Assembly: GCF_000179635.2 (NCBI RefSeq) | Contig: NC_014833.1 | Coordinates: 150,001-182,000 of the forward strand | Length of the DNA stretch: 32,000 nt | Direction of reading: 5' to 3' | Source: Ruminococcus albus 7 = DSM 20455 | GTDB lineage: Bacteria; Bacillota; Clostridia; Oscillospirales; Ruminococcaceae | Notes under the pieces: generated by a model | Database searches by the model: none | Seen by the model: the letters and a program-made list of their open reading frames with translations, nothing else | What the model was told of the DNA's origin: nothing | In this document: positions 1-32,000 of the stretch, piece after piece | How positions within the stretch are numbered: position 1 is the first letter of the stretch | Layout of the letters: every line of letters begins with the position of its first letter | Program-made: the position numbers and the translations under genes

Positions 1-263
1 ATTGTACCAAAAAAAACAGAAATAATCAACACTTGTAAACGATTAGAGGACATATAATTTTGTGAACTTTCTGTAAACGAAGGGATAGACGCCCAAAAAG
101 GGACTTTTCGGGGGTTAACGGGTTGTCATATTTATTACGGCTTTATTACAGTTGAGAACTGACGGCAATTTGACGGAGAACGTTTGAAGTACGTCTTTTG
201 GGACAGACTGTGTAACCGAATGATTACACTGCGGTTACATTAAAGGGAGAAAAAAAGGACGAA

Positions 264-353
264 TGTTGAAATGCTGAAAAGTTTTCAACAATCAAAAAGC
301 GAAAATCAAGTTTTTACACCCTCTTTTCAACAGTTTCAACAGAGTTTTCAACA
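264..353. repeat. Cluster of TTTCAACA octamers (iteron- or operator-like)
   Basis: Direct copies at 283-290, 325-332, 334-341 and 346-353, plus an inverted copy TGTTGAAA at 264-271. All lie within 90 bp of non-coding DNA. Confidence 0.4.
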
Positions 354-586
354 ATTTTGAAGATGAGAATGTTGGATAAAAAGCTGTCCAAAAAAGTTCT
401 TGTTACCGTTTTTTAACTGTTTGTAACTTAATAATGGAAAGTTAATACAGTATCGGAAGGTTAAGCTGATATTTCCCGAAATACAGGGAAAGGGCGAAAA
501 TCATGGTTATAGTTGGTATAGTTGGGTAAACAAAAAGAGCTGATCATTCTTGTGAAAAATGTCTAACGAAAATACTTAACAAGATG

Positions 587-615
587 TTTACAAATAGGCG
601 AAAATATGTTATAAT
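587..615 (+). promoter_or_regulatory. SigA-type promoter upstream of the PRTase-like gene
   Basis: TTTACA (587-592), 17-nt spacer, TGtTATAAT (607-615, extended -10). This leaves a leader of about 90 nt before ATG 712. Confidence 0.5.
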
Positions 616-711
616 ATAAACAGCGGAAACCGAAATGCCGCATTTAATTGCATACCACAGGGTATGATATAAAGTATATTCATGCCCTGTTGTCTAAAAG
701 GAGGATTAACA

Positions 712-1341
712 ATGGAAGAACGTTTGCAGACTATACAGTCGGTAAAAAACAAAAAGGTGCAGATAGGCATAATACCCGGACACTATGCCACTAACCATTC
801 GCACGTTAATTATTATGTTGATATGACATCAATAAAGACAAGCCTGAAGATGGCTAAGGAAGCGGCACATGAGCTGGGCAGCACTTATGCCAACACAAAT
901 ATCGAAACGATAATATGTCTTGAAGGAACAGAGATTCTCGGCGGTTTTCTTGCAGACTATCTTTCACAGGCAGGCATAAACAAGGGTGAGGATATAAACC
1001 TTATCACGCCTGAGCTTAATGCAGTGAATCAGATGATATTCCGTGACAACACCCAGAAGAAGATATGGGGCAAGCAGGTACTTCTGCTGATATCCAGTGC
1101 TTCAACAGGAAAGAGTATCAGACGTGCTGTTGATTGTCTGCAGTATTACAGCGGAAAGCTGACAGCTGTAGGAGCTATATTCTCGGCTATCGACAAGTTC
1201 GATGATATACCTGTACACGCACTGTTCACCGCAGAAGACCTTCCGCATTACGAGAACTATCTTGCTAACGACTGTCCTATGTGTAAGAACGGTCAGAAGG
1301 TAGATGCACTGATAAACAGTTTTGGTTATTCAAAGCTGTAA
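712..1341 (+). CDS. Phosphoribosyltransferase-fold protein (PRTase-like, function unknown)
   Basis: Track ORF is 682..1341. The preferred start is ATG 712 (MEERLQ...), 7 nt after AAAGGAGGA. VLLLISSASTGKS resembles the PRPP-binding loop of type I PRTases but lacks the usual acidic pair. A C-terminal CPMC motif is present. Confidence 0.55.
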   Translation: MEERLQTIQSVKNKKVQIGIIPGHYATNHSHVNYYVDMTSIKTSLKMAKEAAHELGSTYANTNIETIICLEGTEILGGFLADYLSQAGINKGEDINLITPELNAVNQMIFRDNTQKKIWGKQVLLLISSASTGKSIRRAVDCLQYYSGKLTAVGAIFSAIDKFDDIPVHALFTAEDLPHYENYLANDCPMCKNGQKVDALINSFGYSKL

Positions 1342-1353
1342 TGAACGATATTT

Positions 1354-1385
1354 CCCCCGGATGCTGCCGTATCCGGGGGATTTTT
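1354..1385 (+). terminator. Rho-independent terminator
   Basis: 9-bp perfect stem CCCCCGGAT (1354-1362) / ATCCGGGGG (1371-1379), followed by TTTTT (1381-1385). Confidence 0.75.
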
Positions 1386-1483
1386 CTGATACAAAAATCA
1401 TGTCATAAATTTCCTGTAATAACAACGCGGCAATAGCATACAATATAATCGCAAGCCCGAATAAAACAAAAGGAGAAACGATA

Positions 1484-1672
1484 ATGAAAGGTGTAACAAC
1501 TCAGCAGGGCAGAGATACTCTCAACAAGTTCAAGATGGAGGCAGCAAATGAAGTTGGTGTCAACATCAAGCAGGGTTACAATGGTGACCTGACTTCAAGA
1601 GAGGCAGGCTCCGTTGGCGGCCAGATGGTCAAGAAGATGATCGATGCTTACAAGACAGGCAGCAAGCAGTAA
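1484..1672 (+). CDS. Alpha/beta-type small acid-soluble spore protein (SASP)
   Basis: 62 aa. The blocks KFKMEAANEVGV and GDLTSREAGSVGGQMVKKMI match the two conserved DNA-binding blocks of alpha/beta SASPs. An AAAGGAGAA RBS lies upstream. Confidence 0.9.
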   Translation: MKGVTTQQGRDTLNKFKMEAANEVGVNIKQGYNGDLTSREAGSVGGQMVKKMIDAYKTGSKQ

Positions 1673-1727
1673 GATCTGCTCCGCCCGACGCGGGCGGGTA
1701 CATAAAGCCGCGCAATTCATTACACAA

Positions 1728-1770
1728 CAAAAACGGATAGCCGCCAGATAATGACGGTCTATCCGTTTTT
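1728..1770. terminator. Bidirectional terminator between convergent genes
   Basis: Stem CGGATAG (1734-1740) / CTATCCG (1759-1765), flanked by an A-run on the left and TTTTT (1766-1770) on the right. It sits between the SASP gene (+) and the LRR gene (-). Confidence 0.65.
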
Positions 1771-1798
1771 CGTGTATGTAATCAGATCAGTGTGACTA

Positions 1799-4039
1799 TC
1801 ACTTTATAGTAACAGTCACTGCATTTTTGATAGCGTTTGTAGTATCCCATTTGCCGTTAACTCTTGCGGCGATAGCTACTTTGTAGGTCTTGCCGGGGGT
1901 GAGATTTTTAGGAGAAGTGTAGGTGGTTCCGGTGATATCATGCTTCTGAACTCTCCACTTTCCTGCCAGATAAACAGCTATTCCGTAACTGTCAGCGTTT
2001 TCAACTTTGTCCCATGTGAATCTTGCCTGGTGGAATTCCTCACTGTATTCTACCTTGATGTTGGTGGGATAGGTGGGCTTTGTTTCTTCTTCGATAGACA
2101 AGCGCTTGTAGGTGTTCTTGCCGTTGTTTTCGATCACTGCAAAATCGCCGTTGCCGCTGATAACATTTGTGGTTTTATTTGCGTTTACCCATCTTTCGCC
2201 GTTGGGAAGTTTTGCGTCAGCTTTTATGTTCTTGAAATTTTCACCCAGAGAAATGTTTTTTAGCTCAGTACAATTATCGAACATACTGATCATATTTGTG
2301 ACCTTGGAAGTATCAAATCCGCTCAGATCAAGATCTGTCAGACCGGTACAGTCACTGAACATTAATTTCATTTCCGTGACTTTGCTTGTATCAAAATTGC
2401 TCAGATCAAGTTCGGTCAGGTTGGAACAGCCTTTGAACATACTGTGGATCTCTTTGAGGTTTCTTGTATCAAAGTTGCTTAAATCAAGTTTAGCAAGATT
2501 CTTACATTCAAAGAACATCCATCTCATATCATTAACGTTGCTGGTATCAAATCCACTCAGATCAAGATCAGTCAGGGCTTCACAGTTCCTGAACATTCCT
2601 GTCAAATGAGTAACTTTGCTTGTATCAAAATTGCTTAGATCAAGTGTTTTCAGATTAGAACAACCCTCAAACATATAAGGCATAAATGTTACATTGCTTG
2701 TATCAAAGTTGCTTAAATCAAGTGTGGTAAGAGCAGAACAGTTTTTGAACATACTTTCAGTTTTTTTAACCTTGCTTGTATCAAAGCTGCTTATATCAAG
2801 TGTGCTTAGTTTAGAACAATCGTCAAACATATAAGATATATATGTTACATTGCTTGTATCAAAGTTGCTTAGATCAAGTGTGGTCAATTCGGAACAGCCG
2901 CCGAACATACTACCCATATAAGTTACTTTGCTTGTATTAAATCCGCTAACATCAAGCTTGGTCAGGCTTCTGCATCCGCCGAACATAGCGCTCATATCAG
3001 TAACATTGTTTGTATCAAAGCTGCTTATATCAAGTGAGGTCAATCCGGAACAGCCATGGAACATACTAACCAAACTAGTGACTTTGCTTGTATCAAAACC
3101 GCTCACGTCCAGCTCAGTCAAACTTTCACAACCGATAAACATACCCTTAATATTTGTGACATTGCTCGTATCAAATTTACTAACATCAATTGAGGTCAAA
3201 GCACAACAGTTGGAAAACATATTATTGATATTTGTGACCTTGCTCGTATCAAAACCGCTTACATTAACTTCGGGTAGGATTAAACACAAATGGAACATAT
3301 AGCTCATATCAGTAACATTGCTTGTATCAAAATTGCTTACATTAACTTCGGTCAGGATAAAACAGCCACCGAACATATAGCTCATATCAGTAACATTGCT
3401 TGTATCAAAATTGCTTACATCAATAGAAGACAACTTTTTACAATAATAGAACATTTCTGACATATTCGTTACTGCGCTTGTATCAAAATTACTTACATCA
3501 ACTGCAGACAAATTATTACAATTACTGAACATCCCTGACATATCTGTTACTTTACTTGTATCAAAGCCGCTTACATCAACTGTGTTCATGGCAAGACAGT
3601 TGATGAACATTTTACTCATATTTGTAACTTTGCTTGTATCAATTCCGGCAACATCAATTGCAGACAGCTTTTTACAGTCACTGAACATTTCACTCATATC
3701 TGTTACTTTGCTTGTATCCGCATTTGAAATGTCGATAGAAACACAATTGTCAAAATTATAAAACAGCTTGCTGCTATCTTCGGGAAAAACTGTACCATTT
3801 TCAGCCATAATGAATTTTACATATGCTTTGAAATAATCGCTTAATCCCCTTAATTCATCACCGTTCACATTGCCCTTTAATGTAAGCACACCTGTTGATG
3901 CATCGAATGAATAAAAGCTGCCATCGAACGAAGCAGCCTGTGCAGCAATTCCCTGCGAGATAACAGGCGCACCATAGCTGGCAACACCTGCTGCCATACA
4001 TAGAGACATTACTACCGCTAAAACTTTTTTTATCTGCAT
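1799..4039 (-). CDS. DUF285/BspA-type leucine-rich-repeat surface protein with C-terminal fibronectin-III-like domain
   Basis: Track ORF is 1799..4135. The start is moved to ATG 4039 (MQIKKVLAVVMSLCMAAG..., a signal peptide) with GGAGGA 8 nt upstream. About 19 tandem ~25-aa units carry the signature FDTS(K/N)VT.M..MF..C..L. The C-terminal ~90 aa (NIKVEYSEEFHQARFTWDKV...GKTYKVAIAA) look Fn3-like. Confidence 0.85.
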   Translation of the reverse strand: MQIKKVLAVVMSLCMAAGVASYGAPVISQGIAAQAASFDGSFYSFDASTGVLTLKGNVNGDELRGLSDYFKAYVKFIMAENGTVFPEDSSKLFYNFDNCVSIDISNADTSKVTDMSEMFSDCKKLSAIDVAGIDTSKVTNMSKMFINCLAMNTVDVSGFDTSKVTDMSGMFSNCNNLSAVDVSNFDTSAVTNMSEMFYYCKKLSSIDVSNFDTSNVTDMSYMFGGCFILTEVNVSNFDTSNVTDMSYMFHLCLILPEVNVSGFDTSKVTNINNMFSNCCALTSIDVSKFDTSNVTNIKGMFIGCESLTELDVSGFDTSKVTSLVSMFHGCSGLTSLDISSFDTNNVTDMSAMFGGCRSLTKLDVSGFNTSKVTYMGSMFGGCSELTTLDLSNFDTSNVTYISYMFDDCSKLSTLDISSFDTSKVKKTESMFKNCSALTTLDLSNFDTSNVTFMPYMFEGCSNLKTLDLSNFDTSKVTHLTGMFRNCEALTDLDLSGFDTSNVNDMRWMFFECKNLAKLDLSNFDTRNLKEIHSMFKGCSNLTELDLSNFDTSKVTEMKLMFSDCTGLTDLDLSGFDTSKVTNMISMFDNCTELKNISLGENFKNIKADAKLPNGERWVNANKTTNVISGNGDFAVIENNGKNTYKRLSIEEETKPTYPTNIKVEYSEEFHQARFTWDKVENADSYGIAVYLAGKWRVQKHDITGTTYTSPKNLTPGKTYKVAIAARVNGKWDTTNAIKNAVTVTIK

Positions 4040-4067
4040 TATTATTTCCTCCCAAATATTTACAAAC

Positions 4068-4084
4068 GTAAGCGTATAACCCCC
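4068..4084. repeat. IS66 terminal inverted repeat (tnpC-distal end)
   Basis: GTAAGCGTATAACCCCC is the exact reverse complement of 7055-7071. Confidence 0.85.
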
Positions 4085-4131
4085 CGCATCATAAAAGCAA
4101 ACAGCCGGGCAGATAACACCCGGCCGTAACA

Positions 4132-4671
4132 TCATATTCTGGCTTTGATTTCTCCATTTCTCTTTGCGTCCATGTATATTTCTTTGAAATCAGCTTTGCT
4201 GTTCGGACCGAATATGATCGGCATAACAGATACCAGGCCATCGGAAATGATCGCATTTTTAAATGGCAGAAGCGCTGCATCAAGCAAAGTTGGCATCGGT
4301 GCATTTCTCAGCATTTCCTCCCAACTGCTGACAATGCCGTTTACAAGAAAAACAGAATTGTCATCGATCGATATAAATACCGATCCCTTTTTCCAATGTC
4401 GCTCAATGATAAATCTGCCGGTGATGCACCCTTTCCAGCTTTTAAGTATCTCCATGTGTTCTTCGGGCAGATCCGATCGCTCAAGATAATCATCAATGAT
4501 CCATGTCCGTTCCCATAAAAAGTGGGCAACCTCCGCAGCGTCCTGTGGGTCGATCATTCCTTGCCCGAAATAATCTTCCTCAGGAAGTATATGATATTCT
4601 CTGTTCACATAGTCAAGCAGTGGAAAAAACAGTTCATAAAACAGCTTTGCATCTTCATTACTAAGTTTCAT
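4132..4671 (-). CDS. Hypothetical protein, fourth ORF carried inside the IS66 element
   Basis: 179-aa ORF lying between the tnpC stop (4661) and the IS end. Its start overlaps the tnpC 3' end by 11 nt. I recognise no family motif. Confidence 0.5.
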   Translation of the reverse strand: MKLSNEDAKLFYELFFPLLDYVNREYHILPEEDYFGQGMIDPQDAAEVAHFLWERTWIIDDYLERSDLPEEHMEILKSWKGCITGRFIIERHWKKGSVFISIDDNSVFLVNGIVSSWEEMLRNAPMPTLLDAALLPFKNAIISDGLVSVMPIIFGPNSKADFKEIYMDAKRNGEIKARI

Positions 4672-6170
4672 TTTCTTCCCTCCATGGTAATAATATCGTC
4701 CCCGCAGGCTGTGAAAACAGCTCGGTCAGGTATTTCTCAGCATCAACACCGTTCGCCTGTGCAGTTGAAATGATCGAATACAGCGTTGCACTTGATCTGG
4801 CTCCGTTTGCTGTATTTGAAAACAGCCAATTTTTTCGGCCTAACGCAAACGGTCTTATTGCGTTTTCGGCTCTGTTGTTGTCGATAGGCACGTCTCCGTT
4901 TTCAAGAAACGTGTAAAGATATTTCCGTTCATTCAACGCATATCTTACTGCATCTGTCAGCTTGCCCTTACCACTGACCTGAACATTTTCAAGCCACGCA
5001 AAAAACTCGTCAAGCAAAGGCTTTACCTTCACAAGGCGCTGTTTATATCTGTATTCTGTGGAGCTGTCGGCAAGCAGATTTTCTTCGTGATATATCTTGT
5101 TGAAATATTCTACTGCCTTTGCCGCAACAGAAGTGCTGTGCAGCTTTTGGTCGTTCGGAAGAGCCTGAATAAAACCACGCCTTGCATGAGTCATACAGCC
5201 GCATCGCTTAGCACCCTCGACTGCATTGTAGGCATCGTATCCGTCACAGATAAGATAGCCGATAAATCCTTTCAGGAAATTCGAGGCGTGCTCACCCTTT
5301 CGTGTCGGCTGATAATCGAAAATGATGATGCTCCTGTCATTCATTTTGCCGTTGCAGTAGACCCACATTCTTGATGTCGTGGTAGGCTTTCGGCCTTCCT
5401 CGTGAAGCACCTGAACGGTCGTTTCATCGGCATGGATCATCTGCCCTGCGATAAGCGTCTCATGCATTTTCTCCACAATCGGCAAACACCATTTTCGGCA
5501 GCAGTGCCTACCCAATTAGACATAGTCGCTTTGAGCAGAGGTATGTTTTTGGAATTAAAGTCCTTTTCCTGACGGTGCAGAGGTACTGACTTTGCATATT
5601 TTTCGTAGATGATATGAGCCAGAAGTTCGGGAGAGCAATAGCTTCCCGGGATCATAGCGTGAGGATATGGCGCACGGATGATATGACAAGGTTCGTCCCT
5701 TTCTTCGGGCTTTTCTCCGCACTCGGGACACTTGTACTTATGTACTATATGCCTGCGGATATGATATTTTGGCGGCGTAAATATAAGTTCATCGTAAGCC
5801 TTTTCGGGAGTCAGTTCTTCCATTTCGGCGCCGCATATTTCGCATACCGGGTTGTCAATTTTGTGATGTTCTTCTTTTACAGGCAGATTGTTCATCCATT
5901 CATCGTGAGTGCGTTTTTCTTGCGCTTGTGTTCGGGAACAGTAATTGTTTCGGCAGATTTAGCTGCGGATTTTTCTTCATTGTTTCCGAACATGGAAAGC
6001 TGAACACCGAACTCCTTTTCCATAACAACAGATGTCTGCTCTGTTTTTCTTCCGAATATCTGCTTTCTGAACCACGCTAACTGCTGATTGGCAAGTGCTA
6101 GTTCTTCCTTGAGAACAGCGTTTTCATTACGGAGCGATACAATTTCCGATGTCATATTTGGTTCGGACAT
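4661..6170 (-). pseudogene. tnpC: IS66 transposase TnpC, split into three ORFs by two frameshifts
   Basis: Three pieces together span a transposase of about 500 aa. Piece 5892..6170 has the N-terminal leucine zipper (LRNENAVLKEELALANQQLAWFRKQIFGRKTEQ). Piece 5437..5895 has the Zn-finger (CEICGAEM...KCPECGEK). Piece 4661..5515 has the DDE core (IHADETTVQVL). The frame changes coincide with homopolymers T5 (5914-5918) and T4 (5492-5495). Confidence 0.8.
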
Positions 6171-6262
6171 AAAGCACCCCTCCGTTCGTGATGATACTTT
6201 AATGATACCACGAAAAGAGGGGCTTTTCAAGCACATATTCTGAATATTCGGTAAGTATTGCC

Positions 6263-6619
6263 TTAATACAGCGCCCCCGGCTTTCCCTCACGGATAGCCT
6301 TCGGCTGCTCTATTTTCAAGCCTTCCAGAAGCCAGCGAATTTGCTGAGATGTGAGCATTACTGCTTCGGTCTCACTGCGCGGCCACTGGAATCTTCCGTT
6401 GTCAAGGCGCTTGTACAACAGCAGAAAACCATCGCCCTCCCACAGCAGACCTTTGATGCGGTCACAACGTCTGCCGCAGAACAAAAACAATGCTTTCGAG
6501 AACGGGTCAAGTCGAAGCTGAGCCTGAACGATAGTCGCAAGTCCGTCTATCCCGCGTCGAAGGTCGGTGTATCCCGTAACAAGATAGACCTGTGCGTCCG
6601 CTGCCAGATCATTCAGCAT
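6263..6619 (-). CDS. tnpB: IS66 accessory protein TnpB (Orf2)
   Basis: 118 aa. VYLVTGYTDLRRGIDGLATIV...LFLFCGRRCDRIKGLLWEGDGF..LYKRL is the hallmark IS66 Orf2 pattern. Confidence 0.9.
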   Translation of the reverse strand: MLNDLAADAQVYLVTGYTDLRRGIDGLATIVQAQLRLDPFSKALFLFCGRRCDRIKGLLWEGDGFLLLYKRLDNGRFQWPRSETEAVMLTSQQIRWLLEGLKIEQPKAIREGKPGALY

Positions 6620-6930
6620 AGCTCATGCACCAAAGCGGTCAGAGTGTCCGCAGATATATCTGCCGGAAGAGATATTTGAAGTCCGTTTTTCTCAATGCGG
6701 ATATTTTCGTTTGAGCAAGGAACTGATACAGGAACGATGGTCGGAGAATTTTCGATATACTTTTCACGAACTTTTCTTAGGCGGTTGTAATACGTGTTTG
6801 GCTTGATCCCTTTTTCTTTGCACCATTCCCGGATCGTCAGACCGCTTGCCTGCTGTGCTTTGATCTGCGCAGACCATTCCTGAAGCTGCATTTCTTTTTT
6901 GATTGTTGTGATGGATGTTGTTTTGTCCAT
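6613..6930 (-). CDS. tnpA: IS66 Orf1 (TnpA, helix-turn-helix protein)
   Basis: Track ORF is 6613..6978. The preferred start is ATG 6930 (MDKTTS...), preceded by AAGGAGG. It overlaps the tnpB start, as is usual for IS66 operons. Confidence 0.75.
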   Translation of the reverse strand: MDKTTSITTIKKEMQLQEWSAQIKAQQASGLTIREWCKEKGIKPNTYYNRLRKVREKYIENSPTIVPVSVPCSNENIRIEKNGLQISLPADISADTLTALVHELC

Positions 6931-7030
6931 ACCTGTTACCTCCTTGTCTAATCGTCTCCAATGAACTCCATGGATCAATTTGGATTATTCAATTTACTTC
7001 ATGGTGTTCCTTGGAGTTTATTATACTTTA

Positions 7031-8302
7031 TTAGACTTCGGTGGGGTAGGTGCTGGGGGTTATACGCTTACGGTTATATTCTTGGCTGTATTCAACTTTG
7101 ATGTTGGTAGGATAGGTGGGAGTATAGGTTATATAGGTATTCTTCCCGTTATTCTTGATAACTGCAAATTTTTCGTCACCGCTTACTATTCTTGTAGGAG
7201 CTTTCATATTTACCCAGACTTTGCTGTTGGGAAGTTGTGCTTTTTTGAGAACATTTTTGAAATTCTCACCAAGAGTAAGGGACTCCAGTTTATTACAAGA
7301 ACTGAACATACAACTAGAACTGGACAAATCAGACTTTTCTGTAACCTTGCTTGTATCAAAACCACTTAAATCAAGTGATGTCAATTCACCGCAGCCATAA
7401 AACATATAACTGATATCTCTAACATTGCTTGTATCAAAAGAGCTTAAATCCAGTGTGGTTAGTTTGAAACAATCACCAAACATATGATACATATCTTTAA
7501 CTTTACTTGTATCAAAATTGCTAAGATCAAGTGCAGTCAGGCTATGACACCAAGAAAACATATCGCTCATCTTTGTAACTTTGCTCGTATCAAATCCACT
7601 TACATCAAGCGATGTCAAGCTTTTACAGGAACTGAACATACCGTTCATATCTGTAACCCTGCTTGTATCAAATGCAGTAACATCAATTGAAGTCAATTTG
7701 AAACAGCCACCAAACATACTACTCATATCTGTAACTCTGCTTGTATCAAATTTGCTTACATCAAGTGATATCAATTCGTTACAGCCATCGAACATATCTC
7801 TCATATCTGTAACTGCGCTTGTATCAAATCCGCTTACATCAAGCGATGTCAAACTTTTACAGTAACAGAACATCTCGTCCATATATGTAACTTTACTTGT
7901 ATCAAATCCACTTACATTGAGCGATTTAAGCTTGCAACAGTTATCGAACATTCTGCTCATATTTGTAACATTGCTTGTATCCGCATTTGAAAGATCGATA
8001 GAAGAACAATTTGTATAATTACGAAAAAGAAGGCTGCTGTCTTTAGGAAGAACTGTACCTTTTTCAGCTATGACAGATTTAACACGATAGCCATACTTAT
8101 TGTTAAATTTACGCAAAGTAGCACCATCAACCGTATCGCTAAGCGTAAGCGTACCTGTTGTTTGGTTAAATGAAAAACCGTTTGTTGCTGAATCAGCTGC
8201 CTGCGCAGTTATGCTCTGTGTGATAACAGGTGCTCCATAGCTGACAGTTCCTGCCACCATACAAAGTGACATCACTACTGCTAAAATTTTTTTTAACTTC
8301 AT
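7031..8302 (-). CDS. DUF285/BspA-type LRR surface protein, 3'-truncated by the IS66 element
   Basis: The signal peptide MKLKKILAVVMSLCMVAGTVSYGAPV is nearly identical to that of the 1799..4039 paralogue. There are about 9 FDTS.VT.M..MF units. Native sequence ends at 7072 (...PTYPTNIKVEYSQEYN). The last 13 codons and the stop codon are read from the IS inverted repeat. Confidence 0.8.
   Translation of the reverse strand: MKLKKILAVVMSLCMVAGTVSYGAPVITQSITAQAADSATNGFSFNQTTGTLTLSDTVDGATLRKFNNKYGYRVKSVIAEKGTVLPKDSSLLFRNYTNCSSIDLSNADTSNVTNMSRMFDNCCKLKSLNVSGFDTSKVTYMDEMFCYCKSLTSLDVSGFDTSAVTDMRDMFDGCNELISLDVSKFDTSRVTDMSSMFGGCFKLTSIDVTAFDTSRVTDMNGMFSSCKSLTSLDVSGFDTSKVTKMSDMFSWCHSLTALDLSNFDTSKVKDMYHMFGDCFKLTTLDLSSFDTSNVRDISYMFYGCGELTSLDLSGFDTSKVTEKSDLSSSSCMFSSCNKLESLTLGENFKNVLKKAQLPNSKVWVNMKAPTRIVSGDEKFAVIKNNGKNTYITYTPTYPTNIKVEYSQEYNRKRITPSTYPTEV
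7055..7071. repeat. IS66 terminal inverted repeat (tnpA-proximal end)
   Basis: GGGGGTTATACGCTTAC is the exact reverse complement of 4068-4084. Confidence 0.85.
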
Positions 8303-8452
8303 ATTTATGTCCTCCTGAATTCTAGTGCCGAAAACGGCAATATGTCAATATTTCCTCAAATATGATAGCACAGATGATTATTCATGTCAATTACTTCAAT
8401 AAATTTTCTTGAACATTCGGCGCTTATCCATAATAAAAAATTATATAATTTT

Positions 8453-8830
8453 TTATTTTAGACAAATTATTATTCGCTCATCAGATAGATCTTTTTTCTG
8501 AGATATAAAGCTATCCGTCAGACTGTCAGTATCCGGATCATTCTTATCATAATATATTTTGATCCTCTTGCCAACGGGAAAAGCATTTTTGAACGATGTC
8601 GAACTACGACACTTCTTACAGAAATACTCACCTGTTTATGTGGTGTATTCATACCATGGGGTATAAACATATCTTGCTTTTGAAAATGCTTTATCAAGTC
8701 TGATAGCTTTTCCTGAGCAACACACTCCATTCTTTTTTATTGAAAAAAACTCTACCATTTTTATAATGCAATATATGTCTATTATTAAAAATACTATTCC
8801 AAATATCCCGAGACAAAAAGTGCCTGCCAT
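8453..8830 (-). pseudogene. DUF3592-like small membrane protein with in-frame TAA
   Basis: ATG 8830 follows GGGAG. An N-terminal TM helix is followed by ...YVYTPWYEYTT-TAA(8636-8638)-TGEYFCKKC...FPVGKRIKIYYDKNDPDT. The frame stays open to the stop at 8453-8455. The pattern spanning the stop (Y.P.Y...G.Y...G..I.I.YD..NP) looks DUF3592-like. Confidence 0.5.
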
Positions 8831-8963
8831 AATTCACACTCCCGAAAAAGCAATCTTATTTCTGAGAGAGCAAACCGCTGAAGCCAATGATATTATTAGA
8901 TTTTTTACGGATATCCGCGGTTTTATCTGCAAAAAGCTCTCGTACTTTTTGAATAGCATTAGT

Positions 8964-8993
8964 CGGATTCCCCCCCGCACACGCGGGGAGAAG
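8964..8993 (-). repeat. Solitary hairpin resembling a type I-E CRISPR repeat (not an array)
   Basis: The minus strand reads CTTCTCCCCGCGTGTGCGGGGGGGAATCCG. It has a CCCCGC/GCGGGG stem with a 4-nt loop and an AAxCCG-type 3' end, like the type I-E repeat consensus as I remember it. Only one copy is present in the window. Confidence 0.3.
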
Positions 8994-9261
8994 TCGCCGT
9001 AATCTTCTAATCCGCCATGCCTCGGTTTTCCCTAAGCCCATAGGTGCTTAAAGGATATATATCCCTGCTGACGAAACATCAGAGACTATGTCCATAACCT
9101 CCTGCTGAACTGCATTCGGGACAAAACCAAATCTTTCGTAAAAATCGGGTTATCCGTCATAAGCTTCCCGGTATGACGGAAGCCCTGGTTTTTCAAATGC
9201 ATAAGCAGCTCGTTCTTCATAGTTATCGGGTGTTATAAAAGTATCTGTAAGCGGAAAATAT

Positions 9262-9498
9262 TCACGCACCGGCTGCTGCATGATGAACAGTTCTGGTATT
9301 ATTGAGTTTTTTATTAAGTATTATTCTTTCTGAATAAAGCAATTCTGCGTGACTTTCGATATTATCAGTTATTTTGTATTGAAAAGAGTATGTAAGTTTA
9401 CCTGTATCGTGGAGCAGTGCAGCTGATCGGAGAATTCTACGTATTATGTCTGTACATTCATCTAATGAAGTTTTTATACCCAGCTGTGATGCTAATAT
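9262..9498 (-). pseudogene. Possible Cas3 HD-domain fragment
   Basis: The minus-strand frame reads ...RSAALLHDTGKLTYSFQ...(about 30 aa)...VHHAAAGA followed by a stop. LHD.GK...FQ and H..AGA are HD-nuclease motifs typical of Cas3 N-termini. The fragment has no start codon and is about 78 codons long. Confidence 0.3.
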
Positions 9499-9588
9499 TC
9501 AAGTTCAAGTTCAGAAAGCCAGTGATCAAATAATCTATTGATCACCGAAGCTGTATCATATGCGTGTGTCACAAATGACAGCCATTTG

Positions 9589-9711
9589 CTATTGTTCTCC
9601 CGAAATCTTCTCGGAGAAGATGCGGTCAACCTGATAACCGCGCATGATCTCCTGCTGACTGGCTGTCTCCTGATGTTCCGTGGAAACACGGATATTACCT
9701 ATTTTGCTCAT
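9589..9711 (-). pseudogene. Serine recombinase (resolvase/invertase) N-terminal stub, 40 codons
   Basis: MSKIGNIRVSTEHQETASQQEIMRGYQVDRIFSEKISGEQ then a stop. It carries the catalytic-serine motif (IG..RVST..Q) and the ...IF.EK.SG block, then ends abruptly. Confidence 0.6.
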
Positions 9712-9851
9712 AGATGTTGTTTCCTTTCTGATGTAATAATATTTTTCTTTCTGTTGCTTTGTGATTGACTTATTTGCGGTGATGATGTATAATTACTGAT
9801 AAGGGTAGGCACTTGGTTTACTCGTGAAAATCGGAATTTGGGGCGGATTGT

Positions 9852-10382
9852 ATGAAATTGACTTTGGAAACAGAAAGACTGATTTTAAGACCTTTCACAA
9901 TAGAGGATGCACAAGAAGTGTTCTTTGGCTGGGCAAACGATCCCGAAGTCACAAAATATCTCACATGGAATACTCACAAAGATATTGAAGAAACAAAGAG
10001 GATACTGAGTTTATGGATTGATGAGTATGAAAAGCCTGAACGCCTGAATTTTGCAATAGAACTAAAGAAAGAAGATAAGCTGATTGGCGGAATTGATGTG
10101 GTCGGTTATTTAGGAGGTGTCCAAGGTACTCCTGTAATAGGATATAATTTGGCACGGAAATATTGGGGTAATGGCTACATGACAGAAGCCTGTCACTGTG
10201 TGATAGAATATTTATTTTCCAAAGGCTATTCTGAAATAAGGATAGATGCTATGTCTGAAAATATTGCTTCTATCAGGGTTATTCAAAAATGCGGCGGTAT
10301 ATTTCTTAAAACCGACGAGGATTATTATCCGTTAAAAGACAAAACAGTGTTAATCAACAGATACATTATCAAGAACAACTAA
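9852..10382 (+). CDS. GNAT family N-acetyltransferase (RimJ/RimL-like)
   Basis: 176 aa. The N-terminal LETERLILRPFT..DA and the core YWGNGYMTEA...RIDA....N..S.RV..K.G are typical of Acetyltransf_3-type GNATs. Confidence 0.9.
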   Translation: MKLTLETERLILRPFTIEDAQEVFFGWANDPEVTKYLTWNTHKDIEETKRILSLWIDEYEKPERLNFAIELKKEDKLIGGIDVVGYLGGVQGTPVIGYNLARKYWGNGYMTEACHCVIEYLFSKGYSEIRIDAMSENIASIRVIQKCGGIFLKTDEDYYPLKDKTVLINRYIIKNN

Positions 10383-10415
10383 ATTCTGATTTTTTAAGTA
10401 ACTATACACATCATC

Positions 10416-10454
10416 ACGGCAAGGAGAACCATTCTCCCAGCCGTTATTTTTTTT
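10416..10454 (+). terminator. Rho-independent terminator after the GNAT gene
   Basis: Outer stem ACGGC/GCCGT and inner stem GGAGAA/TTCTCC, followed by a T-run of 8 (10447-10454). Confidence 0.6.
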
Positions 10455-10855
10455 CAAGCCGACTTTTCTTTCTCTTGGAAGCCTGTTCGTTCTGCATATA
10501 TCGGGAAAGTGTCCTCTGACTGTCTCGTTTCTGCCTTGCTCGCCGCCTTCATATTCTCACGGTCCTCCCAACGGTCGCCCGTCCCCTCTGTCACTTTGTG
10601 ACATCTCCCCACACTGTGGGGAGTCACCCAATTCGTTAAGCCCTGAGACTGCTGAAACTTCTCGGCTGTGGTGCGGATAATTCCCGCTGTCGGGCGGTGC
10701 GACATTTGGTACTTGTAGCTTATGATACGCTTTCTGATCTGCTGGCTCTCATAGAAGTAGCCCAGTGTTTTCGCCCTTGTAAACTTCGCCCTCGGATTGC
10801 GCTCTTTCTGCTCCGCAAGCATAAATTTCAGGTCGATCTTGTGGTCGGGATTGTA
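10454..10855 (-). other. 5'-truncated ORF fragment of unknown family
   Basis: The frame is open on the minus strand (track ORF 10454..10936), but no RBS precedes any internal ATG. The upstream part runs into the SASP remnant. I recognise no family. Confidence 0.25.
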
Positions 10856-10898
10856 AAGAAGATGATCGATGCTTACAAGACAGGCAGCAAGCAGTAAG
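10856..10898 (+). pseudogene. Orphan 3' end of a second SASP gene
   Basis: 43 nt are identical to 1631-1673: the last 13 codons (KKMIDAYKTGSKQ), the TAA stop and the next base. Flanks on both sides are unrelated to the intact gene. Confidence 0.7.
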
Positions 10899-10920
10899 TT
10901 ACTGCTTATACCCTGAAAAA

Positions 10921-10960
10921 TACAGCCGCAGTGCATTTATGTTACTGCGGCTGTATTTTT
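10921..10960 (+). terminator. Rho-independent terminator of the lost SASP paralogue
   Basis: Stem ACAGCCGCAGT / ACTGCGGCTGT followed by TTTTT (10956-10960). Confidence 0.75.
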
Positions 10961-11214
10961 GTGAGGTCAGGAAATCTGACAAAGATGATTTCGTAAAGCT
11001 AACTTTGTTTGCTGTTATATTGATGAAAAAATATCATAAGTAATATAGTAGGATATATTTTCCAGATCGTCTTTAGCGTAGGACCTGATTAAAGATGCAC
11101 TTTGAGAAAAGATATAGAACGGATACAAAGTATGGGTATAAACAATAAATTTATATAATTTGTTGTTGGGGATGCATCTTGTGATTTAGTTCATATGAGA
11201 TTAATAATTTGGTG

Positions 11215-11227
11215 GTTATGTATAGTT
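11215..11227 (+). promoter_or_regulatory. 13-nt box GTTATGTATAGTT, copy 1 (candidate operator)
   Basis: Exact repeat of 11382-11394. It lies about 100 nt upstream of the predicted regulator promoter. Confidence 0.3.
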
Positions 11228-11314
11228 GAATAAATGTAAATTAAGCAACTTGTTTAATTCAAAATATTTGGTTTACAACTAGTAGAAAATATTTTCACAA
11301 AGGATAAAAAACTA

Positions 11315-11343
11315 TTGATTTTTAAATAAAAATGTTATATAAT
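11315..11343 (+). promoter_or_regulatory. SigA-type promoter of the two-component operon
   Basis: TTGATT (11315-11320), 17-nt spacer, TATAAT (11338-11343). Confidence 0.5.
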
Positions 11344-11381
11344 AGATAATATATTGTTATTTATTATTGAAAAAATAAGAT

Positions 11382-11394
11382 GTTATGTATAGTT
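11382..11394 (+). promoter_or_regulatory. 13-nt box GTTATGTATAGTT, copy 2 (candidate operator)
   Basis: Exact repeat of 11215-11227. It lies between the -10 box and the RBS of the response-regulator gene. Confidence 0.3.
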
Positions 11395-11421
11395 TGATTA
11401 ATCTTGCTTGGGAGTGAAATA

Positions 11422-12132
11422 ATGAAGATCGCAGTATGTGATGACGAAAAGATGTTTCGTAATGAAGTTATCATTCTGCTTAATAAATATGCAGAAGAGA
11501 ATAATATTATCCTTGATATAACCGAATTTGATGACGGCGGGAAGGTCGTGGCTGCCAAGACGGTTTTTGATATGATATTTCTCGATCATCAGATGAATGA
11601 ACTGAACGGACTGGATACTATAAAACGTATACGTGAAAAAAATATAGATACGAAAGTTGTTTTTGTAAGCAGTTATTCAGAGATAGTATTTGACAGCATG
11701 AAATACAATGCATTCAGGTTCATAGTAAAGCCTGTTACAAAGGATAAGCTTTATGAGGCTATGGATGCTGCACTTGAAATCAGCAGCAGCGAGCGCAAGC
11801 TGATAGTAAAGGATGAAGAGTATAATGAGAGCATAGTGGTGTATGAAAAGGATGTTATATACGCGCAGGCGGACAATGTATATACATACATAATAACAGC
11901 GGAAGGCTCGTTCAGGTATCCTTACAATCTTTCAACGCTTGAAGAGGAGCTGGATTCGGGGGGGTTTTTCAGGACGAACAGGTCTTATATAGTAAATCTT
12001 GAGCATATAAATTCCTACGATAAGACGGGTATCACCTTATCGAACGGACATAAAGCTGTGATATCAAGATCAAAGTACAAGGATTTCAACAATTGTTATC
12101 TCAATTATTTAAAGAGATCTTCATCAAGATGA
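11422..12132 (+). CDS. LytTR-family response regulator (AgrA/ComE type)
   Basis: Track ORF is 11404..12132. The preferred start is ATG 11422 (MKIAVCDDE...) after GGGAG. The receiver domain includes MIFLDHQM, and the C-terminal LytTR domain includes FFRTNRSYIVNLEHI. Confidence 0.9.
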   Translation: MKIAVCDDEKMFRNEVIILLNKYAEENNIILDITEFDDGGKVVAAKTVFDMIFLDHQMNELNGLDTIKRIREKNIDTKVVFVSSYSEIVFDSMKYNAFRFIVKPVTKDKLYEAMDAALEISSSERKLIVKDEEYNESIVVYEKDVIYAQADNVYTYIITAEGSFRYPYNLSTLEEELDSGGFFRTNRSYIVNLEHINSYDKTGITLSNGHKAVISRSKYKDFNNCYLNYLKRSSSR

Positions 12133-12190
12133 TAGAATGATCCGGGTTTGCTAATGGTGTAATGAAATAATGTTATGGGGAGTGTATTAA

Positions 12191-13516
12191 ATGGAAATCG
12201 TATTAAAAAATGTTAGGTTTATATTATTTATATCCGTGTATATTTTATATTTTGTGAATATACATAAAAGTGTTAAGTTGATTTCGGATGATAATAAGTT
12301 CAGAAAAATCAGCTATGCTGTCGCGGGCTTACATATTATTTTGAAAATATTATTAGAAACTGTTCCTTTTTCAAAACAAGTAGGAGATGTTATATGGCGG
12401 ATGGGAGTACCATTGCTTTGTCTGTCAGTATTCCTTTCACACAAACAGCATCTATTAAAAACTGTTTATGTAACATTACTCTATTCATCTCTTGAAGCGA
12501 GTCTGGGAACAGTGATAAATATACTAATTGATGTCATTGTTCCGATAAAATACAGGGATTATAGTGGAGTAGCATTATACTTTTTATTAAATCTGGCATA
12601 TTATTTTATATTGACAAGATATCTGACGCAAAAGGCGGAAGATTTGAGGCTGAGTTTGGAATTTATTAATAGAAAAACATATATATTCATTCTTATATAT
12701 GCAAGGATACTTTCAAAACTAATATCAGTTACCAGAGCTGGAGAAAATATGAAATTTACAAGTGTGAAGCTGTTGTTCTATGTCAAATTATATATTATAC
12801 CTATCTGTATAATTTCAATGTTTATCATAATCCTTTTGATATCAAACAGTATGTCCAAATTCTACTATAAAAGGTCAGCGGAATTGCTGGACAAGCAGCT
12901 GGATATGCAGGCTAAGTATTACGAAAAAATCGATGAGATGACTACGGATATCAGGAAATTCAGGCACGATTATAAAAATCACATGCATTGTCTGAAGTCG
13001 CTGCTGGGCAGCAAGAAAATAGATGATGCGCTGGAGTATCTGGATTCCATATCCGCTAATCCAACTATGAACAAAACATCATTCAAAAGCGGCAATACCA
13101 TAGCCGATGCGATACTAAACGATAAGGCTGCAATAGCAGCACATGAGAATTTCAGGCTGAATTTCTCGTGAGTGATCTCGGAAAAAGTATCGGCATTCGA
13201 TATATGCACCATTCTTTCAAATGCACTGGATAATTCCATAGAAGCCTGTCGAAGGCTGAAAAGTGCAGAGGATAGGTATATAGACGTAAACTGCGTGCTT
13301 AAAAATGATATGCAGATGATATGTATATCAAATCCATCGGATACTGATGATCCGGATCTTAAAACTTCAAAGGATAATAAAAATGAGCATGGCTTTGGTC
13401 TTTATAATATAAAGAAGACAGTTGATTCACTGGATGGAACAGTGAATATCTCACAGACCTCGCCTGTATTCGTCCTGGATGTAATGTTCAGGATAAAAAT
13501 GCCTGAAACGGCGTGA
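12191..13516 (+). pseudogene. AgrC/HPK10-type sensor histidine kinase interrupted by an in-frame TGA
   Basis: Track ORFs 12191..13171 and 13172..13516 are in the same frame, separated only by TGA at 13169-13171. The N-terminal part is a polytopic membrane sensor. The H-box is FRHDYKNHMHCL, the N-box SNALDNSIEA and the G-box HGFGLYNIKK. The stop falls between the H-box and the N-box. Confidence 0.8.
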
Positions 13517-13537
13517 TTTCGGAATAAATAACATAAA

Positions 13538-13569
13538 ACAGCAGTATGTAAAAAGTACTGCTGTTTTTT
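13538..13569 (+). terminator. Rho-independent terminator after the kinase gene
   Basis: Stem CAGCAGTA / TACTGCTG followed by a T-run of 6. Confidence 0.8.
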
Positions 13570-13626
13570 ATTTTCATATCAAAATTACCATTCACAAAAA
13601 AAAACGGGGGCTTTACAAGAGATTTG

Positions 13627-13655
13627 TTGTTTTAACATGGCTTATACGCTATACT
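13627..13655 (+). promoter_or_regulatory. Candidate promoter of the maturase/precursor operon
   Basis: TTGTTT (13627-13632), 17-nt spacer, TATACT (13650-13655). The -35 box is weak, which is compatible with activator dependence. Confidence 0.35.
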
Positions 13656-13688
13656 ATGAGTGTACCAAGACGAAGGGAGGTCAGAGAG

Positions 13689-13721
13689 ATGGATGAATAC
13701 TACGGCTGGAAATGGCATTGA
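13689..13721 (+). CDS. 10-codon upstream sORF MDEYYGWKWH (function unknown)
   Basis: AAGGGAGG (13673-13680) lies 8 nt before ATG 13689, and the stop TGA is at 13719-13721. The sORF sits in the leader of the rSAM operon. Confidence 0.3.
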   Translation: MDEYYGWKWH

Positions 13722-13776
13722 TGCTCAGTGAAATGAACTTGAATAAATTAATAAATAATATGTGGGGTTTTTCAAC

Positions 13777-15033
13777 ATGAGGAAATTTACAAAGAATCTG
13801 CTGTTCCTGCAGAATAAGGAGCAGGTGATAGTCGGCAACAAATGCGAATGTACTTTCCTGAAAATGAGCACAGAGTGCTACGATATACTGAACGGCTTTG
13901 TGAAGAGAGGTATAGGAAAGCATGAGTATGAAAAAATTTTTGAAGATAAAGAAGATAAGGAGTACTTCAGCGAGCTTCATGACAAGCTGGTTGAGAAAAA
14001 GATACTTGTTGATGTAAATGACAAGGAGCTCCTTACAGATTTCGATATACAGTGGGAAGTAACAAATCAGTGCAATCTGCACTGCAAGCACTGCATAGCA
14101 GATGCAGTTACTACCAAGACGCTGATAGCTGACAGAGATGAGATATATGCCATAGCCGATAAGATACTCGGCGTTAAGCCAAGGCTGATAACTGTCACTG
14201 GCGGTGAGCCTATGGTACTGCCGTTCTTCTTTGAACTCAGCGAGTACCTGAGAAAGAATACCCGCGGTGAGATGAACCTGATGACCAATGGCACTTACAT
14301 TACCGAAGAAAATGCAGCTAAGATAAAGGAACTTTATGATGCTGTATTCATAAGTGTTGACGGCTCGGATGAAAAGTCCTGCAGCGAGATAAGAGGAGCA
14401 GGGGTGTTTGGAAAGGTAATGGATGCCATCAAGTATCTGAAGGCGGCAGGAGTTAAGAATATATCCCTTTCCTTTGTACTTACAGCACAGAACAGAGAGC
14501 ATGAGAAGCCTTTCCTGAAGCTGTGCAGGGAGCTGGAAGTCAGCCCCATGGTGAGAACGTTTTCGCCCGTAGGAAGAGGCAAGGATCACAAGGACTGGTA
14601 TATCCAGGATGAATCGGTGGAAGACAATGATCCTGTTGATCCCGAGTTTGTAAAGAAGACAAAAGAGAACCAGCCTTACATCGAGTTTGGTGCCTGCGGC
14701 GGACGCTACGGTTCCTTTACGGTAAATGCAAAAGGAAATATGTTCCTGTGCGCACCCTATGAATGTTCCGAGAAACCTATCGGAAATATTCTCGAGGTTG
14801 ACGATATAAACAAGTATTTTTACGAAGAGGAATTCAGGAAAACAGAAAGCTATCTGAACTTTGAAAAGAAAATGCCTGAGAATTTCAAGAGATGTCAGGA
14901 GTGCAGTGTAAAGTACTTCTGCTGGCACTGTCCTTTCCTGTTCGAGCAGTCACTGAAAAACGAGAAGTCGTTTGATAACTACTGCAAGATCAGAAAAAAA
15001 GAGATCGGCTTTTCGCTTTGGGGTGAGATCTGA
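13777..15033 (+). CDS. Radical SAM/SPASM maturase with N-terminal RRE-like (PqqD-like) domain
   Basis: Track ORF is 13762..15033 with a GTG start; ATG 13777 (MRKFTKN...) is preferred. A pre-domain of about 95 aa precedes the CxxxCxxC motif (NQCNLHCKHC). The C-terminus is Cys-rich and SPASM-like (GACGG...LCAPYEC...CQECSVKYFCWHC). Confidence 0.9.
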   Translation: MRKFTKNLLFLQNKEQVIVGNKCECTFLKMSTECYDILNGFVKRGIGKHEYEKIFEDKEDKEYFSELHDKLVEKKILVDVNDKELLTDFDIQWEVTNQCNLHCKHCIADAVTTKTLIADRDEIYAIADKILGVKPRLITVTGGEPMVLPFFFELSEYLRKNTRGEMNLMTNGTYITEENAAKIKELYDAVFISVDGSDEKSCSEIRGAGVFGKVMDAIKYLKAAGVKNISLSFVLTAQNREHEKPFLKLCRELEVSPMVRTFSPVGRGKDHKDWYIQDESVEDNDPVDPEFVKKTKENQPYIEFGACGGRYGSFTVNAKGNMFLCAPYECSEKPIGNILEVDDINKYFYEEEFRKTESYLNFEKKMPENFKRCQECSVKYFCWHCPFLFEQSLKNEKSFDNYCKIRKKEIGFSLWGEI

Positions 15034-16037
15034 TGCACGTTGTATTTTGGACTACGAATGATTGCAACCTGAACTGCAGCTACTGCTACAACAGGATGAG
15101 CAATAATATAAAGAAAGAATATATGACCAGAGAGGTCGCAGATGCAGCGATAGATATGCTGACCAAGCTTGACTGCTGGAAAACTGCCGATGAGATCGCA
15201 GTACAGTTCCACGGCGGTGAGCCTCTCATGAATTGCGATATAATAGAGTATATCATGGAGCGTTTTGAAGCTCTGGTGCCTGCATCAAAGCTGTACTACG
15301 GAATGACTACCAACGGTACGCTCTATGATGACAGAAGAAAAAAGATAATCGATAAAATAAACGAACTATCGCTGAGCCTTGACGGCAAGGCGGAGATACA
15401 TGACCTGAACAGAAAGTTCGTAAGCGGCAAGGGTTCGTTTGATATCGTTATGGATACAGCCAGGGATATCAGCAAGAGAAAAGATGTCCGGCTGAGGATG
15501 ACTGTTACAAGAGATACTATCGGTGATCTTTGCGATACGGTCTGCTATTTCCTGGAGGAGGGTTTCAGACGGATAATACCCGTACTGGATATGTATGACT
15601 CTCACTGGAAGGACGAGGACGAGCCGATAATATTTGAGCAGTTCCGCAAGATAAAAGAATATATAGAAGAAAAAGACTATGGAGATGCCGTTATCTCGTA
15701 CGTTACCGAATCGGAATTTGTCCGCAAGGCAAAATGTACGGGCGGCGTGGAAAGTTTCCACTTCCTGCCTGACGGCAGCATCTATCCGTGTTCGTTGACA
15801 GTAGGTGACAGTTACTGGCTGCTGGGAAATGTGCTGGACACAGGGCTTGACAAAGCCAAGGTGGATGAGCTCCAGATGATAAACAACAAGGACACATCAA
15901 GCTGTACCGGCTGTGAGATGTATCACTACTGTGCAAGCTCAAGATGTAAACTTATAAATAAAAAGATAACAGGCGATTATTATACTGCCAGCAGTATAGC
16001 CTGTCTATGCAGCAGACTTGAATACGAGTTTGCTTAA
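15033..16037 (+). CDS. Second radical SAM/SPASM maturase (no RRE domain)
   Basis: The start overlaps the upstream stop (TGATG). The CxxxCxxC motif begins at residue 11 (NDCNLNCSYC). The C-terminal Cys cluster is KCTGG...YPCS...SSCTGCEMYHYCASSRC. Confidence 0.9.
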   Translation: MHVVFWTTNDCNLNCSYCYNRMSNNIKKEYMTREVADAAIDMLTKLDCWKTADEIAVQFHGGEPLMNCDIIEYIMERFEALVPASKLYYGMTTNGTLYDDRRKKIIDKINELSLSLDGKAEIHDLNRKFVSGKGSFDIVMDTARDISKRKDVRLRMTVTRDTIGDLCDTVCYFLEEGFRRIIPVLDMYDSHWKDEDEPIIFEQFRKIKEYIEEKDYGDAVISYVTESEFVRKAKCTGGVESFHFLPDGSIYPCSLTVGDSYWLLGNVLDTGLDKAKVDELQMINNKDTSSCTGCEMYHYCASSRCKLINKKITGDYYTASSIACLCSRLEYEFA

Positions 16038-16085
16038 AATCTGATATTTATACGCCGAAGCAGTCGATTTTAGGAGGATTTAATT

Positions 16086-16262
16086 ATGGAAATCAAGAAA
16101 ATCGACAATAAGGTAAAGCTCAATAACCAGAATGTAAAGGCTGAGAGAGACGAGTATGCTTGTCACCACGACTGCATCGAGTACTACTATTCCGGAAGCA
16201 CAGGCGCAAAGGGTTGCCGCAGAGGAAGCACTATTTCCGCTAAGACTACCCGCGCTTGGTAA
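16086..16262 (+). CDS. RiPP precursor A1 (58 aa)
   Basis: Not in the ORF track. AGGAGG lies 8 nt upstream. Sequence: MEIKKIDNKVKLNNQNVKAERDEYACHHDCIEYYYSGSTGAKGCRRGSTISAKTTRAW. Confidence 0.85.
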   Translation: MEIKKIDNKVKLNNQNVKAERDEYACHHDCIEYYYSGSTGAKGCRRGSTISAKTTRAW

Positions 16263-16348
16263 TCTTGGATCTTTTGGATAAAATACAAAAATCATAAGAA
16301 AACTATACGCACTAATACAATCTACATTTAATATAGGAGGATTTTACT

Positions 16349-16525
16349 ATGGAAATCAAGAAGATCAATGACAAGGTTAAGCTGAACGAAGAGAACGTAA
16401 AGGCAGAGAGAGACGAGTACGCTTGCCACCACGACTGCATCGAGTACTACTATACCGGAAGCACAGGCGCAAAGGGCTGCCGCAGAGGAAGCACTATTTC
16501 CGCTAAGACTACCCGCGCTTGGTAA
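16349..16525 (+). CDS. RiPP precursor A2 (58 aa)
   Basis: Not in the ORF track. AGGAGG RBS present. Sequence: MEIKKINDKVKLNEENVKAERDEYACHHDCIEYYYTGSTGAKGCRRGSTISAKTTRAW. Confidence 0.85.
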   Translation: MEIKKINDKVKLNEENVKAERDEYACHHDCIEYYYTGSTGAKGCRRGSTISAKTTRAW

Positions 16526-16611
16526 TCTTGGATCTTTTGGATAAAATACAAAAATCATAAGAAAACTATACGCACTAATACAATCTACATTTAATATAGG
16601 AGGATTTTACT

Positions 16612-16788
16612 ATGGAAATCAAGAAGATCAATGACAAGGTTAAGCTGAACGAAGAGAACGTAAAGGCAGAGAGAGACGAGTACGCTTGCCACCACGACTG
16701 CATCGAGTACTACTATTCCGGAAGCACAGGCGCAAAGGGCTGCTCCAGAAGAAGCACTATAACTGCTAAGACAACCCGCGCTTGGTAA
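16612..16788 (+). CDS. RiPP precursor A3 (58 aa)
   Basis: Not in the ORF track. AGGAGG RBS present. Sequence: MEIKKINDKVKLNEENVKAERDEYACHHDCIEYYYSGSTGAKGCSRRSTITAKTTRAW. Confidence 0.85.
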   Translation: MEIKKINDKVKLNEENVKAERDEYACHHDCIEYYYSGSTGAKGCSRRSTITAKTTRAW

Positions 16789-16919
16789 TCTTAGATCTTT
16801 GAATGCAATAATCATAAGAATACTATTCTAGCAATTCATAATAATACTATACGCACCAATACAATTTACTACTAATAACAAACAAAGTAATAATTTATAA
16901 AAAACAGGAGGATTTTATC

Positions 16920-17096
16920 ATGGAAATCAAAAAGATCAATGACAAGATTAAGCTGAACGAAGAGAATGTAAAGGCAGAGAGAGACGAGTACGCTTGCCAC
17001 CACGACTGCATCGAGTACTACTATACCGGTAGCACAGGTGCAAAGGGCTGCCGCAGAGGAAGCACTATTTCCGCTAAGACAACCCGTGCTTGGTAA
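16920..17096 (+). CDS. RiPP precursor A4 (58 aa)
   Basis: Not in the ORF track. AGGAGG RBS present. Sequence: MEIKKINDKIKLNEENVKAERDEYACHHDCIEYYYTGSTGAKGCRRGSTISAKTTRAW. The core is identical to A2. Confidence 0.85.
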   Translation: MEIKKINDKIKLNEENVKAERDEYACHHDCIEYYYTGSTGAKGCRRGSTISAKTTRAW

Positions 17097-17307
17097 TAAG
17101 CAGTCTGATTTAATGATGCGATAATATCGTATTAATGCAACAAAGCTACACTACAGTTTTATTATTCTGACACAGCAATAAAGTACTAATAACATAATCA
17201 AAAATCACAAACCGAAAAAATAACATTTTAAACAAGACTGCTTCGGTGTATTAAATATAAATATGGTAACAAACCAATATAAAATCTTATGAAAAGGAGT
17301 TGTTTTT

Positions 17308-17478
17308 ATGAAGGTACAGAAAATAACAGACAAAATCAAGCTCAGTGAGGAAAATGTAAAGGCTGAAGGCGGCGGCTGCCTTAAAGACTGTGCAGAGATA
17401 CAGTATACAGGCAAAAACTCAGCTAAGGGCTGCAGAAGGACCACAGTATATACAGCAAAGTACACTAATATGTGGTAA
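17308..17478 (+). CDS. RiPP precursor B1 (56 aa, divergent core)
   Basis: Not in the ORF track. AAGGAG lies 8 nt upstream. Sequence: MKVQKITDKIKLSEENVKAEGGGCLKDCAEIQYTGKNSAKGCRRTTVYTAKYTNMW. Confidence 0.8.
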   Translation: MKVQKITDKIKLSEENVKAEGGGCLKDCAEIQYTGKNSAKGCRRTTVYTAKYTNMW

Positions 17479-17506
17479 TGCAAAGCGTTGAAACGGAGAA
17501 AAAATC

Positions 17507-17686
17507 ATGGTGATCAAGAAGATCAAAGACAAGATAAAGCTTAGAGAAACAGTCAAGGCTGAAAGACTGGACCTTCAGGCTGACTTTATGCAGGACTGTG
17601 CTGAACAGACTTATGCGGGATATACCGCCAGAACAGGATGCAGAAGAAGAATGAATTACAGCGCAAAACTGTATTCAAGATTGTAA
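17507..17686 (+). CDS. RiPP precursor B2 (59 aa, divergent core)
   Basis: Not in the ORF track. GGAG lies 8 nt upstream. Sequence: MVIKKIKDKIKLRETVKAERLDLQADFMQDCAEQTYAGYTARTGCRRRMNYSAKLYSRL. Confidence 0.75.
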   Translation: MVIKKIKDKIKLRETVKAERLDLQADFMQDCAEQTYAGYTARTGCRRRMNYSAKLYSRL

Positions 17687-17729
17687 GCTTAAAGCAATTA
17701 TCTTATATTTCGACAGGAGGAAAAACAGC

Positions 17730-17897
17730 ATGAACATAAAGAAGCTTCTGGACAAAGTATTTGTAAAAGAGAATGTCAAAGCAGAAGGTATCTTTTCGGA
17801 TTTCAACTACGATTATGTCGGTTTTGATCCATGCAATAAGACCAACAAGATCAATCATAGGGAAAATATCACAGAGAAAAACAGAAAAAAGATTTGA
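17730..17897 (+). CDS. Leader-bearing peptide B3 (55 aa, single Cys, Lys-rich tail)
   Basis: Not in the ORF track. AGGAGG lies 9 nt upstream. Sequence: MNIKKLLDKVFVKENVKAEGIFSDFNYDYVGFDPCNKTNKINHRENITEKNRKKI. It shares the leader motif but not the core motif. Confidence 0.65.
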   Translation: MNIKKLLDKVFVKENVKAEGIFSDFNYDYVGFDPCNKTNKINHRENITEKNRKKI

Positions 17898-17929
17898 TTT
17901 GAGATTTTATAAGGATCCGGTGTATTGAT

Positions 17930-18919
17930 ATGAGAAAAGTTAAAGTTGCGATCATTGACAGCGGGATCAACTACAACATAGTTAATGACGATGTCAGAAA
18001 CTGCATAAAGACCGGATATTTAGTTCATGATGATGAAGCCAATACTGTTCAGGAGGTATCACCTTCCGAATTGTGTGATTTCAACGGGCATGGTACGGTA
18101 TGCGCTTCAATAGTAAACAGGATAGCGCCGGAAACGGAGATAATCCCTGTTTGTATATTGGGTAAGAACGGCAGATGCACTCCGGGCAAACTGGTAGCTG
18201 CACTGGAACTGGCCAAACGGCTCGATGTCCAGATCATCAATATGAGTCTCAGCTCAAATGATCTATTTATACGGCATAAACTGAAAAAGCTGACAAAGGA
18301 ACTTGAAGCGCAGGGAAAGATCTGTGTAGCTTCAAAGTCCAATGACAGACACATCAGTTTTCCGGCAGATTTTAAAAACGTTATAGGTGTTGTAGGCAGG
18401 ATCGACGTTTTTAATGACGGTTTTGAATACGACAGTCAGAAGAAGATACAGGTAACAGCCAGCGGAGCTACAGAGCTTATGGAATTCCATATGCCCGGTG
18501 CGAACTTCTTCAGAGGCAACAGCAGGGCGGCTGCGATATTCTCAGGCGTTCTTGCGGATGCTTACGCAAAAGGAAAGTTCAGCACAAAGGCAGAGGCGGA
18601 AGAGTATATGAGGTCTGAGTCCTGGGTGAGCGAAAAGTTTTACAGGTCTCCGGAGGATGATGAGAGCGATGAGAAGATCGTGAACAGGATCCTCACAAGA
18701 GTAAGTAAAATGATATCCGATGAGAGGATACGTGTTAAGCTCGCAGATGATCTTGAGCTGGTGTATACCAATTCTACTATCTATGATTATTACAAGATAA
18801 TCTATATGCTCGAAAATGAGTTTTCGTGCAGGATATTCGGCAAAGTCCCTGTATACAGGGTATATTTTCAGAAGATAAATTATCTCGGCAAACTGGTAAA
18901 GGAAGCACTCAATGAATAA
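17930..18919 (+). CDS. S8 (subtilisin-like) serine peptidase, no signal peptide; probable leader peptidase
   Basis: Catalytic blocks VAIIDSGIN (Asp), NGHGTVCAS (His), INMSLS (oxyanion Asn) and GNSRAAAIFSG (Ser). The N-terminus starts directly with the Asp block. A C-terminal extension of about 100 aa belongs to no family I recognise. Confidence 0.85.
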   Translation: MRKVKVAIIDSGINYNIVNDDVRNCIKTGYLVHDDEANTVQEVSPSELCDFNGHGTVCASIVNRIAPETEIIPVCILGKNGRCTPGKLVAALELAKRLDVQIINMSLSSNDLFIRHKLKKLTKELEAQGKICVASKSNDRHISFPADFKNVIGVVGRIDVFNDGFEYDSQKKIQVTASGATELMEFHMPGANFFRGNSRAAAIFSGVLADAYAKGKFSTKAEAEEYMRSESWVSEKFYRSPEDDESDEKIVNRILTRVSKMISDERIRVKLADDLELVYTNSTIYDYYKIIYMLENEFSCRIFGKVPVYRVYFQKINYLGKLVKEALNE

Positions 18920-20531
18920 TGAAATAAGGAAACTGCTCAGGATATGGAAACTTGACAGAATGAAGAAAGGTGTTTTCTTTACCCTGATGCTGATATCGGT
19001 GTTCTTGTCGATAGCCGTGCCAATGGTATTCGTTGACTTTGTAGATGTGGTCACGAAAGCGGCATCGATGAGTTCGCTGGTAAGATTGATAACAATATAT
19101 TTAGTACTTAACATTTCACAGATGTTTGTGGAGTTCGCGTTTGATTATTACTCATCCGTAAAGGAATTCGAGTTCGCACAGCATCTGAAATTTACAGCGC
19201 TGGACAGACTTTTCATGAAGGACGGAAGGTTCTTCGCCAATGAAAAGACGGGCGACCTTATGACGGTGGTAAATGATGATGCAGCAAAGCTGGCATCATT
19301 CGTATACAAAGCATACAAGGTGATCGTTTCACTGGTCCAGGCGATCGGCATAATGGGTGTCATGTTCTACTATGATGTGAAACTCACGCTGCTGCTGATC
19401 GTTATGATACCTATAACTCTGGCGGCTCAACAGAAGTTCGGAGATAAACTCAGGTATCTGGCGCTTGAGAACAGAAGAGATTACGGAGAGCAGAATGCTC
19501 TCACAGAGGAGTTCATATCAAATGCACCTGCGATGATAACATACGGTTTCCGCAGGAGCTTTCTCAACAAGTATGAACTTGCATCAGATGTGTTGAAAAG
19601 AAGCTTTAAAAAGCTCACACTGACAAATGGTTTTTCAAATCAGGCTATAGATATGATATCTACCATAAGCCTGATAGCGATAACTGCATTCGGCGGTTAT
19701 CAGGTATTTCAGAAGCAGATCTCAATGGGTGTAATGATAATATTCCTGCAGTACTGCACAAGGTTTATCGCACCGTTTGAGAACCTGGTATTCATGAAAG
19801 TAAGCTTTAATATGGTCATTCCTTCTCTTGACCACGTAGATGAAGTGCTGGGCGGAGATACTTGCGCAGACACTTCGGCAGGCAAGCAGATAGATGAGAT
19901 CGACAATATAAAGCTTGAAAATCTTACATTCGGGTACACCCGCGGAAAAAACATTCTCAACGGGCTGGATCTGGATTTTGAGAAGAACAAAAAATATTTG
20001 ATTTGCGGAAAAAGCGGTGCAGGCAAAACTACCATATTCAATCTGATCCTCGGATTGTGGCGGGCAACGTCGGGCAATATCTATATAAACGACGATGAGA
20101 TCGGCAGCATAGATCTTGAATCATTCAGGGACAGGATCTCACTGGTCTCGCAGAAAACGTTCTTCCTGCATGATACGATATATAATAATCTGACCAATGG
20201 AAGGGATATACCGGAAGAAAAGGTATGGGAAGCTCTGCGGTGTGTTGAACTTGACGATTTTGTCAGGGGCATGGAAAATGGTTTGGATACCATACTGGGT
20301 GATGATGGTATGACAATGTCCGGAGGACAGAGGCAGAGACTGGCAATAGCACGTTCAATGCTGAAACGATCGGATGTGGTAATATTCGATGAGCCGACTT
20401 CGGCACTTGATAAGAATACAGAGAAGATAATTGCGCGTTCCATAATGGGTATAAAGGATAAGATAATAATCATCGTATCCCACAGCAATTGTTTTTCGGA
20501 TCAGGTCGATCAGATATACAAGATCGGATAA
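18912..20531 (+). CDS. ABC exporter, fused permease-ATPase (no C39 peptidase domain)
   Basis: 539 aa. The N-terminal half is a 6-TM domain. Walker A is GKSGAGKTT, the signature MSGGQRQR and Walker B VVIFDEPTSALD. The start overlaps the peptidase gene by 8 nt. Confidence 0.9.
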   Translation: MNNEIRKLLRIWKLDRMKKGVFFTLMLISVFLSIAVPMVFVDFVDVVTKAASMSSLVRLITIYLVLNISQMFVEFAFDYYSSVKEFEFAQHLKFTALDRLFMKDGRFFANEKTGDLMTVVNDDAAKLASFVYKAYKVIVSLVQAIGIMGVMFYYDVKLTLLLIVMIPITLAAQQKFGDKLRYLALENRRDYGEQNALTEEFISNAPAMITYGFRRSFLNKYELASDVLKRSFKKLTLTNGFSNQAIDMISTISLIAITAFGGYQVFQKQISMGVMIIFLQYCTRFIAPFENLVFMKVSFNMVIPSLDHVDEVLGGDTCADTSAGKQIDEIDNIKLENLTFGYTRGKNILNGLDLDFEKNKKYLICGKSGAGKTTIFNLILGLWRATSGNIYINDDEIGSIDLESFRDRISLVSQKTFFLHDTIYNNLTNGRDIPEEKVWEALRCVELDDFVRGMENGLDTILGDDGMTMSGGQRQRLAIARSMLKRSDVVIFDEPTSALDKNTEKIIARSIMGIKDKIIIIVSHSNCFSDQVDQIYKIG

Positions 20532-20567
20532 AAGTGCGATCTAAGCGCGTAAATATGCATTTTTTGG

Positions 20568-20596
20568 TTGACTTTATCAAAAATATGTGATAAGAT
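20568..20596 (+). promoter_or_regulatory. SigA-type promoter of the ABC ATPase/FtsX pair
   Basis: TTGACT (20568-20573), 17-nt spacer, TGaTAAGAT (20588-20596, extended -10). Confidence 0.45.
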
Positions 20597-20650
20597 ATAT
20601 AATGTTTGCCATGACATGATGAAAATATATGATAAGGAACGGTGATAGTA

Positions 20651-21310
20651 ATGGTAATTCAAACTCACGATCTGTGTAAGTATTACGGTGATGAAAGCAA
20701 TATGGTGAAGGCTCTTGACAAGGTGAACCTGAGCGTTGACAAGGGTGAACTGATAGGCATAATCGGCAAGTCGGGCAGCGGTAAGTCAACGCTGCTGAAT
20801 ATGCTGGGTGCGCTCGATCATCCCACGGGAGGAAGCATCATTATCGGCGGAGAGGATATCTCCAAGATGAACGATGAGCAGCTGACAAAGATGCGTCGTT
20901 CAAAGATCGGCTTCATTTTCCAGAACTACAATCTTATACCCGTACTGAATGTATACGAGAACATAGTTCTGCCTATACAGCTTGACGGAAAGAAGCCCAA
21001 CAATAAGTATATCGATACTATACTTGATGCACTGGAGATCTCACACAAGAAAAATTCTCTGCCTTCCTCCATGTCCGGCGGACAGCAGCAGAGAGTTGCC
21101 ATAGCAAGAGCTCTGGCAAACAAGCCCGAGATAGTTCTGGCTGATGAGCCTACGGGAAATCTCGATGAAGCTATGGGCGCAGAGGTAGTTGATATGCTCA
21201 AATTCATGAATAAGGAGTTTGACCAGACTATCATTGTAGTAACACACGATCAGGAAGTTGCATCACAGATGAACAGAGTGATTAGAGTAGTTGATGGGAG
21301 AGTGCAGTAA
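20651..21310 (+). CDS. ABC transporter ATP-binding protein (MacB/LolD/BceA-like)
   Basis: Track ORF is 20642..21310 with a GTG start; ATG 20651 is preferred. Walker A is GKSGSGKST, the signature MSGGQQQRVAIAR, Walker B IVLADEPTGNLD and the H-loop VVTHD. Confidence 0.9.
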   Translation: MVIQTHDLCKYYGDESNMVKALDKVNLSVDKGELIGIIGKSGSGKSTLLNMLGALDHPTGGSIIIGGEDISKMNDEQLTKMRRSKIGFIFQNYNLIPVLNVYENIVLPIQLDGKKPNNKYIDTILDALEISHKKNSLPSSMSGGQQQRVAIARALANKPEIVLADEPTGNLDEAMGAEVVDMLKFMNKEFDQTIIVVTHDQEVASQMNRVIRVVDGRVQ

Positions 21311-23773
21311 ATGATCAGAAAACTCGCGTTCAGGTCACTTATGGCAGAAAAGTTCAGATGTGTCTGTACTGTTATCGCCATGATACTGACTGCTCTGCTG
21401 TTTTCAACGCTGTTTACTACGGCGGCAGGGCTAAACAATGCCAATACCTATTATGAATTCAAAAAGCTGGGAACCACTGCCCATGTTATAGTAAAGGACT
21501 GGGACAAGGGCTATGGCAAAGAATTTGAAGCTATCAGGGGTCACGGACTTGTAAAAAAAGCAGGTTACCGCAGATTTTTGGGATATGCAGTAAACAGCGG
21601 TATCAAATACAATGTTGAAGTCAGCTACATGGGCGCAGATGAGGCAGAGCTTGACTACTACACACCCACAAGCGGAAAACTCCCCGTTGAAGCAAACGAG
21701 ATAGCTGTCGATACGACTACTCTTGCTGCACTTGGCGTGGAGAAGAAGGTAGGCACACCCGTCAGCATCGACCTTGATGTAAGCGGCAAGACCGTTACCG
21801 AGGAATTCGTGCTTTCGGGCTGGTTCGAGATAAACAAGGCTTATTCTGTAAAGATAGGTCAGATAATAACCTCCGAAAAATACAGCGATATCTGGGACAG
21901 CAAGTTTGAAACCGACACCGTGAACGGAACGAGCGATGTATCAATTCTGCTGAGTGATGGCTATGATATCGAAGGTGAAACAGAGCAGATTTTCAATGAT
22001 GTTGGTCTTGCATATTCTCAGGATATCATATCTGTGAATCCCGGTTATAATGTCAGCAGTGAAACGATGTCAAGCGAAACAATGGTTACCCTGATAGTAG
22101 GTATACTCGTTATCGTACTTATCGGTTATCTTATCATCAACAACATTTTCTATATCTCGGCAAGAAAAGATGCAAAGCAGTTCGGCAGACTGAAGACTAT
22201 CGGTATGTCAAACAAACATCTGGCAGCCTTTGTAAGGACTCAGGCATTTATAATGCTTGCTGTCGCAGTTCCCCTTGGTATAGTAGGCGGATATTTTATG
22301 GGCAAACTTATACTGCCTGCGATACTGCGCCAGACTGCCTATGATTCTGTCGCTGATGATACAGTCATATCAGGCGGAGTTATCGCCCTGATACTTGCAG
22401 CAGCAGCGCTGTTCGTTGTGATAACTACACTGGTAAGTATAAACGGACCTATAAGAATGATAAAGAAGCTTTCGCCTATCGAATCGACAAGGATAGAGCT
22501 CAAGGGCTATAAGAGCACAAGAAAATCAAGCGACGGCAGCAAGACCCACAAATTTGCAAAATATAACATCCTGCGCAACAAGAAGAGCCTTGCGATGCTG
22601 CTCGTAAGCATATCACTTCCCGTACTGCTGGTAATAGTTTCATACGATGCACTCAACAGCTTTGATATGGATAAGTACCTTTCGACTATACTCGCATCTG
22701 ATTACACTGTAGCATCATCGGATTATTACAAGAATGACTATATCGACAATGAAAACAATGTAAAGACACTTGATGCATCGGTAGTTGAAGAGATAAAAAA
22801 CTGCGGTTTTGTAGAAGAAGGTTCGATAGTATACGGTGATATGGCTAATGAATATGCAAGTGTAAAGGAGATTCAGATCCCGGAGGGCGATGTGTATACA
22901 CTTGACCTTTATGGTTCAGAAGAATTTACAATTGATAAGTCGCTTATCATCGAGGACAATATCGACATGGCAAAATTCAAGGACGGTACAGGTATCGTTG
23001 AGGGCTGCTGGCTGACATCCGAGGGAGAGATCTACCCCGGTACAAGTCAATTCAACCAGGGCGACACTGTTACTATAACAGGTGCAGACGGAAAAGAGCA
23101 TACCTATACAGTCTTAGGTCACATGAATGTTGCTCTTGGTGCCAAAAAGACAGGTATATCAAAAGGCGGCATCACCTGCGAGCTTTATATGAATACTGCG
23201 CAGTATGAGCAGGTAACAGGCAATCAGAACATAATGTCCTATGAATTCAACGTAAAGAACGGCATGGAAAAGGAAGCTGAAAAATACATCAAGGGCATGA
23301 CAGAGGCTGATAGCTCAATAAATTATCAGTCTAAATATTCTCTTGCCGCTGATTTTGCATCAATGAAGCTTCTGGTAAAACTGATATGCACTCTGCTGTG
23401 CGTGGTGCTTACATTTATCGCTGTAATGAATCTTATCAACGTATTTGTATCAAGTATAATGGTAAGAGAAAAGGAGATTGCGACACTGAAGAGCATCGGC
23501 ATGACGAGAGGTCAGCTGAGAAAGATGCTGTTCTGGGAAATATTCTACTACAACGGCACAGCGTTTATAATAGCAGCTGTACTTTCGCTGGTACTGTCGC
23601 CAACGGTTTTCAAAAGCGTTTTCAACGAATTCCCGTTCCTGACCTTCCGTATGAACTGGATGTCATACCCTGCGATAATAGTAGTTATAATGTTTGTAGG
23701 TATAATGACTGTTATATGTGTTGAGAACAGGATATCTAAAATGAACATCCCCGAAGAATTAAAGACTGCGTAA
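21311..23773 (+). CDS. FtsX-family ABC permease with two FtsX modules (BceB/MacB-like); candidate self-immunity
   Basis: 820 aa. The start immediately follows the ATPase stop. Two TM clusters each carry the FtsX signature (...ARKDAKQFGRLKTIGMSNKHL... and ...VREKEIATLKSIGMTRGQLRKML...), separated by large soluble loops. Confidence 0.85.
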   Translation: MIRKLAFRSLMAEKFRCVCTVIAMILTALLFSTLFTTAAGLNNANTYYEFKKLGTTAHVIVKDWDKGYGKEFEAIRGHGLVKKAGYRRFLGYAVNSGIKYNVEVSYMGADEAELDYYTPTSGKLPVEANEIAVDTTTLAALGVEKKVGTPVSIDLDVSGKTVTEEFVLSGWFEINKAYSVKIGQIITSEKYSDIWDSKFETDTVNGTSDVSILLSDGYDIEGETEQIFNDVGLAYSQDIISVNPGYNVSSETMSSETMVTLIVGILVIVLIGYLIINNIFYISARKDAKQFGRLKTIGMSNKHLAAFVRTQAFIMLAVAVPLGIVGGYFMGKLILPAILRQTAYDSVADDTVISGGVIALILAAAALFVVITTLVSINGPIRMIKKLSPIESTRIELKGYKSTRKSSDGSKTHKFAKYNILRNKKSLAMLLVSISLPVLLVIVSYDALNSFDMDKYLSTILASDYTVASSDYYKNDYIDNENNVKTLDASVVEEIKNCGFVEEGSIVYGDMANEYASVKEIQIPEGDVYTLDLYGSEEFTIDKSLIIEDNIDMAKFKDGTGIVEGCWLTSEGEIYPGTSQFNQGDTVTITGADGKEHTYTVLGHMNVALGAKKTGISKGGITCELYMNTAQYEQVTGNQNIMSYEFNVKNGMEKEAEKYIKGMTEADSSINYQSKYSLAADFASMKLLVKLICTLLCVVLTFIAVMNLINVFVSSIMVREKEIATLKSIGMTRGQLRKMLFWEIFYYNGTAFIIAAVLSLVLSPTVFKSVFNEFPFLTFRMNWMSYPAIIVVIMFVGIMTVICVENRISKMNIPEELKTA

Positions 23774-23805
23774 TGAATAACTTCGCTGCGTGATATAATG
23801 ATCGT

Positions 23806-23845
23806 AACATCGGCTTTGCTGTAAAGGCAGAGCCGATGTTGTTTT
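23806..23845 (+). terminator. Rho-independent terminator ending the RiPP cluster
   Basis: 10-bp perfect stem AACATCGGCT / AGCCGATGTT followed by GTTTT. Confidence 0.8.
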
Positions 23846-24215
23846 ATGTGTGAAAGACTGGAAAGGCAATATATTAATATTGTTAATTATTTACTCAAAA
23901 TAACGTCTTTGAGCATAACTGACATAACTTTCGGTTAATAATAGTAAAAATTGTAAAAATGTATGTAAAAGACTTGAATTATATTTGGTTTTGAGGTATG
24001 ATAATAGTATAAAAAATATTATGATTGTCCCGCTGGCATACCTTATAAAATGGTGTTATATCCAAACTTGAAATACTTGGCAGTTATCTTTTCCCCCGCC
24101 TGCGGCGGAAGGAAGATAACATTAACACAATGTTTCATTGTTATATATCGCTTTGTAGTGGTGTGTTAAAGGGATAGCCGGTAAAAATTAACAGTAAAGG
24201 GAGGGGGTGAGTGGT

Positions 24216-25022
24216 ATGTACAGAGCAGCAGGAAAAAAAGTTCGTTCGGATAACGGCTCAGAGGGCAGACGTAAAGCAGGGCTCATAAGAGCAGCGATCG
24301 GTTTCGGTTTTGTGCTGGTCATGTTCGCATTTATCACTCTCTCCTGGTTCACATTCAGCAAGCAGCTTGAAGCAGGTGGGATATTCATAAAGACAAGTGA
24401 TCCTTCCATTGATTGTACTGCGACTTCATACTACTATATCCGTTCGCAGGGAAACACGTATGCTCCGCAGGAGGGAACGGAAGATAATATATTTAAACTT
24501 ATGCAGTATGACTCGTTATTCGGCGGCAATAACACACATACCTATGTGGTGGAACGTATGGAGCTGACAGCATCGGATCTTCCCGAGAACGGAACACTGA
24601 ATTTTACTATAGAGCGTGAGACCTCGCAGGCATCTGATATGCCGGGCTCGGACTATATATCAAGTGTTACGTGTTATACCTTTGTGACACTGCCGACATT
24701 CCCGACAACTTCGGGTGCTATACTCAGCGCTGTTAACGCGGCAGCGGCGGATACCGACTTTGTGACCCGGACATTTGTCGTAAATGATGAAAAGGCGGAT
24801 ATGATAACGTTCAGTGTGCCATATACTTCCGAAAACTGGACGGACGGTAAACTATATATTTATTTACATATTGATTATGATGAAACACTCATCACGGAAT
24901 ATATCGATAAGTCACTGCGCAACCTGCTGAAGAACAACGGCAGCAACGGGCAGGTCGATGTGGAATACGGTGCGGATGTTACGATGCAGAATGATATTCA
25001 ACGGATCGTGATCTCCCGTTGA
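24216..25022 (+). CDS. Secreted or anchored hypothetical protein with TasA/SipW-type N-terminus
   Basis: Track ORF is 24207..25022 with a GTG start; ATG 24216 is preferred, 9 nt after AAGGGAGGGGG. A basic N-terminus is followed by a hydrophobic helix (AAIGFGFVLVMFAFITL) and then SWFTFSKQ. Confidence 0.6.
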   Translation: MYRAAGKKVRSDNGSEGRRKAGLIRAAIGFGFVLVMFAFITLSWFTFSKQLEAGGIFIKTSDPSIDCTATSYYYIRSQGNTYAPQEGTEDNIFKLMQYDSLFGGNNTHTYVVERMELTASDLPENGTLNFTIERETSQASDMPGSDYISSVTCYTFVTLPTFPTTSGAILSAVNAAAADTDFVTRTFVVNDEKADMITFSVPYTSENWTDGKLYIYLHIDYDETLITEYIDKSLRNLLKNNGSNGQVDVEYGADVTMQNDIQRIVISR

Positions 25023-25064
25023 TCCTGATGAGTACTGATAACATATAACGGGGAGGTGTACGAT

Positions 25065-25470
25065 ATGAAAATGAGAGGGAAAAGACTCGGTCATACACTG
25101 AGACTGTTTTGCCTGATCGTTTTGCCTGATCGTTTTGGCTGCCGTGTCAGCGCTGTATATCGTCCCGGGAGCATATGCGTGGTTTTCAAATAATAAAGAT
25201 CGCGAACTCAACGTTACCGGAAATGTCAGAAGGACATATTTTGAAAGGGGCAGGGGCACAGCAGATGATCCGTATGTCATCGCACGTCCGCTGCAGCTGT
25301 ACTATCTTGCATGGCTTCAGGATATTGGCATATTCAATCAGGATATAGACAACGATGATACGATTGATACCGTCTACTTTGAACTTGGTAATATGAACGG
25401 TCAGGAAGCCAATGAGAATATGGTCATAGATATGAGCGGCTTTACGCTGCCGCCTATCGGAACAACGTAA
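25065..25470 (+). pseudogene. N-terminal segment of the giant secreted-protein gene (frameshifted by a 13-bp duplication, then TAA)
   Basis: ATG 25065 lies 8 nt after GGGAGG and gives MKMRGKRLGHTLRLFCLIVL. The duplication at 25107-25132 then shifts the frame. The main frame (track ORF 25135..25470) continues AAVSALYIVPGAYAWFSNNKD... up to TAA 25468-25470. Confidence 0.7.
25107..25132 (+). repeat. 13-bp perfect tandem duplication TTTTGCCTGATCG x2
   Basis: 25107-25119 equals 25120-25132. The next 5 nt (TTTTG) start a third partial copy. Confidence 0.9.
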
Positions 25471-25554
25471 TACCCGTTTGTCGGCAGCTTTAACGGCAAC
25501 GGCAGGACGATCAGCGGTCTGACGGTATCCAATGATGATACTGCGCTTTCAGAT

Positions 25555-28500
25555 ATGCCTTCGAGCATCACACCTGATTCGGCAACGACAAATGCACCAA
25601 TACTCGGGCTGTTCGGCGTGGTCGGGGGATATATCGATACCGATACTACCGGTTGGTCTGCCCCTGAAAGATCGGTGTATGATGTTGTACTTGAGGATAT
25701 CACCATAGACAATAAAGATCCTTTGGACGGACAGGCACTTGCAGGCATCGCGGCGGGATATGTTAACGGAGTGATGGAGAACGTTAAGGTGGAAGGAACT
25801 TCGACGATCACCAATGCATCCGGGATATCAGCTATGTCCTTCGGAAATGACGGAAATGAAACCAGAACTGCGCTCTCGGATCATGCGCTCGCAGGCTATT
25901 GCACAGAACCGTACCGCGAACTTATGAAACGTGAAGATGTTAAGGTATACGATCCCACTGTTGAGATAAGCAATCTTGCTAACTACAGTGAGATCGGACA
26001 GGGCAGCGCCTGGGGCAATACCATTGATATGAAGACGATGTATGACCGTCTGCTGGATATATATACCCCATTGGAAGATGACAACAGTGCACTTGCAAGA
26101 TATCCGTCTTCATTACTGGTGACGGTTGACAGGACTGGAGAAAGTGAAGTGCGTACAGAGGAGATACTTCAGCTTGGTGATGAAGTCCCCACTGTCGGCG
26201 GACAGCAGGTGCTAAATTACAATAACGACTTCTCTTCATACTCCTTTATAAGGCGTACAGATACACATGATTTCATGTATCTTTACGGCGCATCACAGCA
26301 GAGTGCGAACCGCACAGTAACTACAACTACACGATTTATTGAACGTGCTTTCCGTATACATCAGGATAGCAACTACCTGAGATTCGGCGGTACAGGCTTT
26401 ACGAATACCACAGCGGCTTCGGATGCAACGTGCTGGATTATAGACGGAAATGGCAGGATATATACTGTAGTGCAGAACGTTAACACATACACACGGTTTT
26501 TCCTTGTAAATGACGGAAATACCCTGGGGTACCGTGAAGTCGCAGCGAATGCGGTGATACCAAATACTGTAACTGAGTGGACGATCGACAGTACCTCTAT
26601 AAGCGATAACGGCTATTATCTTAACTATGACGGCACATGGAAACTGGTTCAGCAGGTAACTATCACTGATGCTCCCGAAAATGGTGACCCGCATTTTATG
26701 ACGGTGGAGAACGGTGCTGTACAGAACACCAATGATCCCACGGAAACCATAATGTGGAAAAAGACAGTCATAGATACCGTGAACAATAAAGTGCGTTTTA
26801 CACTTTCGTGCAAAAGCGGTAACAACACGTACTATCTTAATCAGGCCGATGGCGAGCTTGTGCTTACCACAAGTGCGGCTTCTCCGACACTATGGAGTTT
26901 CAAGGAGGCTGTAATAGGAAATCAGGCGGAAGACAATGAGCCTGCGAAGATCTATACAGTCATCGAGGGCGATGAAGAAGGCAACGGCTATGCGCTTTAC
27001 TACGATGAAGAGGAAGATAACTGGTTTCTTACCGATTTCCAGGAAACAGCATCGGGCTCGGGCATAGGCAACGAATGGGGCGTGTCCATACCGATGCAGG
27101 AGATGTACACGAATCTGAAGTACATCAAAGAACATTTCGCTACCGACTCACAATACGTTTCTTCGAAGACTATTGTAATTGACGATTCGACCGGAGAAAA
27201 GACTGAACGTGAAGAAGATCGTATATATTCCAACCTTGCAACAAGCACATACGGCAGTGAAACGACTAATCGTAGAACTTATGTTCAAAATGGCTTGGGA
27301 GAGTTTACCTTTACGCATCGTACTAATTTATCAGGTAATCCCTATCTGTATCTGACGGATGAAACCAATACCACAACAAACAGTGCAACCGTAAAATATG
27401 TACACTTGCTTGACGAGACACAGTCGGCACACTATATCAAGGTCGGCAGCAATTACCTTACGTTGAACAGCAACCATAATGGTTTTACCTCATCAGACGA
27501 AGCTGCGGCGACCAAGTGGGTCATTGACGGAAGCGGTCATATATATGTTGATGTGGAAGGCACGACCTCGGTTGAACGGCGGTATGTAAATGTTTCGGGC
27601 GGAATACTGACTGCAACAAATACAGCATCTACCACTTGGACATACGATGATGTCAACAACAGGTTATACTGTACATCTGGCGGAAATACTTACTATCTGG
27701 CATATGGCAACGGCTGGAAAGCTACTACACAGGAAGAACTGTATCATCTGACCAACGGTTCCGGCAGTTATCTGACAGTAGAAAACGGAAAGCTTGTGAC
27801 CACACAGACGCCCGATGTATGGACACCGACAGCAGGTGGCTACACCATTGAAAAGAACGGTACTCAATACAGTGTTGAAAGCAACGGTACACTGACGGGC
27901 GCTATGTTCATACATGACGGCAACAACTATATGACTAGCACACTTGCCAATACAACTGGTCAGAGCAATGCTTCAACATGGTATTTCAGTGGTTCGTCTT
28001 CCCCAATCTATACGGTCAGTGGAGGAACAACGCTCTACTTGAACAAAACGGGAAACAATACATTACAGGTTGGAACGAATAACAATCCTACTGTATGGAC
28101 GATAGACATGGAAAACAATGAGATAAGAAGCGGAGATTGGTATGTATTCCGCAGTGGAAATCAGTGGACACTGAAACGTAAGAATACCAATGTTATATCT
28201 GACGGGGGCACAAATTATGTACGTATTGATGCTAATGGAACTCCCGTTAATACAACAGATATTGATCAGGCTTCCGACTTTGTGCCAAGCAACAATGGCA
28301 GCACCCTTACAGTTTATGCAAATAATACAACTTATGTTTTTACGGTTGACGGAAATGGCAGGATACTTAGAGGCGATAAGATGCTGTATTTTGAAGGTGA
28401 TGACTGGAGATTAACAGAGCCAACTTATACAGTTATTACCGATGGAAATGGACACTATCTTAATTATAATGGAAGTGGGATTAATAATTCAAATGATCAA

Positions 28501-29706
28501 TATACAGCAACACATTGGATGACCCAAAACATTAACAATGGATTTACCATTTCAAATGGATCGGTTTATTTGCGTGGTTATCGTGAGGGCAGGAATTATG
28601 TAATTTATAACACATATACTTATAACTTAGGTACTAGAGACTCTGAATCTGATTCCAATACTGATACTACTACTTGGAATAATGATAATAATGGGCTTTA
28701 TGTTACTATTGCTAATACTAAATACTATTTAAATTATTCAAACTCAGGTTGGACGACACTTTCAGCTAATTCCGGAAACGCAGTCGTTCAAACCATTACC
28801 CCAACCAATAATGCCACACGGACGCCTATAACTTACTCGCCTGTTACCGCGTTTACTGCAAACACTATTGCCTACACAGCATCTGAAATAGGCGAAACAA
28901 CAGTAAAGATCGCTGACACAACATACCGTCCCTTCACAGTGACGATGGGTTCTGAGCCTGTGGGTCAGACGTATTTTCCGCTGCAGATAAATGTGGACAG
29001 CAGCAAGACAGGTGCGGACAGATTTTCTGTAAATCCGCTGAACACAGGTTATGTCATCAGTGGTCATCTTGATTCGACAAACGGCGGCGATATCCGTGTT
29101 TCGGAATATACCAAAAGTGATAATATCACGAAATCATTGAAAGATAACAACACTGCTCTTGATCCAACAAAGGTTCGCACATTCATGGGCGGTACCAACA
29201 GGACGCTTTCAGCTTACGGCTTAGATAATTTCGTCAAGTATGATGAAACCAGTACCAAATTCAACGAGACTATCAAAGGTGATAGCAGTGTTTATGGTCT
29301 GCATTTCATGGATGCAAGCATCAGTATCGACGATCTTGTGACAGCGCCTTCGGTAACGATCAATGAGACTGTATATGAAAATTATCAATTGCCAAAGGAC
29401 AGCATCGACTTCCGTCTGAAGGATAAGGGCTATATCAACTTCCTGGCAGGTACTTACTTTTCGGGCAACGACAGCTTTTTCTCCCTTCACAAGATCGAAC
29501 GAGATGCCGACAACAATATAACCTCCATCAAGGAGATAAAGGACATATACGGCACAGGCAAAAGACGTGACCCGTATATCTACAAATTCTCCAATAATGA
29601 CTATGAGAGCTGGGTATACTACAGGAGCGGTAATGTAAAGGAACACAATGTATACAACAGCATTTCGGAACTACCTGACGGCTATGAAAGTATCTTCAAC
29701 ACATAG
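25555..29706 (+). CDS. Central segment of the interrupted giant secreted protein (1383 aa as listed)
   Basis: This ORF is in the same frame as 25135..25470. Clearly coding sequence already starts at 25471 (YPFVGSFNGNGRTISGLTVS...), directly after the TAA. The segment is Thr/Asn/Gly/Tyr-rich with recurring W.IDG.G.IY and YYLN motifs. It ends at TAG 29704-29706, and coding homology continues beyond that stop. Confidence 0.7.
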   Translation: MPSSITPDSATTNAPILGLFGVVGGYIDTDTTGWSAPERSVYDVVLEDITIDNKDPLDGQALAGIAAGYVNGVMENVKVEGTSTITNASGISAMSFGNDGNETRTALSDHALAGYCTEPYRELMKREDVKVYDPTVEISNLANYSEIGQGSAWGNTIDMKTMYDRLLDIYTPLEDDNSALARYPSSLLVTVDRTGESEVRTEEILQLGDEVPTVGGQQVLNYNNDFSSYSFIRRTDTHDFMYLYGASQQSANRTVTTTTRFIERAFRIHQDSNYLRFGGTGFTNTTAASDATCWIIDGNGRIYTVVQNVNTYTRFFLVNDGNTLGYREVAANAVIPNTVTEWTIDSTSISDNGYYLNYDGTWKLVQQVTITDAPENGDPHFMTVENGAVQNTNDPTETIMWKKTVIDTVNNKVRFTLSCKSGNNTYYLNQADGELVLTTSAASPTLWSFKEAVIGNQAEDNEPAKIYTVIEGDEEGNGYALYYDEEEDNWFLTDFQETASGSGIGNEWGVSIPMQEMYTNLKYIKEHFATDSQYVSSKTIVIDDSTGEKTEREEDRIYSNLATSTYGSETTNRRTYVQNGLGEFTFTHRTNLSGNPYLYLTDETNTTTNSATVKYVHLLDETQSAHYIKVGSNYLTLNSNHNGFTSSDEAAATKWVIDGSGHIYVDVEGTTSVERRYVNVSGGILTATNTASTTWTYDDVNNRLYCTSGGNTYYLAYGNGWKATTQEELYHLTNGSGSYLTVENGKLVTTQTPDVWTPTAGGYTIEKNGTQYSVESNGTLTGAMFIHDGNNYMTSTLANTTGQSNASTWYFSGSSSPIYTVSGGTTLYLNKTGNNTLQVGTNNNPTVWTIDMENNEIRSGDWYVFRSGNQWTLKRKNTNVISDGGTNYVRIDANGTPVNTTDIDQASDFVPSNNGSTLTVYANNTTYVFTVDGNGRILRGDKMLYFEGDDWRLTEPTYTVITDGNGHYLNYNGSGINNSNDQYTATHWMTQNINNGFTISNGSVYLRGYREGRNYVIYNTYTYNLGTRDSESDSNTDTTTWNNDNNGLYVTIANTKYYLNYSNSGWTTLSANSGNAVVQTITPTNNATRTPITYSPVTAFTANTIAYTASEIGETTVKIADTTYRPFTVTMGSEPVGQTYFPLQINVDSSKTGADRFSVNPLNTGYVISGHLDSTNGGDIRVSEYTKSDNITKSLKDNNTALDPTKVRTFMGGTNRTLSAYGLDNFVKYDETSTKFNETIKGDSSVYGLHFMDASISIDDLVTAPSVTINETVYENYQLPKDSIDFRLKDKGYINFLAGTYFSGNDSFFSLHKIERDADNNITSIKEIKDIYGTGKRRDPYIYKFSNNDYESWVYYRSGNVKEHNVYNSISELPDGYESIFNT

Positions 29707-29883
29707 TGGATAAAGACACAGACACTGACTACCAAAGCCGTATACTACTTTGAGATACCAACAGATGCAGGCGAATACGCGCTGGGTTCGGTTGACGGTG
29801 GTACAGGTGCATATCTGCTGTATCTGGATATAGGCACAGGCGGCAGCGTTAAAGCACCCGAGGGCAACGCGAAGTTTTCGGAA

Positions 29884-31395
29884 GTGATACCTTCAGATGT
29901 AAGCAGAACGGAAACGACTCTTACATACGAAGAAACATCGACTGCGACGACCCCTGTTGTTATCAATTCGTATCCGACCTATTTCCCGTTGGCGATGAAT
30001 GCAAGCGGAACAAATGTATTAGATTCCAACACAGGTTATGTTGTCAGCGGTGCGAATTATCCGGGCAATGATCCGCCCGGTGATATACGTGTATCAAGAT
30101 ATGACCGTAATCCGTATATCAGTAATTCTCTGACAAACGGATCTCTTGACAGCAGCAAGATATTTACTATCGGCCTGAACGGTCAGCAGCAGACCCTGCG
30201 GCAGTACGGTACTGACAGATTCTACAAGTACCATACTGCAAGATCACAGCTGCAGGAAACGCTGGATGCTGGTGAAGGAAGCGTGTATGGTCTGCATTTC
30301 ATGGATGCTGAGATCAGCAAAGATCATCTGGTAACACTTCCCACGGCAACGTTAAACGGACAGACCTATACAAATTTCGCTGTTCCTGAGGATAGTATCG
30401 ACTTTACGCTGCGCACGCAGGGATACATTAACTTCTTTGCAGGTACGTATTTCAGCGGCTCCAATGTACAGAGCTTCTTCTCTCTGCATCAGATCTTCCG
30501 TAATGCACAGAATGAGATCACTGAGATCAAGGAGATCAAGGAGATATACAAGAATGCTGACGGAACATCATATACCTATCGGTATGACGGTGAAAGCGCA
30601 CCGTCAAGCGGAACGAAGGTCTTCGATACTGCATGGTTGACCGATCCAAGCAATATTACAGCAAACAGAGTATACTATTTCGAGATACCTGTCAACGAAG
30701 GCGAATACGCGCTGGGTTCAGTAGCGGGAAAGAATGGCGCATATTTACTGTATCTTGATATATCTACTCATCAAGGCGACTCCATACTCACACGTGAGAA
30801 AATGGAGATCATATCTTCGACTTATCTGCTGCCTGCAGGTATAAGATTCAGTGATGATGAGTACAAGTCGTATATCATACCCATAACACAGACAGGTGAT
30901 ACGGCGATCGTAAGCGAGAACGGCACCGTGACCTCTGTGCCCGAACTGGATGAAAACAGTACAGAGGAGACCAGACTCATCGAGACCGTTACAATTTCAG
31001 ACTACGCAGGAATGCTGGTCGTACAGCGTATTACAGAGGGCAGCACAGTGACCTACTATTACGGAACTGATACCGAACATCTGATACTATCCACAGCACT
31101 GGTATGCAGCGGATATTTCAGCGGTACCGAGCCCGATACCGAGCCCGATACAGTGATACTGCAGTACTACTATTATCCTGAGGGAACCAACACCGTTATG
31201 AATACCGCATCTGCAGAGTATGATATCGCAGATGATGTTACTGTAACTGCATACGATGTGACAGCTGCGGCAGACAGTGCTGCTGTTACAGCTTATGTAA
31301 CCGGATTTGACGGTGAAAAGTCTTATCTGACATTCCAAAGCCGAAATGGTCTTTCAGCAGGTGACAGTGTGATAATTACGGTGCGCTCTCCGTAA
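29884..31395 (+). CDS. C-terminal segment of the interrupted giant secreted protein
   Basis: Same frame as 25555..29706. The in-frame stretch 29707-29883 (WIKTQTLTTKAVYYFEIPTDAGEYALGSVDGGTGAYLLYLDIG...) is homologous to residues near the end of this segment (VYYFEIPVNEGEYALGSVAGKNGAYLLYLDIS), so the listed GTG start is an artefact. Confidence 0.7.
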   Translation: MIPSDVSRTETTLTYEETSTATTPVVINSYPTYFPLAMNASGTNVLDSNTGYVVSGANYPGNDPPGDIRVSRYDRNPYISNSLTNGSLDSSKIFTIGLNGQQQTLRQYGTDRFYKYHTARSQLQETLDAGEGSVYGLHFMDAEISKDHLVTLPTATLNGQTYTNFAVPEDSIDFTLRTQGYINFFAGTYFSGSNVQSFFSLHQIFRNAQNEITEIKEIKEIYKNADGTSYTYRYDGESAPSSGTKVFDTAWLTDPSNITANRVYYFEIPVNEGEYALGSVAGKNGAYLLYLDISTHQGDSILTREKMEIISSTYLLPAGIRFSDDEYKSYIIPITQTGDTAIVSENGTVTSVPELDENSTEETRLIETVTISDYAGMLVVQRITEGSTVTYYYGTDTEHLILSTALVCSGYFSGTEPDTEPDTVILQYYYYPEGTNTVMNTASAEYDIADDVTVTAYDVTAAADSAAVTAYVTGFDGEKSYLTFQSRNGLSAGDSVIITVRSP

Positions 31396-31587
31396 ACCAA
31401 AGCTGCCGCTTACACGGTAAAAATAAAGCCTCGACAGCATATATGCGATGCTGATACAGAAGGTTTTCACCATAGTATTTCTGATGTCCGGTCAGAAGTA
31501 CTATGGCGTTTCTGTTGACATGGCAGTAATACTGTGATATAATGTATGCAAATACAAATCGGATCCGCATAGAGAGGGGCTATAAAA

Positions 31588-32000
31588 ATGATATTATCAG
31601 ATAAGACGATTATCAAAATGCTTGATGAAAACTCATTGGTTATCAAGCCGGTCACAAAAGAGCAAATACAACCCGCAAGTGTGGATATACGGTTAGGTGA
31701 TACATTCAGCGTTGTTGATGACACACCGTCGGGAATAATTACTCTTGACAATAAGATAGAATATAAGACTATTAAAACTGACACCTACTTGATCTTACCC
31801 GGACAATTCGTTTTAGCAACAACCATGGAGTATTTTGAACTCCCGGATAACCTGACGGCATTTGTTGAAGGCAGAAGTTCTCTTGGCAGAATGGGATTGT
31901 TTATTCAAAATGCAGGATGGGTAGATCCCGGATTCAAAGGTGAGATAACATTAGAACTATATAATGCTAACAGATGTGCTATAGAACTTAAATGCGGCCG
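31588..32000 (+). CDS. dcd: dCTP deaminase (5' part, runs off the window)
   Basis: ATG 31588 gives [12 protein letters not shown]...PASVDIRLG...[32 protein letters not shown], the canonical Dcd motifs. No stop codon occurs before position 32000. Confidence 0.9.

What the first reader, a model, noticed from the sequence alone, without database searches (positions are those of the whole stretch)
11404..23845. Complete-looking radical-SAM RiPP cluster with quorum-type regulation, not matching any family I recognise
All genes here are co-directional, in this order:
- LytTR response regulator, then an AgrC-type kinase, then a terminator.
- A promoter, then rSAM/SPASM maturase 1 (with RRE) and rSAM/SPASM maturase 2.
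- Seven short leader-bearing peptide genes.
- A cytoplasmic S8 peptidase and an ABC exporter.
- A separate promoter, then a BceAB/MacB-like ATPase plus FtsX permease, then a terminator.

The architecture recalls the ruminococcin C locus of Ruminococcus gnavus (several precursors, two sactisynthases, peptidase, ABC transporters, two-component system). The peptides look nothing like RumC as I remember it. The conserved core motif D-C-x-E...Y.G...A(K/R).GCRR......AK, with 2-3 Cys and many Tyr, fits no sactipeptide or ranthipeptide I know. The GGGC..DC start of B1 is only vaguely like SCIFF ranthipeptides.
Basis: partly seen in the sequence, partly recalled or inferred. Interest (0 to 1): 0.95.

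Follow-up and report, generated by a model that had tools for sequence, protein, structure and literature searches.

The report
Uncharacterised two-radical-SAM peptide antibiotic cluster
This stretch of the Ruminococcus albus 7 chromosome holds a real, conserved but never characterised gene cluster for making cross-linked ribosomal peptides; it is related to known "ranthipeptide" systems, and its sensor kinase is knocked out by a stop codon in this strain.

Summary
The genes are present at the stated coordinates, in the stated order. The window is Ruminococcus albus 7 (exact protein matches, ADU20721-ADU20730).

The cluster belongs to a rare but conserved family. More than 20 loci share this module: an RRE-bearing radical-SAM/SPASM enzyme, a short PapB/CteB-like radical-SAM/SPASM enzyme, precursor(s), a cytoplasmic S8 protease, an ABC exporter, and usually an ATPase plus FtsX permease. 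The loci come from Ruminococcus, Lachnospiraceae, Clostridium, a Peptostreptococcaceae-type contig and Paenibacillus.

The precursors match no Pfam or NCBIfam model. They share a leader (IKKIxDKIxL..VKAE) and a core motif, C-x-x-D-C ... aromatic ... G-C.

Both maturases score far below every curated family cut-off. The second one is closest to the ranthipeptide maturases PapB and CteB. I therefore read the product as a thioether peptide of a new sub-family, not a ruminococcin C relative.

- The kinase has an in-frame TGA where 13 relatives have Gly.
- No consensus promoter was found before maturase 1.
- A conserved 10-codon Trp-rich ORF was missed. This ORF and the kinase sensor half are the only hypervariable islands between near-identical clusters, so it is a candidate pheromone.

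A 2014 genome-mining table probably lists this cluster (Rumal_0164). I found no characterisation. Interest is moderate to high, not 0.95.

The parts
11422..12132 (+). Response regulator, receiver + LytTR DNA-binding domain (236 aa)
   Evidence: Pfam Response_reg 61 bits and LytTR 76 bits. It is 86-99% identical to the regulators in Ruminococcus loci L007, L008, L016 and L023.
12191..13516 (+). AgrC/HPK10-type sensor histidine kinase, interrupted by an in-frame TGA at 13169-13171 between the H-box (SPOB_a) and the GHKL ATPase domain
   Evidence: Pfam SPOB_a hits the first ORF and HATPase_c_5 (88 bits) hits the second. Both ORFs are in the same frame and read RLNFS*VISEK. All 13 related kinases covering the position read RLNFSGVIS and are intact. 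At least five hydrophobic segments lie in residues 1-218.
13535..13567 (+). Intrinsic-terminator-like hairpin after the kinase
   Evidence: 13-bp stem followed by a T-run. It is conserved in L001 and L007-L010.
13576..13675 (+). Conserved intergenic block (candidate regulated promoter/operator) ending in a strong RBS, GAAGGGAGG
   Evidence: 100% nucleotide identity to L023. It is near-identical in L001, L007-L010 and L024, and recognisable in L016. The consensus scan found no sigma-70 match.
13689..13721 (+). 10-codon Trp-rich ORF (MDEYYGWKWH), candidate peptide pheromone
   Evidence: Translation. An ORF of 9-13 codons sits at the same place behind the same RBS in all 15 other loci that carry this regulator cassette. 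These give 9 distinct peptides with 22 Trp in 97 residues. This segment (51% identity) and the kinase sensor half (54-75%) are the only diverged segments between the window and L023, which are otherwise mostly 98-100% identical.
13777..15033 (+). Radical SAM/SPASM maturase 1 with an N-terminal RRE-like domain (418 aa)
   Evidence: Pfam Radical_SAM, Fer4_12 and SPASM. CxxxCxxC at C99/C103/C106 and seven invariant SPASM Cys residues. No NCBIfam family is reached; the best hits are MftC at 94 bits (cut-off 265) and StsB at 94 bits (cut-off 625). The AF2 model has pLDDT 87 with a beta3-alpha3 N-terminal domain. Foldseek's top hits are CteB, anSME, SkfB and SuiB. Only about 31 homologous clusters score E<1e-39 among 5.8 billion proteins.
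15033..16037 (+). Radical SAM/SPASM maturase 2, PapB/CteB-like, no RRE (334 aa)
   Evidence: NCBIfam PapB 177 bits (cut-off 340), SCIFF maturase 142 bits (cut-off 425), QhpD 111 bits. By sequence it matches PDB CteB 5WGG residues 103-439. The AF2 model has pLDDT 91, and Foldseek against CteB gives TM 0.82-0.83 at rmsd 3.2-3.6 A. Its start overlaps the stop of maturase 1.
16086..17096 (+). Four near-identical precursor genes A1-A4 (16086-16262, 16349-16525, 16612-16788, 16920-17096), 58 aa each
   Evidence: 88-91% identical to one another. A 263-bp tandem repeat with 2.8 copies at 94% identity. Exact matches to R. albus 7 proteins ADU20723-26.
17308..17478 (+). Precursor B1 (56 aa; core GGGCLKDCAEIQYTGKNSAKGCRR...)
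   Evidence: Same leader and the C-x-x-D-C...G-C core.
17507..17686 (+). Precursor B2 (59 aa; first Cys replaced by Phe)
   Evidence: Conserved in L007, L008 and L023-L029.
17730..17897 (+). Seventh leader-bearing peptide, C type (55 aa; core GIFSDFNYDYVGFDPCNK... with a basic tail), lacking the C-x-x-D-C motif
   Evidence: Only the leader aligns. It is conserved as the last peptide gene in the Ruminococcus loci with more than two precursor genes.
17930..18919 (+). Cytoplasmic S8 (subtilisin-like) leader peptidase with a C-terminal ACP-like domain
   Evidence: Pfam Peptidase_S8. The best NCBIfam hit is QhpE at 99.7 bits (cut-off 165). The triad D10/H54/S198 is invariant. No TM segment or signal peptide. 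A profile of the C-terminal ~90 aa hits carrier proteins (4H2S at 3.6e-5; ACPs at 1e-4), and 5 of 11 members hit NF005480.
18912..20531 (+). ABC exporter (TMD + NBD, no C39 peptidase domain)
   Evidence: Pfam ABC_membrane and ABC_tran. It aligns to bacteriocin/NHLP exporters only from their TMD onwards.
20568..20633 (+). Three overlapping sigma-70-like promoter matches before the ATPase gene
   Evidence: Matches of 9-10 out of 12 positions. Consensus matches only.
20642..21310 (+). MacB/LolD/FtsE-type ABC ATPase (putative immunity transporter subunit)
   Evidence: NCBIfam LolD 232 bits, DarD 210 bits, lactococcin-972-type ABC 207 bits, all below their cut-offs. 98.6-99.5% identical across the four nearest R. 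albus-type relatives (L007, L008, L023, L024).
21311..23773 (+). 820-aa permease with two FtsX domains (putative immunity transporter subunit)
   Evidence: Pfam FtsX in 2 stretches. About 8-9 hydrophobic segments with two large loops. Only 79% identical between strains whose ATPase is 99% identical.
23804..23842 (+). Intrinsic-terminator-like hairpin closing the cluster
   Evidence: 17-bp stem followed by a T-run. Homology to other R. albus strains ends at 23773.

Best explanation
This is a biosynthetic gene cluster for a so far uncharacterised family of radical-SAM-modified ribosomal peptides. The family is defined by precursors with a conserved ~20-residue leader (M-x-IKKI-x-DKI-x-L...VKAE) and a core C-x-x-D-C-x-(E/D)...(Y/W)-x-G...G-C...(S/T)-A-K-x-T...(W/F).

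Proposed mechanism:
1. The leader is bound by the RRE domain of maturase 1 (inferred from the fold).
2. Maturase 2 is a PapB/CteB-type enzyme that lacks its own RRE and is translationally coupled to maturase 1. It makes one or more non-alpha thioethers from Cys to the downstream Asp/Glu: C-x-x-D, and C-x-E where present. This is inferred from its closest relatives and from PapB's substrate rule.
3. Maturase 1 either cooperates in the same reaction as a complex or installs a second, unknown cross-link involving the remaining conserved Cys or aromatic residues (speculative).
4. The cytoplasmic S8 protease, whose ACP-like domain may serve as a docking module, removes the leader near VKAE (inferred, by analogy with QhpE).
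5. The ABC exporter secretes the products.
6. The separately promoted ATPase/FtsX transporter protects the producer, which implies an envelope-active antimicrobial (inferred).
7. Expression is meant to be autoinduced through the LytTR regulator and the AgrC-type kinase. The kinase probably senses the short Trp-rich peptide encoded as the first cistron of the biosynthetic operon (inferred from hypervariability that it shares only with the kinase sensor half).
8. In this strain (R. albus 7) the kinase carries a nonsense codon, so induction is probably lost or leaky.
For: - Gene content and order.
- The same module (rSAM1-like, rSAM2-like, precursor(s), S8, ABC, usually ATPase+FtsX) is conserved in Ruminococcus (L001, L007-L010, L023-L033), Lachnospiraceae (L003, L004, L011, L012, L020), Clostridium (L017, L018), a Peptostreptococcaceae-type contig (L006) and Paenibacillus (L005, L021, L022).
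- In a 40-sequence precursor alignment, D-C is present in all 40 sequences, the first Cys in 38 and G-C in nearly all.
- Maturase 2 is closest to PapB, the SCIFF maturase and QhpD by HMM, and to CteB by sequence and by predicted fold.
- PapB makes Cys-to-Asp/Glu thioethers. Its acceptor must lie C-terminal to the Cys, and it tolerates different spacings (PMC12373016).
- The maturase 1 model shows an RRE-like domain plus SPASM and resembles CteB and SuiB over its full length.
- There is precedent for two rSAM enzymes acting as one complex: TrnC/TrnD (PMC12093266).
- The best hit of the S8 protease is QhpE. QhpD (thioethers), QhpE (leader removal) and QhpF (ABC export) act in that order in the cytoplasm (PMC7876137).
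- Kinase nonsense codon.
- Small ORF and sensor hypervariability.
Against: - No chemistry was or could be tested here.
- Both maturases score far below every curated family cut-off, so transferring reaction type from PapB or CteB is an extrapolation at 24-36% identity.
- The B2-type peptides lack the first Cys but keep the Asp. The acidic residue after the second Cys is missing in several distant members. The simple C-to-D/E scheme therefore cannot explain all the conservation.
- No function can be assigned to maturase 1. Its best HMM hits (MftC, StsB, AhbD, NirJ) disagree with one another.
- No consensus promoter was found upstream of the small ORF.
- A Mantel test of peptide similarity against sensor identity was not significant (r=0.19, 1500 of 5040 permutations reached it).
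- The loci that share a peptide are near-clonal, so the one-to-one pairing rests on 9 haplotypes.
- The immunity and antimicrobial roles rest on analogy only.
Confidence: 0.7

Rival explanations
1. It is a sactipeptide cluster (sulfur-to-alpha-carbon thioethers), as its probable listing in a 2014 genome-mining table implies. Maturase 1 would be the sactisynthase and maturase 2 an accessory partner.
For: - A R. albus 7 rSAM gene (Rumal_0164), probably in this cluster, is listed among putative sactipeptide clusters (PMC4289311).
- The second-best NCBIfam hit of maturase 1 is the validated sactisynthase StsB (94 bits; PMC10288494).
- Its structural neighbours include SkfB and CteB-type enzymes.
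- Two-rSAM sactipeptide systems exist, for example TrnC/TrnD.
Against: - StsB scores 94 bits against a cut-off of 625, and RumMC 72 against 720.
- Maturase 2 ranks all non-alpha thioether families (PapB, ScfB, QhpD) above any sactisynthase.
- The invariant feature of the core is a Cys followed closely by Asp (C-x-x-D). It is not the N-terminal Cys cluster with distant C-terminal acceptors that gives the hairpin of typical sactipeptides (the typical sactipeptide pattern is from my own knowledge).
Confidence: 0.15
2. The modified peptides are signalling or morphogenetic molecules rather than antibiotics, as has been proposed for SCIFF-type ranthipeptides. The FtsX transporter would then serve export or sensing, not immunity.
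For: - Reviews and surveys note that ranthipeptides lack well-characterised antimicrobial activity (PMC13289728).
- SCIFF-derived ranthipeptides have been linked to quorum sensing in solventogenic clostridia (my own knowledge; the paper was not read here).
- The cluster is wired to a quorum-type two-component system.
Against: - Several diversified precursor copies, strain-to-strain copy-number variation and a dedicated MacB/BceAB-like transporter whose permease diverges faster than its ATPase (79% against 99%) fit a bacteriocin-plus-immunity arms race better.
- The cluster is island-like and strain-variable, not core.
- R. albus is known to antagonise R. flavefaciens with bacteriocins (PMC5359413).
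Confidence: 0.2
3. Maturase 1 performs a different chemistry on the conserved aromatic or Lys residues, such as a C-C or C-O cross-link (cyclophane, Lys-Trp) or an MftC-like reaction at the C-terminus. The product would then be a hybrid carrying both thioether and non-thioether cross-links.
For: - The best NCBIfam hit of maturase 1 is MftC, and WgkB also appears in the list.
- The core has a conserved Y/W five to six residues after the second Cys, a near-invariant A-K-x-T, and an aromatic or hydrophobic C-terminal residue.
- Maturase 1 forms its own rare family (about 31 clusters) that always co-occurs with the PapB-like enzyme. That pattern suggests a distinct second function.
Against: - All of these HMM hits are far below their cut-offs and cover mainly the generic rSAM core.
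- The conserved Lys and the C-terminal aromatic residue are each lost in some members.
- Nothing distinguishes this reading from a TrnC/TrnD-like cooperative thioether synthase.
Confidence: 0.3
4. The small Trp-rich ORF is not a pheromone. It is a cis-acting leader ORF (translational coupling, or ribosome stalling on Trp/Pro-rich sequence), or simply a non-functional ORF in a recombination hotspot.
For: - It sits about 55 nt upstream of the maturase 1 start codon, behind a strong RBS.
- Trp-rich leader peptides are classic attenuators, such as trpL and TnaC (my own knowledge).
- No exporter or processing enzyme can be tied to it.
- The Mantel test was not significant.
Against: - The ORF, its RBS and its length (9-13 codons) are kept in 9 sequence-unrelated variants, all 20-30% Trp.
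- Between clusters that are otherwise mostly 98-100% identical, the only other replaced segment is the membrane sensor half of the kinase. That is the pattern of agr-type specificity groups.
- No terminator or anti-terminator structure follows it.
- The same cassette travels with a distantly related cluster in L016.
Confidence: 0.35

Closest known systems
Freyrasin system PapA/PapB of Paenibacillus polymyxa (ranthipeptide; NCBIfam NF047865)
   Same: - Maturase 2 is the same length and has the same domain layout as the PapB model. PapB is its best HMM hit (177 bits; 170-213 bits for all rSAM2-like homologues).
- The core has Cys followed by a downstream Asp/Glu, which is PapB's substrate rule.
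   Different: - The score is below the curated cut-off of 340.
- The precursor is not a CxxxD repeat. It is a single C-x-x-D-C...G-C core with conserved aromatic, Gly and Lys positions.
- A second, RRE-bearing rSAM enzyme is always present.
Thermocellin/SCIFF systems (CteA/CteB, ScfA/ScfB; TIGR03973/TIGR03974)
   Same: - CteB is the best solved-structure match to maturase 2, with TM 0.82 and all SPASM cysteines aligned.
- CteB is also the top fold match for maturase 1, including its RRE domain.
   Different: - Only 24-26% identity, and the SCIFF maturase model scores 142 bits against a cut-off of 425.
- The precursors do not hit the SCIFF model at all.
- Here the RRE and the CteB-like core are split over two proteins.
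QhpC/QhpD/QhpE/QhpF maturation of the quinohemoprotein amine dehydrogenase gamma subunit
   Same: The logic matches: an rSAM enzyme forms Cys-to-Asp/Glu thioethers on a leader-bearing peptide, a cytoplasmic subtilisin-like protease removes the leader, and an ABC exporter follows (PMC7876137). QhpE is the best NCBIfam hit of the S8 protease, and QhpD is among the hits of maturase 2.
   Different: - Scores are below the cut-offs (99.7 against 165; 111 against 453).
- There are no dehydrogenase subunits and no QhpG.
- The products are small secreted peptides, not an enzyme subunit.
- The S8 protease carries an extra ACP-like domain.
Thuricin CD TrnC/TrnD (two radical SAM enzymes acting as a complex)
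   Same: Two adjacent rSAM/SPASM genes sit next to multiple precursors. There is precedent that the pair works as one complex held together through RRE domains (PMC12093266).
   Different: Thuricin CD is a sactipeptide with two dissimilar precursors, and both of its enzymes carry RRE-type domains. Here only maturase 1 does, and the two enzymes belong to different rSAM sub-families.
Ruminococcin C locus of Ruminococcus (Mediterraneibacter) gnavus
   Different: - There is no sequence relationship between the precursors.
- The RumMC model scores 72 bits against a cut-off of 720.
- The regulators are of a different type.
agr and three-component bacteriocin regulatory systems (AgrBDCA; ComCDE, PlnABCD-type); double-Trp ComS/XIP pheromones
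   Same: - An HPK10-type kinase with a polytopic sensor, plus a LytTR regulator.
- The sensor half is hypervariable and is paired with a hypervariable short peptide gene, as in agr specificity groups.
- The acidic and Trp-Trp flavour of the peptides recalls XIP (my own knowledge).
   Different: - The window has no AgrB or AgrD, although the relative L006 has both.
- The candidate signal is a 9-13-codon ORF with no double-glycine leader, and it is not adjacent to the kinase gene.
- XIP is sensed by cytoplasmic ComR, not by a membrane kinase.

Membership tests
PapB-family ranthipeptide maturase (NF047865) | Whole-protein score at or above the curated cut-off (340 bits) | tested here: not met
   177.4 bits for maturase 2. 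Homologues across the family score 170-213 bits.
Ranthipeptide systems in the broad sense (PapB/ScfB/CteB/QhpD clade) | Maturase with a CteB-like rSAM + SPASM fold and a full set of auxiliary-cluster cysteines | tested here: met
   Foldseek against CteB gives TM 0.82-0.83 at rmsd 3.2-3.6 A. C235, C253, C291, C294, C300, C305 and C324 are invariant in 25 homologues.
Ranthipeptide systems in the broad sense | Precursor core with Cys followed by a downstream acceptor residue (Asp/Glu for PapB/QhpD) | tested here: met
   C-x-x-D is present in 38 of 40 family members. C-x-(E/D) is present in most close members.
Ranthipeptide systems in the broad sense | Thioether to a non-alpha carbon demonstrated chemically | not testable with these tools
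   Needs MS/MS or NMR on the modified peptide.
SCIFF (TIGR03973 precursor / TIGR03974 maturase) | Precursor matches the SCIFF model and the maturase reaches 425 bits | tested here: not met
   No precursor hit even at E<=10. The maturase scores 141.7 bits.
Sactipeptides of the ruminococcin C type (RumMC, NF035951) | Maturase reaches 720 bits and the precursors are related to RumC | tested here: not met
   72 bits, covering only the N-terminal rSAM core. The precursors have no family hits.
Sactipeptides in general | Sulfur-to-alpha-carbon linkage | not testable with these tools
   StsB-family score is 94 bits against a cut-off of 625 for maturase 1. This is only a weak lead.
RRE-dependent RiPP maturase | PqqD-like recognition element (three strands + three helices) fused to or accompanying the enzyme | tested here: met
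   In the maturase 1 model, residues 1-79 form strands E8-12, E16-21 and E26-31 and helices H32-44, H48-54 and H58-73, with pLDDT above 90. It aligns full-length to the RRE-bearing CteB and SuiB. There is no Pfam PqqD hit at E<=0.01, so this is met by predicted fold only.
QHNDH maturation module (QhpD/QhpE/QhpF) | QhpE and QhpD equivalog scores reached, with dehydrogenase subunit genes present | tested here: not met
   QhpE scores 99.7 against a cut-off of 165, and QhpD 110.9 against 453. There are no qhpA/B-like genes in the window.
agr quorum-sensing system | AgrB peptidase and AgrD propeptide next to AgrC/AgrA | tested here: not met
   No ORF in 11190-23773 has an AgrB domain. The AgrC model scores 26.9 bits against a cut-off of 500, and AgrA 34 against 400. 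AgrB is present in the distant relative L006.
HPK10 kinase + LytTR regulator peptide-sensing two-component system | Polytopic sensor, H-box, HATPase_c_5 domain and a LytTR regulator, all intact | tested here: not met
   All the domains are present, but the kinase ORF is cut by a TGA at 13169-13171. The kinase is intact in the 13 relatives that cover the position.
BceAB/MacB-type peptide-resistance ABC transporter | MacB/LolD-type ATPase with an FtsX-domain permease that has a large extracytoplasmic loop | tested here: inconclusive
   The ATPase scores 202-232 bits on the LolD and MacB models, below their cut-offs. The permease has two FtsX stretches and two long loops. No BceB-specific model was available, and no function was tested.
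CLI_3235/CcpM Cys-rich peptide system (TIGR04068 with ACP-related TIGR04069 and an S8 protease) | CcpM maturase and the separate ACP-related protein | tested here: not met
   CcpM scores 122 bits against a cut-off of 500. The ACP-like domain is fused to the S8 protease, and only one of 11 homologues touches TIGR04069 (E=0.084).

The most novel reading that the evidence does not exclude
The cluster defines a new RiPP class. An RRE-bearing radical SAM enzyme of unknown chemistry and an RRE-less PapB-like thioether synthase would act together on C-x-x-D-C...G-C precursors to give a cross-link pattern not yet described. Production would be controlled by a new kind of pherotype system: a leaderless 9-13-residue Trp-rich peptide, encoded as the first cistron of the biosynthetic operon, is the strain-specific signal for an AgrC-like kinase that works without AgrB/AgrD.
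Probability: 0.3. Interest if true: 0.8.

Novelty: new variant of a known kind. Interest (0 to 1): 0.6.

Why it matters
R. albus 7 is the culturable type strain of a key rumen cellulose degrader. Its competition with R. flavefaciens is attributed to bacteriocins, yet only a large protein (albusin B) has been described. Here is a compact, experimentally tractable RiPP cluster with several useful properties:

- It represents a family spread over at least five Firmicute lineages.
- It should escape the rule-based ranthipeptide and sactipeptide detection rules listed, because its precursors hit no model (inference; antiSMASH was not run here).
- It pairs a PapB-like enzyme, a type already exploited for peptide macrocyclisation, with a second maturase of unknown chemistry.
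- It offers a natural set of 9 matched pairs of kinase sensor and short peptide for testing a possible new peptide-signalling specificity system.

The nonsense codon in the kinase also warns that the type strain may be a non-producer. Strains SY3, KH2T6 or AR67 are better starting points.

Tried and rejected
- **Precursor family searches.** Pfam and NCBIfam scans of all seven precursors at E<=10 gave only noise hits. NCBIfam also gave nothing for two Paenibacillus precursors.
- **Literature motif searches.** Full-text searches for 12 core and leader sequence strings found no papers. The papers by Hudson et al. 2019 and Precord et al. 2019 (PMC6622460, PMC7362900) are not held, so I could not check the gene content of the original pap cluster.
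- **SacP23 of P. polymyxa.** Examined and rejected as a relative. It is a CLI_3235/CcpM system.
- **Genome scan.** It was repeated with 8 sequences.
- **RNA searches.** Rfam and tRNA scans of the window found nothing, so the conserved intergenic block is not a known riboswitch.
- **LytTR operator.** A search for a second copy of the conserved upstream element, as a possible LytTR operator elsewhere in the window, found only the one site. I could not define convincing direct repeats by eye and make no claim about them.
- **Mantel test.** Graded peptide similarity against sensor identity gave r=0.19, not significant. I therefore claim only a one-to-one pairing of haplotypes and co-localised hypervariability, not quantitative co-variation.
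- **Seventh (C-type) peptide as the kinase signal.** Considered and rejected. Its core is nearly invariant among strains whose sensors are only 44-74% identical.
- **Selenocysteine or recoding at the kinase TGA.** Rejected. The homologues have Gly there, and TGA ends the kinase gene and maturase 1 in this window.
- **Flanking ORFs.** ORFs at 24207-31395 have no Pfam or NCBIfam hits, and the one at 10454-10936 has no NCBIfam hit. I do not count them as part of the cluster, because homology with other strains ends at 11190 and 23773.

Full report
**Observation**

The ORF map and domain scans confirm a co-directional gene set on the + strand:
- LytTR response regulator, 11422-12132.
- AgrC/HPK10-type kinase, 12191-13516.
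- Terminator-like hairpin, 13535-13567.
- Radical SAM/SPASM enzyme 1, 13777-15033.
- Radical SAM/SPASM enzyme 2, 15033-16037. Its start overlaps the stop of enzyme 1 (TGATG).
- Seven peptide genes of 55-59 codons between 16086 and 17897.
- S8 peptidase, 17930-18919.
- ABC exporter with no peptidase domain, 18912-20531.
- Sigma-70-like sites, 20568-20633.
- MacB/LolD-type ATPase, 20642-21310.
- 820-residue double-FtsX permease, 21311-23773.
- Strong terminator-like hairpin, 23804-23842.

Four of the peptide genes form a 263-bp tandem array.

Exact-sequence look-ups identify the source as Ruminococcus albus 7 (ATCC 27210). The proteins are ADU20721 to ADU20730, annotated only as radical SAM, hypothetical or S8 proteins.

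**Corrections to the observation**

- The kinase is not intact. An in-frame TGA at 13169-13171 separates the H-box region from the GHKL ATPase domain. Thirteen kinases from related loci cover this position (12 full-length, one truncated at a contig end), and all read Gly there and are uninterrupted. One of them is a metagenomic relative whose kinase cytoplasmic half is 98% identical and whose biosynthetic genes are nearly identical.
- The consensus scan found no sigma-70-type promoter in front of enzyme 1. What is there is a 100-bp block (13576-13675) that is identical in the nearest relative and highly conserved in all Ruminococcus relatives. It ends in a strong ribosome-binding site.
- The seventh peptide shares only the leader with the other six.

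**What the parts are: enzyme 2**

Enzyme 2 is a short SPASM enzyme.
- Its best curated-family hits are PapB (177 bits, cut-off 340), the SCIFF maturase (142 bits, cut-off 425), CXXX-repeat and CcpM maturases, and QhpD (111 bits). Sactisynthase models score much lower; RumMC scores 72 bits against a cut-off of 720.
- By sequence it aligns to residues 103-439 of CteB (5WGG). That is the catalytic core without CteB's N-terminal recognition domain.
- A confident model (pLDDT 91) superposes on CteB with TM 0.82-0.83.

**What the parts are: enzyme 1**

- It reaches no family. Its best hits (MftC, StsB, AhbD, NirJ, all around 90 bits) are mutually inconsistent and lie far below their cut-offs.
- Only about 31 homologous clusters score E<1e-39 among 5.8 billion proteins, after which scores drop abruptly.
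- Its model (pLDDT 87) has an N-terminal three-strand, three-helix domain of the RRE type. It aligns over its full length to the RRE-bearing maturases CteB and SuiB.

**What the parts are: protease and transporters**

- The S8 protease has an invariant catalytic triad and no signal peptide or membrane segment. QhpE is its best curated hit.
- Its last ~90 residues form an acyl-carrier-protein-like domain (profile hits to carrier proteins). The phosphopantetheine-attachment serine is not conserved in it.
- The exporter lacks a C39 peptidase domain, which is consistent with leader removal by the S8 enzyme.

**The family**

The precursors hit nothing in Pfam or NCBIfam.
- A word-index search found 7 clusters.
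- A profile search over 1.84 billion representative proteins gave 14 hits at E<=0.001, of which 11 are precursor-sized relatives.

Genomic context look-ups and a genome-collection scan show the same module in several lineages: enzyme-1-like, enzyme-2-like, precursor(s), S8 and ABC, usually with the ATPase and FtsX permease.
- Several R. albus strains and Ruminococcus MAGs.
- Lachnotalea glycerini, Butyrivibrio sp. MC2013 and Lachnospiraceae MAGs.
- Clostridium.
- An [Eubacterium] tenue-type contig. This one has three rSAM genes and a complete agrBD pair.
- Three Paenibacillus genomes.

A 40-sequence alignment gives the family signature:
- Leader: M-x-IKKI-x-DKI-x-L...V-(K/Q)-(A/G)-(E/Q).
- Core: C-x-x-D-C, then usually an acidic residue two positions on, an aromatic residue, a Gly, a G-C pair, (S/T)-A-K-x-T, and an aromatic or hydrophobic C-terminus.

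Asp-Cys is present in all 40 sequences and the first Cys in 38. Every enzyme-2 homologue I scored has PapB as its best hit but stays below the cut-off (170-213 bits). The family is therefore a sister group of the PapB family, not a member.

**Mechanism: shown or strongly supported**

- Two catalytically competent rSAM/SPASM enzymes, one with an RRE-like domain and one without, are translationally coupled.
- The peptides carry a shared leader.
- The cluster has a cytoplasmic protease, an exporter and a second transporter.

**Mechanism: inferred**

- PapB forms thioethers from Cys to a carboxylate-bearing residue that must lie C-terminal to the Cys, and it tolerates different spacings (PMC12373016). 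QhpD does the same on QhpC. QhpE then removes the leader in the cytoplasm, and the ABC transporter QhpF exports the product (PMC7876137).
- By analogy, enzyme 2 most likely links Cys26 to Asp29, and Cys30 to Glu32 where that Glu is present.
- Enzyme 1 supplies leader recognition. It then either cooperates in one complex, as TrnC/TrnD do for thuricin CD (PMC12093266), or adds a second cross-link that uses the remaining conserved Cys or aromatic residue.
- The S8 enzyme cuts near VKAE, and the exporter secretes the product.
- The ATPase/FtsX pair probably gives self-protection. It has its own promoter-like sites, and its permease is only 79% identical between strains whose ATPase is 99% identical. 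If so, the product is an envelope-active antimicrobial.

**Mechanism: weak points**

- B2-type peptides lack the first Cys but keep the Asp.
- The acidic residue after the second Cys is absent in several distant members.
- Nothing constrains the chemistry of enzyme 1.

**Regulation**

The regulator pair is of the peptide-sensing HPK10/LytTR type, but the window holds no AgrB or AgrD.

A sliding comparison between the window and its nearest relative (L023) shows mostly 98-100% nucleotide identity from 10.4 to 16.1 kb. There are two exceptions:
- The membrane sensor half of the kinase, 12177-12875, at 54-75% identity.
- The small-ORF segment, 13676-13759, at 51% identity.

Across all loci carrying this regulator cassette:
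- The small ORF is always present behind the same RBS, at 9-13 codons.
- It occurs in 9 distinct versions with 22 Trp in 97 residues.
- Each version goes with its own sensor type. Different-peptide pairs are 44-74% identical in the sensor half and 88-98% identical in the cytoplasmic half. Same-peptide pairs are 99-100% identical in the sensor half.
- The same cassette is also attached to a distantly related (30% identity) two-rSAM cluster in L016.

This is the pattern of agr-type specificity groups. It makes the small ORF the best candidate for the cognate signal, placed so that induction would be self-reinforcing.

Caveats:
- The same-peptide loci are near-clonal.
- A Mantel test on graded similarities was not significant.
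- No export or processing route is evident.
- A cis-acting leader-ORF role is not excluded.

In R. albus 7 the nonsense codon should uncouple the phospho-accepting histidine from the ATPase domain. The type strain may therefore be a poor producer or a non-producer.

**Comparison with known systems, and novelty**

- It is not a ruminococcin C relative, not SCIFF, and not a PapB-family member by the curated thresholds.
- It works most like the PapB/CteB ranthipeptide systems combined with the QhpD/E/F processing logic.
- It adds an obligatory second rSAM enzyme and an S8-ACP-like fusion.
- Homology with other R. albus strains is confined to 11190-23773, and the flanks differ. IS66 fragments lie nearby. 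The cluster therefore behaves as a strain-variable island.
- The only prior mention I found is a table entry (Rumal_0164, 'putative sactipeptide', no similar characterised cluster) in a 2014 genome-mining survey (PMC4289311). I infer that this entry refers to the present cluster, but I could not verify the locus tag.
- A 2026 survey of Hungate1000 bacteriocins uses antiSMASH rules keyed on the SCIFF precursor model for ranthipeptides and on subtilosin/thuricin models for sactipeptides. This family should not trigger those rules (inference; antiSMASH was not run here).

I rate it a new variant of a known kind. It is a real, uncharacterised RiPP sub-family with a tractable type strain and an unusual candidate signalling module. 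It is not a categorically new system.

Noticed in passing
window 13169-13171: An in-frame TGA truncates the AgrC-type kinase between the H-box and the ATPase domain. The 13 related kinases that cover this position have Gly (GGx) there and are intact. The type strain R. albus 7 therefore probably cannot induce the cluster normally.
   Followed up: yes
window 13689-13721 (and the same position in L001, L007-L010, L016, L023-L031): A 9-13-codon Trp-rich ORF sits behind a conserved strong RBS, as the first cistron before maturase 1. It occurs in 9 unrelated versions. This ORF and the kinase sensor half (12177-12875) are the only diverged islands between otherwise near-identical clusters. It is a candidate strain-specific pheromone.
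   Followed up: partly
window 18650-18916 (C-terminal ~90 residues of the S8 peptidase): An acyl-carrier-protein-like domain is fused to the leader peptidase, and the fusion is conserved across the family. The usual phosphopantetheine-attachment serine is not conserved, so it is probably a docking domain. It recalls the separate 'ACP-related' protein (TIGR04069) of CLI_3235/CcpM systems.
   Followed up: partly
window 17730-17897: The seventh peptide has the family leader but an unrelated core (GIFSDFNYDYVGFD..., basic tail, no conserved Cys). It is conserved as the last peptide gene in the Ruminococcus loci with more than two precursor genes and is absent from the Lachnospiraceae loci. Its function is unknown, and it is too invariant to be the specificity signal.
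   Followed up: partly
window 16071-16800; L007, L008, L023-L029: The A-type precursor genes lie in a 263-bp tandem repeat. Between strains the copy number is 2-4 for A-type genes and 5-7 for all precursors. The Lachnospiraceae relatives have a single precursor.
   Followed up: yes
L016 7557-12524 (Ruminococcus sp. RUI259 MAG): The same regulator-kinase-promoter-small-ORF cassette (74-86% protein identity) drives a distantly related two-rSAM cluster (30% identity) with a different precursor (…GQGCWSDC…). The regulatory cassette therefore appears to be modular and exchangeable.
   Followed up: partly
window 21311-23773 compared with L007 and L008: The FtsX permease is only about 79% identical between R. 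albus strains. The adjacent ATPase is about 99% identical and the biosynthetic enzymes 93-95%. This may reflect co-evolution of immunity with the peptide variants.
   Followed up: no
window 1-11190 and 23773-32000: Homology to other R. albus strains stops at the cluster borders, so the cluster is island-like. Upstream lie IS66 transposase fragments (4661-5895, - strand), two DUF285/BspA-type LRR proteins (1799-4135 and 7031-8302) and a GNAT acetyltransferase (9852-10382). Downstream lie ORFs of 271, 1383 and 503 aa (24207-31395) with no Pfam or NCBIfam hit.
   Followed up: partly
L006 492-14166 ([Eubacterium] tenue-type contig): This distant family member has three rSAM genes (two of them enzyme-1-like). 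It also has a complete agr set (LytTR regulator, kinase, AgrB, 48-aa AgrD-like peptide) directly upstream. This shows that the family is linked to bona fide agr quorum sensing elsewhere.
   Followed up: no

Follow-up and report, generated by a model that had tools for sequence, protein, structure and literature searches.

Two adjacent genes in a 32,000-nucleotide stretch of the genome of Ruminococcus albus 7 (the window) encode radical SAM/SPASM enzymes, M1 and M2, that occur as a conserved pair and of which only M1 carries a recognizable leader-recognition domain. In predicted structures, residues 1–89 of M1 form the winged-helix, PqqD-like fold of an RRE. The sequence of M2 leaves no space for a domain of this kind, and neither does that of any other member of the M2 family. 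We propose, on an even balance of probability, that a single conserved maturase module has M1 and M2 as its two catalytic parts: the leader would be held by the RRE of M1, M2 would act on the same peptide, either in a complex or in sequence, and a Cys-to-Asp thioether would be formed in the CxxDC motif of the precursors. Both the chemistry and the interaction are what we infer in this proposal. The module most likely belongs to an uncharacterized family of quorum-regulated radical SAM RiPP clusters. A literature search found no paper characterizing this cluster; it is probably the putative sactipeptide locus Rumal_0164 noted in R. albus 7 by Letzel et al. (2014).

Organization of the gene cluster

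The maturase genes lie between two regulatory genes and a run of seven precursor genes, which are followed by genes for a likely leader peptidase and for transport proteins (Table 1). The reading frame of the sensor kinase is unchanged on both sides of its internal TGA, and the corresponding codon is GGA or GGC (Gly) in three relatives, where the ORF is intact (439 aa). Recoding of TGA was rejected as an explanation for this stop, since TGA also terminates M1 and a Gly codon takes its place in the relatives. The nonsense codon may keep the operon uninduced in this strain.

The precursor leaders start with M-x-IKKI..K and end with VKAE, and five of the seven R. albus precursors have a CxxDC core. 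Of 31 candidate precursors, drawn from 20+ loci and alike in their KKI-type leader, 29 have this core. The preliminary description of this DNA had pointed to conserved Tyr and Cys residues. What is conserved is the CxxDC motif, another Cys, and Tyr or Trp at the C terminus; the YYY run is not conserved beyond R. albus.

Table 1. Features of the maturase gene cluster (positions in the window)
Feature	Position	Strand	Basis
LytTR-type response regulator	11404..12132	+	Pfam Response_reg and LytTR; same gene in related clusters
AgrC/SpoOB-type histidine kinase with in-frame TGA at 13169-13171	12191..13516	+	Pfam SPOB_a (first part) and HATPase_c_5 (second part)
Terminator-like hairpin between regulator genes and maturase operon	13535..13567	+	13-bp stem, then T run
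M1, radical SAM/SPASM maturase with N-terminal RRE, 418 aa	13777..15033	+	ORF, Pfam, NCBIfam, homologues, AF2 model
Predicted RRE domain of M1, residues 1-89	13777..14043	+	AF2, Foldseek, VIA-align
CxxxCxxC radical SAM cluster motif of M1, residues 99-106	14071..14094	+	Invariant in 27 homologues
SPASM region of M1, seven invariant Cys, C307 to C403	14695..14985	+	Pfam, motif search, 27 homologues
TGATG stop/start overlap of M1 and M2	15031..15035	+	Kept in L001, L002 and L003
M2, radical SAM/SPASM maturase without RRE, 334 aa	15033..16037	+	ORF, Pfam, NCBIfam, CteB alignment
CxxxCxxC motif of M2, residues 11-18	15063..15086	+	Invariant in 40 homologues, which start ~10 residues upstream
SPASM region of M2, seven invariant Cys, C235 to C324	15735..16004	+	Pfam, motif search, 40 homologues
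Seven genes for precursor peptides of 55-59 aa, every one with a Shine-Dalgarno	16086..17897	+	ORFs, motifs; family recurs in related loci
Subtilisin-like S8 peptidase (QhpE-like), likely leader peptidase	17930..18919	+	Pfam Peptidase_S8; NCBIfam QhpE 99.7 bits, below cut-off 165; conserved in related loci
ABC exporter, permease and ATPase fused, without peptidase domain	18912..20531	+	Pfam ABC_membrane and ABC_tran
ABC ATPase and FtsX-type permease, possibly immunity or export	20642..23773	+	ATPase conserved in related loci, 45-53% identity

M1 and M2 are complete radical SAM/SPASM enzymes from different lineages

Both proteins contain the CxxxCxxC motif, a GGE motif (at residue 142 in M1 and residue 61 in M2) and the full seven-Cys SPASM motif, which settles the count of auxiliary-cluster cysteines left to be made in the preliminary description. 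The SPASM cysteines are arranged as C307-x12-G-x4-C325, C373-x2-C376-x5-C382-x2-C385 and C403 in M1, and as C235-x12-G-x4-C253, C291-x2-C294-x5-C300-x4-C305 and C324 in M2. All of these motifs are invariant, in 27 homologues of M1 and 40 of M2. Pfam recognizes Radical_SAM, Fer4_12 and SPASM in each protein, with SPASM scores just below (M1, 20.3 bits) and above (M2, 23.4 bits) the cut-off of 21.5 bits. Judged from their sequences, both are complete enzymes and look catalytically competent. Each ORF has dozens of full-length homologues, so the arrangement is no chance feature. The ATG start of M1 fits the homologues, which begin MRKFT..., better than a GTG at 13762 that would lengthen the protein by 5 residues. 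The full-length AF2 model of M1 has a pLDDT of 88.7.

NCBIfam searches and PDB sequence and profile searches place M1 nearest to SkfB, StsB and MftC. SkfB is the best single-sequence PDB match (E 6e-7) and also the top VIA-align match (Z 23), CteB is the top profile match of the M1 family, and for the catalytic part NCBIfam gives MftC and StsB as the best matches. The SkfB matches indicate relatedness only and not a Cys-to-alpha-carbon linkage. M2 is nearest to CteB, PapB and QhpD: its best NCBIfam matches are PapB, the SCIFF maturase and QhpD, with the CXXX-repeat family also among them, and its closest solved structure is CteB, followed by anSME, which, like M2, has no RRE. Neither protein belongs to the curated families in question. 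M1 scores 93.6 bits against the sactisynthase family StsB (NF045574, cut-off 625), and M2 scores 177.4 bits against PapB (NF047865, cut-off 340) and 141.7 bits against the SCIFF maturase (TIGR03974, cut-off 425), lacking in addition the RRE of both families. Because these scores are far below the cut-offs, the chemistry suggested here for either enzyme is an extrapolation.

Their different SPASM lineages indicate that M1 and M2 are not recent duplicates. They also fit the earlier suggestion of two chemically different cross-links, for example a thioether plus a Tyr-based link; the suggested Tyr link itself was built on the YYY run, which is not conserved beyond R. albus.

The N-terminal domain of M1 is predicted to be an RRE

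The first Cys of the M1 radical SAM motif is preceded by 98 residues, close to the ~95 given in the preliminary description. Modeled alone, residues 1–89 (pLDDT 93) contain strands at 2–4, 8–12, 16–21 and 26–31 and helices at 32–43, 48–54 and 58–73, and the same elements are present in the full-length AF2 model. This prediction reproduces the RRE arrangement of a three-stranded sheet and then three helices in a winged helix-turn-helix of ~80–90 residues. When the domain was compared with 48,161 chains using VIA-align, the top four matches were all RREs: TigE residues 6–95 (Z 9.3, rmsd 2.6, 86 aligned), the lasso B1 protein 6jx3 (Z 8.9), TbiB1 (Z 8.4) and the PbtF RRE (Z 8.0). Lower matches include ThcOx, PqqD (Z 6.3), MibB, MccB, LynD, CteB and NisB. 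The top Foldseek matches are the RREs of TbiB1, LynD/TruD, TigE, ThcOx and PbtF, and the first 24 matches listed are RRE-bearing RiPP enzymes except for one de novo designed protein, with a best E of only 5e-3. The M1 family profile aligns from residue 44 of CteB and residue 25 of TigE, both within their RREs.

Support from sequence models is weak. Pfam gives no match at E ≤ 10 for M1 residues 1–95, the PqqD model PF05402 matches 0 of 27 M1 family members, none of which is matched by another RRE model either, and hhalign of the domain with the N-terminal domains of SCIFF maturases gives a probability of 5.9%, though in register. The assignment is therefore based on the predicted structure and on the profile alignment into the RREs of CteB and TigE. 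In the predicted structure the domain has the RRE fold that was expected in the preliminary description from the length and position of this region. A second RRE was looked for in the cluster and not found: Pfam RRE models match none of the cluster proteins tested, the C-terminal domain of the S8 peptidase looks ACP-like, and the genes further downstream encode an ABC ATPase and an FtsX permease. On the strength of the model, the N-terminal domain of M1 is the only recognizable leader-recognition domain of the cluster, with the conserved KKI-type leader as its candidate ligand.

M2 and its family begin at the radical SAM motif

The absence of an RRE from M2, deduced earlier from the position of its CxxxCxxC motif at residue 11, is a family trait: 40 of 40 aligned members begin at this motif and have no N-terminal domain. 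M2 aligns with CteB residues 103–439 (E 1.9e-33) and the M2 family profile with residues 101–444 (E 1.9e-63), the stretch beyond the CteB RRE. The reading of M2 as a truncated pseudogene was rejected, given the start common to the 40 homologues and their invariant catalytic residues.

In a phylogenetic tree M2 is monophyletic (support 0.994), and the SCIFF-type enzymes that bear an RRE fall into a clade of their own (support 0.995). The M2 clade groups with other RRE-less enzymes of 354–375 aa with a support of only 0.40. We did not adopt the reading that the RRE-less state is ancestral, and at this support no direction of RRE gain or loss is claimed. The nearest relatives outside the M2 clade, RRE-less enzymes of 375 aa, occur alone. 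Their genes adjoin a pair of lipoprotein-like paralogues with a conserved Cys motif in common, and neither peptide precursors nor M1 were found in their neighborhood.

The M1–M2 pair is conserved

The M1–M2 junction reads ...ATC TGA TG CAC, and the stop (15031–15033) and start (15033–15035) codons have one base in common, in agreement with the overlap described earlier. A Shine-Dalgarno sequence, GGGGTGAG, lies 5–6 nt upstream of the M2 start. Three further genomes of the R. albus type show the same junction, and the spacing in most loci ranges from an overlap to a gap of 7–18 bp. In distant loci the genes are 46–107 bp apart, and once 2.5 kb, so tight translational coupling is not universal.

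Among 399 genomes of the class, four besides G000 contain M2 (E ≤ 1e-45), and these are exactly the four that contain M1. In a family of 112 genomes, which is probably Peptostreptococcaceae, an M2-family gene (E ≤ 1e-79) occurs in 19 genomes, each of which also has an M1-family gene no more than 2.5 kb away, directly adjacent in 17; in a twentieth genome M2 is cut off by the contig end. The same arrangement is found on a metagenome contig (L023), the only informative result of a scan with the M2 alignment that worked with generic radical SAM patterns and returned mostly unrelated SPASM enzymes. A search for related loci with the single M1 protein returned only three near-identical R. albus loci. 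An M2-family gene without an M1-family gene was never found in the 24 genomes and one metagenome contig, and this strict co-occurrence supports a functional dependence of M2 on M1. Because only M1 carries a predicted leader-gripping domain, the dependence probably runs in this direction. Over 20 pairs, the divergence of M1 correlates with that of M2 (Mantel r 0.92). Any two genes that belong to one mobile cluster would be expected to co-occur and to diverge in step, and neither result is proof of physical contact.

Alternatives to a shared RRE

The preliminary description listed three implications of the unequal domain content: a heteromeric complex that borrows the RRE, sequential action on a modified peptide, and two chemically different cross-links. 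It omitted a fourth, that RRE-less SPASM enzymes can recognize substrates themselves. M1 and M2 might accordingly act independently and one after the other, with no stable complex and the RRE serving M1 alone; we consider this less probable than the shared module. Recognition by M2 could then involve the leader in a groove of the catalytic domain or the core, perhaps only once it has been cross-linked by M1. A radical SAM domain construct of ChlB has no N-terminal RRE in the crystallized chain, the first residues of which align with M1 residue ~82, and yet binds the leader region of its substrate (PDB 9gm3 and 9gmc). The missing RRE of anSME, the RRE-less enzymes beside the M2 clade, some of them standing alone, and the wide M1–M2 gaps in distant loci point the same way. 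However, a self-sufficient M2 would be expected to occur sometimes without M1, and across the genomes and the contig surveyed it does not. Independent action still implies dependence of M2 on M1 through the order of the two steps, and to this extent it overlaps with the shared module that we favor.

It is improbable that one enzyme is mainly a scaffold or helper whose radical chemistry is dispensable, with all links made by a single active site. Such a role has been reported for TrnD of the thuricin CD system, where TrnC and TrnD are both active but only the radical SAM activity of TrnC is strictly required (PMC12093266). In the present pair, however, the invariance of the CxxxCxxC motif, the GGE motif and all seven SPASM cysteines extends in both families down to ~30% identity, which argues for selection on catalysis in M1 and M2 alike.

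Enzymes of the anSME type act on proteins, folded or unfolded. That M2 modifies a protein in place of the seven peptides, for example one of the cell envelope or one encoded in the cluster, is very improbable: such a role would fit anSME as the second-best solved relative and the lipoprotein-like gene pair beside the 375-aa enzymes, but M2 always lies inside a precursor/peptidase/exporter operon directly after M1, its best family matches (PapB, SCIFF and CXXX-repeat) are peptide maturases, and the precursors carry the Cys-x-x-Asp arrangement that is cross-linked by the PapB lineage.

Comparison with characterized maturases

The nearest precedent for M1 and M2, by analogy, is the TrnC/TrnD pair of the Bacillus thuringiensis sactibiotic thuricin CD. 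Neither enzyme works well alone; they bind each other tightly, and more so in the presence of the precursor (PMC12093266). Only TrnC has a canonical RRE, and TrnD has a non-canonical N-terminal domain that mediates the contact (PMC12093266). The M1–M2 pair likewise consists of two radical SAM/SPASM enzymes of one RiPP cluster with a canonical RRE, here a predicted one, in one of them only. M2 differs from TrnD in lacking an N-terminal domain altogether; TrnC and TrnD are sactisynthases of similar function, whereas M1 and M2 come from different SPASM lineages; and the thuricin CD precursors lack CxxDC. The TrnC/TrnD complex has been demonstrated, whereas the pairing of M1 and M2 is known here from the genes.

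PapB, the ranthipeptide maturase of freyrasin, connects Cys with an Asp or Glu further downstream, at the carbon adjacent to the carboxylate, and accepts 0–6 spacer residues (PMC9413430, PMC12373016). It matches M2 over the whole catalytic and SPASM part, and its tolerance of Cys-X0-6-Asp fits the nearly invariant Cys-x-x-Asp of the M2-associated precursors, which supply a Cys and a downstream acidic residue; the Asp is a candidate link site. PapB has been credited with an RRE, presumed to dock the leader (PMC12373016, PMC9413430). PapB works alone, whereas M2 has no such domain and always occurs together with M1. CteB, a SPASM enzyme with two auxiliary clusters, forms thioethers. Like M1 and unlike M2, CteB (thermocellin, PDB 5WGG) has its own N-terminal RRE (residues ~1–100), and the SCIFF precursors are unlike those of M1 and M2.

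SPASM enzymes without a fused RRE that rely on the RRE of another polypeptide are known from PqqE/PqqD, MftC/MftB and StsB/StsC (PMC9389541, PMC10288494). In these systems the RRE is a small stand-alone protein (PqqD, MftB, StsC), whereas here the sole predicted RRE is fused to a second, intact radical SAM enzyme. The QhpD/QhpE system resembles the cluster in pairing a SPASM enzyme with a subtilisin-like leader peptidase. QhpD makes Cys-to-Asp/Glu thioethers during maturation of quinohemoprotein amine dehydrogenase. M2 matches QhpD with 111 bits (cut-off 453) and the S8 peptidase matches QhpE far below its cut-off as well; the QhpD model has ~95 positions ahead of the stretch matched by M2, and its substrate QhpC is an enzyme subunit, unlike a secreted peptide.

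A model for peptide maturation

In the module that we propose, the KKI-type leader would be bound by the RRE of M1 and the precursor held there. M1 would install one cross-link from one of the three cysteines; its nearest characterized relatives, SkfB, StsB and CteB, are thioether synthases. M2 would then act on the same tethered peptide, either in a stable complex with M1, like that of TrnC and TrnD, or directly after it, and would link Cys to the beta-carbon of Asp by a thioether inside CxxDC, in the manner of PapB on Cys-Xn-Asp. The leader would be cut off by the S8 peptidase behind the VKAE-type junction and the product exported by the ABC transporter. Many related clusters contain a third enzyme, a paralogue of M1 that likewise has an N-terminal domain, while the peptides carry the same three cysteines, and given this enzyme a scheme of one cross-link per enzyme may be too simple.

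A bolder version, which we consider rather doubtful, is a heteromeric radical SAM machine in which the single RRE of M1 feeds one leader-tethered peptide to a sactisynthase-like and a ranthisynthase-like active site. Such a machine would make a hybrid peptide carrying two chemically distinct thioether links, or a thioether plus another link, around CxxDC. This would represent a new RiPP class under Agr-like two-component control, with representatives in R. albus, Butyrivibrio, Paenibacillus and a family that is probably Peptostreptococcaceae.

Implications

It is commonly assumed in RiPP enzymology that every leader-dependent maturase either has a recognition element of its own or recruits one. 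The M1–M2 module is conserved, apparently obligate and phylogenetically broad, and in it a complete but RRE-less radical SAM enzyme always stands beside a different, RRE-bearing one. It is a natural system in which to ask how one docking domain may serve two active sites, a question that to our knowledge has been addressed experimentally only for TrnC/TrnD. As a putative PapB-like thioether ligase without an RRE, M2 could be useful for peptide engineering, should it prove to be leader-independent. The module also marks an uncharacterized family of peptides with a CxxDC core in rumen and gut Clostridia, including the probable Peptostreptococcaceae, and the products of this family could be antimicrobial or signaling molecules.

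Organization of the maturase locus

The two maturase genes, M1 and its downstream neighbor M2, encode radical SAM/SPASM enzymes of 418 and 334 residues. They lie in a region whose closest public relatives are from Ruminococcus albus AR67 and KH2T6. As the preliminary description had noted, the genes overlap at a TGATG; the M1 stop and M2 start codons share a single base and are closely preceded by a GGGGTGAG ribosome-binding site. This junction is identical in three further R. albus-type genomes, and a scan of the stretch from M1 through M2 to the first peptide gene located no terminator-like sites.

Genes and features of the maturase locus in window coordinates
Feature	Position	Strand
LytTR response regulator	11404-12132	+
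Sensor kinase	12191-13516	+
Terminator-like hairpin	13535-13567	+
M1	13777-15033	+
M2	15033-16037	+
Seven short peptide genes	16086-17897	+
S8 peptidase	17930-18919	+
ABC exporter	18912-20531	+
ABC ATPase + FtsX permease	20642-23773	+

The sensor kinase gene contains an in-frame TGA (window 13169–13171) between the phospho-acceptor part and the ATPase domain. This codon is GGA or GGC (Gly) in AR67, KH2T6 and a related MAG, where the gene is intact and encodes 439 residues; the TGA is therefore either a nonsense substitution or a sequencing error in R. albus 7, and the operon may be uninduced in this strain. The leader region 5′ of M1 (window 13661–13721) contains a strong Shine-Dalgarno sequence (AAGGGAGG) and a ten-codon ORF. 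The 21 nt around this Shine-Dalgarno are 100% identical in three relatives and the body of the ORF is unalignable; the conserved element may be an RNA or regulatory sequence instead of a peptide.

Both enzymes match the Pfam families Radical_SAM, Fer4_12 and SPASM and contain a GGE motif and a complete seven-Cys SPASM pattern. The cluster-motif, GGE and SPASM residues are invariant among 27 M1 and 40 M2 homologues, down to ~30% identity. A count of the auxiliary-cluster cysteines, proposed in the preliminary description, gives each enzyme enough for two auxiliary clusters.

A predicted RRE in M1 and its absence from M2

The CxxxCxxC motif of M1 occupies residues 99–106. The N-terminal extension described earlier is therefore present, with 98 residues before the first cysteine rather than about 95. 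It had been proposed to be a RiPP recognition element (RRE), and the fold predicted for this domain is indeed that of a winged-helix RRE. Residues 1–95 have no Pfam match, and PF05402 matched none of the 27 M1 family members. Structural statements on M1 refer throughout to AlphaFold2 models (pLDDT 88.7 for the full-length protein and 93 for the domain alone), both of which contain strands at residues 8–12, 16–21 and 26–31 (plus 2–4), followed by helices at 32–43, 48–54 and 58–73. When the domain-only model was compared with 48,161 representative PDB chains, the four top matches were all RREs: TigE residues 6–95 (Z 9.3, rmsd 2.6 Å over 86 residues), the leader-bound structures of a lasso-peptide B1 protein (Z 8.9) and TbiB1 (Z 8.4), and the PbtF RRE (Z 8.0). 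ThcOx, PqqD, MibB, MccB, LynD, CteB and NisB follow at lower rank. Foldseek E-values for the domain are weak (5e-3 at best), and the first 24 listed ranks are RRE-bearing RiPP enzymes except for one de novo designed protein. Alignments of the full-length model begin at model residue 7 for CteB and residue 1 for TigE, and those of the M1 family profile start at CteB residue 44 and TigE residue 25, two positions that lie within the RREs of these proteins.

The corresponding motif of M2 lies at residues 11–18, where it had been placed before. M2 aligns with CteB residues 103–439 (E 1.9e-33) and the M2 family profile with residues 101–444 (E 1.9e-63), in both cases the portion of CteB beyond its RRE. 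Each of the 40 aligned M2 family members starts ~10 residues ahead of the cluster motif, so that the lack of an RRE, as proposed for M2, is a trait of the family. When 21 M1/M2 pairs, taken from different genomes, were compared, the motif fell at residues 85–133 in M1 and 11–37 in M2, the higher M2 positions being the product of a deliberately over-extended start choice. No further RRE was found in the S8 peptidase tail or among the downstream genes, which encode transporter parts; within the cluster, the sole recognizable RRE sits on M1. The S8 peptidase tail, its C-terminal 100 residues (~228–329; window 18590–18916), has no Pfam match, and its ESM Atlas model resembles a phosphopantetheine-binding (ACP-like) helical bundle (TM 0.61–0.67), not an RRE.

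Relatives of the two enzymes

Sequence comparison places M1 and M2 in different branches of the SPASM family, because their best relatives differ. Among curated enzyme families, M2 scores highest with PapB (177 bits against a cut-off of 340), SCIFF maturases (142 bits against 425), CXXX-repeat maturases and QhpD, all of which form thioethers from Cys. For M1, the best curated matches are MftC and StsB (~94 bits, far under the cut-offs), SkfB is both the best single-sequence PDB match and the top structural match (Z 23), and CteB is the best relative by profile. PapB joins Cys to a downstream Asp or Glu, at the carbon adjoining the carboxylate, and tolerates 0–6 spacer residues (PMC9413430, PMC12373016), a linkage that fits the Cys-x-x-Asp of the precursor motif. 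However, PapB has been attributed an RRE, presumed to dock the leader (PMC12373016, PMC9413430), whereas M2 has none.

In a FastTree phylogeny of the catalytic parts, the M2 sequences are monophyletic (support 0.994) and stand apart from the RRE-bearing SCIFF-type enzymes (0.995); the M1 sequences are distant from both clades. RRE-less enzymes of 354–375 aa neighbor M2 with weak support (0.40). The four of these examined occur alone beside lipoprotein-like genes, with neither M1 nor peptide genes, indicating that absence of an RRE is not unique to M2; relatives of M2 are evidently able to work without M1. At one such locus (L151, 5284–8253; also L152–L154), a lone 375-aa enzyme adjoins two paralogous lipoprotein-like genes with a conserved GSGSFGC-x-SV-x-PP-x-FL stretch in common, so the radical-SAM enzyme may serve to modify proteins and not belong to a RiPP system.

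M1 and M2 as a conserved module

Gene contexts were drawn from genome samples rather than a full census, and in the sampled genomes M2 never occurs without M1. Of 399 genomes sampled from the class of R. albus, four beyond the window's own contain M1 relatives (E ≤ 1e-30), and M2 relatives (E ≤ 1e-45) are present in precisely these four; at each locus M1 adjoins M2, followed by a precursor, S8 peptidase and ABC exporter. One 112-genome family, which we infer to be Peptostreptococcaceae, has an M2-family gene in 19 genomes (E ≤ 1e-79; ORFs of 335–381 aa), with an M1-family gene within 2.5 kb in 19/19 and immediately adjacent in 17. One additional genome of this family has M1 beside an M2 fragment that ends at the contig end, and one has an M1-type gene without M2. 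The more two M1 proteins have diverged, the more their M2 partners have too (Mantel r 0.92 over 20 pairs, p ≤ 2e-4); this strong correlation reflects joint inheritance and is not evidence of contact.

Most related loci are accompanied by LytTR regulator and kinase genes. About half contain a third radical SAM/SPASM gene, an M1 paralogue (M1′) with its own ~100-residue N-terminal domain (loci L013, L014, L023, L137, L138, L140, L141, L143 and L145–L147). It lies immediately 3′ of M2 or a few kb off, the order in metagenome contig L023 being M1–M2–M1′; R. albus has M1 and M2 only.

Precursor peptides

A common leader is found in the 31 candidate precursors of these loci; it has a KKI-type motif close to the N-terminus, and its junction reads VKAE in R. 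albus and V/I-Q-A/G-D/Q in other loci. CxxDC is present in 29/31, exactly three cysteines in 22 and a C-terminal Tyr or Trp in 20. Conservation does not extend to the YYY run of the R. albus peptides, which is therefore weak ground for the Tyr-based cross-link suggested earlier. The sixth and seventh peptide genes (window 17507–17897) keep the leader and have lost CxxDC, with two Cys left in one and a single Cys in the other; they may serve as decoys or signals, or be decaying copies. At three loci of one genus (L141, L143 and L144), five-Cys precursors have a doubled motif, C-x-Y-D/N-C-C-x-D-C, in place of three cysteines, and their occurrence does not track radical-SAM gene number per locus.

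Model for precursor maturation

Two intact radical SAM/SPASM enzymes of separate lineages accompany a conserved leader and CxxDC core. We put at about even the chance that M2 depends on M1, with both enzymes cross-linking the same peptide while it is tethered by the M1 RRE. The RRE would dock the leader, and M1 and M2, acting as a complex or in a fixed order, would each install one cross-link, that of M2 being a Cys-to-Asp β-thioether. The S8 peptidase would then cut off the leader and the ABC transporter export the product. The closest experimental precedent is thuricin CD, for which TrnC (canonical RRE) and TrnD (non-canonical N-domain) bind each other tightly, the more so with the precursor, and each works poorly alone (PMC12093266). 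The main alternative, that the enzymes act independently in sequence and M2 itself recognizes the peptide, seems less probable. It draws on the crystal structure of a ChlB radical-SAM domain construct, in which a chain that has no N-terminal RRE is accompanied by its substrate's leader region. The sole difference between dependence on M1 and this sequential scheme is the existence of a stable complex.

Our literature search found no paper characterizing the M1/M2 cluster family. In their genome-mining survey, Letzel et al. (2014) recorded one putative sactipeptide locus of R. albus 7, Rumal_0164, which is probably the same cluster. RiPP clusters with two radical SAM enzymes are already known, as are RREs supplied in trans. 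What appears to be undescribed is an enzyme with a fused RRE that is obligately paired with a second, different one lacking an RRE altogether.

What the first reader, a model, noticed from the sequence alone, without database searches (positions are those of the whole stretch)
16086..17897. Seven precursor genes invisible in the ORF track; the track shows only their antisense shadows
The track lists minus-strand ORFs 16080..16295, 16328..16558, 16591..16815 and 17205..17483 in this region. Reading the plus strand instead gives seven ORFs of 55-59 codons.
- Each ORF has a canonical SD (AGGAGG, AAGGAG or GGAG) 8-9 nt before its ATG.
- All seven are co-directional with the maturases.
- All share the leader motif (I/V)KK(I/L).DK(V/I)(K/F)(L/V).E.(N/T)VKAE(R/G).

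The minus-strand ORFs have no SD and a low-complexity composition typical of antisense reading.
Basis: seen in the sequence. Interest (0 to 1): 0.95.

Follow-up and report, generated by a model that had tools for sequence, protein, structure and literature searches.

The report
Seven small peptide-precursor genes, confirmed
The seven short plus-strand genes are real and almost certainly encode precursors of a modified, probably antimicrobial, peptide in Ruminococcus albus 7, but they were hidden only by a 60-residue ORF cut-off and are already in GenBank as hypothetical proteins.

Summary
Seven plus-strand ORFs of 55-59 codons lie at exactly the stated coordinates, each with an SD 8-9 nt upstream. 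The four minus-strand ORFs are antisense shadows. Substitutions preserve the plus frame (pN/pS 0.15-0.30) and not the antisense frame (0.83-1.39). The antisense frame carries stops in relatives. Codon usage favours the plus strand.

The genes were "invisible" only because the ORF list stops at 60 aa. The window is R. albus 7, and the peptides are GenBank ADU20723-ADU20729, annotated "hypothetical protein".

They sit in a conserved operon: RRE-bearing radical-SAM/SPASM enzyme, PapB/CteB-like radical-SAM/SPASM enzyme, precursors, cytoplasmic S8 protease, ABC exporter, then MacB/FtsX-type ABC. An AgrC-like kinase and a LytTR regulator lie upstream. The same architecture, with 1-8 homologous precursors, occurs in Ruminococcus, Lachnospiraceae and, more distantly, Paenibacillus.

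The peptide family is rare, has no Pfam or NCBIfam model, and I found no characterisation. It shares a leader ending VKAE and a core C-x-x-D-C...G-C. The likely product is a thioether-cross-linked RiPP, so this is a new member of a known kind.

Two side findings. An unannotated, Trp-rich mini-ORF of 9-12 codons heads the operon and varies together with the kinase sensor domain. The kinase carries a nonsense codon in strain 7.

The parts
11404..12132 (+). LytTR-type response regulator
   Evidence: Pfam Response_reg plus LytTR. The ORF start is a TTG from the ORF listing; relatives are called at 236 aa.
12191..13516 (+). AgrC-like (HPK10-type) sensor histidine kinase, interrupted by an in-frame TGA at 13169-13171
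   Evidence: Pfam SPOB_a plus HATPase_c_5, with a weak AgrC hit. There are several hydrophobic segments in residues 1-218 and a FRHDYKN His box. The codon is TGA here where relatives have GGA (Gly).
13535..13567 (+). Terminator-like hairpin after the kinase gene
   Evidence: Stem of 13 pairs followed by a T run.
13591..13618 (+). Candidate LytTR box: direct repeats TTCACAA and TTTACAA, 21 nt start to start
   Evidence: It is the only exact match to the pattern in the window and is invariant in six lineages. Its function is inferred.
13627..13655 (+). Candidate promoter: -35 TTGTTT, 17-nt spacer, -10 TATACT
   Evidence: Read from the sequence. The block is conserved across lineages. Not tested.
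13689..13721 (+). Unannotated mini-ORF MDEYYGWKWH*, with invariant SD GGGAGGT at 13675-13681
   Evidence: An ORF of 9-12 codons is present in every Ruminococcus version of the cluster. Its sequence varies but is 26% Trp, and it differs whenever the kinase sensor differs.
13777..15033 (+). Radical-SAM/SPASM maturase 1 (418 aa) with an N-terminal RRE-like domain
   Evidence: Pfam Radical_SAM plus SPASM. CX3CX2C at residues 99-106 and seven conserved SPASM cysteines. AlphaFold model with pLDDT 87 has four strands and three helices at residues 1-73. Best PDB fold matches are CteB, SkfB and SuiB. Weak best NCBIfam hits are MftC and StsB.
15033..16037 (+). Radical-SAM/SPASM maturase 2 (334 aa) with no N-terminal domain; its start overlaps the stop of maturase 1
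   Evidence: CX3CX2C at residues 11-18 and a full SPASM cysteine set. Best NCBIfam hit is PapB at 177 bits, below the 340-bit cut-off. Best PDB sequence hit is CteB 5WGG at E 2e-33.
16086..16262 (+). Precursor A1 (58 aa, 3 Cys)
   Evidence: GenBank ADU20723.1.
16349..16525 (+). Precursor A2 (58 aa, 3 Cys); its 5' part resembles A3 and its 3' part resembles A1
   Evidence: GenBank ADU20724.1.
16612..16788 (+). Precursor A3 (58 aa, 3 Cys)
   Evidence: GenBank ADU20725.1.
16920..17096 (+). Precursor A4 (58 aa, 3 Cys)
   Evidence: By elimination it corresponds to cluster member ADU20726.1.
17308..17478 (+). Precursor A5 (56 aa, 3 Cys), the most divergent core among orthologues
   Evidence: GenBank ADU20727.1.
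17507..17686 (+). Precursor A6 (59 aa, 2 Cys; Phe replaces the first Cys)
   Evidence: GenBank ADU20728.1.
17730..17897 (+). Precursor-like A7 (55 aa): same leader, different core GIFSDFNYDYVGF plus a basic tail, and no conserved Cys
   Evidence: pN/pS is 0.13-0.17. GenBank ADU20729.1.
17930..18919 (+). Subtilisin-like S8 protease, probably cytoplasmic; the presumed leader peptidase
   Evidence: Pfam Peptidase_S8. QhpE-like at 99.7 bits, below the 165-bit cut-off. Triad motifs DSG at 10, HGT at 54 and GNSRA at 196. No hydrophobic segment.
18912..20531 (+). ABC exporter (fused permease and ATPase, no peptidase domain)
   Evidence: Pfam ABC_membrane plus ABC_tran.
20642..23773 (+). MacB/FtsX-type ABC pair (ATPase 20642-21310, permease 21311-23773); presumed self-protection
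   Evidence: Pfam ABC_tran and FtsX. The ATPase matches LolD-, DarD- and MacB-like models. Conserved in all related loci. A terminator-like hairpin follows at 23804-23842.
16080..16815 (-). Three antisense shadow ORFs (16080-16295, 16328-16558, 16591-16815); not genes
   Evidence: No SD and codon log-odds near 0. pN/pS is 0.83. The frame is broken in relatives.
17205..17483 (-). Antisense shadow ORF over A5 and its upstream spacer; not a gene
   Evidence: No SD and codon log-odds of -21.5 bits.

Best explanation
The seven plus-strand ORFs are genuine genes. They encode the precursor peptides of a ribosomally synthesised, post-translationally modified peptide (RiPP) system on the Ruminococcus albus 7 chromosome.

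Each precursor has a leader of about 20 residues (M-x-I-K-K-I-x-x-K-V/I-K-L-...-N-V-K-A-E) and a core of about 36 residues. In A1-A5 the core carries three conserved cysteines and an invariant aspartate (C-x-x-D-C ... G-C-R-R ... A-K-x-T-x-x-W).

Proposed mechanism (inferred, not shown):
1. The leader is bound by the RRE domain of radical-SAM/SPASM enzyme 1.
2. The two translationally coupled radical-SAM/SPASM enzymes install intramolecular cross-links. These are most likely Cys thioethers. The PapB/CteB-like enzyme 2 would probably link a Cys sulfur to a side-chain carbon such as C-beta of the invariant Asp. Enzyme 1 (MftC/StsB clade) would make a second type of link.
3. The cytoplasmic S8 protease removes the leader at or just after VKAE.
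4. The ABC exporter secretes the products.
5. The MacB/FtsX-type ABC pair protects the producer.
6. The AgrC-like kinase and LytTR regulator switch the operon on at a conserved promoter upstream of enzyme 1.

The four near-identical copies A1-A4 come from recent tandem duplication of a 263-bp unit, so they raise dosage more than diversity. A5-A7 are older, diverged paralogues. The minus-strand ORFs are accidental open antisense frames.
For: Coding strand (shown):
- SD sites lie 8-9 nt upstream of all seven plus ORFs and of none of the minus ORFs.
- Of 29 variable sites among A1-A4, 18 fall at codon position 3, 10 at position 1 and 1 at position 2.
- Nei-Gojobori pN/pS is 0.15 in the plus frame and 0.83 in the antisense ORF frame.
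- Across 12 orthologue pairs the pooled values are 0.30 and 1.39, and A7 gives 0.13-0.17.
- The antisense frame has 1-5 stops in distant relatives.
- Codon log-odds favour the plus strand.

Precursor role (strongly supported by context):
- The order rSAM (about 420 aa), rSAM (about 335 aa), precursor(s), S8, ABC exporter, ABC ATPase, FtsX is conserved in R. albus AR67 and KH2T6, Ruminococcus MAGs, Lachnotalea glycerini, Butyrivibrio sp. MC2013, Lachnospiraceae MAGs and an ICE-like context. These loci carry 1-8 homologous precursors.
- A remote version in Paenibacillus (enzymes about 35% identical) keeps the leader type and the C-x-x-D-C ... G-C core.
- The leader and C26, D29, C30 and G43-C44 are at least 90% conserved over 28 family members.

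Enzymes:
- Both have CX3CX2C plus a full SPASM cysteine set, invariant across homologues.
- The enzyme 1 model (pLDDT 87) has an N-terminal fold of four strands and three helices. Over its full length it matches the RRE-containing RiPP maturases CteB, SkfB and SuiB.
- Enzyme 2 is closest to PapB (NCBIfam) and to CteB (PDB).
- PapB links Cys to Asp C-beta and tolerates spacings from CX0D to CX6D (PMC9413430), so the C-x-x-D spacing here is compatible.

Protease: the S8 has its catalytic motifs and no hydrophobic segment.
Against: No chemistry has been observed. The type, number and topology of the cross-links are inference.

Both enzymes score far below the curated cut-offs of every named maturase family: PapB 177 against 340 bits, StsB 94 against 625, RumMC 72 against 720.

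A7 has no conserved Cys, and A6 lacks the first Cys, so not all seven can carry the same cross-link set.

The sensor kinase has a nonsense codon in this strain, so the operon may be poorly induced in R. albus 7.

Antimicrobial activity is only inferred from the ABC/FtsX module. No expression data were available.
Confidence: 0.88

Rival explanations
1. The annotated-looking minus-strand ORFs (71-92 aa) are the real genes, and the plus-strand ORFs are their shadows.
For: They are longer and pass the 60-aa threshold. The antisense frame is open across A1-A4 and A7.
Against: They have no SD, and their codon log-odds range from about 0 to -21 bits. pN/pS in that frame is 0.83-1.39. The frame carries 1-5 stops in relatives in which the plus-strand peptide is conserved. 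Their translations are Leu/Ser/Val-rich and matched no family. Gene callers never call them in related loci.
Confidence: 0.01
2. The seven peptides are real but are exported essentially unmodified, as leader-containing class II-like bacteriocins or signals. The radical-SAM enzymes act on something else, for example only on A7 or on the mini-ORF peptide.
For: No chemistry was observed. Both enzymes fall below all family cut-offs.
Against: Loci with a single canonical precursor, and no A7 or mini-ORF, still keep both enzymes directly upstream of it. Three Cys and one Asp are conserved at 90% or more over deep divergence, which is typical of cross-link donors and acceptors. Enzyme 1 carries an RRE-like leader-binding domain.
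Confidence: 0.05
3. The modified peptides are not antibiotics but signalling molecules, that is, quorum-sensing RiPPs sensed by the AgrC-like kinase.
For: An HPK10/LytTR pair is adjacent. A published survey notes that ranthipeptides generally lack well-characterised antimicrobial activity (PMC13289728).
Against: A dedicated MacB/FtsX-type ABC pair is conserved in every locus. In Paenibacillus it sits next to a HisKA/OmpR-type two-component system, an arrangement I associate from general knowledge with peptide-antibiotic resistance modules. Lachnotalea and the ICE-like locus have the cluster with no two-component system among the called neighbouring genes. The kinase sensor differs (48% identity) between loci whose A1-A7 peptides are identical, so those peptides are unlikely to be its specific ligand.
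Confidence: 0.12
4. The peptides are QhpC-like cross-linked subunits of a quinohemoprotein amine dehydrogenase-type enzyme, not secreted RiPPs.
For: The S8 protease is QhpE-like (99.7 bits) and enzyme 2 hits the QhpD model (111 bits).
Against: Both scores are below the cut-offs of 165 and 453 bits. No QhpA or QhpB homologues appear in the window. There are seven tandem copies and a dedicated exporter.
Confidence: 0.01

Closest known systems
Freyrasin (PapA/PapB) and thermocellin/SCIFF (CteA/CteB) ranthipeptides
   Same: A radical-SAM/SPASM enzyme cross-links Cys residues of a leader-containing precursor. Enzyme 2 has PapB as its best NCBIfam hit and CteB as its best PDB hit. The core has an invariant Asp three residues after a Cys. 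PapB links Cys to Asp C-beta and accepts spacings from CX0D to CX6D (PMC9413430).
   Different: Scores are below family cut-offs (177 against 340 bits; SCIFF maturase 142 against 425). The precursors match no SCIFF or other model. There is one C-x-x-D-C motif plus a distal G-C, not six CX3D repeats. A second, RRE-bearing radical-SAM enzyme is always present, and enzyme 2 itself has no N-terminal domain.
Thuricin CD (TrnA/TrnB with TrnC/TrnD) and ruminococcin C (RumC1-5 with RumMc1/RumMc2) sactipeptide loci
   Same: Clusters with two radical-SAM maturases and several paralogous precursors, plus a protease, an ABC transporter and (for RumC) a two-component system. This comparison rests on my own knowledge and on the thuricin CD description in PMC4289311.
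   Different: No sequence relationship among the precursors. The RumMC model scores 72 against a 720-bit cut-off. Here the two enzymes belong to different clades and one lacks an RRE, so they are not two similar paralogues.
StsA/StsB sactipeptide system and the MftC clade
   Same: Enzyme 1 aligns over nearly its full length to the StsB model and to MftC. StsB is a sactisynthase that lies in an MftC-like sequence clade (PMC10288494).
   Different: It scores 94 bits against a 625-bit cut-off. In the Sts system the RRE is a separate protein, StsC. Here the RRE-like domain is fused to the enzyme.
QhpC/QhpD/QhpE (quinohemoprotein amine dehydrogenase maturation)
   Same: A radical-SAM thioether former combined with a cytoplasmic subtilisin-like leader protease (the functions of QhpD and QhpE are from my own knowledge).
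   Different: No dehydrogenase subunits are present, the peptides have their own exporter, and both scores are below cut-off.
Peptide-pheromone three-component systems (agr, comCDE, blp, pln) with specificity groups
   Same: An HPK10-type kinase and a LytTR regulator sit next to a bacteriocin locus. A hypervariable kinase sensor domain is paired with a hypervariable short peptide gene in otherwise near-identical loci.
   Different: The candidate signal is a leaderless ORF of 9-12 codons with no Cys, no double-glycine leader and no AgrB. It lies downstream of the kinase at the head of the biosynthetic operon. Its function is untested.

Membership tests
RiPP precursor of a radical-SAM/SPASM (sacti-/ranthipeptide-type) cluster | Small ORF adjacent to, and co-directional with, a radical-SAM/SPASM maturase, conserved in synteny | tested here: met
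RiPP precursor of a radical-SAM/SPASM (sacti-/ranthipeptide-type) cluster | Two-part peptide: a conserved leader and a core with conserved Cys donors | tested here: met
   The leader, C26, D29, C30 and G43-C44 are at least 90% conserved in 28 sequences. A6 has 2 Cys and A7 has none conserved.
RiPP precursor of a radical-SAM/SPASM (sacti-/ranthipeptide-type) cluster | Maturase with a leader-binding RRE domain | tested here: met
   The enzyme 1 model has four strands and three helices at residues 1-73 with pLDDT above 90, and matches CteB, SkfB and SuiB over its full length. No Pfam PqqD hit was found.
RiPP precursor of a radical-SAM/SPASM (sacti-/ranthipeptide-type) cluster | Thioether cross-link, and whether it goes to C-alpha (sacti) or to C-beta/C-gamma (ranthi) | not testable with these tools
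   Needs MS/MS and NMR of the modified peptide.
SCIFF (six-Cys-in-forty-five) ranthipeptide precursors | Match to the SCIFF precursor model | tested here: not met
   No NCBIfam or Pfam family at E up to 1-10 for any of the peptides scanned.
PapB family ranthipeptide maturase (NF047865) | Score at or above the curated 340-bit cut-off | tested here: not met
   177.4 bits. It is the best hit but is below the cut-off.
StsB family sactipeptide maturase (NF045574) and MftC (TIGR03962) | Score at or above the curated cut-off (625 and 265 bits) | tested here: not met
   93.6 and 94.1 bits for enzyme 1.
RumMC family (ruminococcin C) maturase (NF035951) | Score at or above the curated 720-bit cut-off | tested here: not met
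   72 bits, N-terminal part only.
Qhp maturation system | QhpE or QhpD at cut-off, together with QhpA and QhpB subunits | tested here: not met
   QhpE 99.7 against 165 bits and QhpD 111 against 453 bits. No dehydrogenase genes were found.
HPK10/LytTR peptide quorum-sensing module | Multi-pass membrane sensor, HATPase_c_5 kinase with an FRHDYxN His box, and a LytTR regulator | tested here: met
   The kinase is truncated by TGA in this strain.
HPK10/LytTR peptide quorum-sensing module | A cognate secreted peptide gene that co-varies with the sensor domain | tested here: inconclusive
   The mini-ORF and the sensor form two separate divergent islands in otherwise 98-100% identical loci. Graded covariation over 7 loci is weak: Mantel r is 0.45 with p 0.04, and the cytoplasmic half correlates about as well.

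The most novel reading that the evidence does not exclude
The operon is headed by an eighth, unannotated gene: a leaderless, Trp-rich ORF of 9-12 codons (MDEYYGWKWH in this window). It encodes the specificity-determining peptide signal of the AgrC-like kinase, giving R. albus pherotypes, that is, agr-like specificity groups with matched signal and receptor. The seven precursors are then matured by two different radical-SAM enzymes into a hybrid cross-linked peptide whose topology has not been described. That would be a new kind of pheromone (no leader, no AgrB, no Cys) controlling a new RiPP family in a major rumen fibre degrader.
Probability: 0.3. Interest if true: 0.7.

Novelty: new member of a known kind. 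Interest (0 to 1): 0.4.

Why it matters
For annotation practice, this is a clean example of a fixed ORF-length threshold hiding the key genes of a biosynthetic cluster while showing their antisense shadows.

For biology, the cluster defines a small RiPP family for which I found no characterisation. Only 14 clusters at 50% identity turned up among 1.8 billion representative proteins. It has a conserved C-x-x-D-C...G-C core and an obligatory pair of dissimilar radical-SAM enzymes. It occurs in rumen and gut Clostridia, including the model cellulolytic organism R. albus 7.

It is a practical target for finding a new thioether topology or a narrow-spectrum rumen antimicrobial.

The nonsense codon in the strain 7 kinase warns that the type strain may not express the cluster.

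The mini-ORF and kinase-sensor polymorphism gives a directly testable hypothesis of pherotypes in Ruminococcus.

Tried and rejected
- Pfam and NCBIfam scans of the seven peptides found no family. The only hit was a chance DUF5814 match at E 0.04.
- Rfam over the whole window found nothing.
- PLSDB plasmids gave no match. The locus is chromosomal in R. albus 7.
- Literature searches by peptide strings, accession numbers and organism plus radical SAM found no paper that describes the peptides.
  - One genome-mining table lists an R. albus 7 radical-SAM gene, Rumal_0164, as a putative sactipeptide locus (PMC4289311). I could not verify that this locus tag lies in this cluster.
  - The 2026 Hungate1000 bacteriocin survey does not mention AR67, KH2T6 or MC2013 in its main text, and the supplement passages I retrieved list no region on the contigs that carry this cluster.
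- A7 as the inducer peptide is not supported by co-occurrence. Butyrivibrio has the two-component system without an A7-type gene, and A7 is identical in loci whose kinase sensors differ.
- The mini-ORF as a transcription-attenuation leader is not supported. There is no terminator-like site and no stable fold between it and enzyme 1 (z = +1.4).
- A seed-based search for direct repeats in the four intergenic regions found nothing. The candidate LytTR box was seen only by eye in an alignment and has no second copy elsewhere in the window.
- Graded covariation between the mini-ORF and the sensor domain was weak.
Full report
OBSERVATION

The region 16086-17897 contains seven plus-strand ORFs at exactly the coordinates implied by the finding: A1 16086-16262, A2 16349-16525, A3 16612-16788, A4 16920-17096 (58 aa each), A5 17308-17478 (56 aa), A6 17507-17686 (59 aa) and A7 17730-17897 (55 aa). 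Each has an SD upstream: AGGAGG for A1-A4 and A7, AAGGAG for A5 and GGAG for A6, at 8 nt (9 nt for A7). The 20 nt upstream of each of the four minus-strand ORFs contain no such site.

The "invisibility" is simply that 55-59 aa is below 60 aa.

The shared leader is real. Invariant columns are M1, K5, K9, V17-K18-A19-E20, D29 and K53. The written motif is a little too strict for A1, A5, A6 and A7.

WHICH STRAND CODES

- Among A1-A4 there are 29 variable sites: 18 at plus-frame codon position 3, 10 at position 1 and 1 at position 2.
- Because the antisense ORF frame pairs its position 2 with plus position 2, I also computed Nei-Gojobori counts. pN/pS is 0.15 in the plus frame and 0.83 in the antisense ORF frame.
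- Over twelve orthologue pairs between the window and related loci, covering all seven types, the pooled values are 0.30 (plus) and 1.39 (antisense). A7 alone gives 0.13-0.17.
- The antisense frame is open in only 20 of 41 distinct family genes. It carries 1-5 stops in the more distant relatives, where the plus-strand peptide is conserved.
- Codon-usage log-odds, trained on the long Pfam-supported genes of the window, are +15 to +28 bits for A1-A7 and -21 to +1 bits for the minus ORFs.

The minus ORFs are antisense shadows.

SOURCE AND ANNOTATION STATUS

Exact-sequence look-up places the window on the 3,685,408-bp Ruminococcus albus 7 (ATCC 27210 / DSM 20455) chromosome. The peptides are GenBank ADU20723.1-ADU20729.1 (WP_013496915-WP_013496921, UniProt E6UCD1-E6UCD7), all named "hypothetical protein". 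Gene callers also call the homologues in every related contig.

A 2014 genome-mining paper lists an R. albus 7 radical-SAM gene, Rumal_0164, among putative sactipeptide clusters without further description (PMC4289311). It is probably this locus, but I could not verify the locus-tag mapping. I found no paper that describes the peptides.

CONTEXT

Upstream lie a LytTR response regulator (11404-12132) and an AgrC-like kinase (12191-13516), followed by a terminator-like hairpin.

The operon then reads:
- radical-SAM/SPASM enzyme 1 (13777-15033, 418 aa);
- radical-SAM/SPASM enzyme 2 (15033-16037, 334 aa), whose start overlaps the stop of enzyme 1;
- A1-A7;
- an S8 protease (17930-18919) with DSG, HGT and GNSRA motifs and no hydrophobic segment;
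- an ABC exporter without a peptidase domain (18912-20531);
- a MacB/FtsX-type ABC pair (20642-23773), ending in a strong terminator-like hairpin.

Both enzymes have CX3CX2C and a complete SPASM cysteine set, invariant among homologues.

Enzyme 2 starts directly with the radical-SAM motif at residue 11. It is closest to PapB (177 bits, cut-off 340) and to CteB (PDB 5WGG, E 2e-33).

Enzyme 1 has an extra 95 N-terminal residues. An AlphaFold model (pLDDT 87) folds them as four strands plus three helices. Over its full length the model is closest to the RRE-containing RiPP maturases CteB, SkfB and SuiB. By sequence its weak best hits are MftC and StsB.

FAMILY AND DISTRIBUTION

A profile of the peptides searched against 1.84 billion representative proteins finds only 14 clusters. 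Thirteen are peptides of 51-76 aa with the same leader and core, and one is a weak match to a 703-aa protein.

The same gene order occurs in R. albus AR67 (7 precursors) and KH2T6 (6). It also occurs in Ruminococcus MAGs with 2 or 5 precursors. Lachnotalea glycerini, Butyrivibrio sp. MC2013, Lachnospiraceae and Lachnoclostridium MAGs and an ICE-like context each carry one.

A remote version, with enzymes about 35% identical, exists in Paenibacillus and in one unassigned read-archive (Logan) contig. Its precursors keep the pattern K-I-K-K-I...V-K-G-Q/E then C-x-x-D-C...G/S-C.

Over 28 members the positions C26, D29, C30 and G43-C44 are at least 90% conserved. No Pfam or NCBIfam model covers the peptides.

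MECHANISM

Shown:
- the genes are coding;
- they are leader-plus-core peptides;
- they are tied by synteny to two SPASM enzymes, a protease and transporters.

Inferred:
- the enzyme 1 RRE binds the leader;
- the two enzymes install Cys-derived cross-links;
- the S8 protease cuts at or after VKAE in the cytoplasm;
- the exporter secretes the product;
- the ABC/FtsX pair gives immunity;
- the two-component system induces the operon.

The invariant Asp three residues after the first Cys, next to a PapB-like enzyme, makes a Cys-to-Asp side-chain thioether the most likely single link. PapB makes Cys-Asp C-beta links and tolerates CX0D to CX6D spacing (PMC9413430). The chemistry itself cannot be tested here.

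A1-A3 form a 263-bp tandem repeat of 2.8 copies at 94% identity. Copy number of the canonical 58-aa gene ranges from 1 to 5 among near-identical loci, though assembly collapse is possible.

A7 keeps the leader but has a different conserved core (GIFSD-x-N-x-DYV-x-F plus a basic tail) with no conserved Cys. It is under purifying selection and is retained even in a two-precursor locus. Its role is open.

SIDE FINDINGS

1. Kinase nonsense codon. The kinase has TGA at 13169-13171 where relatives have GGA. The same stop appears in an independent assembly carrying the same peptides and the same stop (GCA_000621285.1, possibly the same strain) and in one read-archive contig. Five metagenomic relatives have the intact codon. 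The stop is therefore unlikely to be a sequencing error and is so far seen only in these three assemblies.

2. Conserved upstream block. The 130 nt upstream of enzyme 1 are almost invariant across six lineages. They contain direct repeats TTCACAA and TTTACAA 21 nt apart (13591-13618), a plausible promoter, and a perfect SD (GGGAGGT).

3. Mini-ORF. That SD is followed by an ORF of 9-12 codons that no gene caller reports: MDEYYGWKWH in the window.
   - Other lineages have MWNYGWGGH, MWERIWGKGGGH, MWELIWGKGHGH, MWEFGWGKGH, MKDEKGWPWWF or MKEDFWNWWL.
   - Trp makes up 26% of residues against 0.9% in the window's proteins (P about 1e-14).
   - Two loci that are 98-100% identical in nucleotide sequence elsewhere differ in just two separate islands. 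One is the kinase sensor domain (57-76% nt, 48% aa). The other is the mini-ORF region (67% nt). The kinase cytoplasmic half and the promoter between them are 93-99% identical.
   - Identical mini-ORFs always go with identical sensors.
   - This resembles agr/com/blp specificity groups and suggests that the mini-ORF encodes the kinase's ligand.
   - Graded covariation over seven loci is weak. No attenuator structure is present. The idea remains untested.

VERDICT

The finding is correct as an observation and as an interpretation, but it is less remarkable than claimed. The genes are missed only because of a length threshold, they are already in public annotation, and the cluster belongs to a well-known kind (radical-SAM/SPASM RiPPs with multiple precursors). 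What is new is the specific peptide family, which I found uncharacterised, the obligatory pairing of two dissimilar radical-SAM enzymes, and the candidate pheromone mini-ORF.

Noticed in passing
window 13675-13721 (SD 13675-13681, ORF 13689-13721): An unannotated mini-ORF of 10 codons (MDEYYGWKWH) lies behind an invariant SD at the head of the biosynthetic operon. Every Ruminococcus version of the cluster has one (9-12 codons, 26% Trp, variable sequence). It differs whenever the kinase sensor domain differs, in loci that are otherwise 98-100% identical.
   Followed up: partly
window 13169-13171: An in-frame TGA splits the AgrC-like kinase between its dimerisation and ATPase parts. Relatives have GGA. 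The stop is also present in GCA_000621285.1 and in an SRR4055043 contig, but not in five metagenomic relatives. The cluster may be uninducible in the type strain.
   Followed up: yes
window 13591-13655: A conserved block holds direct repeats TTCACAA and TTTACAA 21 nt apart (a candidate LytTR box) and a candidate promoter (TTGTTT, 17 nt, TATACT). It is invariant in six lineages whose proteins are as little as 75% identical.
   Followed up: partly
window 16071-16800; L030-L037: A1-A3 form a 263-bp tandem repeat. A2 looks like a chimera of the A3 5' part and the A1 3' part. Near-identical loci carry 1-5 canonical copies, and L032 has 8 precursors in all. This may be real copy-number variation by unequal crossing-over, or assembly collapse.
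   Followed up: partly
window 17507-17897 compared with L005 4015-4388: In this lineage both A6 and A7 have Phe where their orthologues in a more distant Ruminococcus locus have the first conserved Cys (DFMQDC against DCLHDC, and SDFNYDY against SDCNNDY). That is two Cys/Phe differences at the same core position.
   Followed up: no
L027 (Paenibacillus, CP152006.1) and L029: A remote version of the whole cluster has a different but recognisably related precursor (…EVKGQGCKDDCADWSGK…AGC…). Locus L014 places the cluster next to topoisomerase, ArdC and YodL genes, which suggests carriage on a conjugative element.
   Followed up: partly
window 4132-6978 (minus strand): An IS66-family element whose transposase is broken into several ORFs. 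IS66 Orf2 (TnpB) and an HTH transposase fragment are intact alongside it.
   Followed up: no
window 1799-4135 and 7031-8302 (minus strand): Two DUF285 / BspA-type leucine-rich-repeat proteins flank the IS66 element.
   Followed up: no
window 24207-31395: Three ORFs lie downstream of the cluster: 271 aa, 1383 aa and 503 aa. None has a significant Pfam hit; the 503-aa ORF has only a faint RHS-repeat match. Relatives KH2T6 and AR67 have different genes in this position.
   Followed up: no

Follow-up and report, generated by a model that had tools for sequence, protein, structure and literature searches.

A cysteine-independent, leader-bearing peptide conserved in an rSAM peptide gene cluster of Ruminococcus

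In this study, we analyzed a stretch of 32,000 nucleotides from Ruminococcus albus 7 (NC_014833.1, positions 150,001 to 182,000), referred to below as the window, and found that the last peptide gene of the rSAM gene cluster it contains, designated B3, is a real gene that is fixed in position, under purifying selection and Cys-independent. B3 is the least substrate-like peptide of the cluster and, at the same time, the one that is never lost. On the basis of sequence comparison, we tentatively propose that B3 is a secreted companion product that would reach the outside by way of the shared leader box, the S8 peptidase and the exporter of the cluster (probability about 0.45). The cluster represents a previously undescribed family of rSAM peptides, of the peptide-antibiotic type, in Ruminococcus, and a search of the literature found no description of it or of its peptides. 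Production or assay of the cluster peptides should take in B3, which a screen for the Cys pattern would discard. In addition, the search for the signal of the cluster kinase is redirected from B3 to a hypervariable mini-ORF in the kinase cassette, and the sequenced strain, whose kinase appears to be broken, may be poorly suited to expression work.

Organization of the gene cluster

The genes from the LytTR regulator to the ATPase/FtsX pair are all co-directional. Features are listed below with their positions in the window.

11404..12132, + strand: LytTR response regulator (Pfam Response_reg and LytTR)
12191..13516, + strand: AgrC-like histidine kinase, with an in-frame TGA at 13169-13171
about 12214-12860, + strand: sensor part of the kinase, hypervariable
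between the kinase and the mini-ORF: a terminator, then a promoter upstream of 13689
13689..13721, + strand: ten-codon Trp-rich mini-ORF, 3' of a conserved regulated promoter
13762..15033, + strand: rSAM/SPASM enzyme 1 (rSAM1), with an N-terminal extension of ~95 aa
15033..16037, + strand: rSAM/SPASM enzyme 2 (rSAM2), PapB-like, without N-terminal extension
16086..17096, + strand: A1-A4, tandem A-type precursors of 58 aa each, C-x-x-D-C ... G-C-R-R
17308..17478, + strand: B1, three-Cys variant of 56 aa, intact ORF with a Shine-Dalgarno site
17507..17686, + strand: B2, two-Cys variant of the A-type precursor, 59 aa, F at the first Cys column
17730..17897, + strand: B3, leader-bearing peptide of 55 aa, AGGAGG 8 nt upstream
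17730-17786, + strand: B3 leader, aa 1-19
17787-17831, + strand: acidic/aromatic invariant head of B3, aa 20-34
17832-17894, + strand: Lys/Arg-rich tail of B3, aa 35-55
17930..18919, + strand: S8 subtilase, likely leader peptidase, without signal peptide or propeptide
18912..20531, + strand: ABC exporter (Pfam ABC_membrane and ABC_tran), no C39 peptidase domain
20642..23773, + strand: ABC ATPase and double-FtsX permease (Pfam ABC_tran, FtsX), likely self-protection module

Two of the annotated starts should probably be moved downstream. The regulator most likely begins with the ATG at 11422, as its orthologues align from residue 6 on, and rSAM1 with the ATG at 13777, which opens the M-R-K-F-T-K stretch where the orthologues start. 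Shine-Dalgarno sites were found 6-9 nt upstream of B1, B2 and B3, 32 nt separate the B3 stop codon from the start of the S8 gene, and no terminator was found within the peptide array or between it and the S8 gene. A +1-frame ORF overlapping B3 (17773-17928) was considered and rejected as a gene: its ribosome site is weak and it is truncated in L030.

The rSAM2 protein matched the NCBIfam PapB family with E 4.2e-52 and 177 bits, the cut-off being 340, and the best matches of rSAM1, to MftC and StsB, had E values of about 1e-26, far below the cut-offs. The S8 protein was recognized by Pfam Peptidase_S8 (E 3.7e-16) and by an NCBIfam QhpE-like family (E 1.4e-28, below cut-off); its AF2 model was of low confidence (pLDDT 56.3). 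The RumMC family was among the weak NCBIfam matches of the cluster proteins.

Homologous loci and the occurrence of B3

Homologous loci were collected by a protein search of relatives with rSAM2 (G022, G005, G025 and G021), by alignment of the S8 protein against metagenome contigs (L058-L061) and by a B3 profile search of the genus (G061 and G017). Nine of the 11 loci were recovered with queries free of B3, that is, by the rSAM2 and S8 metagenome searches. Enzymes of these loci were 61-100% identical to those of the window, the exporter was 60-100% identical in all homologous loci and the ATPase/FtsX module was syntenic across all of them.

Conservation of B3 in homologous clusters had been set as a check by the initial annotation of this region. 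A B3-type gene was present and intact in 11/11 loci (8 lineages), all of which come from one genus and form a phylogenetically narrow sample; each time it was the last peptide gene, about 32 nt 5' of the S8 gene. The smallest clusters had one A type and one B3 type, and A type and B3 occurred together in 10 of the 11 loci. The exception was G017, where a repeat element at B1 and the end of the contig interrupt the locus. The B2, B3, S8, exporter and FtsX genes are intact 3' of this element, and neither A types nor orthologous rSAM genes were found in the assembly, which is 93% complete. Such an arrangement is compatible with an rSAM-independent function of B3, and it could also reflect a recent disruption.

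The family has a restricted range. Within Ruminococcus it was confined to a subset of rumen species (7 of 39), it was missing from all of the roughly 360 further genomes that were sampled across the taxonomic family, and only about five clusters were present among 1.84 billion representative proteins. Two distant clusters, L032 and L033, contain both rSAM enzymes and a single C-x-x-D-C precursor and have no B3; therefore, B3 is not the reason for the second rSAM enzyme.

Divergence of the A-type, B1 and B2 peptides

A family search of the genome recovered the seven peptides as sole members, all in this cluster (E 1e-26 to 1e-37). None of the seven had an NCBIfam or Pfam match even at E 10, and an ESM Atlas search with the peptides yielded only sub-threshold matches (0.79). 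The three Cys residues of B1 (C-x3-C and the G-C-R-R box) and the replacement of the first Cys by F in B2, both described in the initial annotation, were confirmed by the ORFs and the alignment; B2 retains D-C and G-C-R-R. Three positions (D29, C30 and C44) were invariant over 15 A/B1/B2 sequences, and the conserved core Cys expected of a thioether substrate is thus present in A, B1 and B2 in the form of C30 and C44.

It had also been suggested that the B peptides diverge in a graded manner. Identity to A1 in the alignment indeed falls from 48% in B1 and 46% in B2 to 29% in B3, but this is not a graded decay: core pN/pS was 0.63 for B1 and just 0.12 for B2, and B3 is constrained like the A type (0.16). 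In five other loci the B2 peptide was 91-98% identical and had F or Y in place of the first Cys, which the B2 of G021 retains. Identity of B1 was just 59-70% between close species. B1 occurs in two copies in G005 and is missing from G025 and L060/L061, from which B2 is missing as well. The number of A-type copies per relative varied from 1 to 4, and that of A, B1 and B2 together from 1 to 6. By these patterns, B2 and B3 are specialized paralogues that stay stable, and B1 is a fast-evolving, diversifying one.

Conservation and architecture of B3

The alignment bore out the earlier description of B3: it has the leader and a single Cys, its tail is basic and the G-C-R-R box is missing. Invariant columns were N15, V16, K17, E19, G20, F22, S23, D24 and N26, which correspond to the end of the leader and the first seven core residues and form the stretch N-V-K-x-E-G-x-F-S-D-x-N. 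The head motif was unchanged even in clusters whose enzymes are 61-65% identical. It was also found in P0008, a protein absent from the search profile (E 8.9e-07 against 1.84 billion proteins). P0008, a singleton on a 909-nt contig, is the most divergent B3 relative.

By segment, pN/pS over seven orthologues (Nei-Gojobori) was 0.05 in the leader, 0.07 in the head and 0.18 in the tail, with pS of 0.26-0.42. The single Cys is located at position 35 in the albus group and at position 24 in G021, and there is none in L060/L061, P0006 and P0008; a conserved donor Cys, as a thioether substrate would have in its core, is therefore lacking in B3. Among 12 distinct sequences the core was 35-38 residues long. 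In all 12, its first 15 residues had a net charge of -3 to -7 and 3-5 aromatic residues, and the tail, of 20-23 residues, had a net charge of +5 to +11. This tail is strongly hydrophilic rather than amphipathic. AF2 modelled B3 with low confidence (pLDDT 58.7).

These data bear on the idea that B3 is a functionless, decaying paralogue, for which the missing Cys pattern and G-C-R-R box of its relatives could be quoted. It is opposed by the presence of an intact B3 in every locus, by a pN/pS of 0.11 at pS 0.35 for the whole B3 frame (seven orthologues) and by a motif specific to B3 that stays invariant even where the enzymes are only 61-65% identical. Decay is thus effectively refuted by the conservation data.

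Descent of B3 from an A-type precursor

The initial annotation had considered the core of B3 to be non-homologous to those of the other peptides. This holds for the C-terminal half, which differs, but the first ~12-13 core residues are colinear with the A type. In a profile-profile alignment of A/B1/B2 with B3, no gap occurred over the leader and about 13 positions of the core (probability 92.6%), the F/W/C column of B3 falling on the first A-type Cys and the D of B3 on the invariant Asp. In G021, B3 has a Cys at the first-Cys column, in a C-x-x-D arrangement. The colinear profile alignment and this Cys show that B3 arose from an A-type precursor, in which a basic tail has taken the place of the C-terminal half.

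The leader gave a similar picture of partial retention. The N-V-K-A-E box is common to all seven peptides, and B3 and the A type agree at 12 of 19 positions of the leader. When the window was compared with L060, only 7 of 20 positions in the N-terminal part of the leader were identical in B3 vs 15 of 20 in the A type; this drift in B3 leaves the N-V-K-x-E-G box and the head unchanged. This hints that B3 relies on a reader of the N-V-K-x-E-G box, in the simplest case the peptidase or the exporter, more than on recognition of the whole leader.

B3, the mini-ORF and the signal of the kinase

One suggestion in the initial annotation was that B3 is the peptide sensed by the AgrC-type kinase of the cluster. 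In such a case, B3 would be the induction peptide of the adjacent LytTR/AgrC-like system, on the model of three-component bacteriocin regulation, released through the shared leader and the cluster exporter and sensed by the kinase, which would switch the operon on. Several features of B3 agree with this role: its leader is of the product type, it is encoded in single copy, it is cationic and it needs no modification. In addition, at the genome level, the 7 species (out of 39 in the genus) that have the orthologous regulator are also those that have B3, the B2-B3-S8-exporter segment is kept in G017, whose assembly has no A types or orthologous rSAM genes, and conserved loop motifs in the sensor could bind a conserved ligand.

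Comparison of the loci nevertheless argued against it. Residues 1-230 of the sensor were only 49-72% identical between loci, as against 87-96% for the catalytic half of the kinase, and in the same loci the regulator was 85-99%, the enzymes 86-100% and B3 87-96% identical, with an identical B3 head. The clearest case was provided by L058, a metagenome contig for which a chimeric assembly is possible: outside the divergent blocks every protein was 96-100% identical to that of the window (100% for B3, rSAM2 and S8), yet the sensor was only 50-65% identical, with about 50% over residues 1-230. The divergence from L058 was confined to two blocks with sharp edges. One is the sensor (about 12214-12860), and the other, at 13653-13790, takes in the mini-ORF and its spacer. 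Divergence was about 5% between these blocks and about 0-1% outside them. The simplest reading of these sequences is that a single tract of about 1.6 kb, from the kinase start to the mini-ORF end, has been replaced.

The mini-ORF was present in 10 of the 10 loci that cover the region, with the same strong Shine-Dalgarno site and the same highly conserved promoter. The Trp-rich peptide it encodes has 9-12 residues and is different in every lineage pair. No significant correlation was observed between sensor and mini-ORF identity (Mantel test, 7 loci, r 0.11, p 0.41). The claim for sensor and mini-ORF is accordingly one of co-localized hypervariability, not of graded covariation. Among more distant kinase/regulator paralogues (regulator about 50% identical), no comparable mini-ORF was found in the short flanks.

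The same cassette of regulator, kinase, promoter and mini-ORF is also located 5' of a different cluster, L033, in G017. The enzymes of L033 are 30-35% identical and the cluster has no B3-like gene; G017 has B3 elsewhere in its genome. Because the regulatory cassette also fronts a cluster without B3, B3 is assigned to the product cassette and the mini-ORF to the regulatory cassette. Sequence comparison thus makes the mini-ORF the better candidate for the signal of the kinase. Further points against B3 in this role are the 4.2 kb that separate it from the kinase, its place as the last of seven peptide genes, the kinase cassette lying in cis with the B3-less L033 and the existence of a hypervariable mini-ORF inside the kinase cassette itself. 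Of the properties expected of an induction peptide, B3 has the shared leader type, and it shows neither adjacency to and co-inheritance with the kinase nor co-variation with the sensor. We therefore consider it unlikely that B3 is the kinase signal. Conceivably, B3 could act as a species-wide 'public' signal beside the hypervariable 'private' peptide of the mini-ORF.

The statement that there is no AgrD/AgrB pair at this site holds for the window, where no AgrB was found among the cluster neighbors. The only AgrB of the genome (C1:1764818-1765345) has its own kinase and regulator and belongs to a complete agr-like module 1.6 Mb away. An AgrD-type thiolactone/lactone ring, formed by a conserved Cys/Ser five residues from the cleavage site, does not fit B3, in which no Cys is conserved and the Cys of the albus group is trailed by a 20-residue basic tail. 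It should also be noted that codon 327 of the kinase is TGA in the window and a Gly codon in 8 other loci, including L058. Provided that the TGA does not stem from an error in sequencing, the two-component system may thus be off in the window strain.

Possible roles of B3

Among the roles put forward in the initial annotation, that of a second product class is best supported, as B3 is fixed, single-copy, under purifying selection and in possession of its own invariant head. The biosynthetic cassette comprises the two rSAM enzymes, the A-type precursors, the S8 peptidase and the ABC exporter, and B3, having arisen from an A-type precursor, is now a separate, Cys-independent class fixed in it. 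Because B3 keeps the N-V-K-A-E box of all seven peptides, its leader would be cut by the S8 peptidase in the same manner as those of the other peptides, and the product would then be secreted by the cluster ABC exporter. Mature B3 is predicted to be linear and about 36 residues long, to begin with G-(I/F)-F-S-D-(F/W/C)-N and to have an acidic aromatic first half (-3 to -7) and a Lys/Arg-rich second half (+5 to +11). Its most likely role would be that of a companion, or of a second component, alongside the A/B1/B2 peptides with their putative thioether bridges. Strict co-occurrence in one operon, which would be expected of two-peptide partners, was observed. On the other hand, the hydrophilic, non-amphipathic tail is unlike those of membrane-active partner peptides and counts against the companion role. 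The single copy of B3 beside the amplified A types fits a regulator as well as a stoichiometric partner, and the seven invariant residues after the leader could equally be a site of enzyme recognition or modification or of binding to an intracellular partner.

If an enzyme acts on the head, B3 could be a component of a new kind for rSAM peptide clusters, a Cys-free 'charge-dipole' product in which the F-S-D-(aromatic)-N segment is a non-thioether rSAM site, for example for a three-residue cyclophane-type aromatic-to-beta-carbon crosslink or for epimerization. We find this unlikely; if it were true, a single pair of enzymes would turn paralogous precursors into two classes of chemically distinct products.

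The pseudo-substrate role, also raised previously, would make B3 an intracellular accessory and not a product: through its leader box and head it would bind the rSAM complex, the S8 peptidase or the exporter, and so time, activate or restrain the processing of the real precursors. The single copy of B3 with the S8 gene always directly downstream, the dispensability of Cys and a tail unlike that of an antimicrobial peptide are in line with this idea, and a drifting leader N-terminus combined with a fixed box and head suggests a different mode of recognition. However, the tail is still constrained (pN/pS 0.18), and the distant clusters run the same enzyme set without B3. To our knowledge, rSAM peptide clusters offer no precedent for a leader mimic that acts in trans, and none was found in the literature. 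An accessory role therefore seems rather unlikely, if somewhat less so than that of kinase signal.

B3 might also act in cis, as an upstream ORF whose translation, or stalling on its polybasic tail, sets the translation of the S8 and exporter genes. The fixed 32-nt distance to the S8 start, an invariant 12-nt element 5' of the S8 ATG (8 loci) and the Lys/Arg-rich C-terminus near the stop codon could be explained in this way. The interval between B3 and S8, however, has no conserved RNA structure (zero predicted pairs), the best conserved part of B3 is the head and not the C-terminal end, where arrest motifs lie, and a product-homologous leader would have no role in such a mechanism. We regard a cis-acting function as highly improbable, and a secreted companion product is the reading of B3 that we retain.

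Comparison with known systems

With its PapB-like rSAM/SPASM enzyme and QhpE-like S8 peptidase, the cluster resembles ranthipeptide/QhpC-type systems (PapA-PapB, freyrasin; QhpC-QhpD-QhpE). PapB links Cys with Asp/Glu in residue pairs (PMC9413430). The cores of A, B1 and B2 likewise have Cys beside or near Asp/Glu, whereas B3 as a class is not a thioether substrate because it has no conserved Cys. A further difference from these systems is that the present cluster has two rSAM enzymes, both far below the family cut-offs.

A likeness to thuricin CD (Trn-alpha/Trn-beta, TrnC/TrnD) is seen in the two peptide types and two rSAM enzymes per cluster, the minimum here being one A type with one B3 type. 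The thuricin CD enzymes act together (PMC12093266). The thuricin CD peptides are both Cys-bridged sactipeptides, unlike the Cys-independent B3, and clusters without B3 keep both enzymes, so that no logic of one enzyme per peptide applies here.

As a small cationic peptide with a product-type leader in a cluster with a LytTR/AgrC-like pair, B3 is also similar to the induction peptides PlnA, ComC/CSP and BlpC of three-component bacteriocin systems, and its aromatic/acidic head and basic tail recall CSP. The genes for PlnA, ComC/CSP and BlpC lie directly beside the kinase gene and co-vary with its sensor, whereas 4.2 kb lie between B3 and the kinase, and B3 shows no co-variation with the sensor. 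Moreover, the leader here is not of the double-glycine type and the exporter has no C39 domain.

Finally, ruminococcin C (RumC1-5) is produced by a gut Ruminococcus-type host from tandem precursor paralogues with the help of rSAM maturases, a peptidase and a transporter, and the present cluster resembles it in combining tandem paralogues with rSAM maturases, a peptidase and a transporter in Ruminococcus. The RumC paralogues are all known to keep the bridging Cys pattern. In the cluster described here, by contrast, one paralogue class has left the Cys pattern and yet is the most constantly retained.

Mini-ORF and sensor of the AgrC-like kinase

The region between the AgrC-like kinase and the first radical SAM gene (rSAM1) of the peptide cluster contains a short open reading frame, which was compared among related loci together with the kinase.

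12214-12860, + strand: kinase sensor, block divergent between the window and L058
13169-13171, + strand: in-frame TGA in the AgrC-like kinase, 5' of the ATPase domain
13689-13721, + strand: Trp-rich mini-ORF of ten codons, 3' of the conserved regulated promoter

Each of the 10 loci covering that region carries the Trp-rich mini-ORF 3' of the conserved regulated promoter, and comparison of all pairs revealed no two lineages with the same version. When the window was compared with metagenome locus L058, which is nearly identical to it, strong divergence was confined to two blocks, the mini-ORF and the kinase sensor, which probably represent a single replaced tract of 1.6 kb. With its sequence differing from lineage to lineage and its block diverging alongside that of the sensor in this comparison, the mini-ORF is a candidate leaderless signal for the AgrC-like kinase. 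A Mantel test of kinase sensor against mini-ORF in 7 loci was not significant.

The window kinase is interrupted upstream of its ATPase domain by the in-frame TGA. In eight other loci, including L058 (99-100% identical), the corresponding codon is GGA, GGC or GGT (Gly). Either the TGA is a nonsense mutation particular to this strain, or it reflects an error in sequencing.

Start codons, B1 and the element preceding the S8 gene

11404 listed, ATG 11422, + strand: regulator start, from orthologues
13762 listed, ATG 13777, + strand: rSAM1 start, from orthologues
17308-17478, + strand: B1, fast-evolving paralogue
17907-17918: 12-nt element with GGATCC palindrome, same place in 7 other loci

Orthologue comparison favoured these ATG codons, and the listed TTG and GTG starts (11404-11424 and 13762-13779) probably lie too far upstream. 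In G021, the orthologous regulator (L068, G021:C7:54666-55376; 86% identical) has one internal TAA and is not on the contig carrying the kinase and cluster.

B1 was the fast-evolving paralogue (core pN/pS 0.63), with 59-70% identity between species versus 93-98% for the enzymes of the same species. Two copies were present in G005 and none in G025 or the metagenome loci L060/L061. The GGATCC-containing element, located 9-12 nt upstream of the S8 start codon, was invariant in the window and the 7 other loci, even where the locus proteins were only 65% identical, and may have a role beyond that of a ribosome site.

Other loci in G017, G022 and G000

G017:C77: L033, regulator/kinase/promoter/mini-ORF cassette and a different rSAM cluster
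G017:C80: L047, intact B2-B3-S8-exporter-FtsX genes
G022:C5:233500-246500: L032, second distant paralogous cluster
G000:C1:1764-1767 kb: L063, LytTR regulator, GHKL kinase, AgrB and 49-aa ORF

In G017, the same cassette as in the window is followed by an rSAM cluster of another type, which encodes two membrane proteins and a single 56-aa C-x-x-D-C precursor and whose enzymes are 30-35% identical. The B2-B3-S8-exporter-FtsX genes lie on a separate contig, preceded by a repeat element interrupting B1, and each of the two contigs terminates in mobile-element DNA. L032 encodes enzymes of 33-37% identity, an S8-like protein of 363 aa and one 77-aa precursor containing C-x-x-D-C, and no kinase/regulator pair was found within 13 kb.

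Finally, a complete agr-like module (AgrB match, E 4e-40) is located 1.6 Mb from the window in the same genome, so that R. albus 7 also encodes an AgrB system of the classical kind, which has a kinase of its own.
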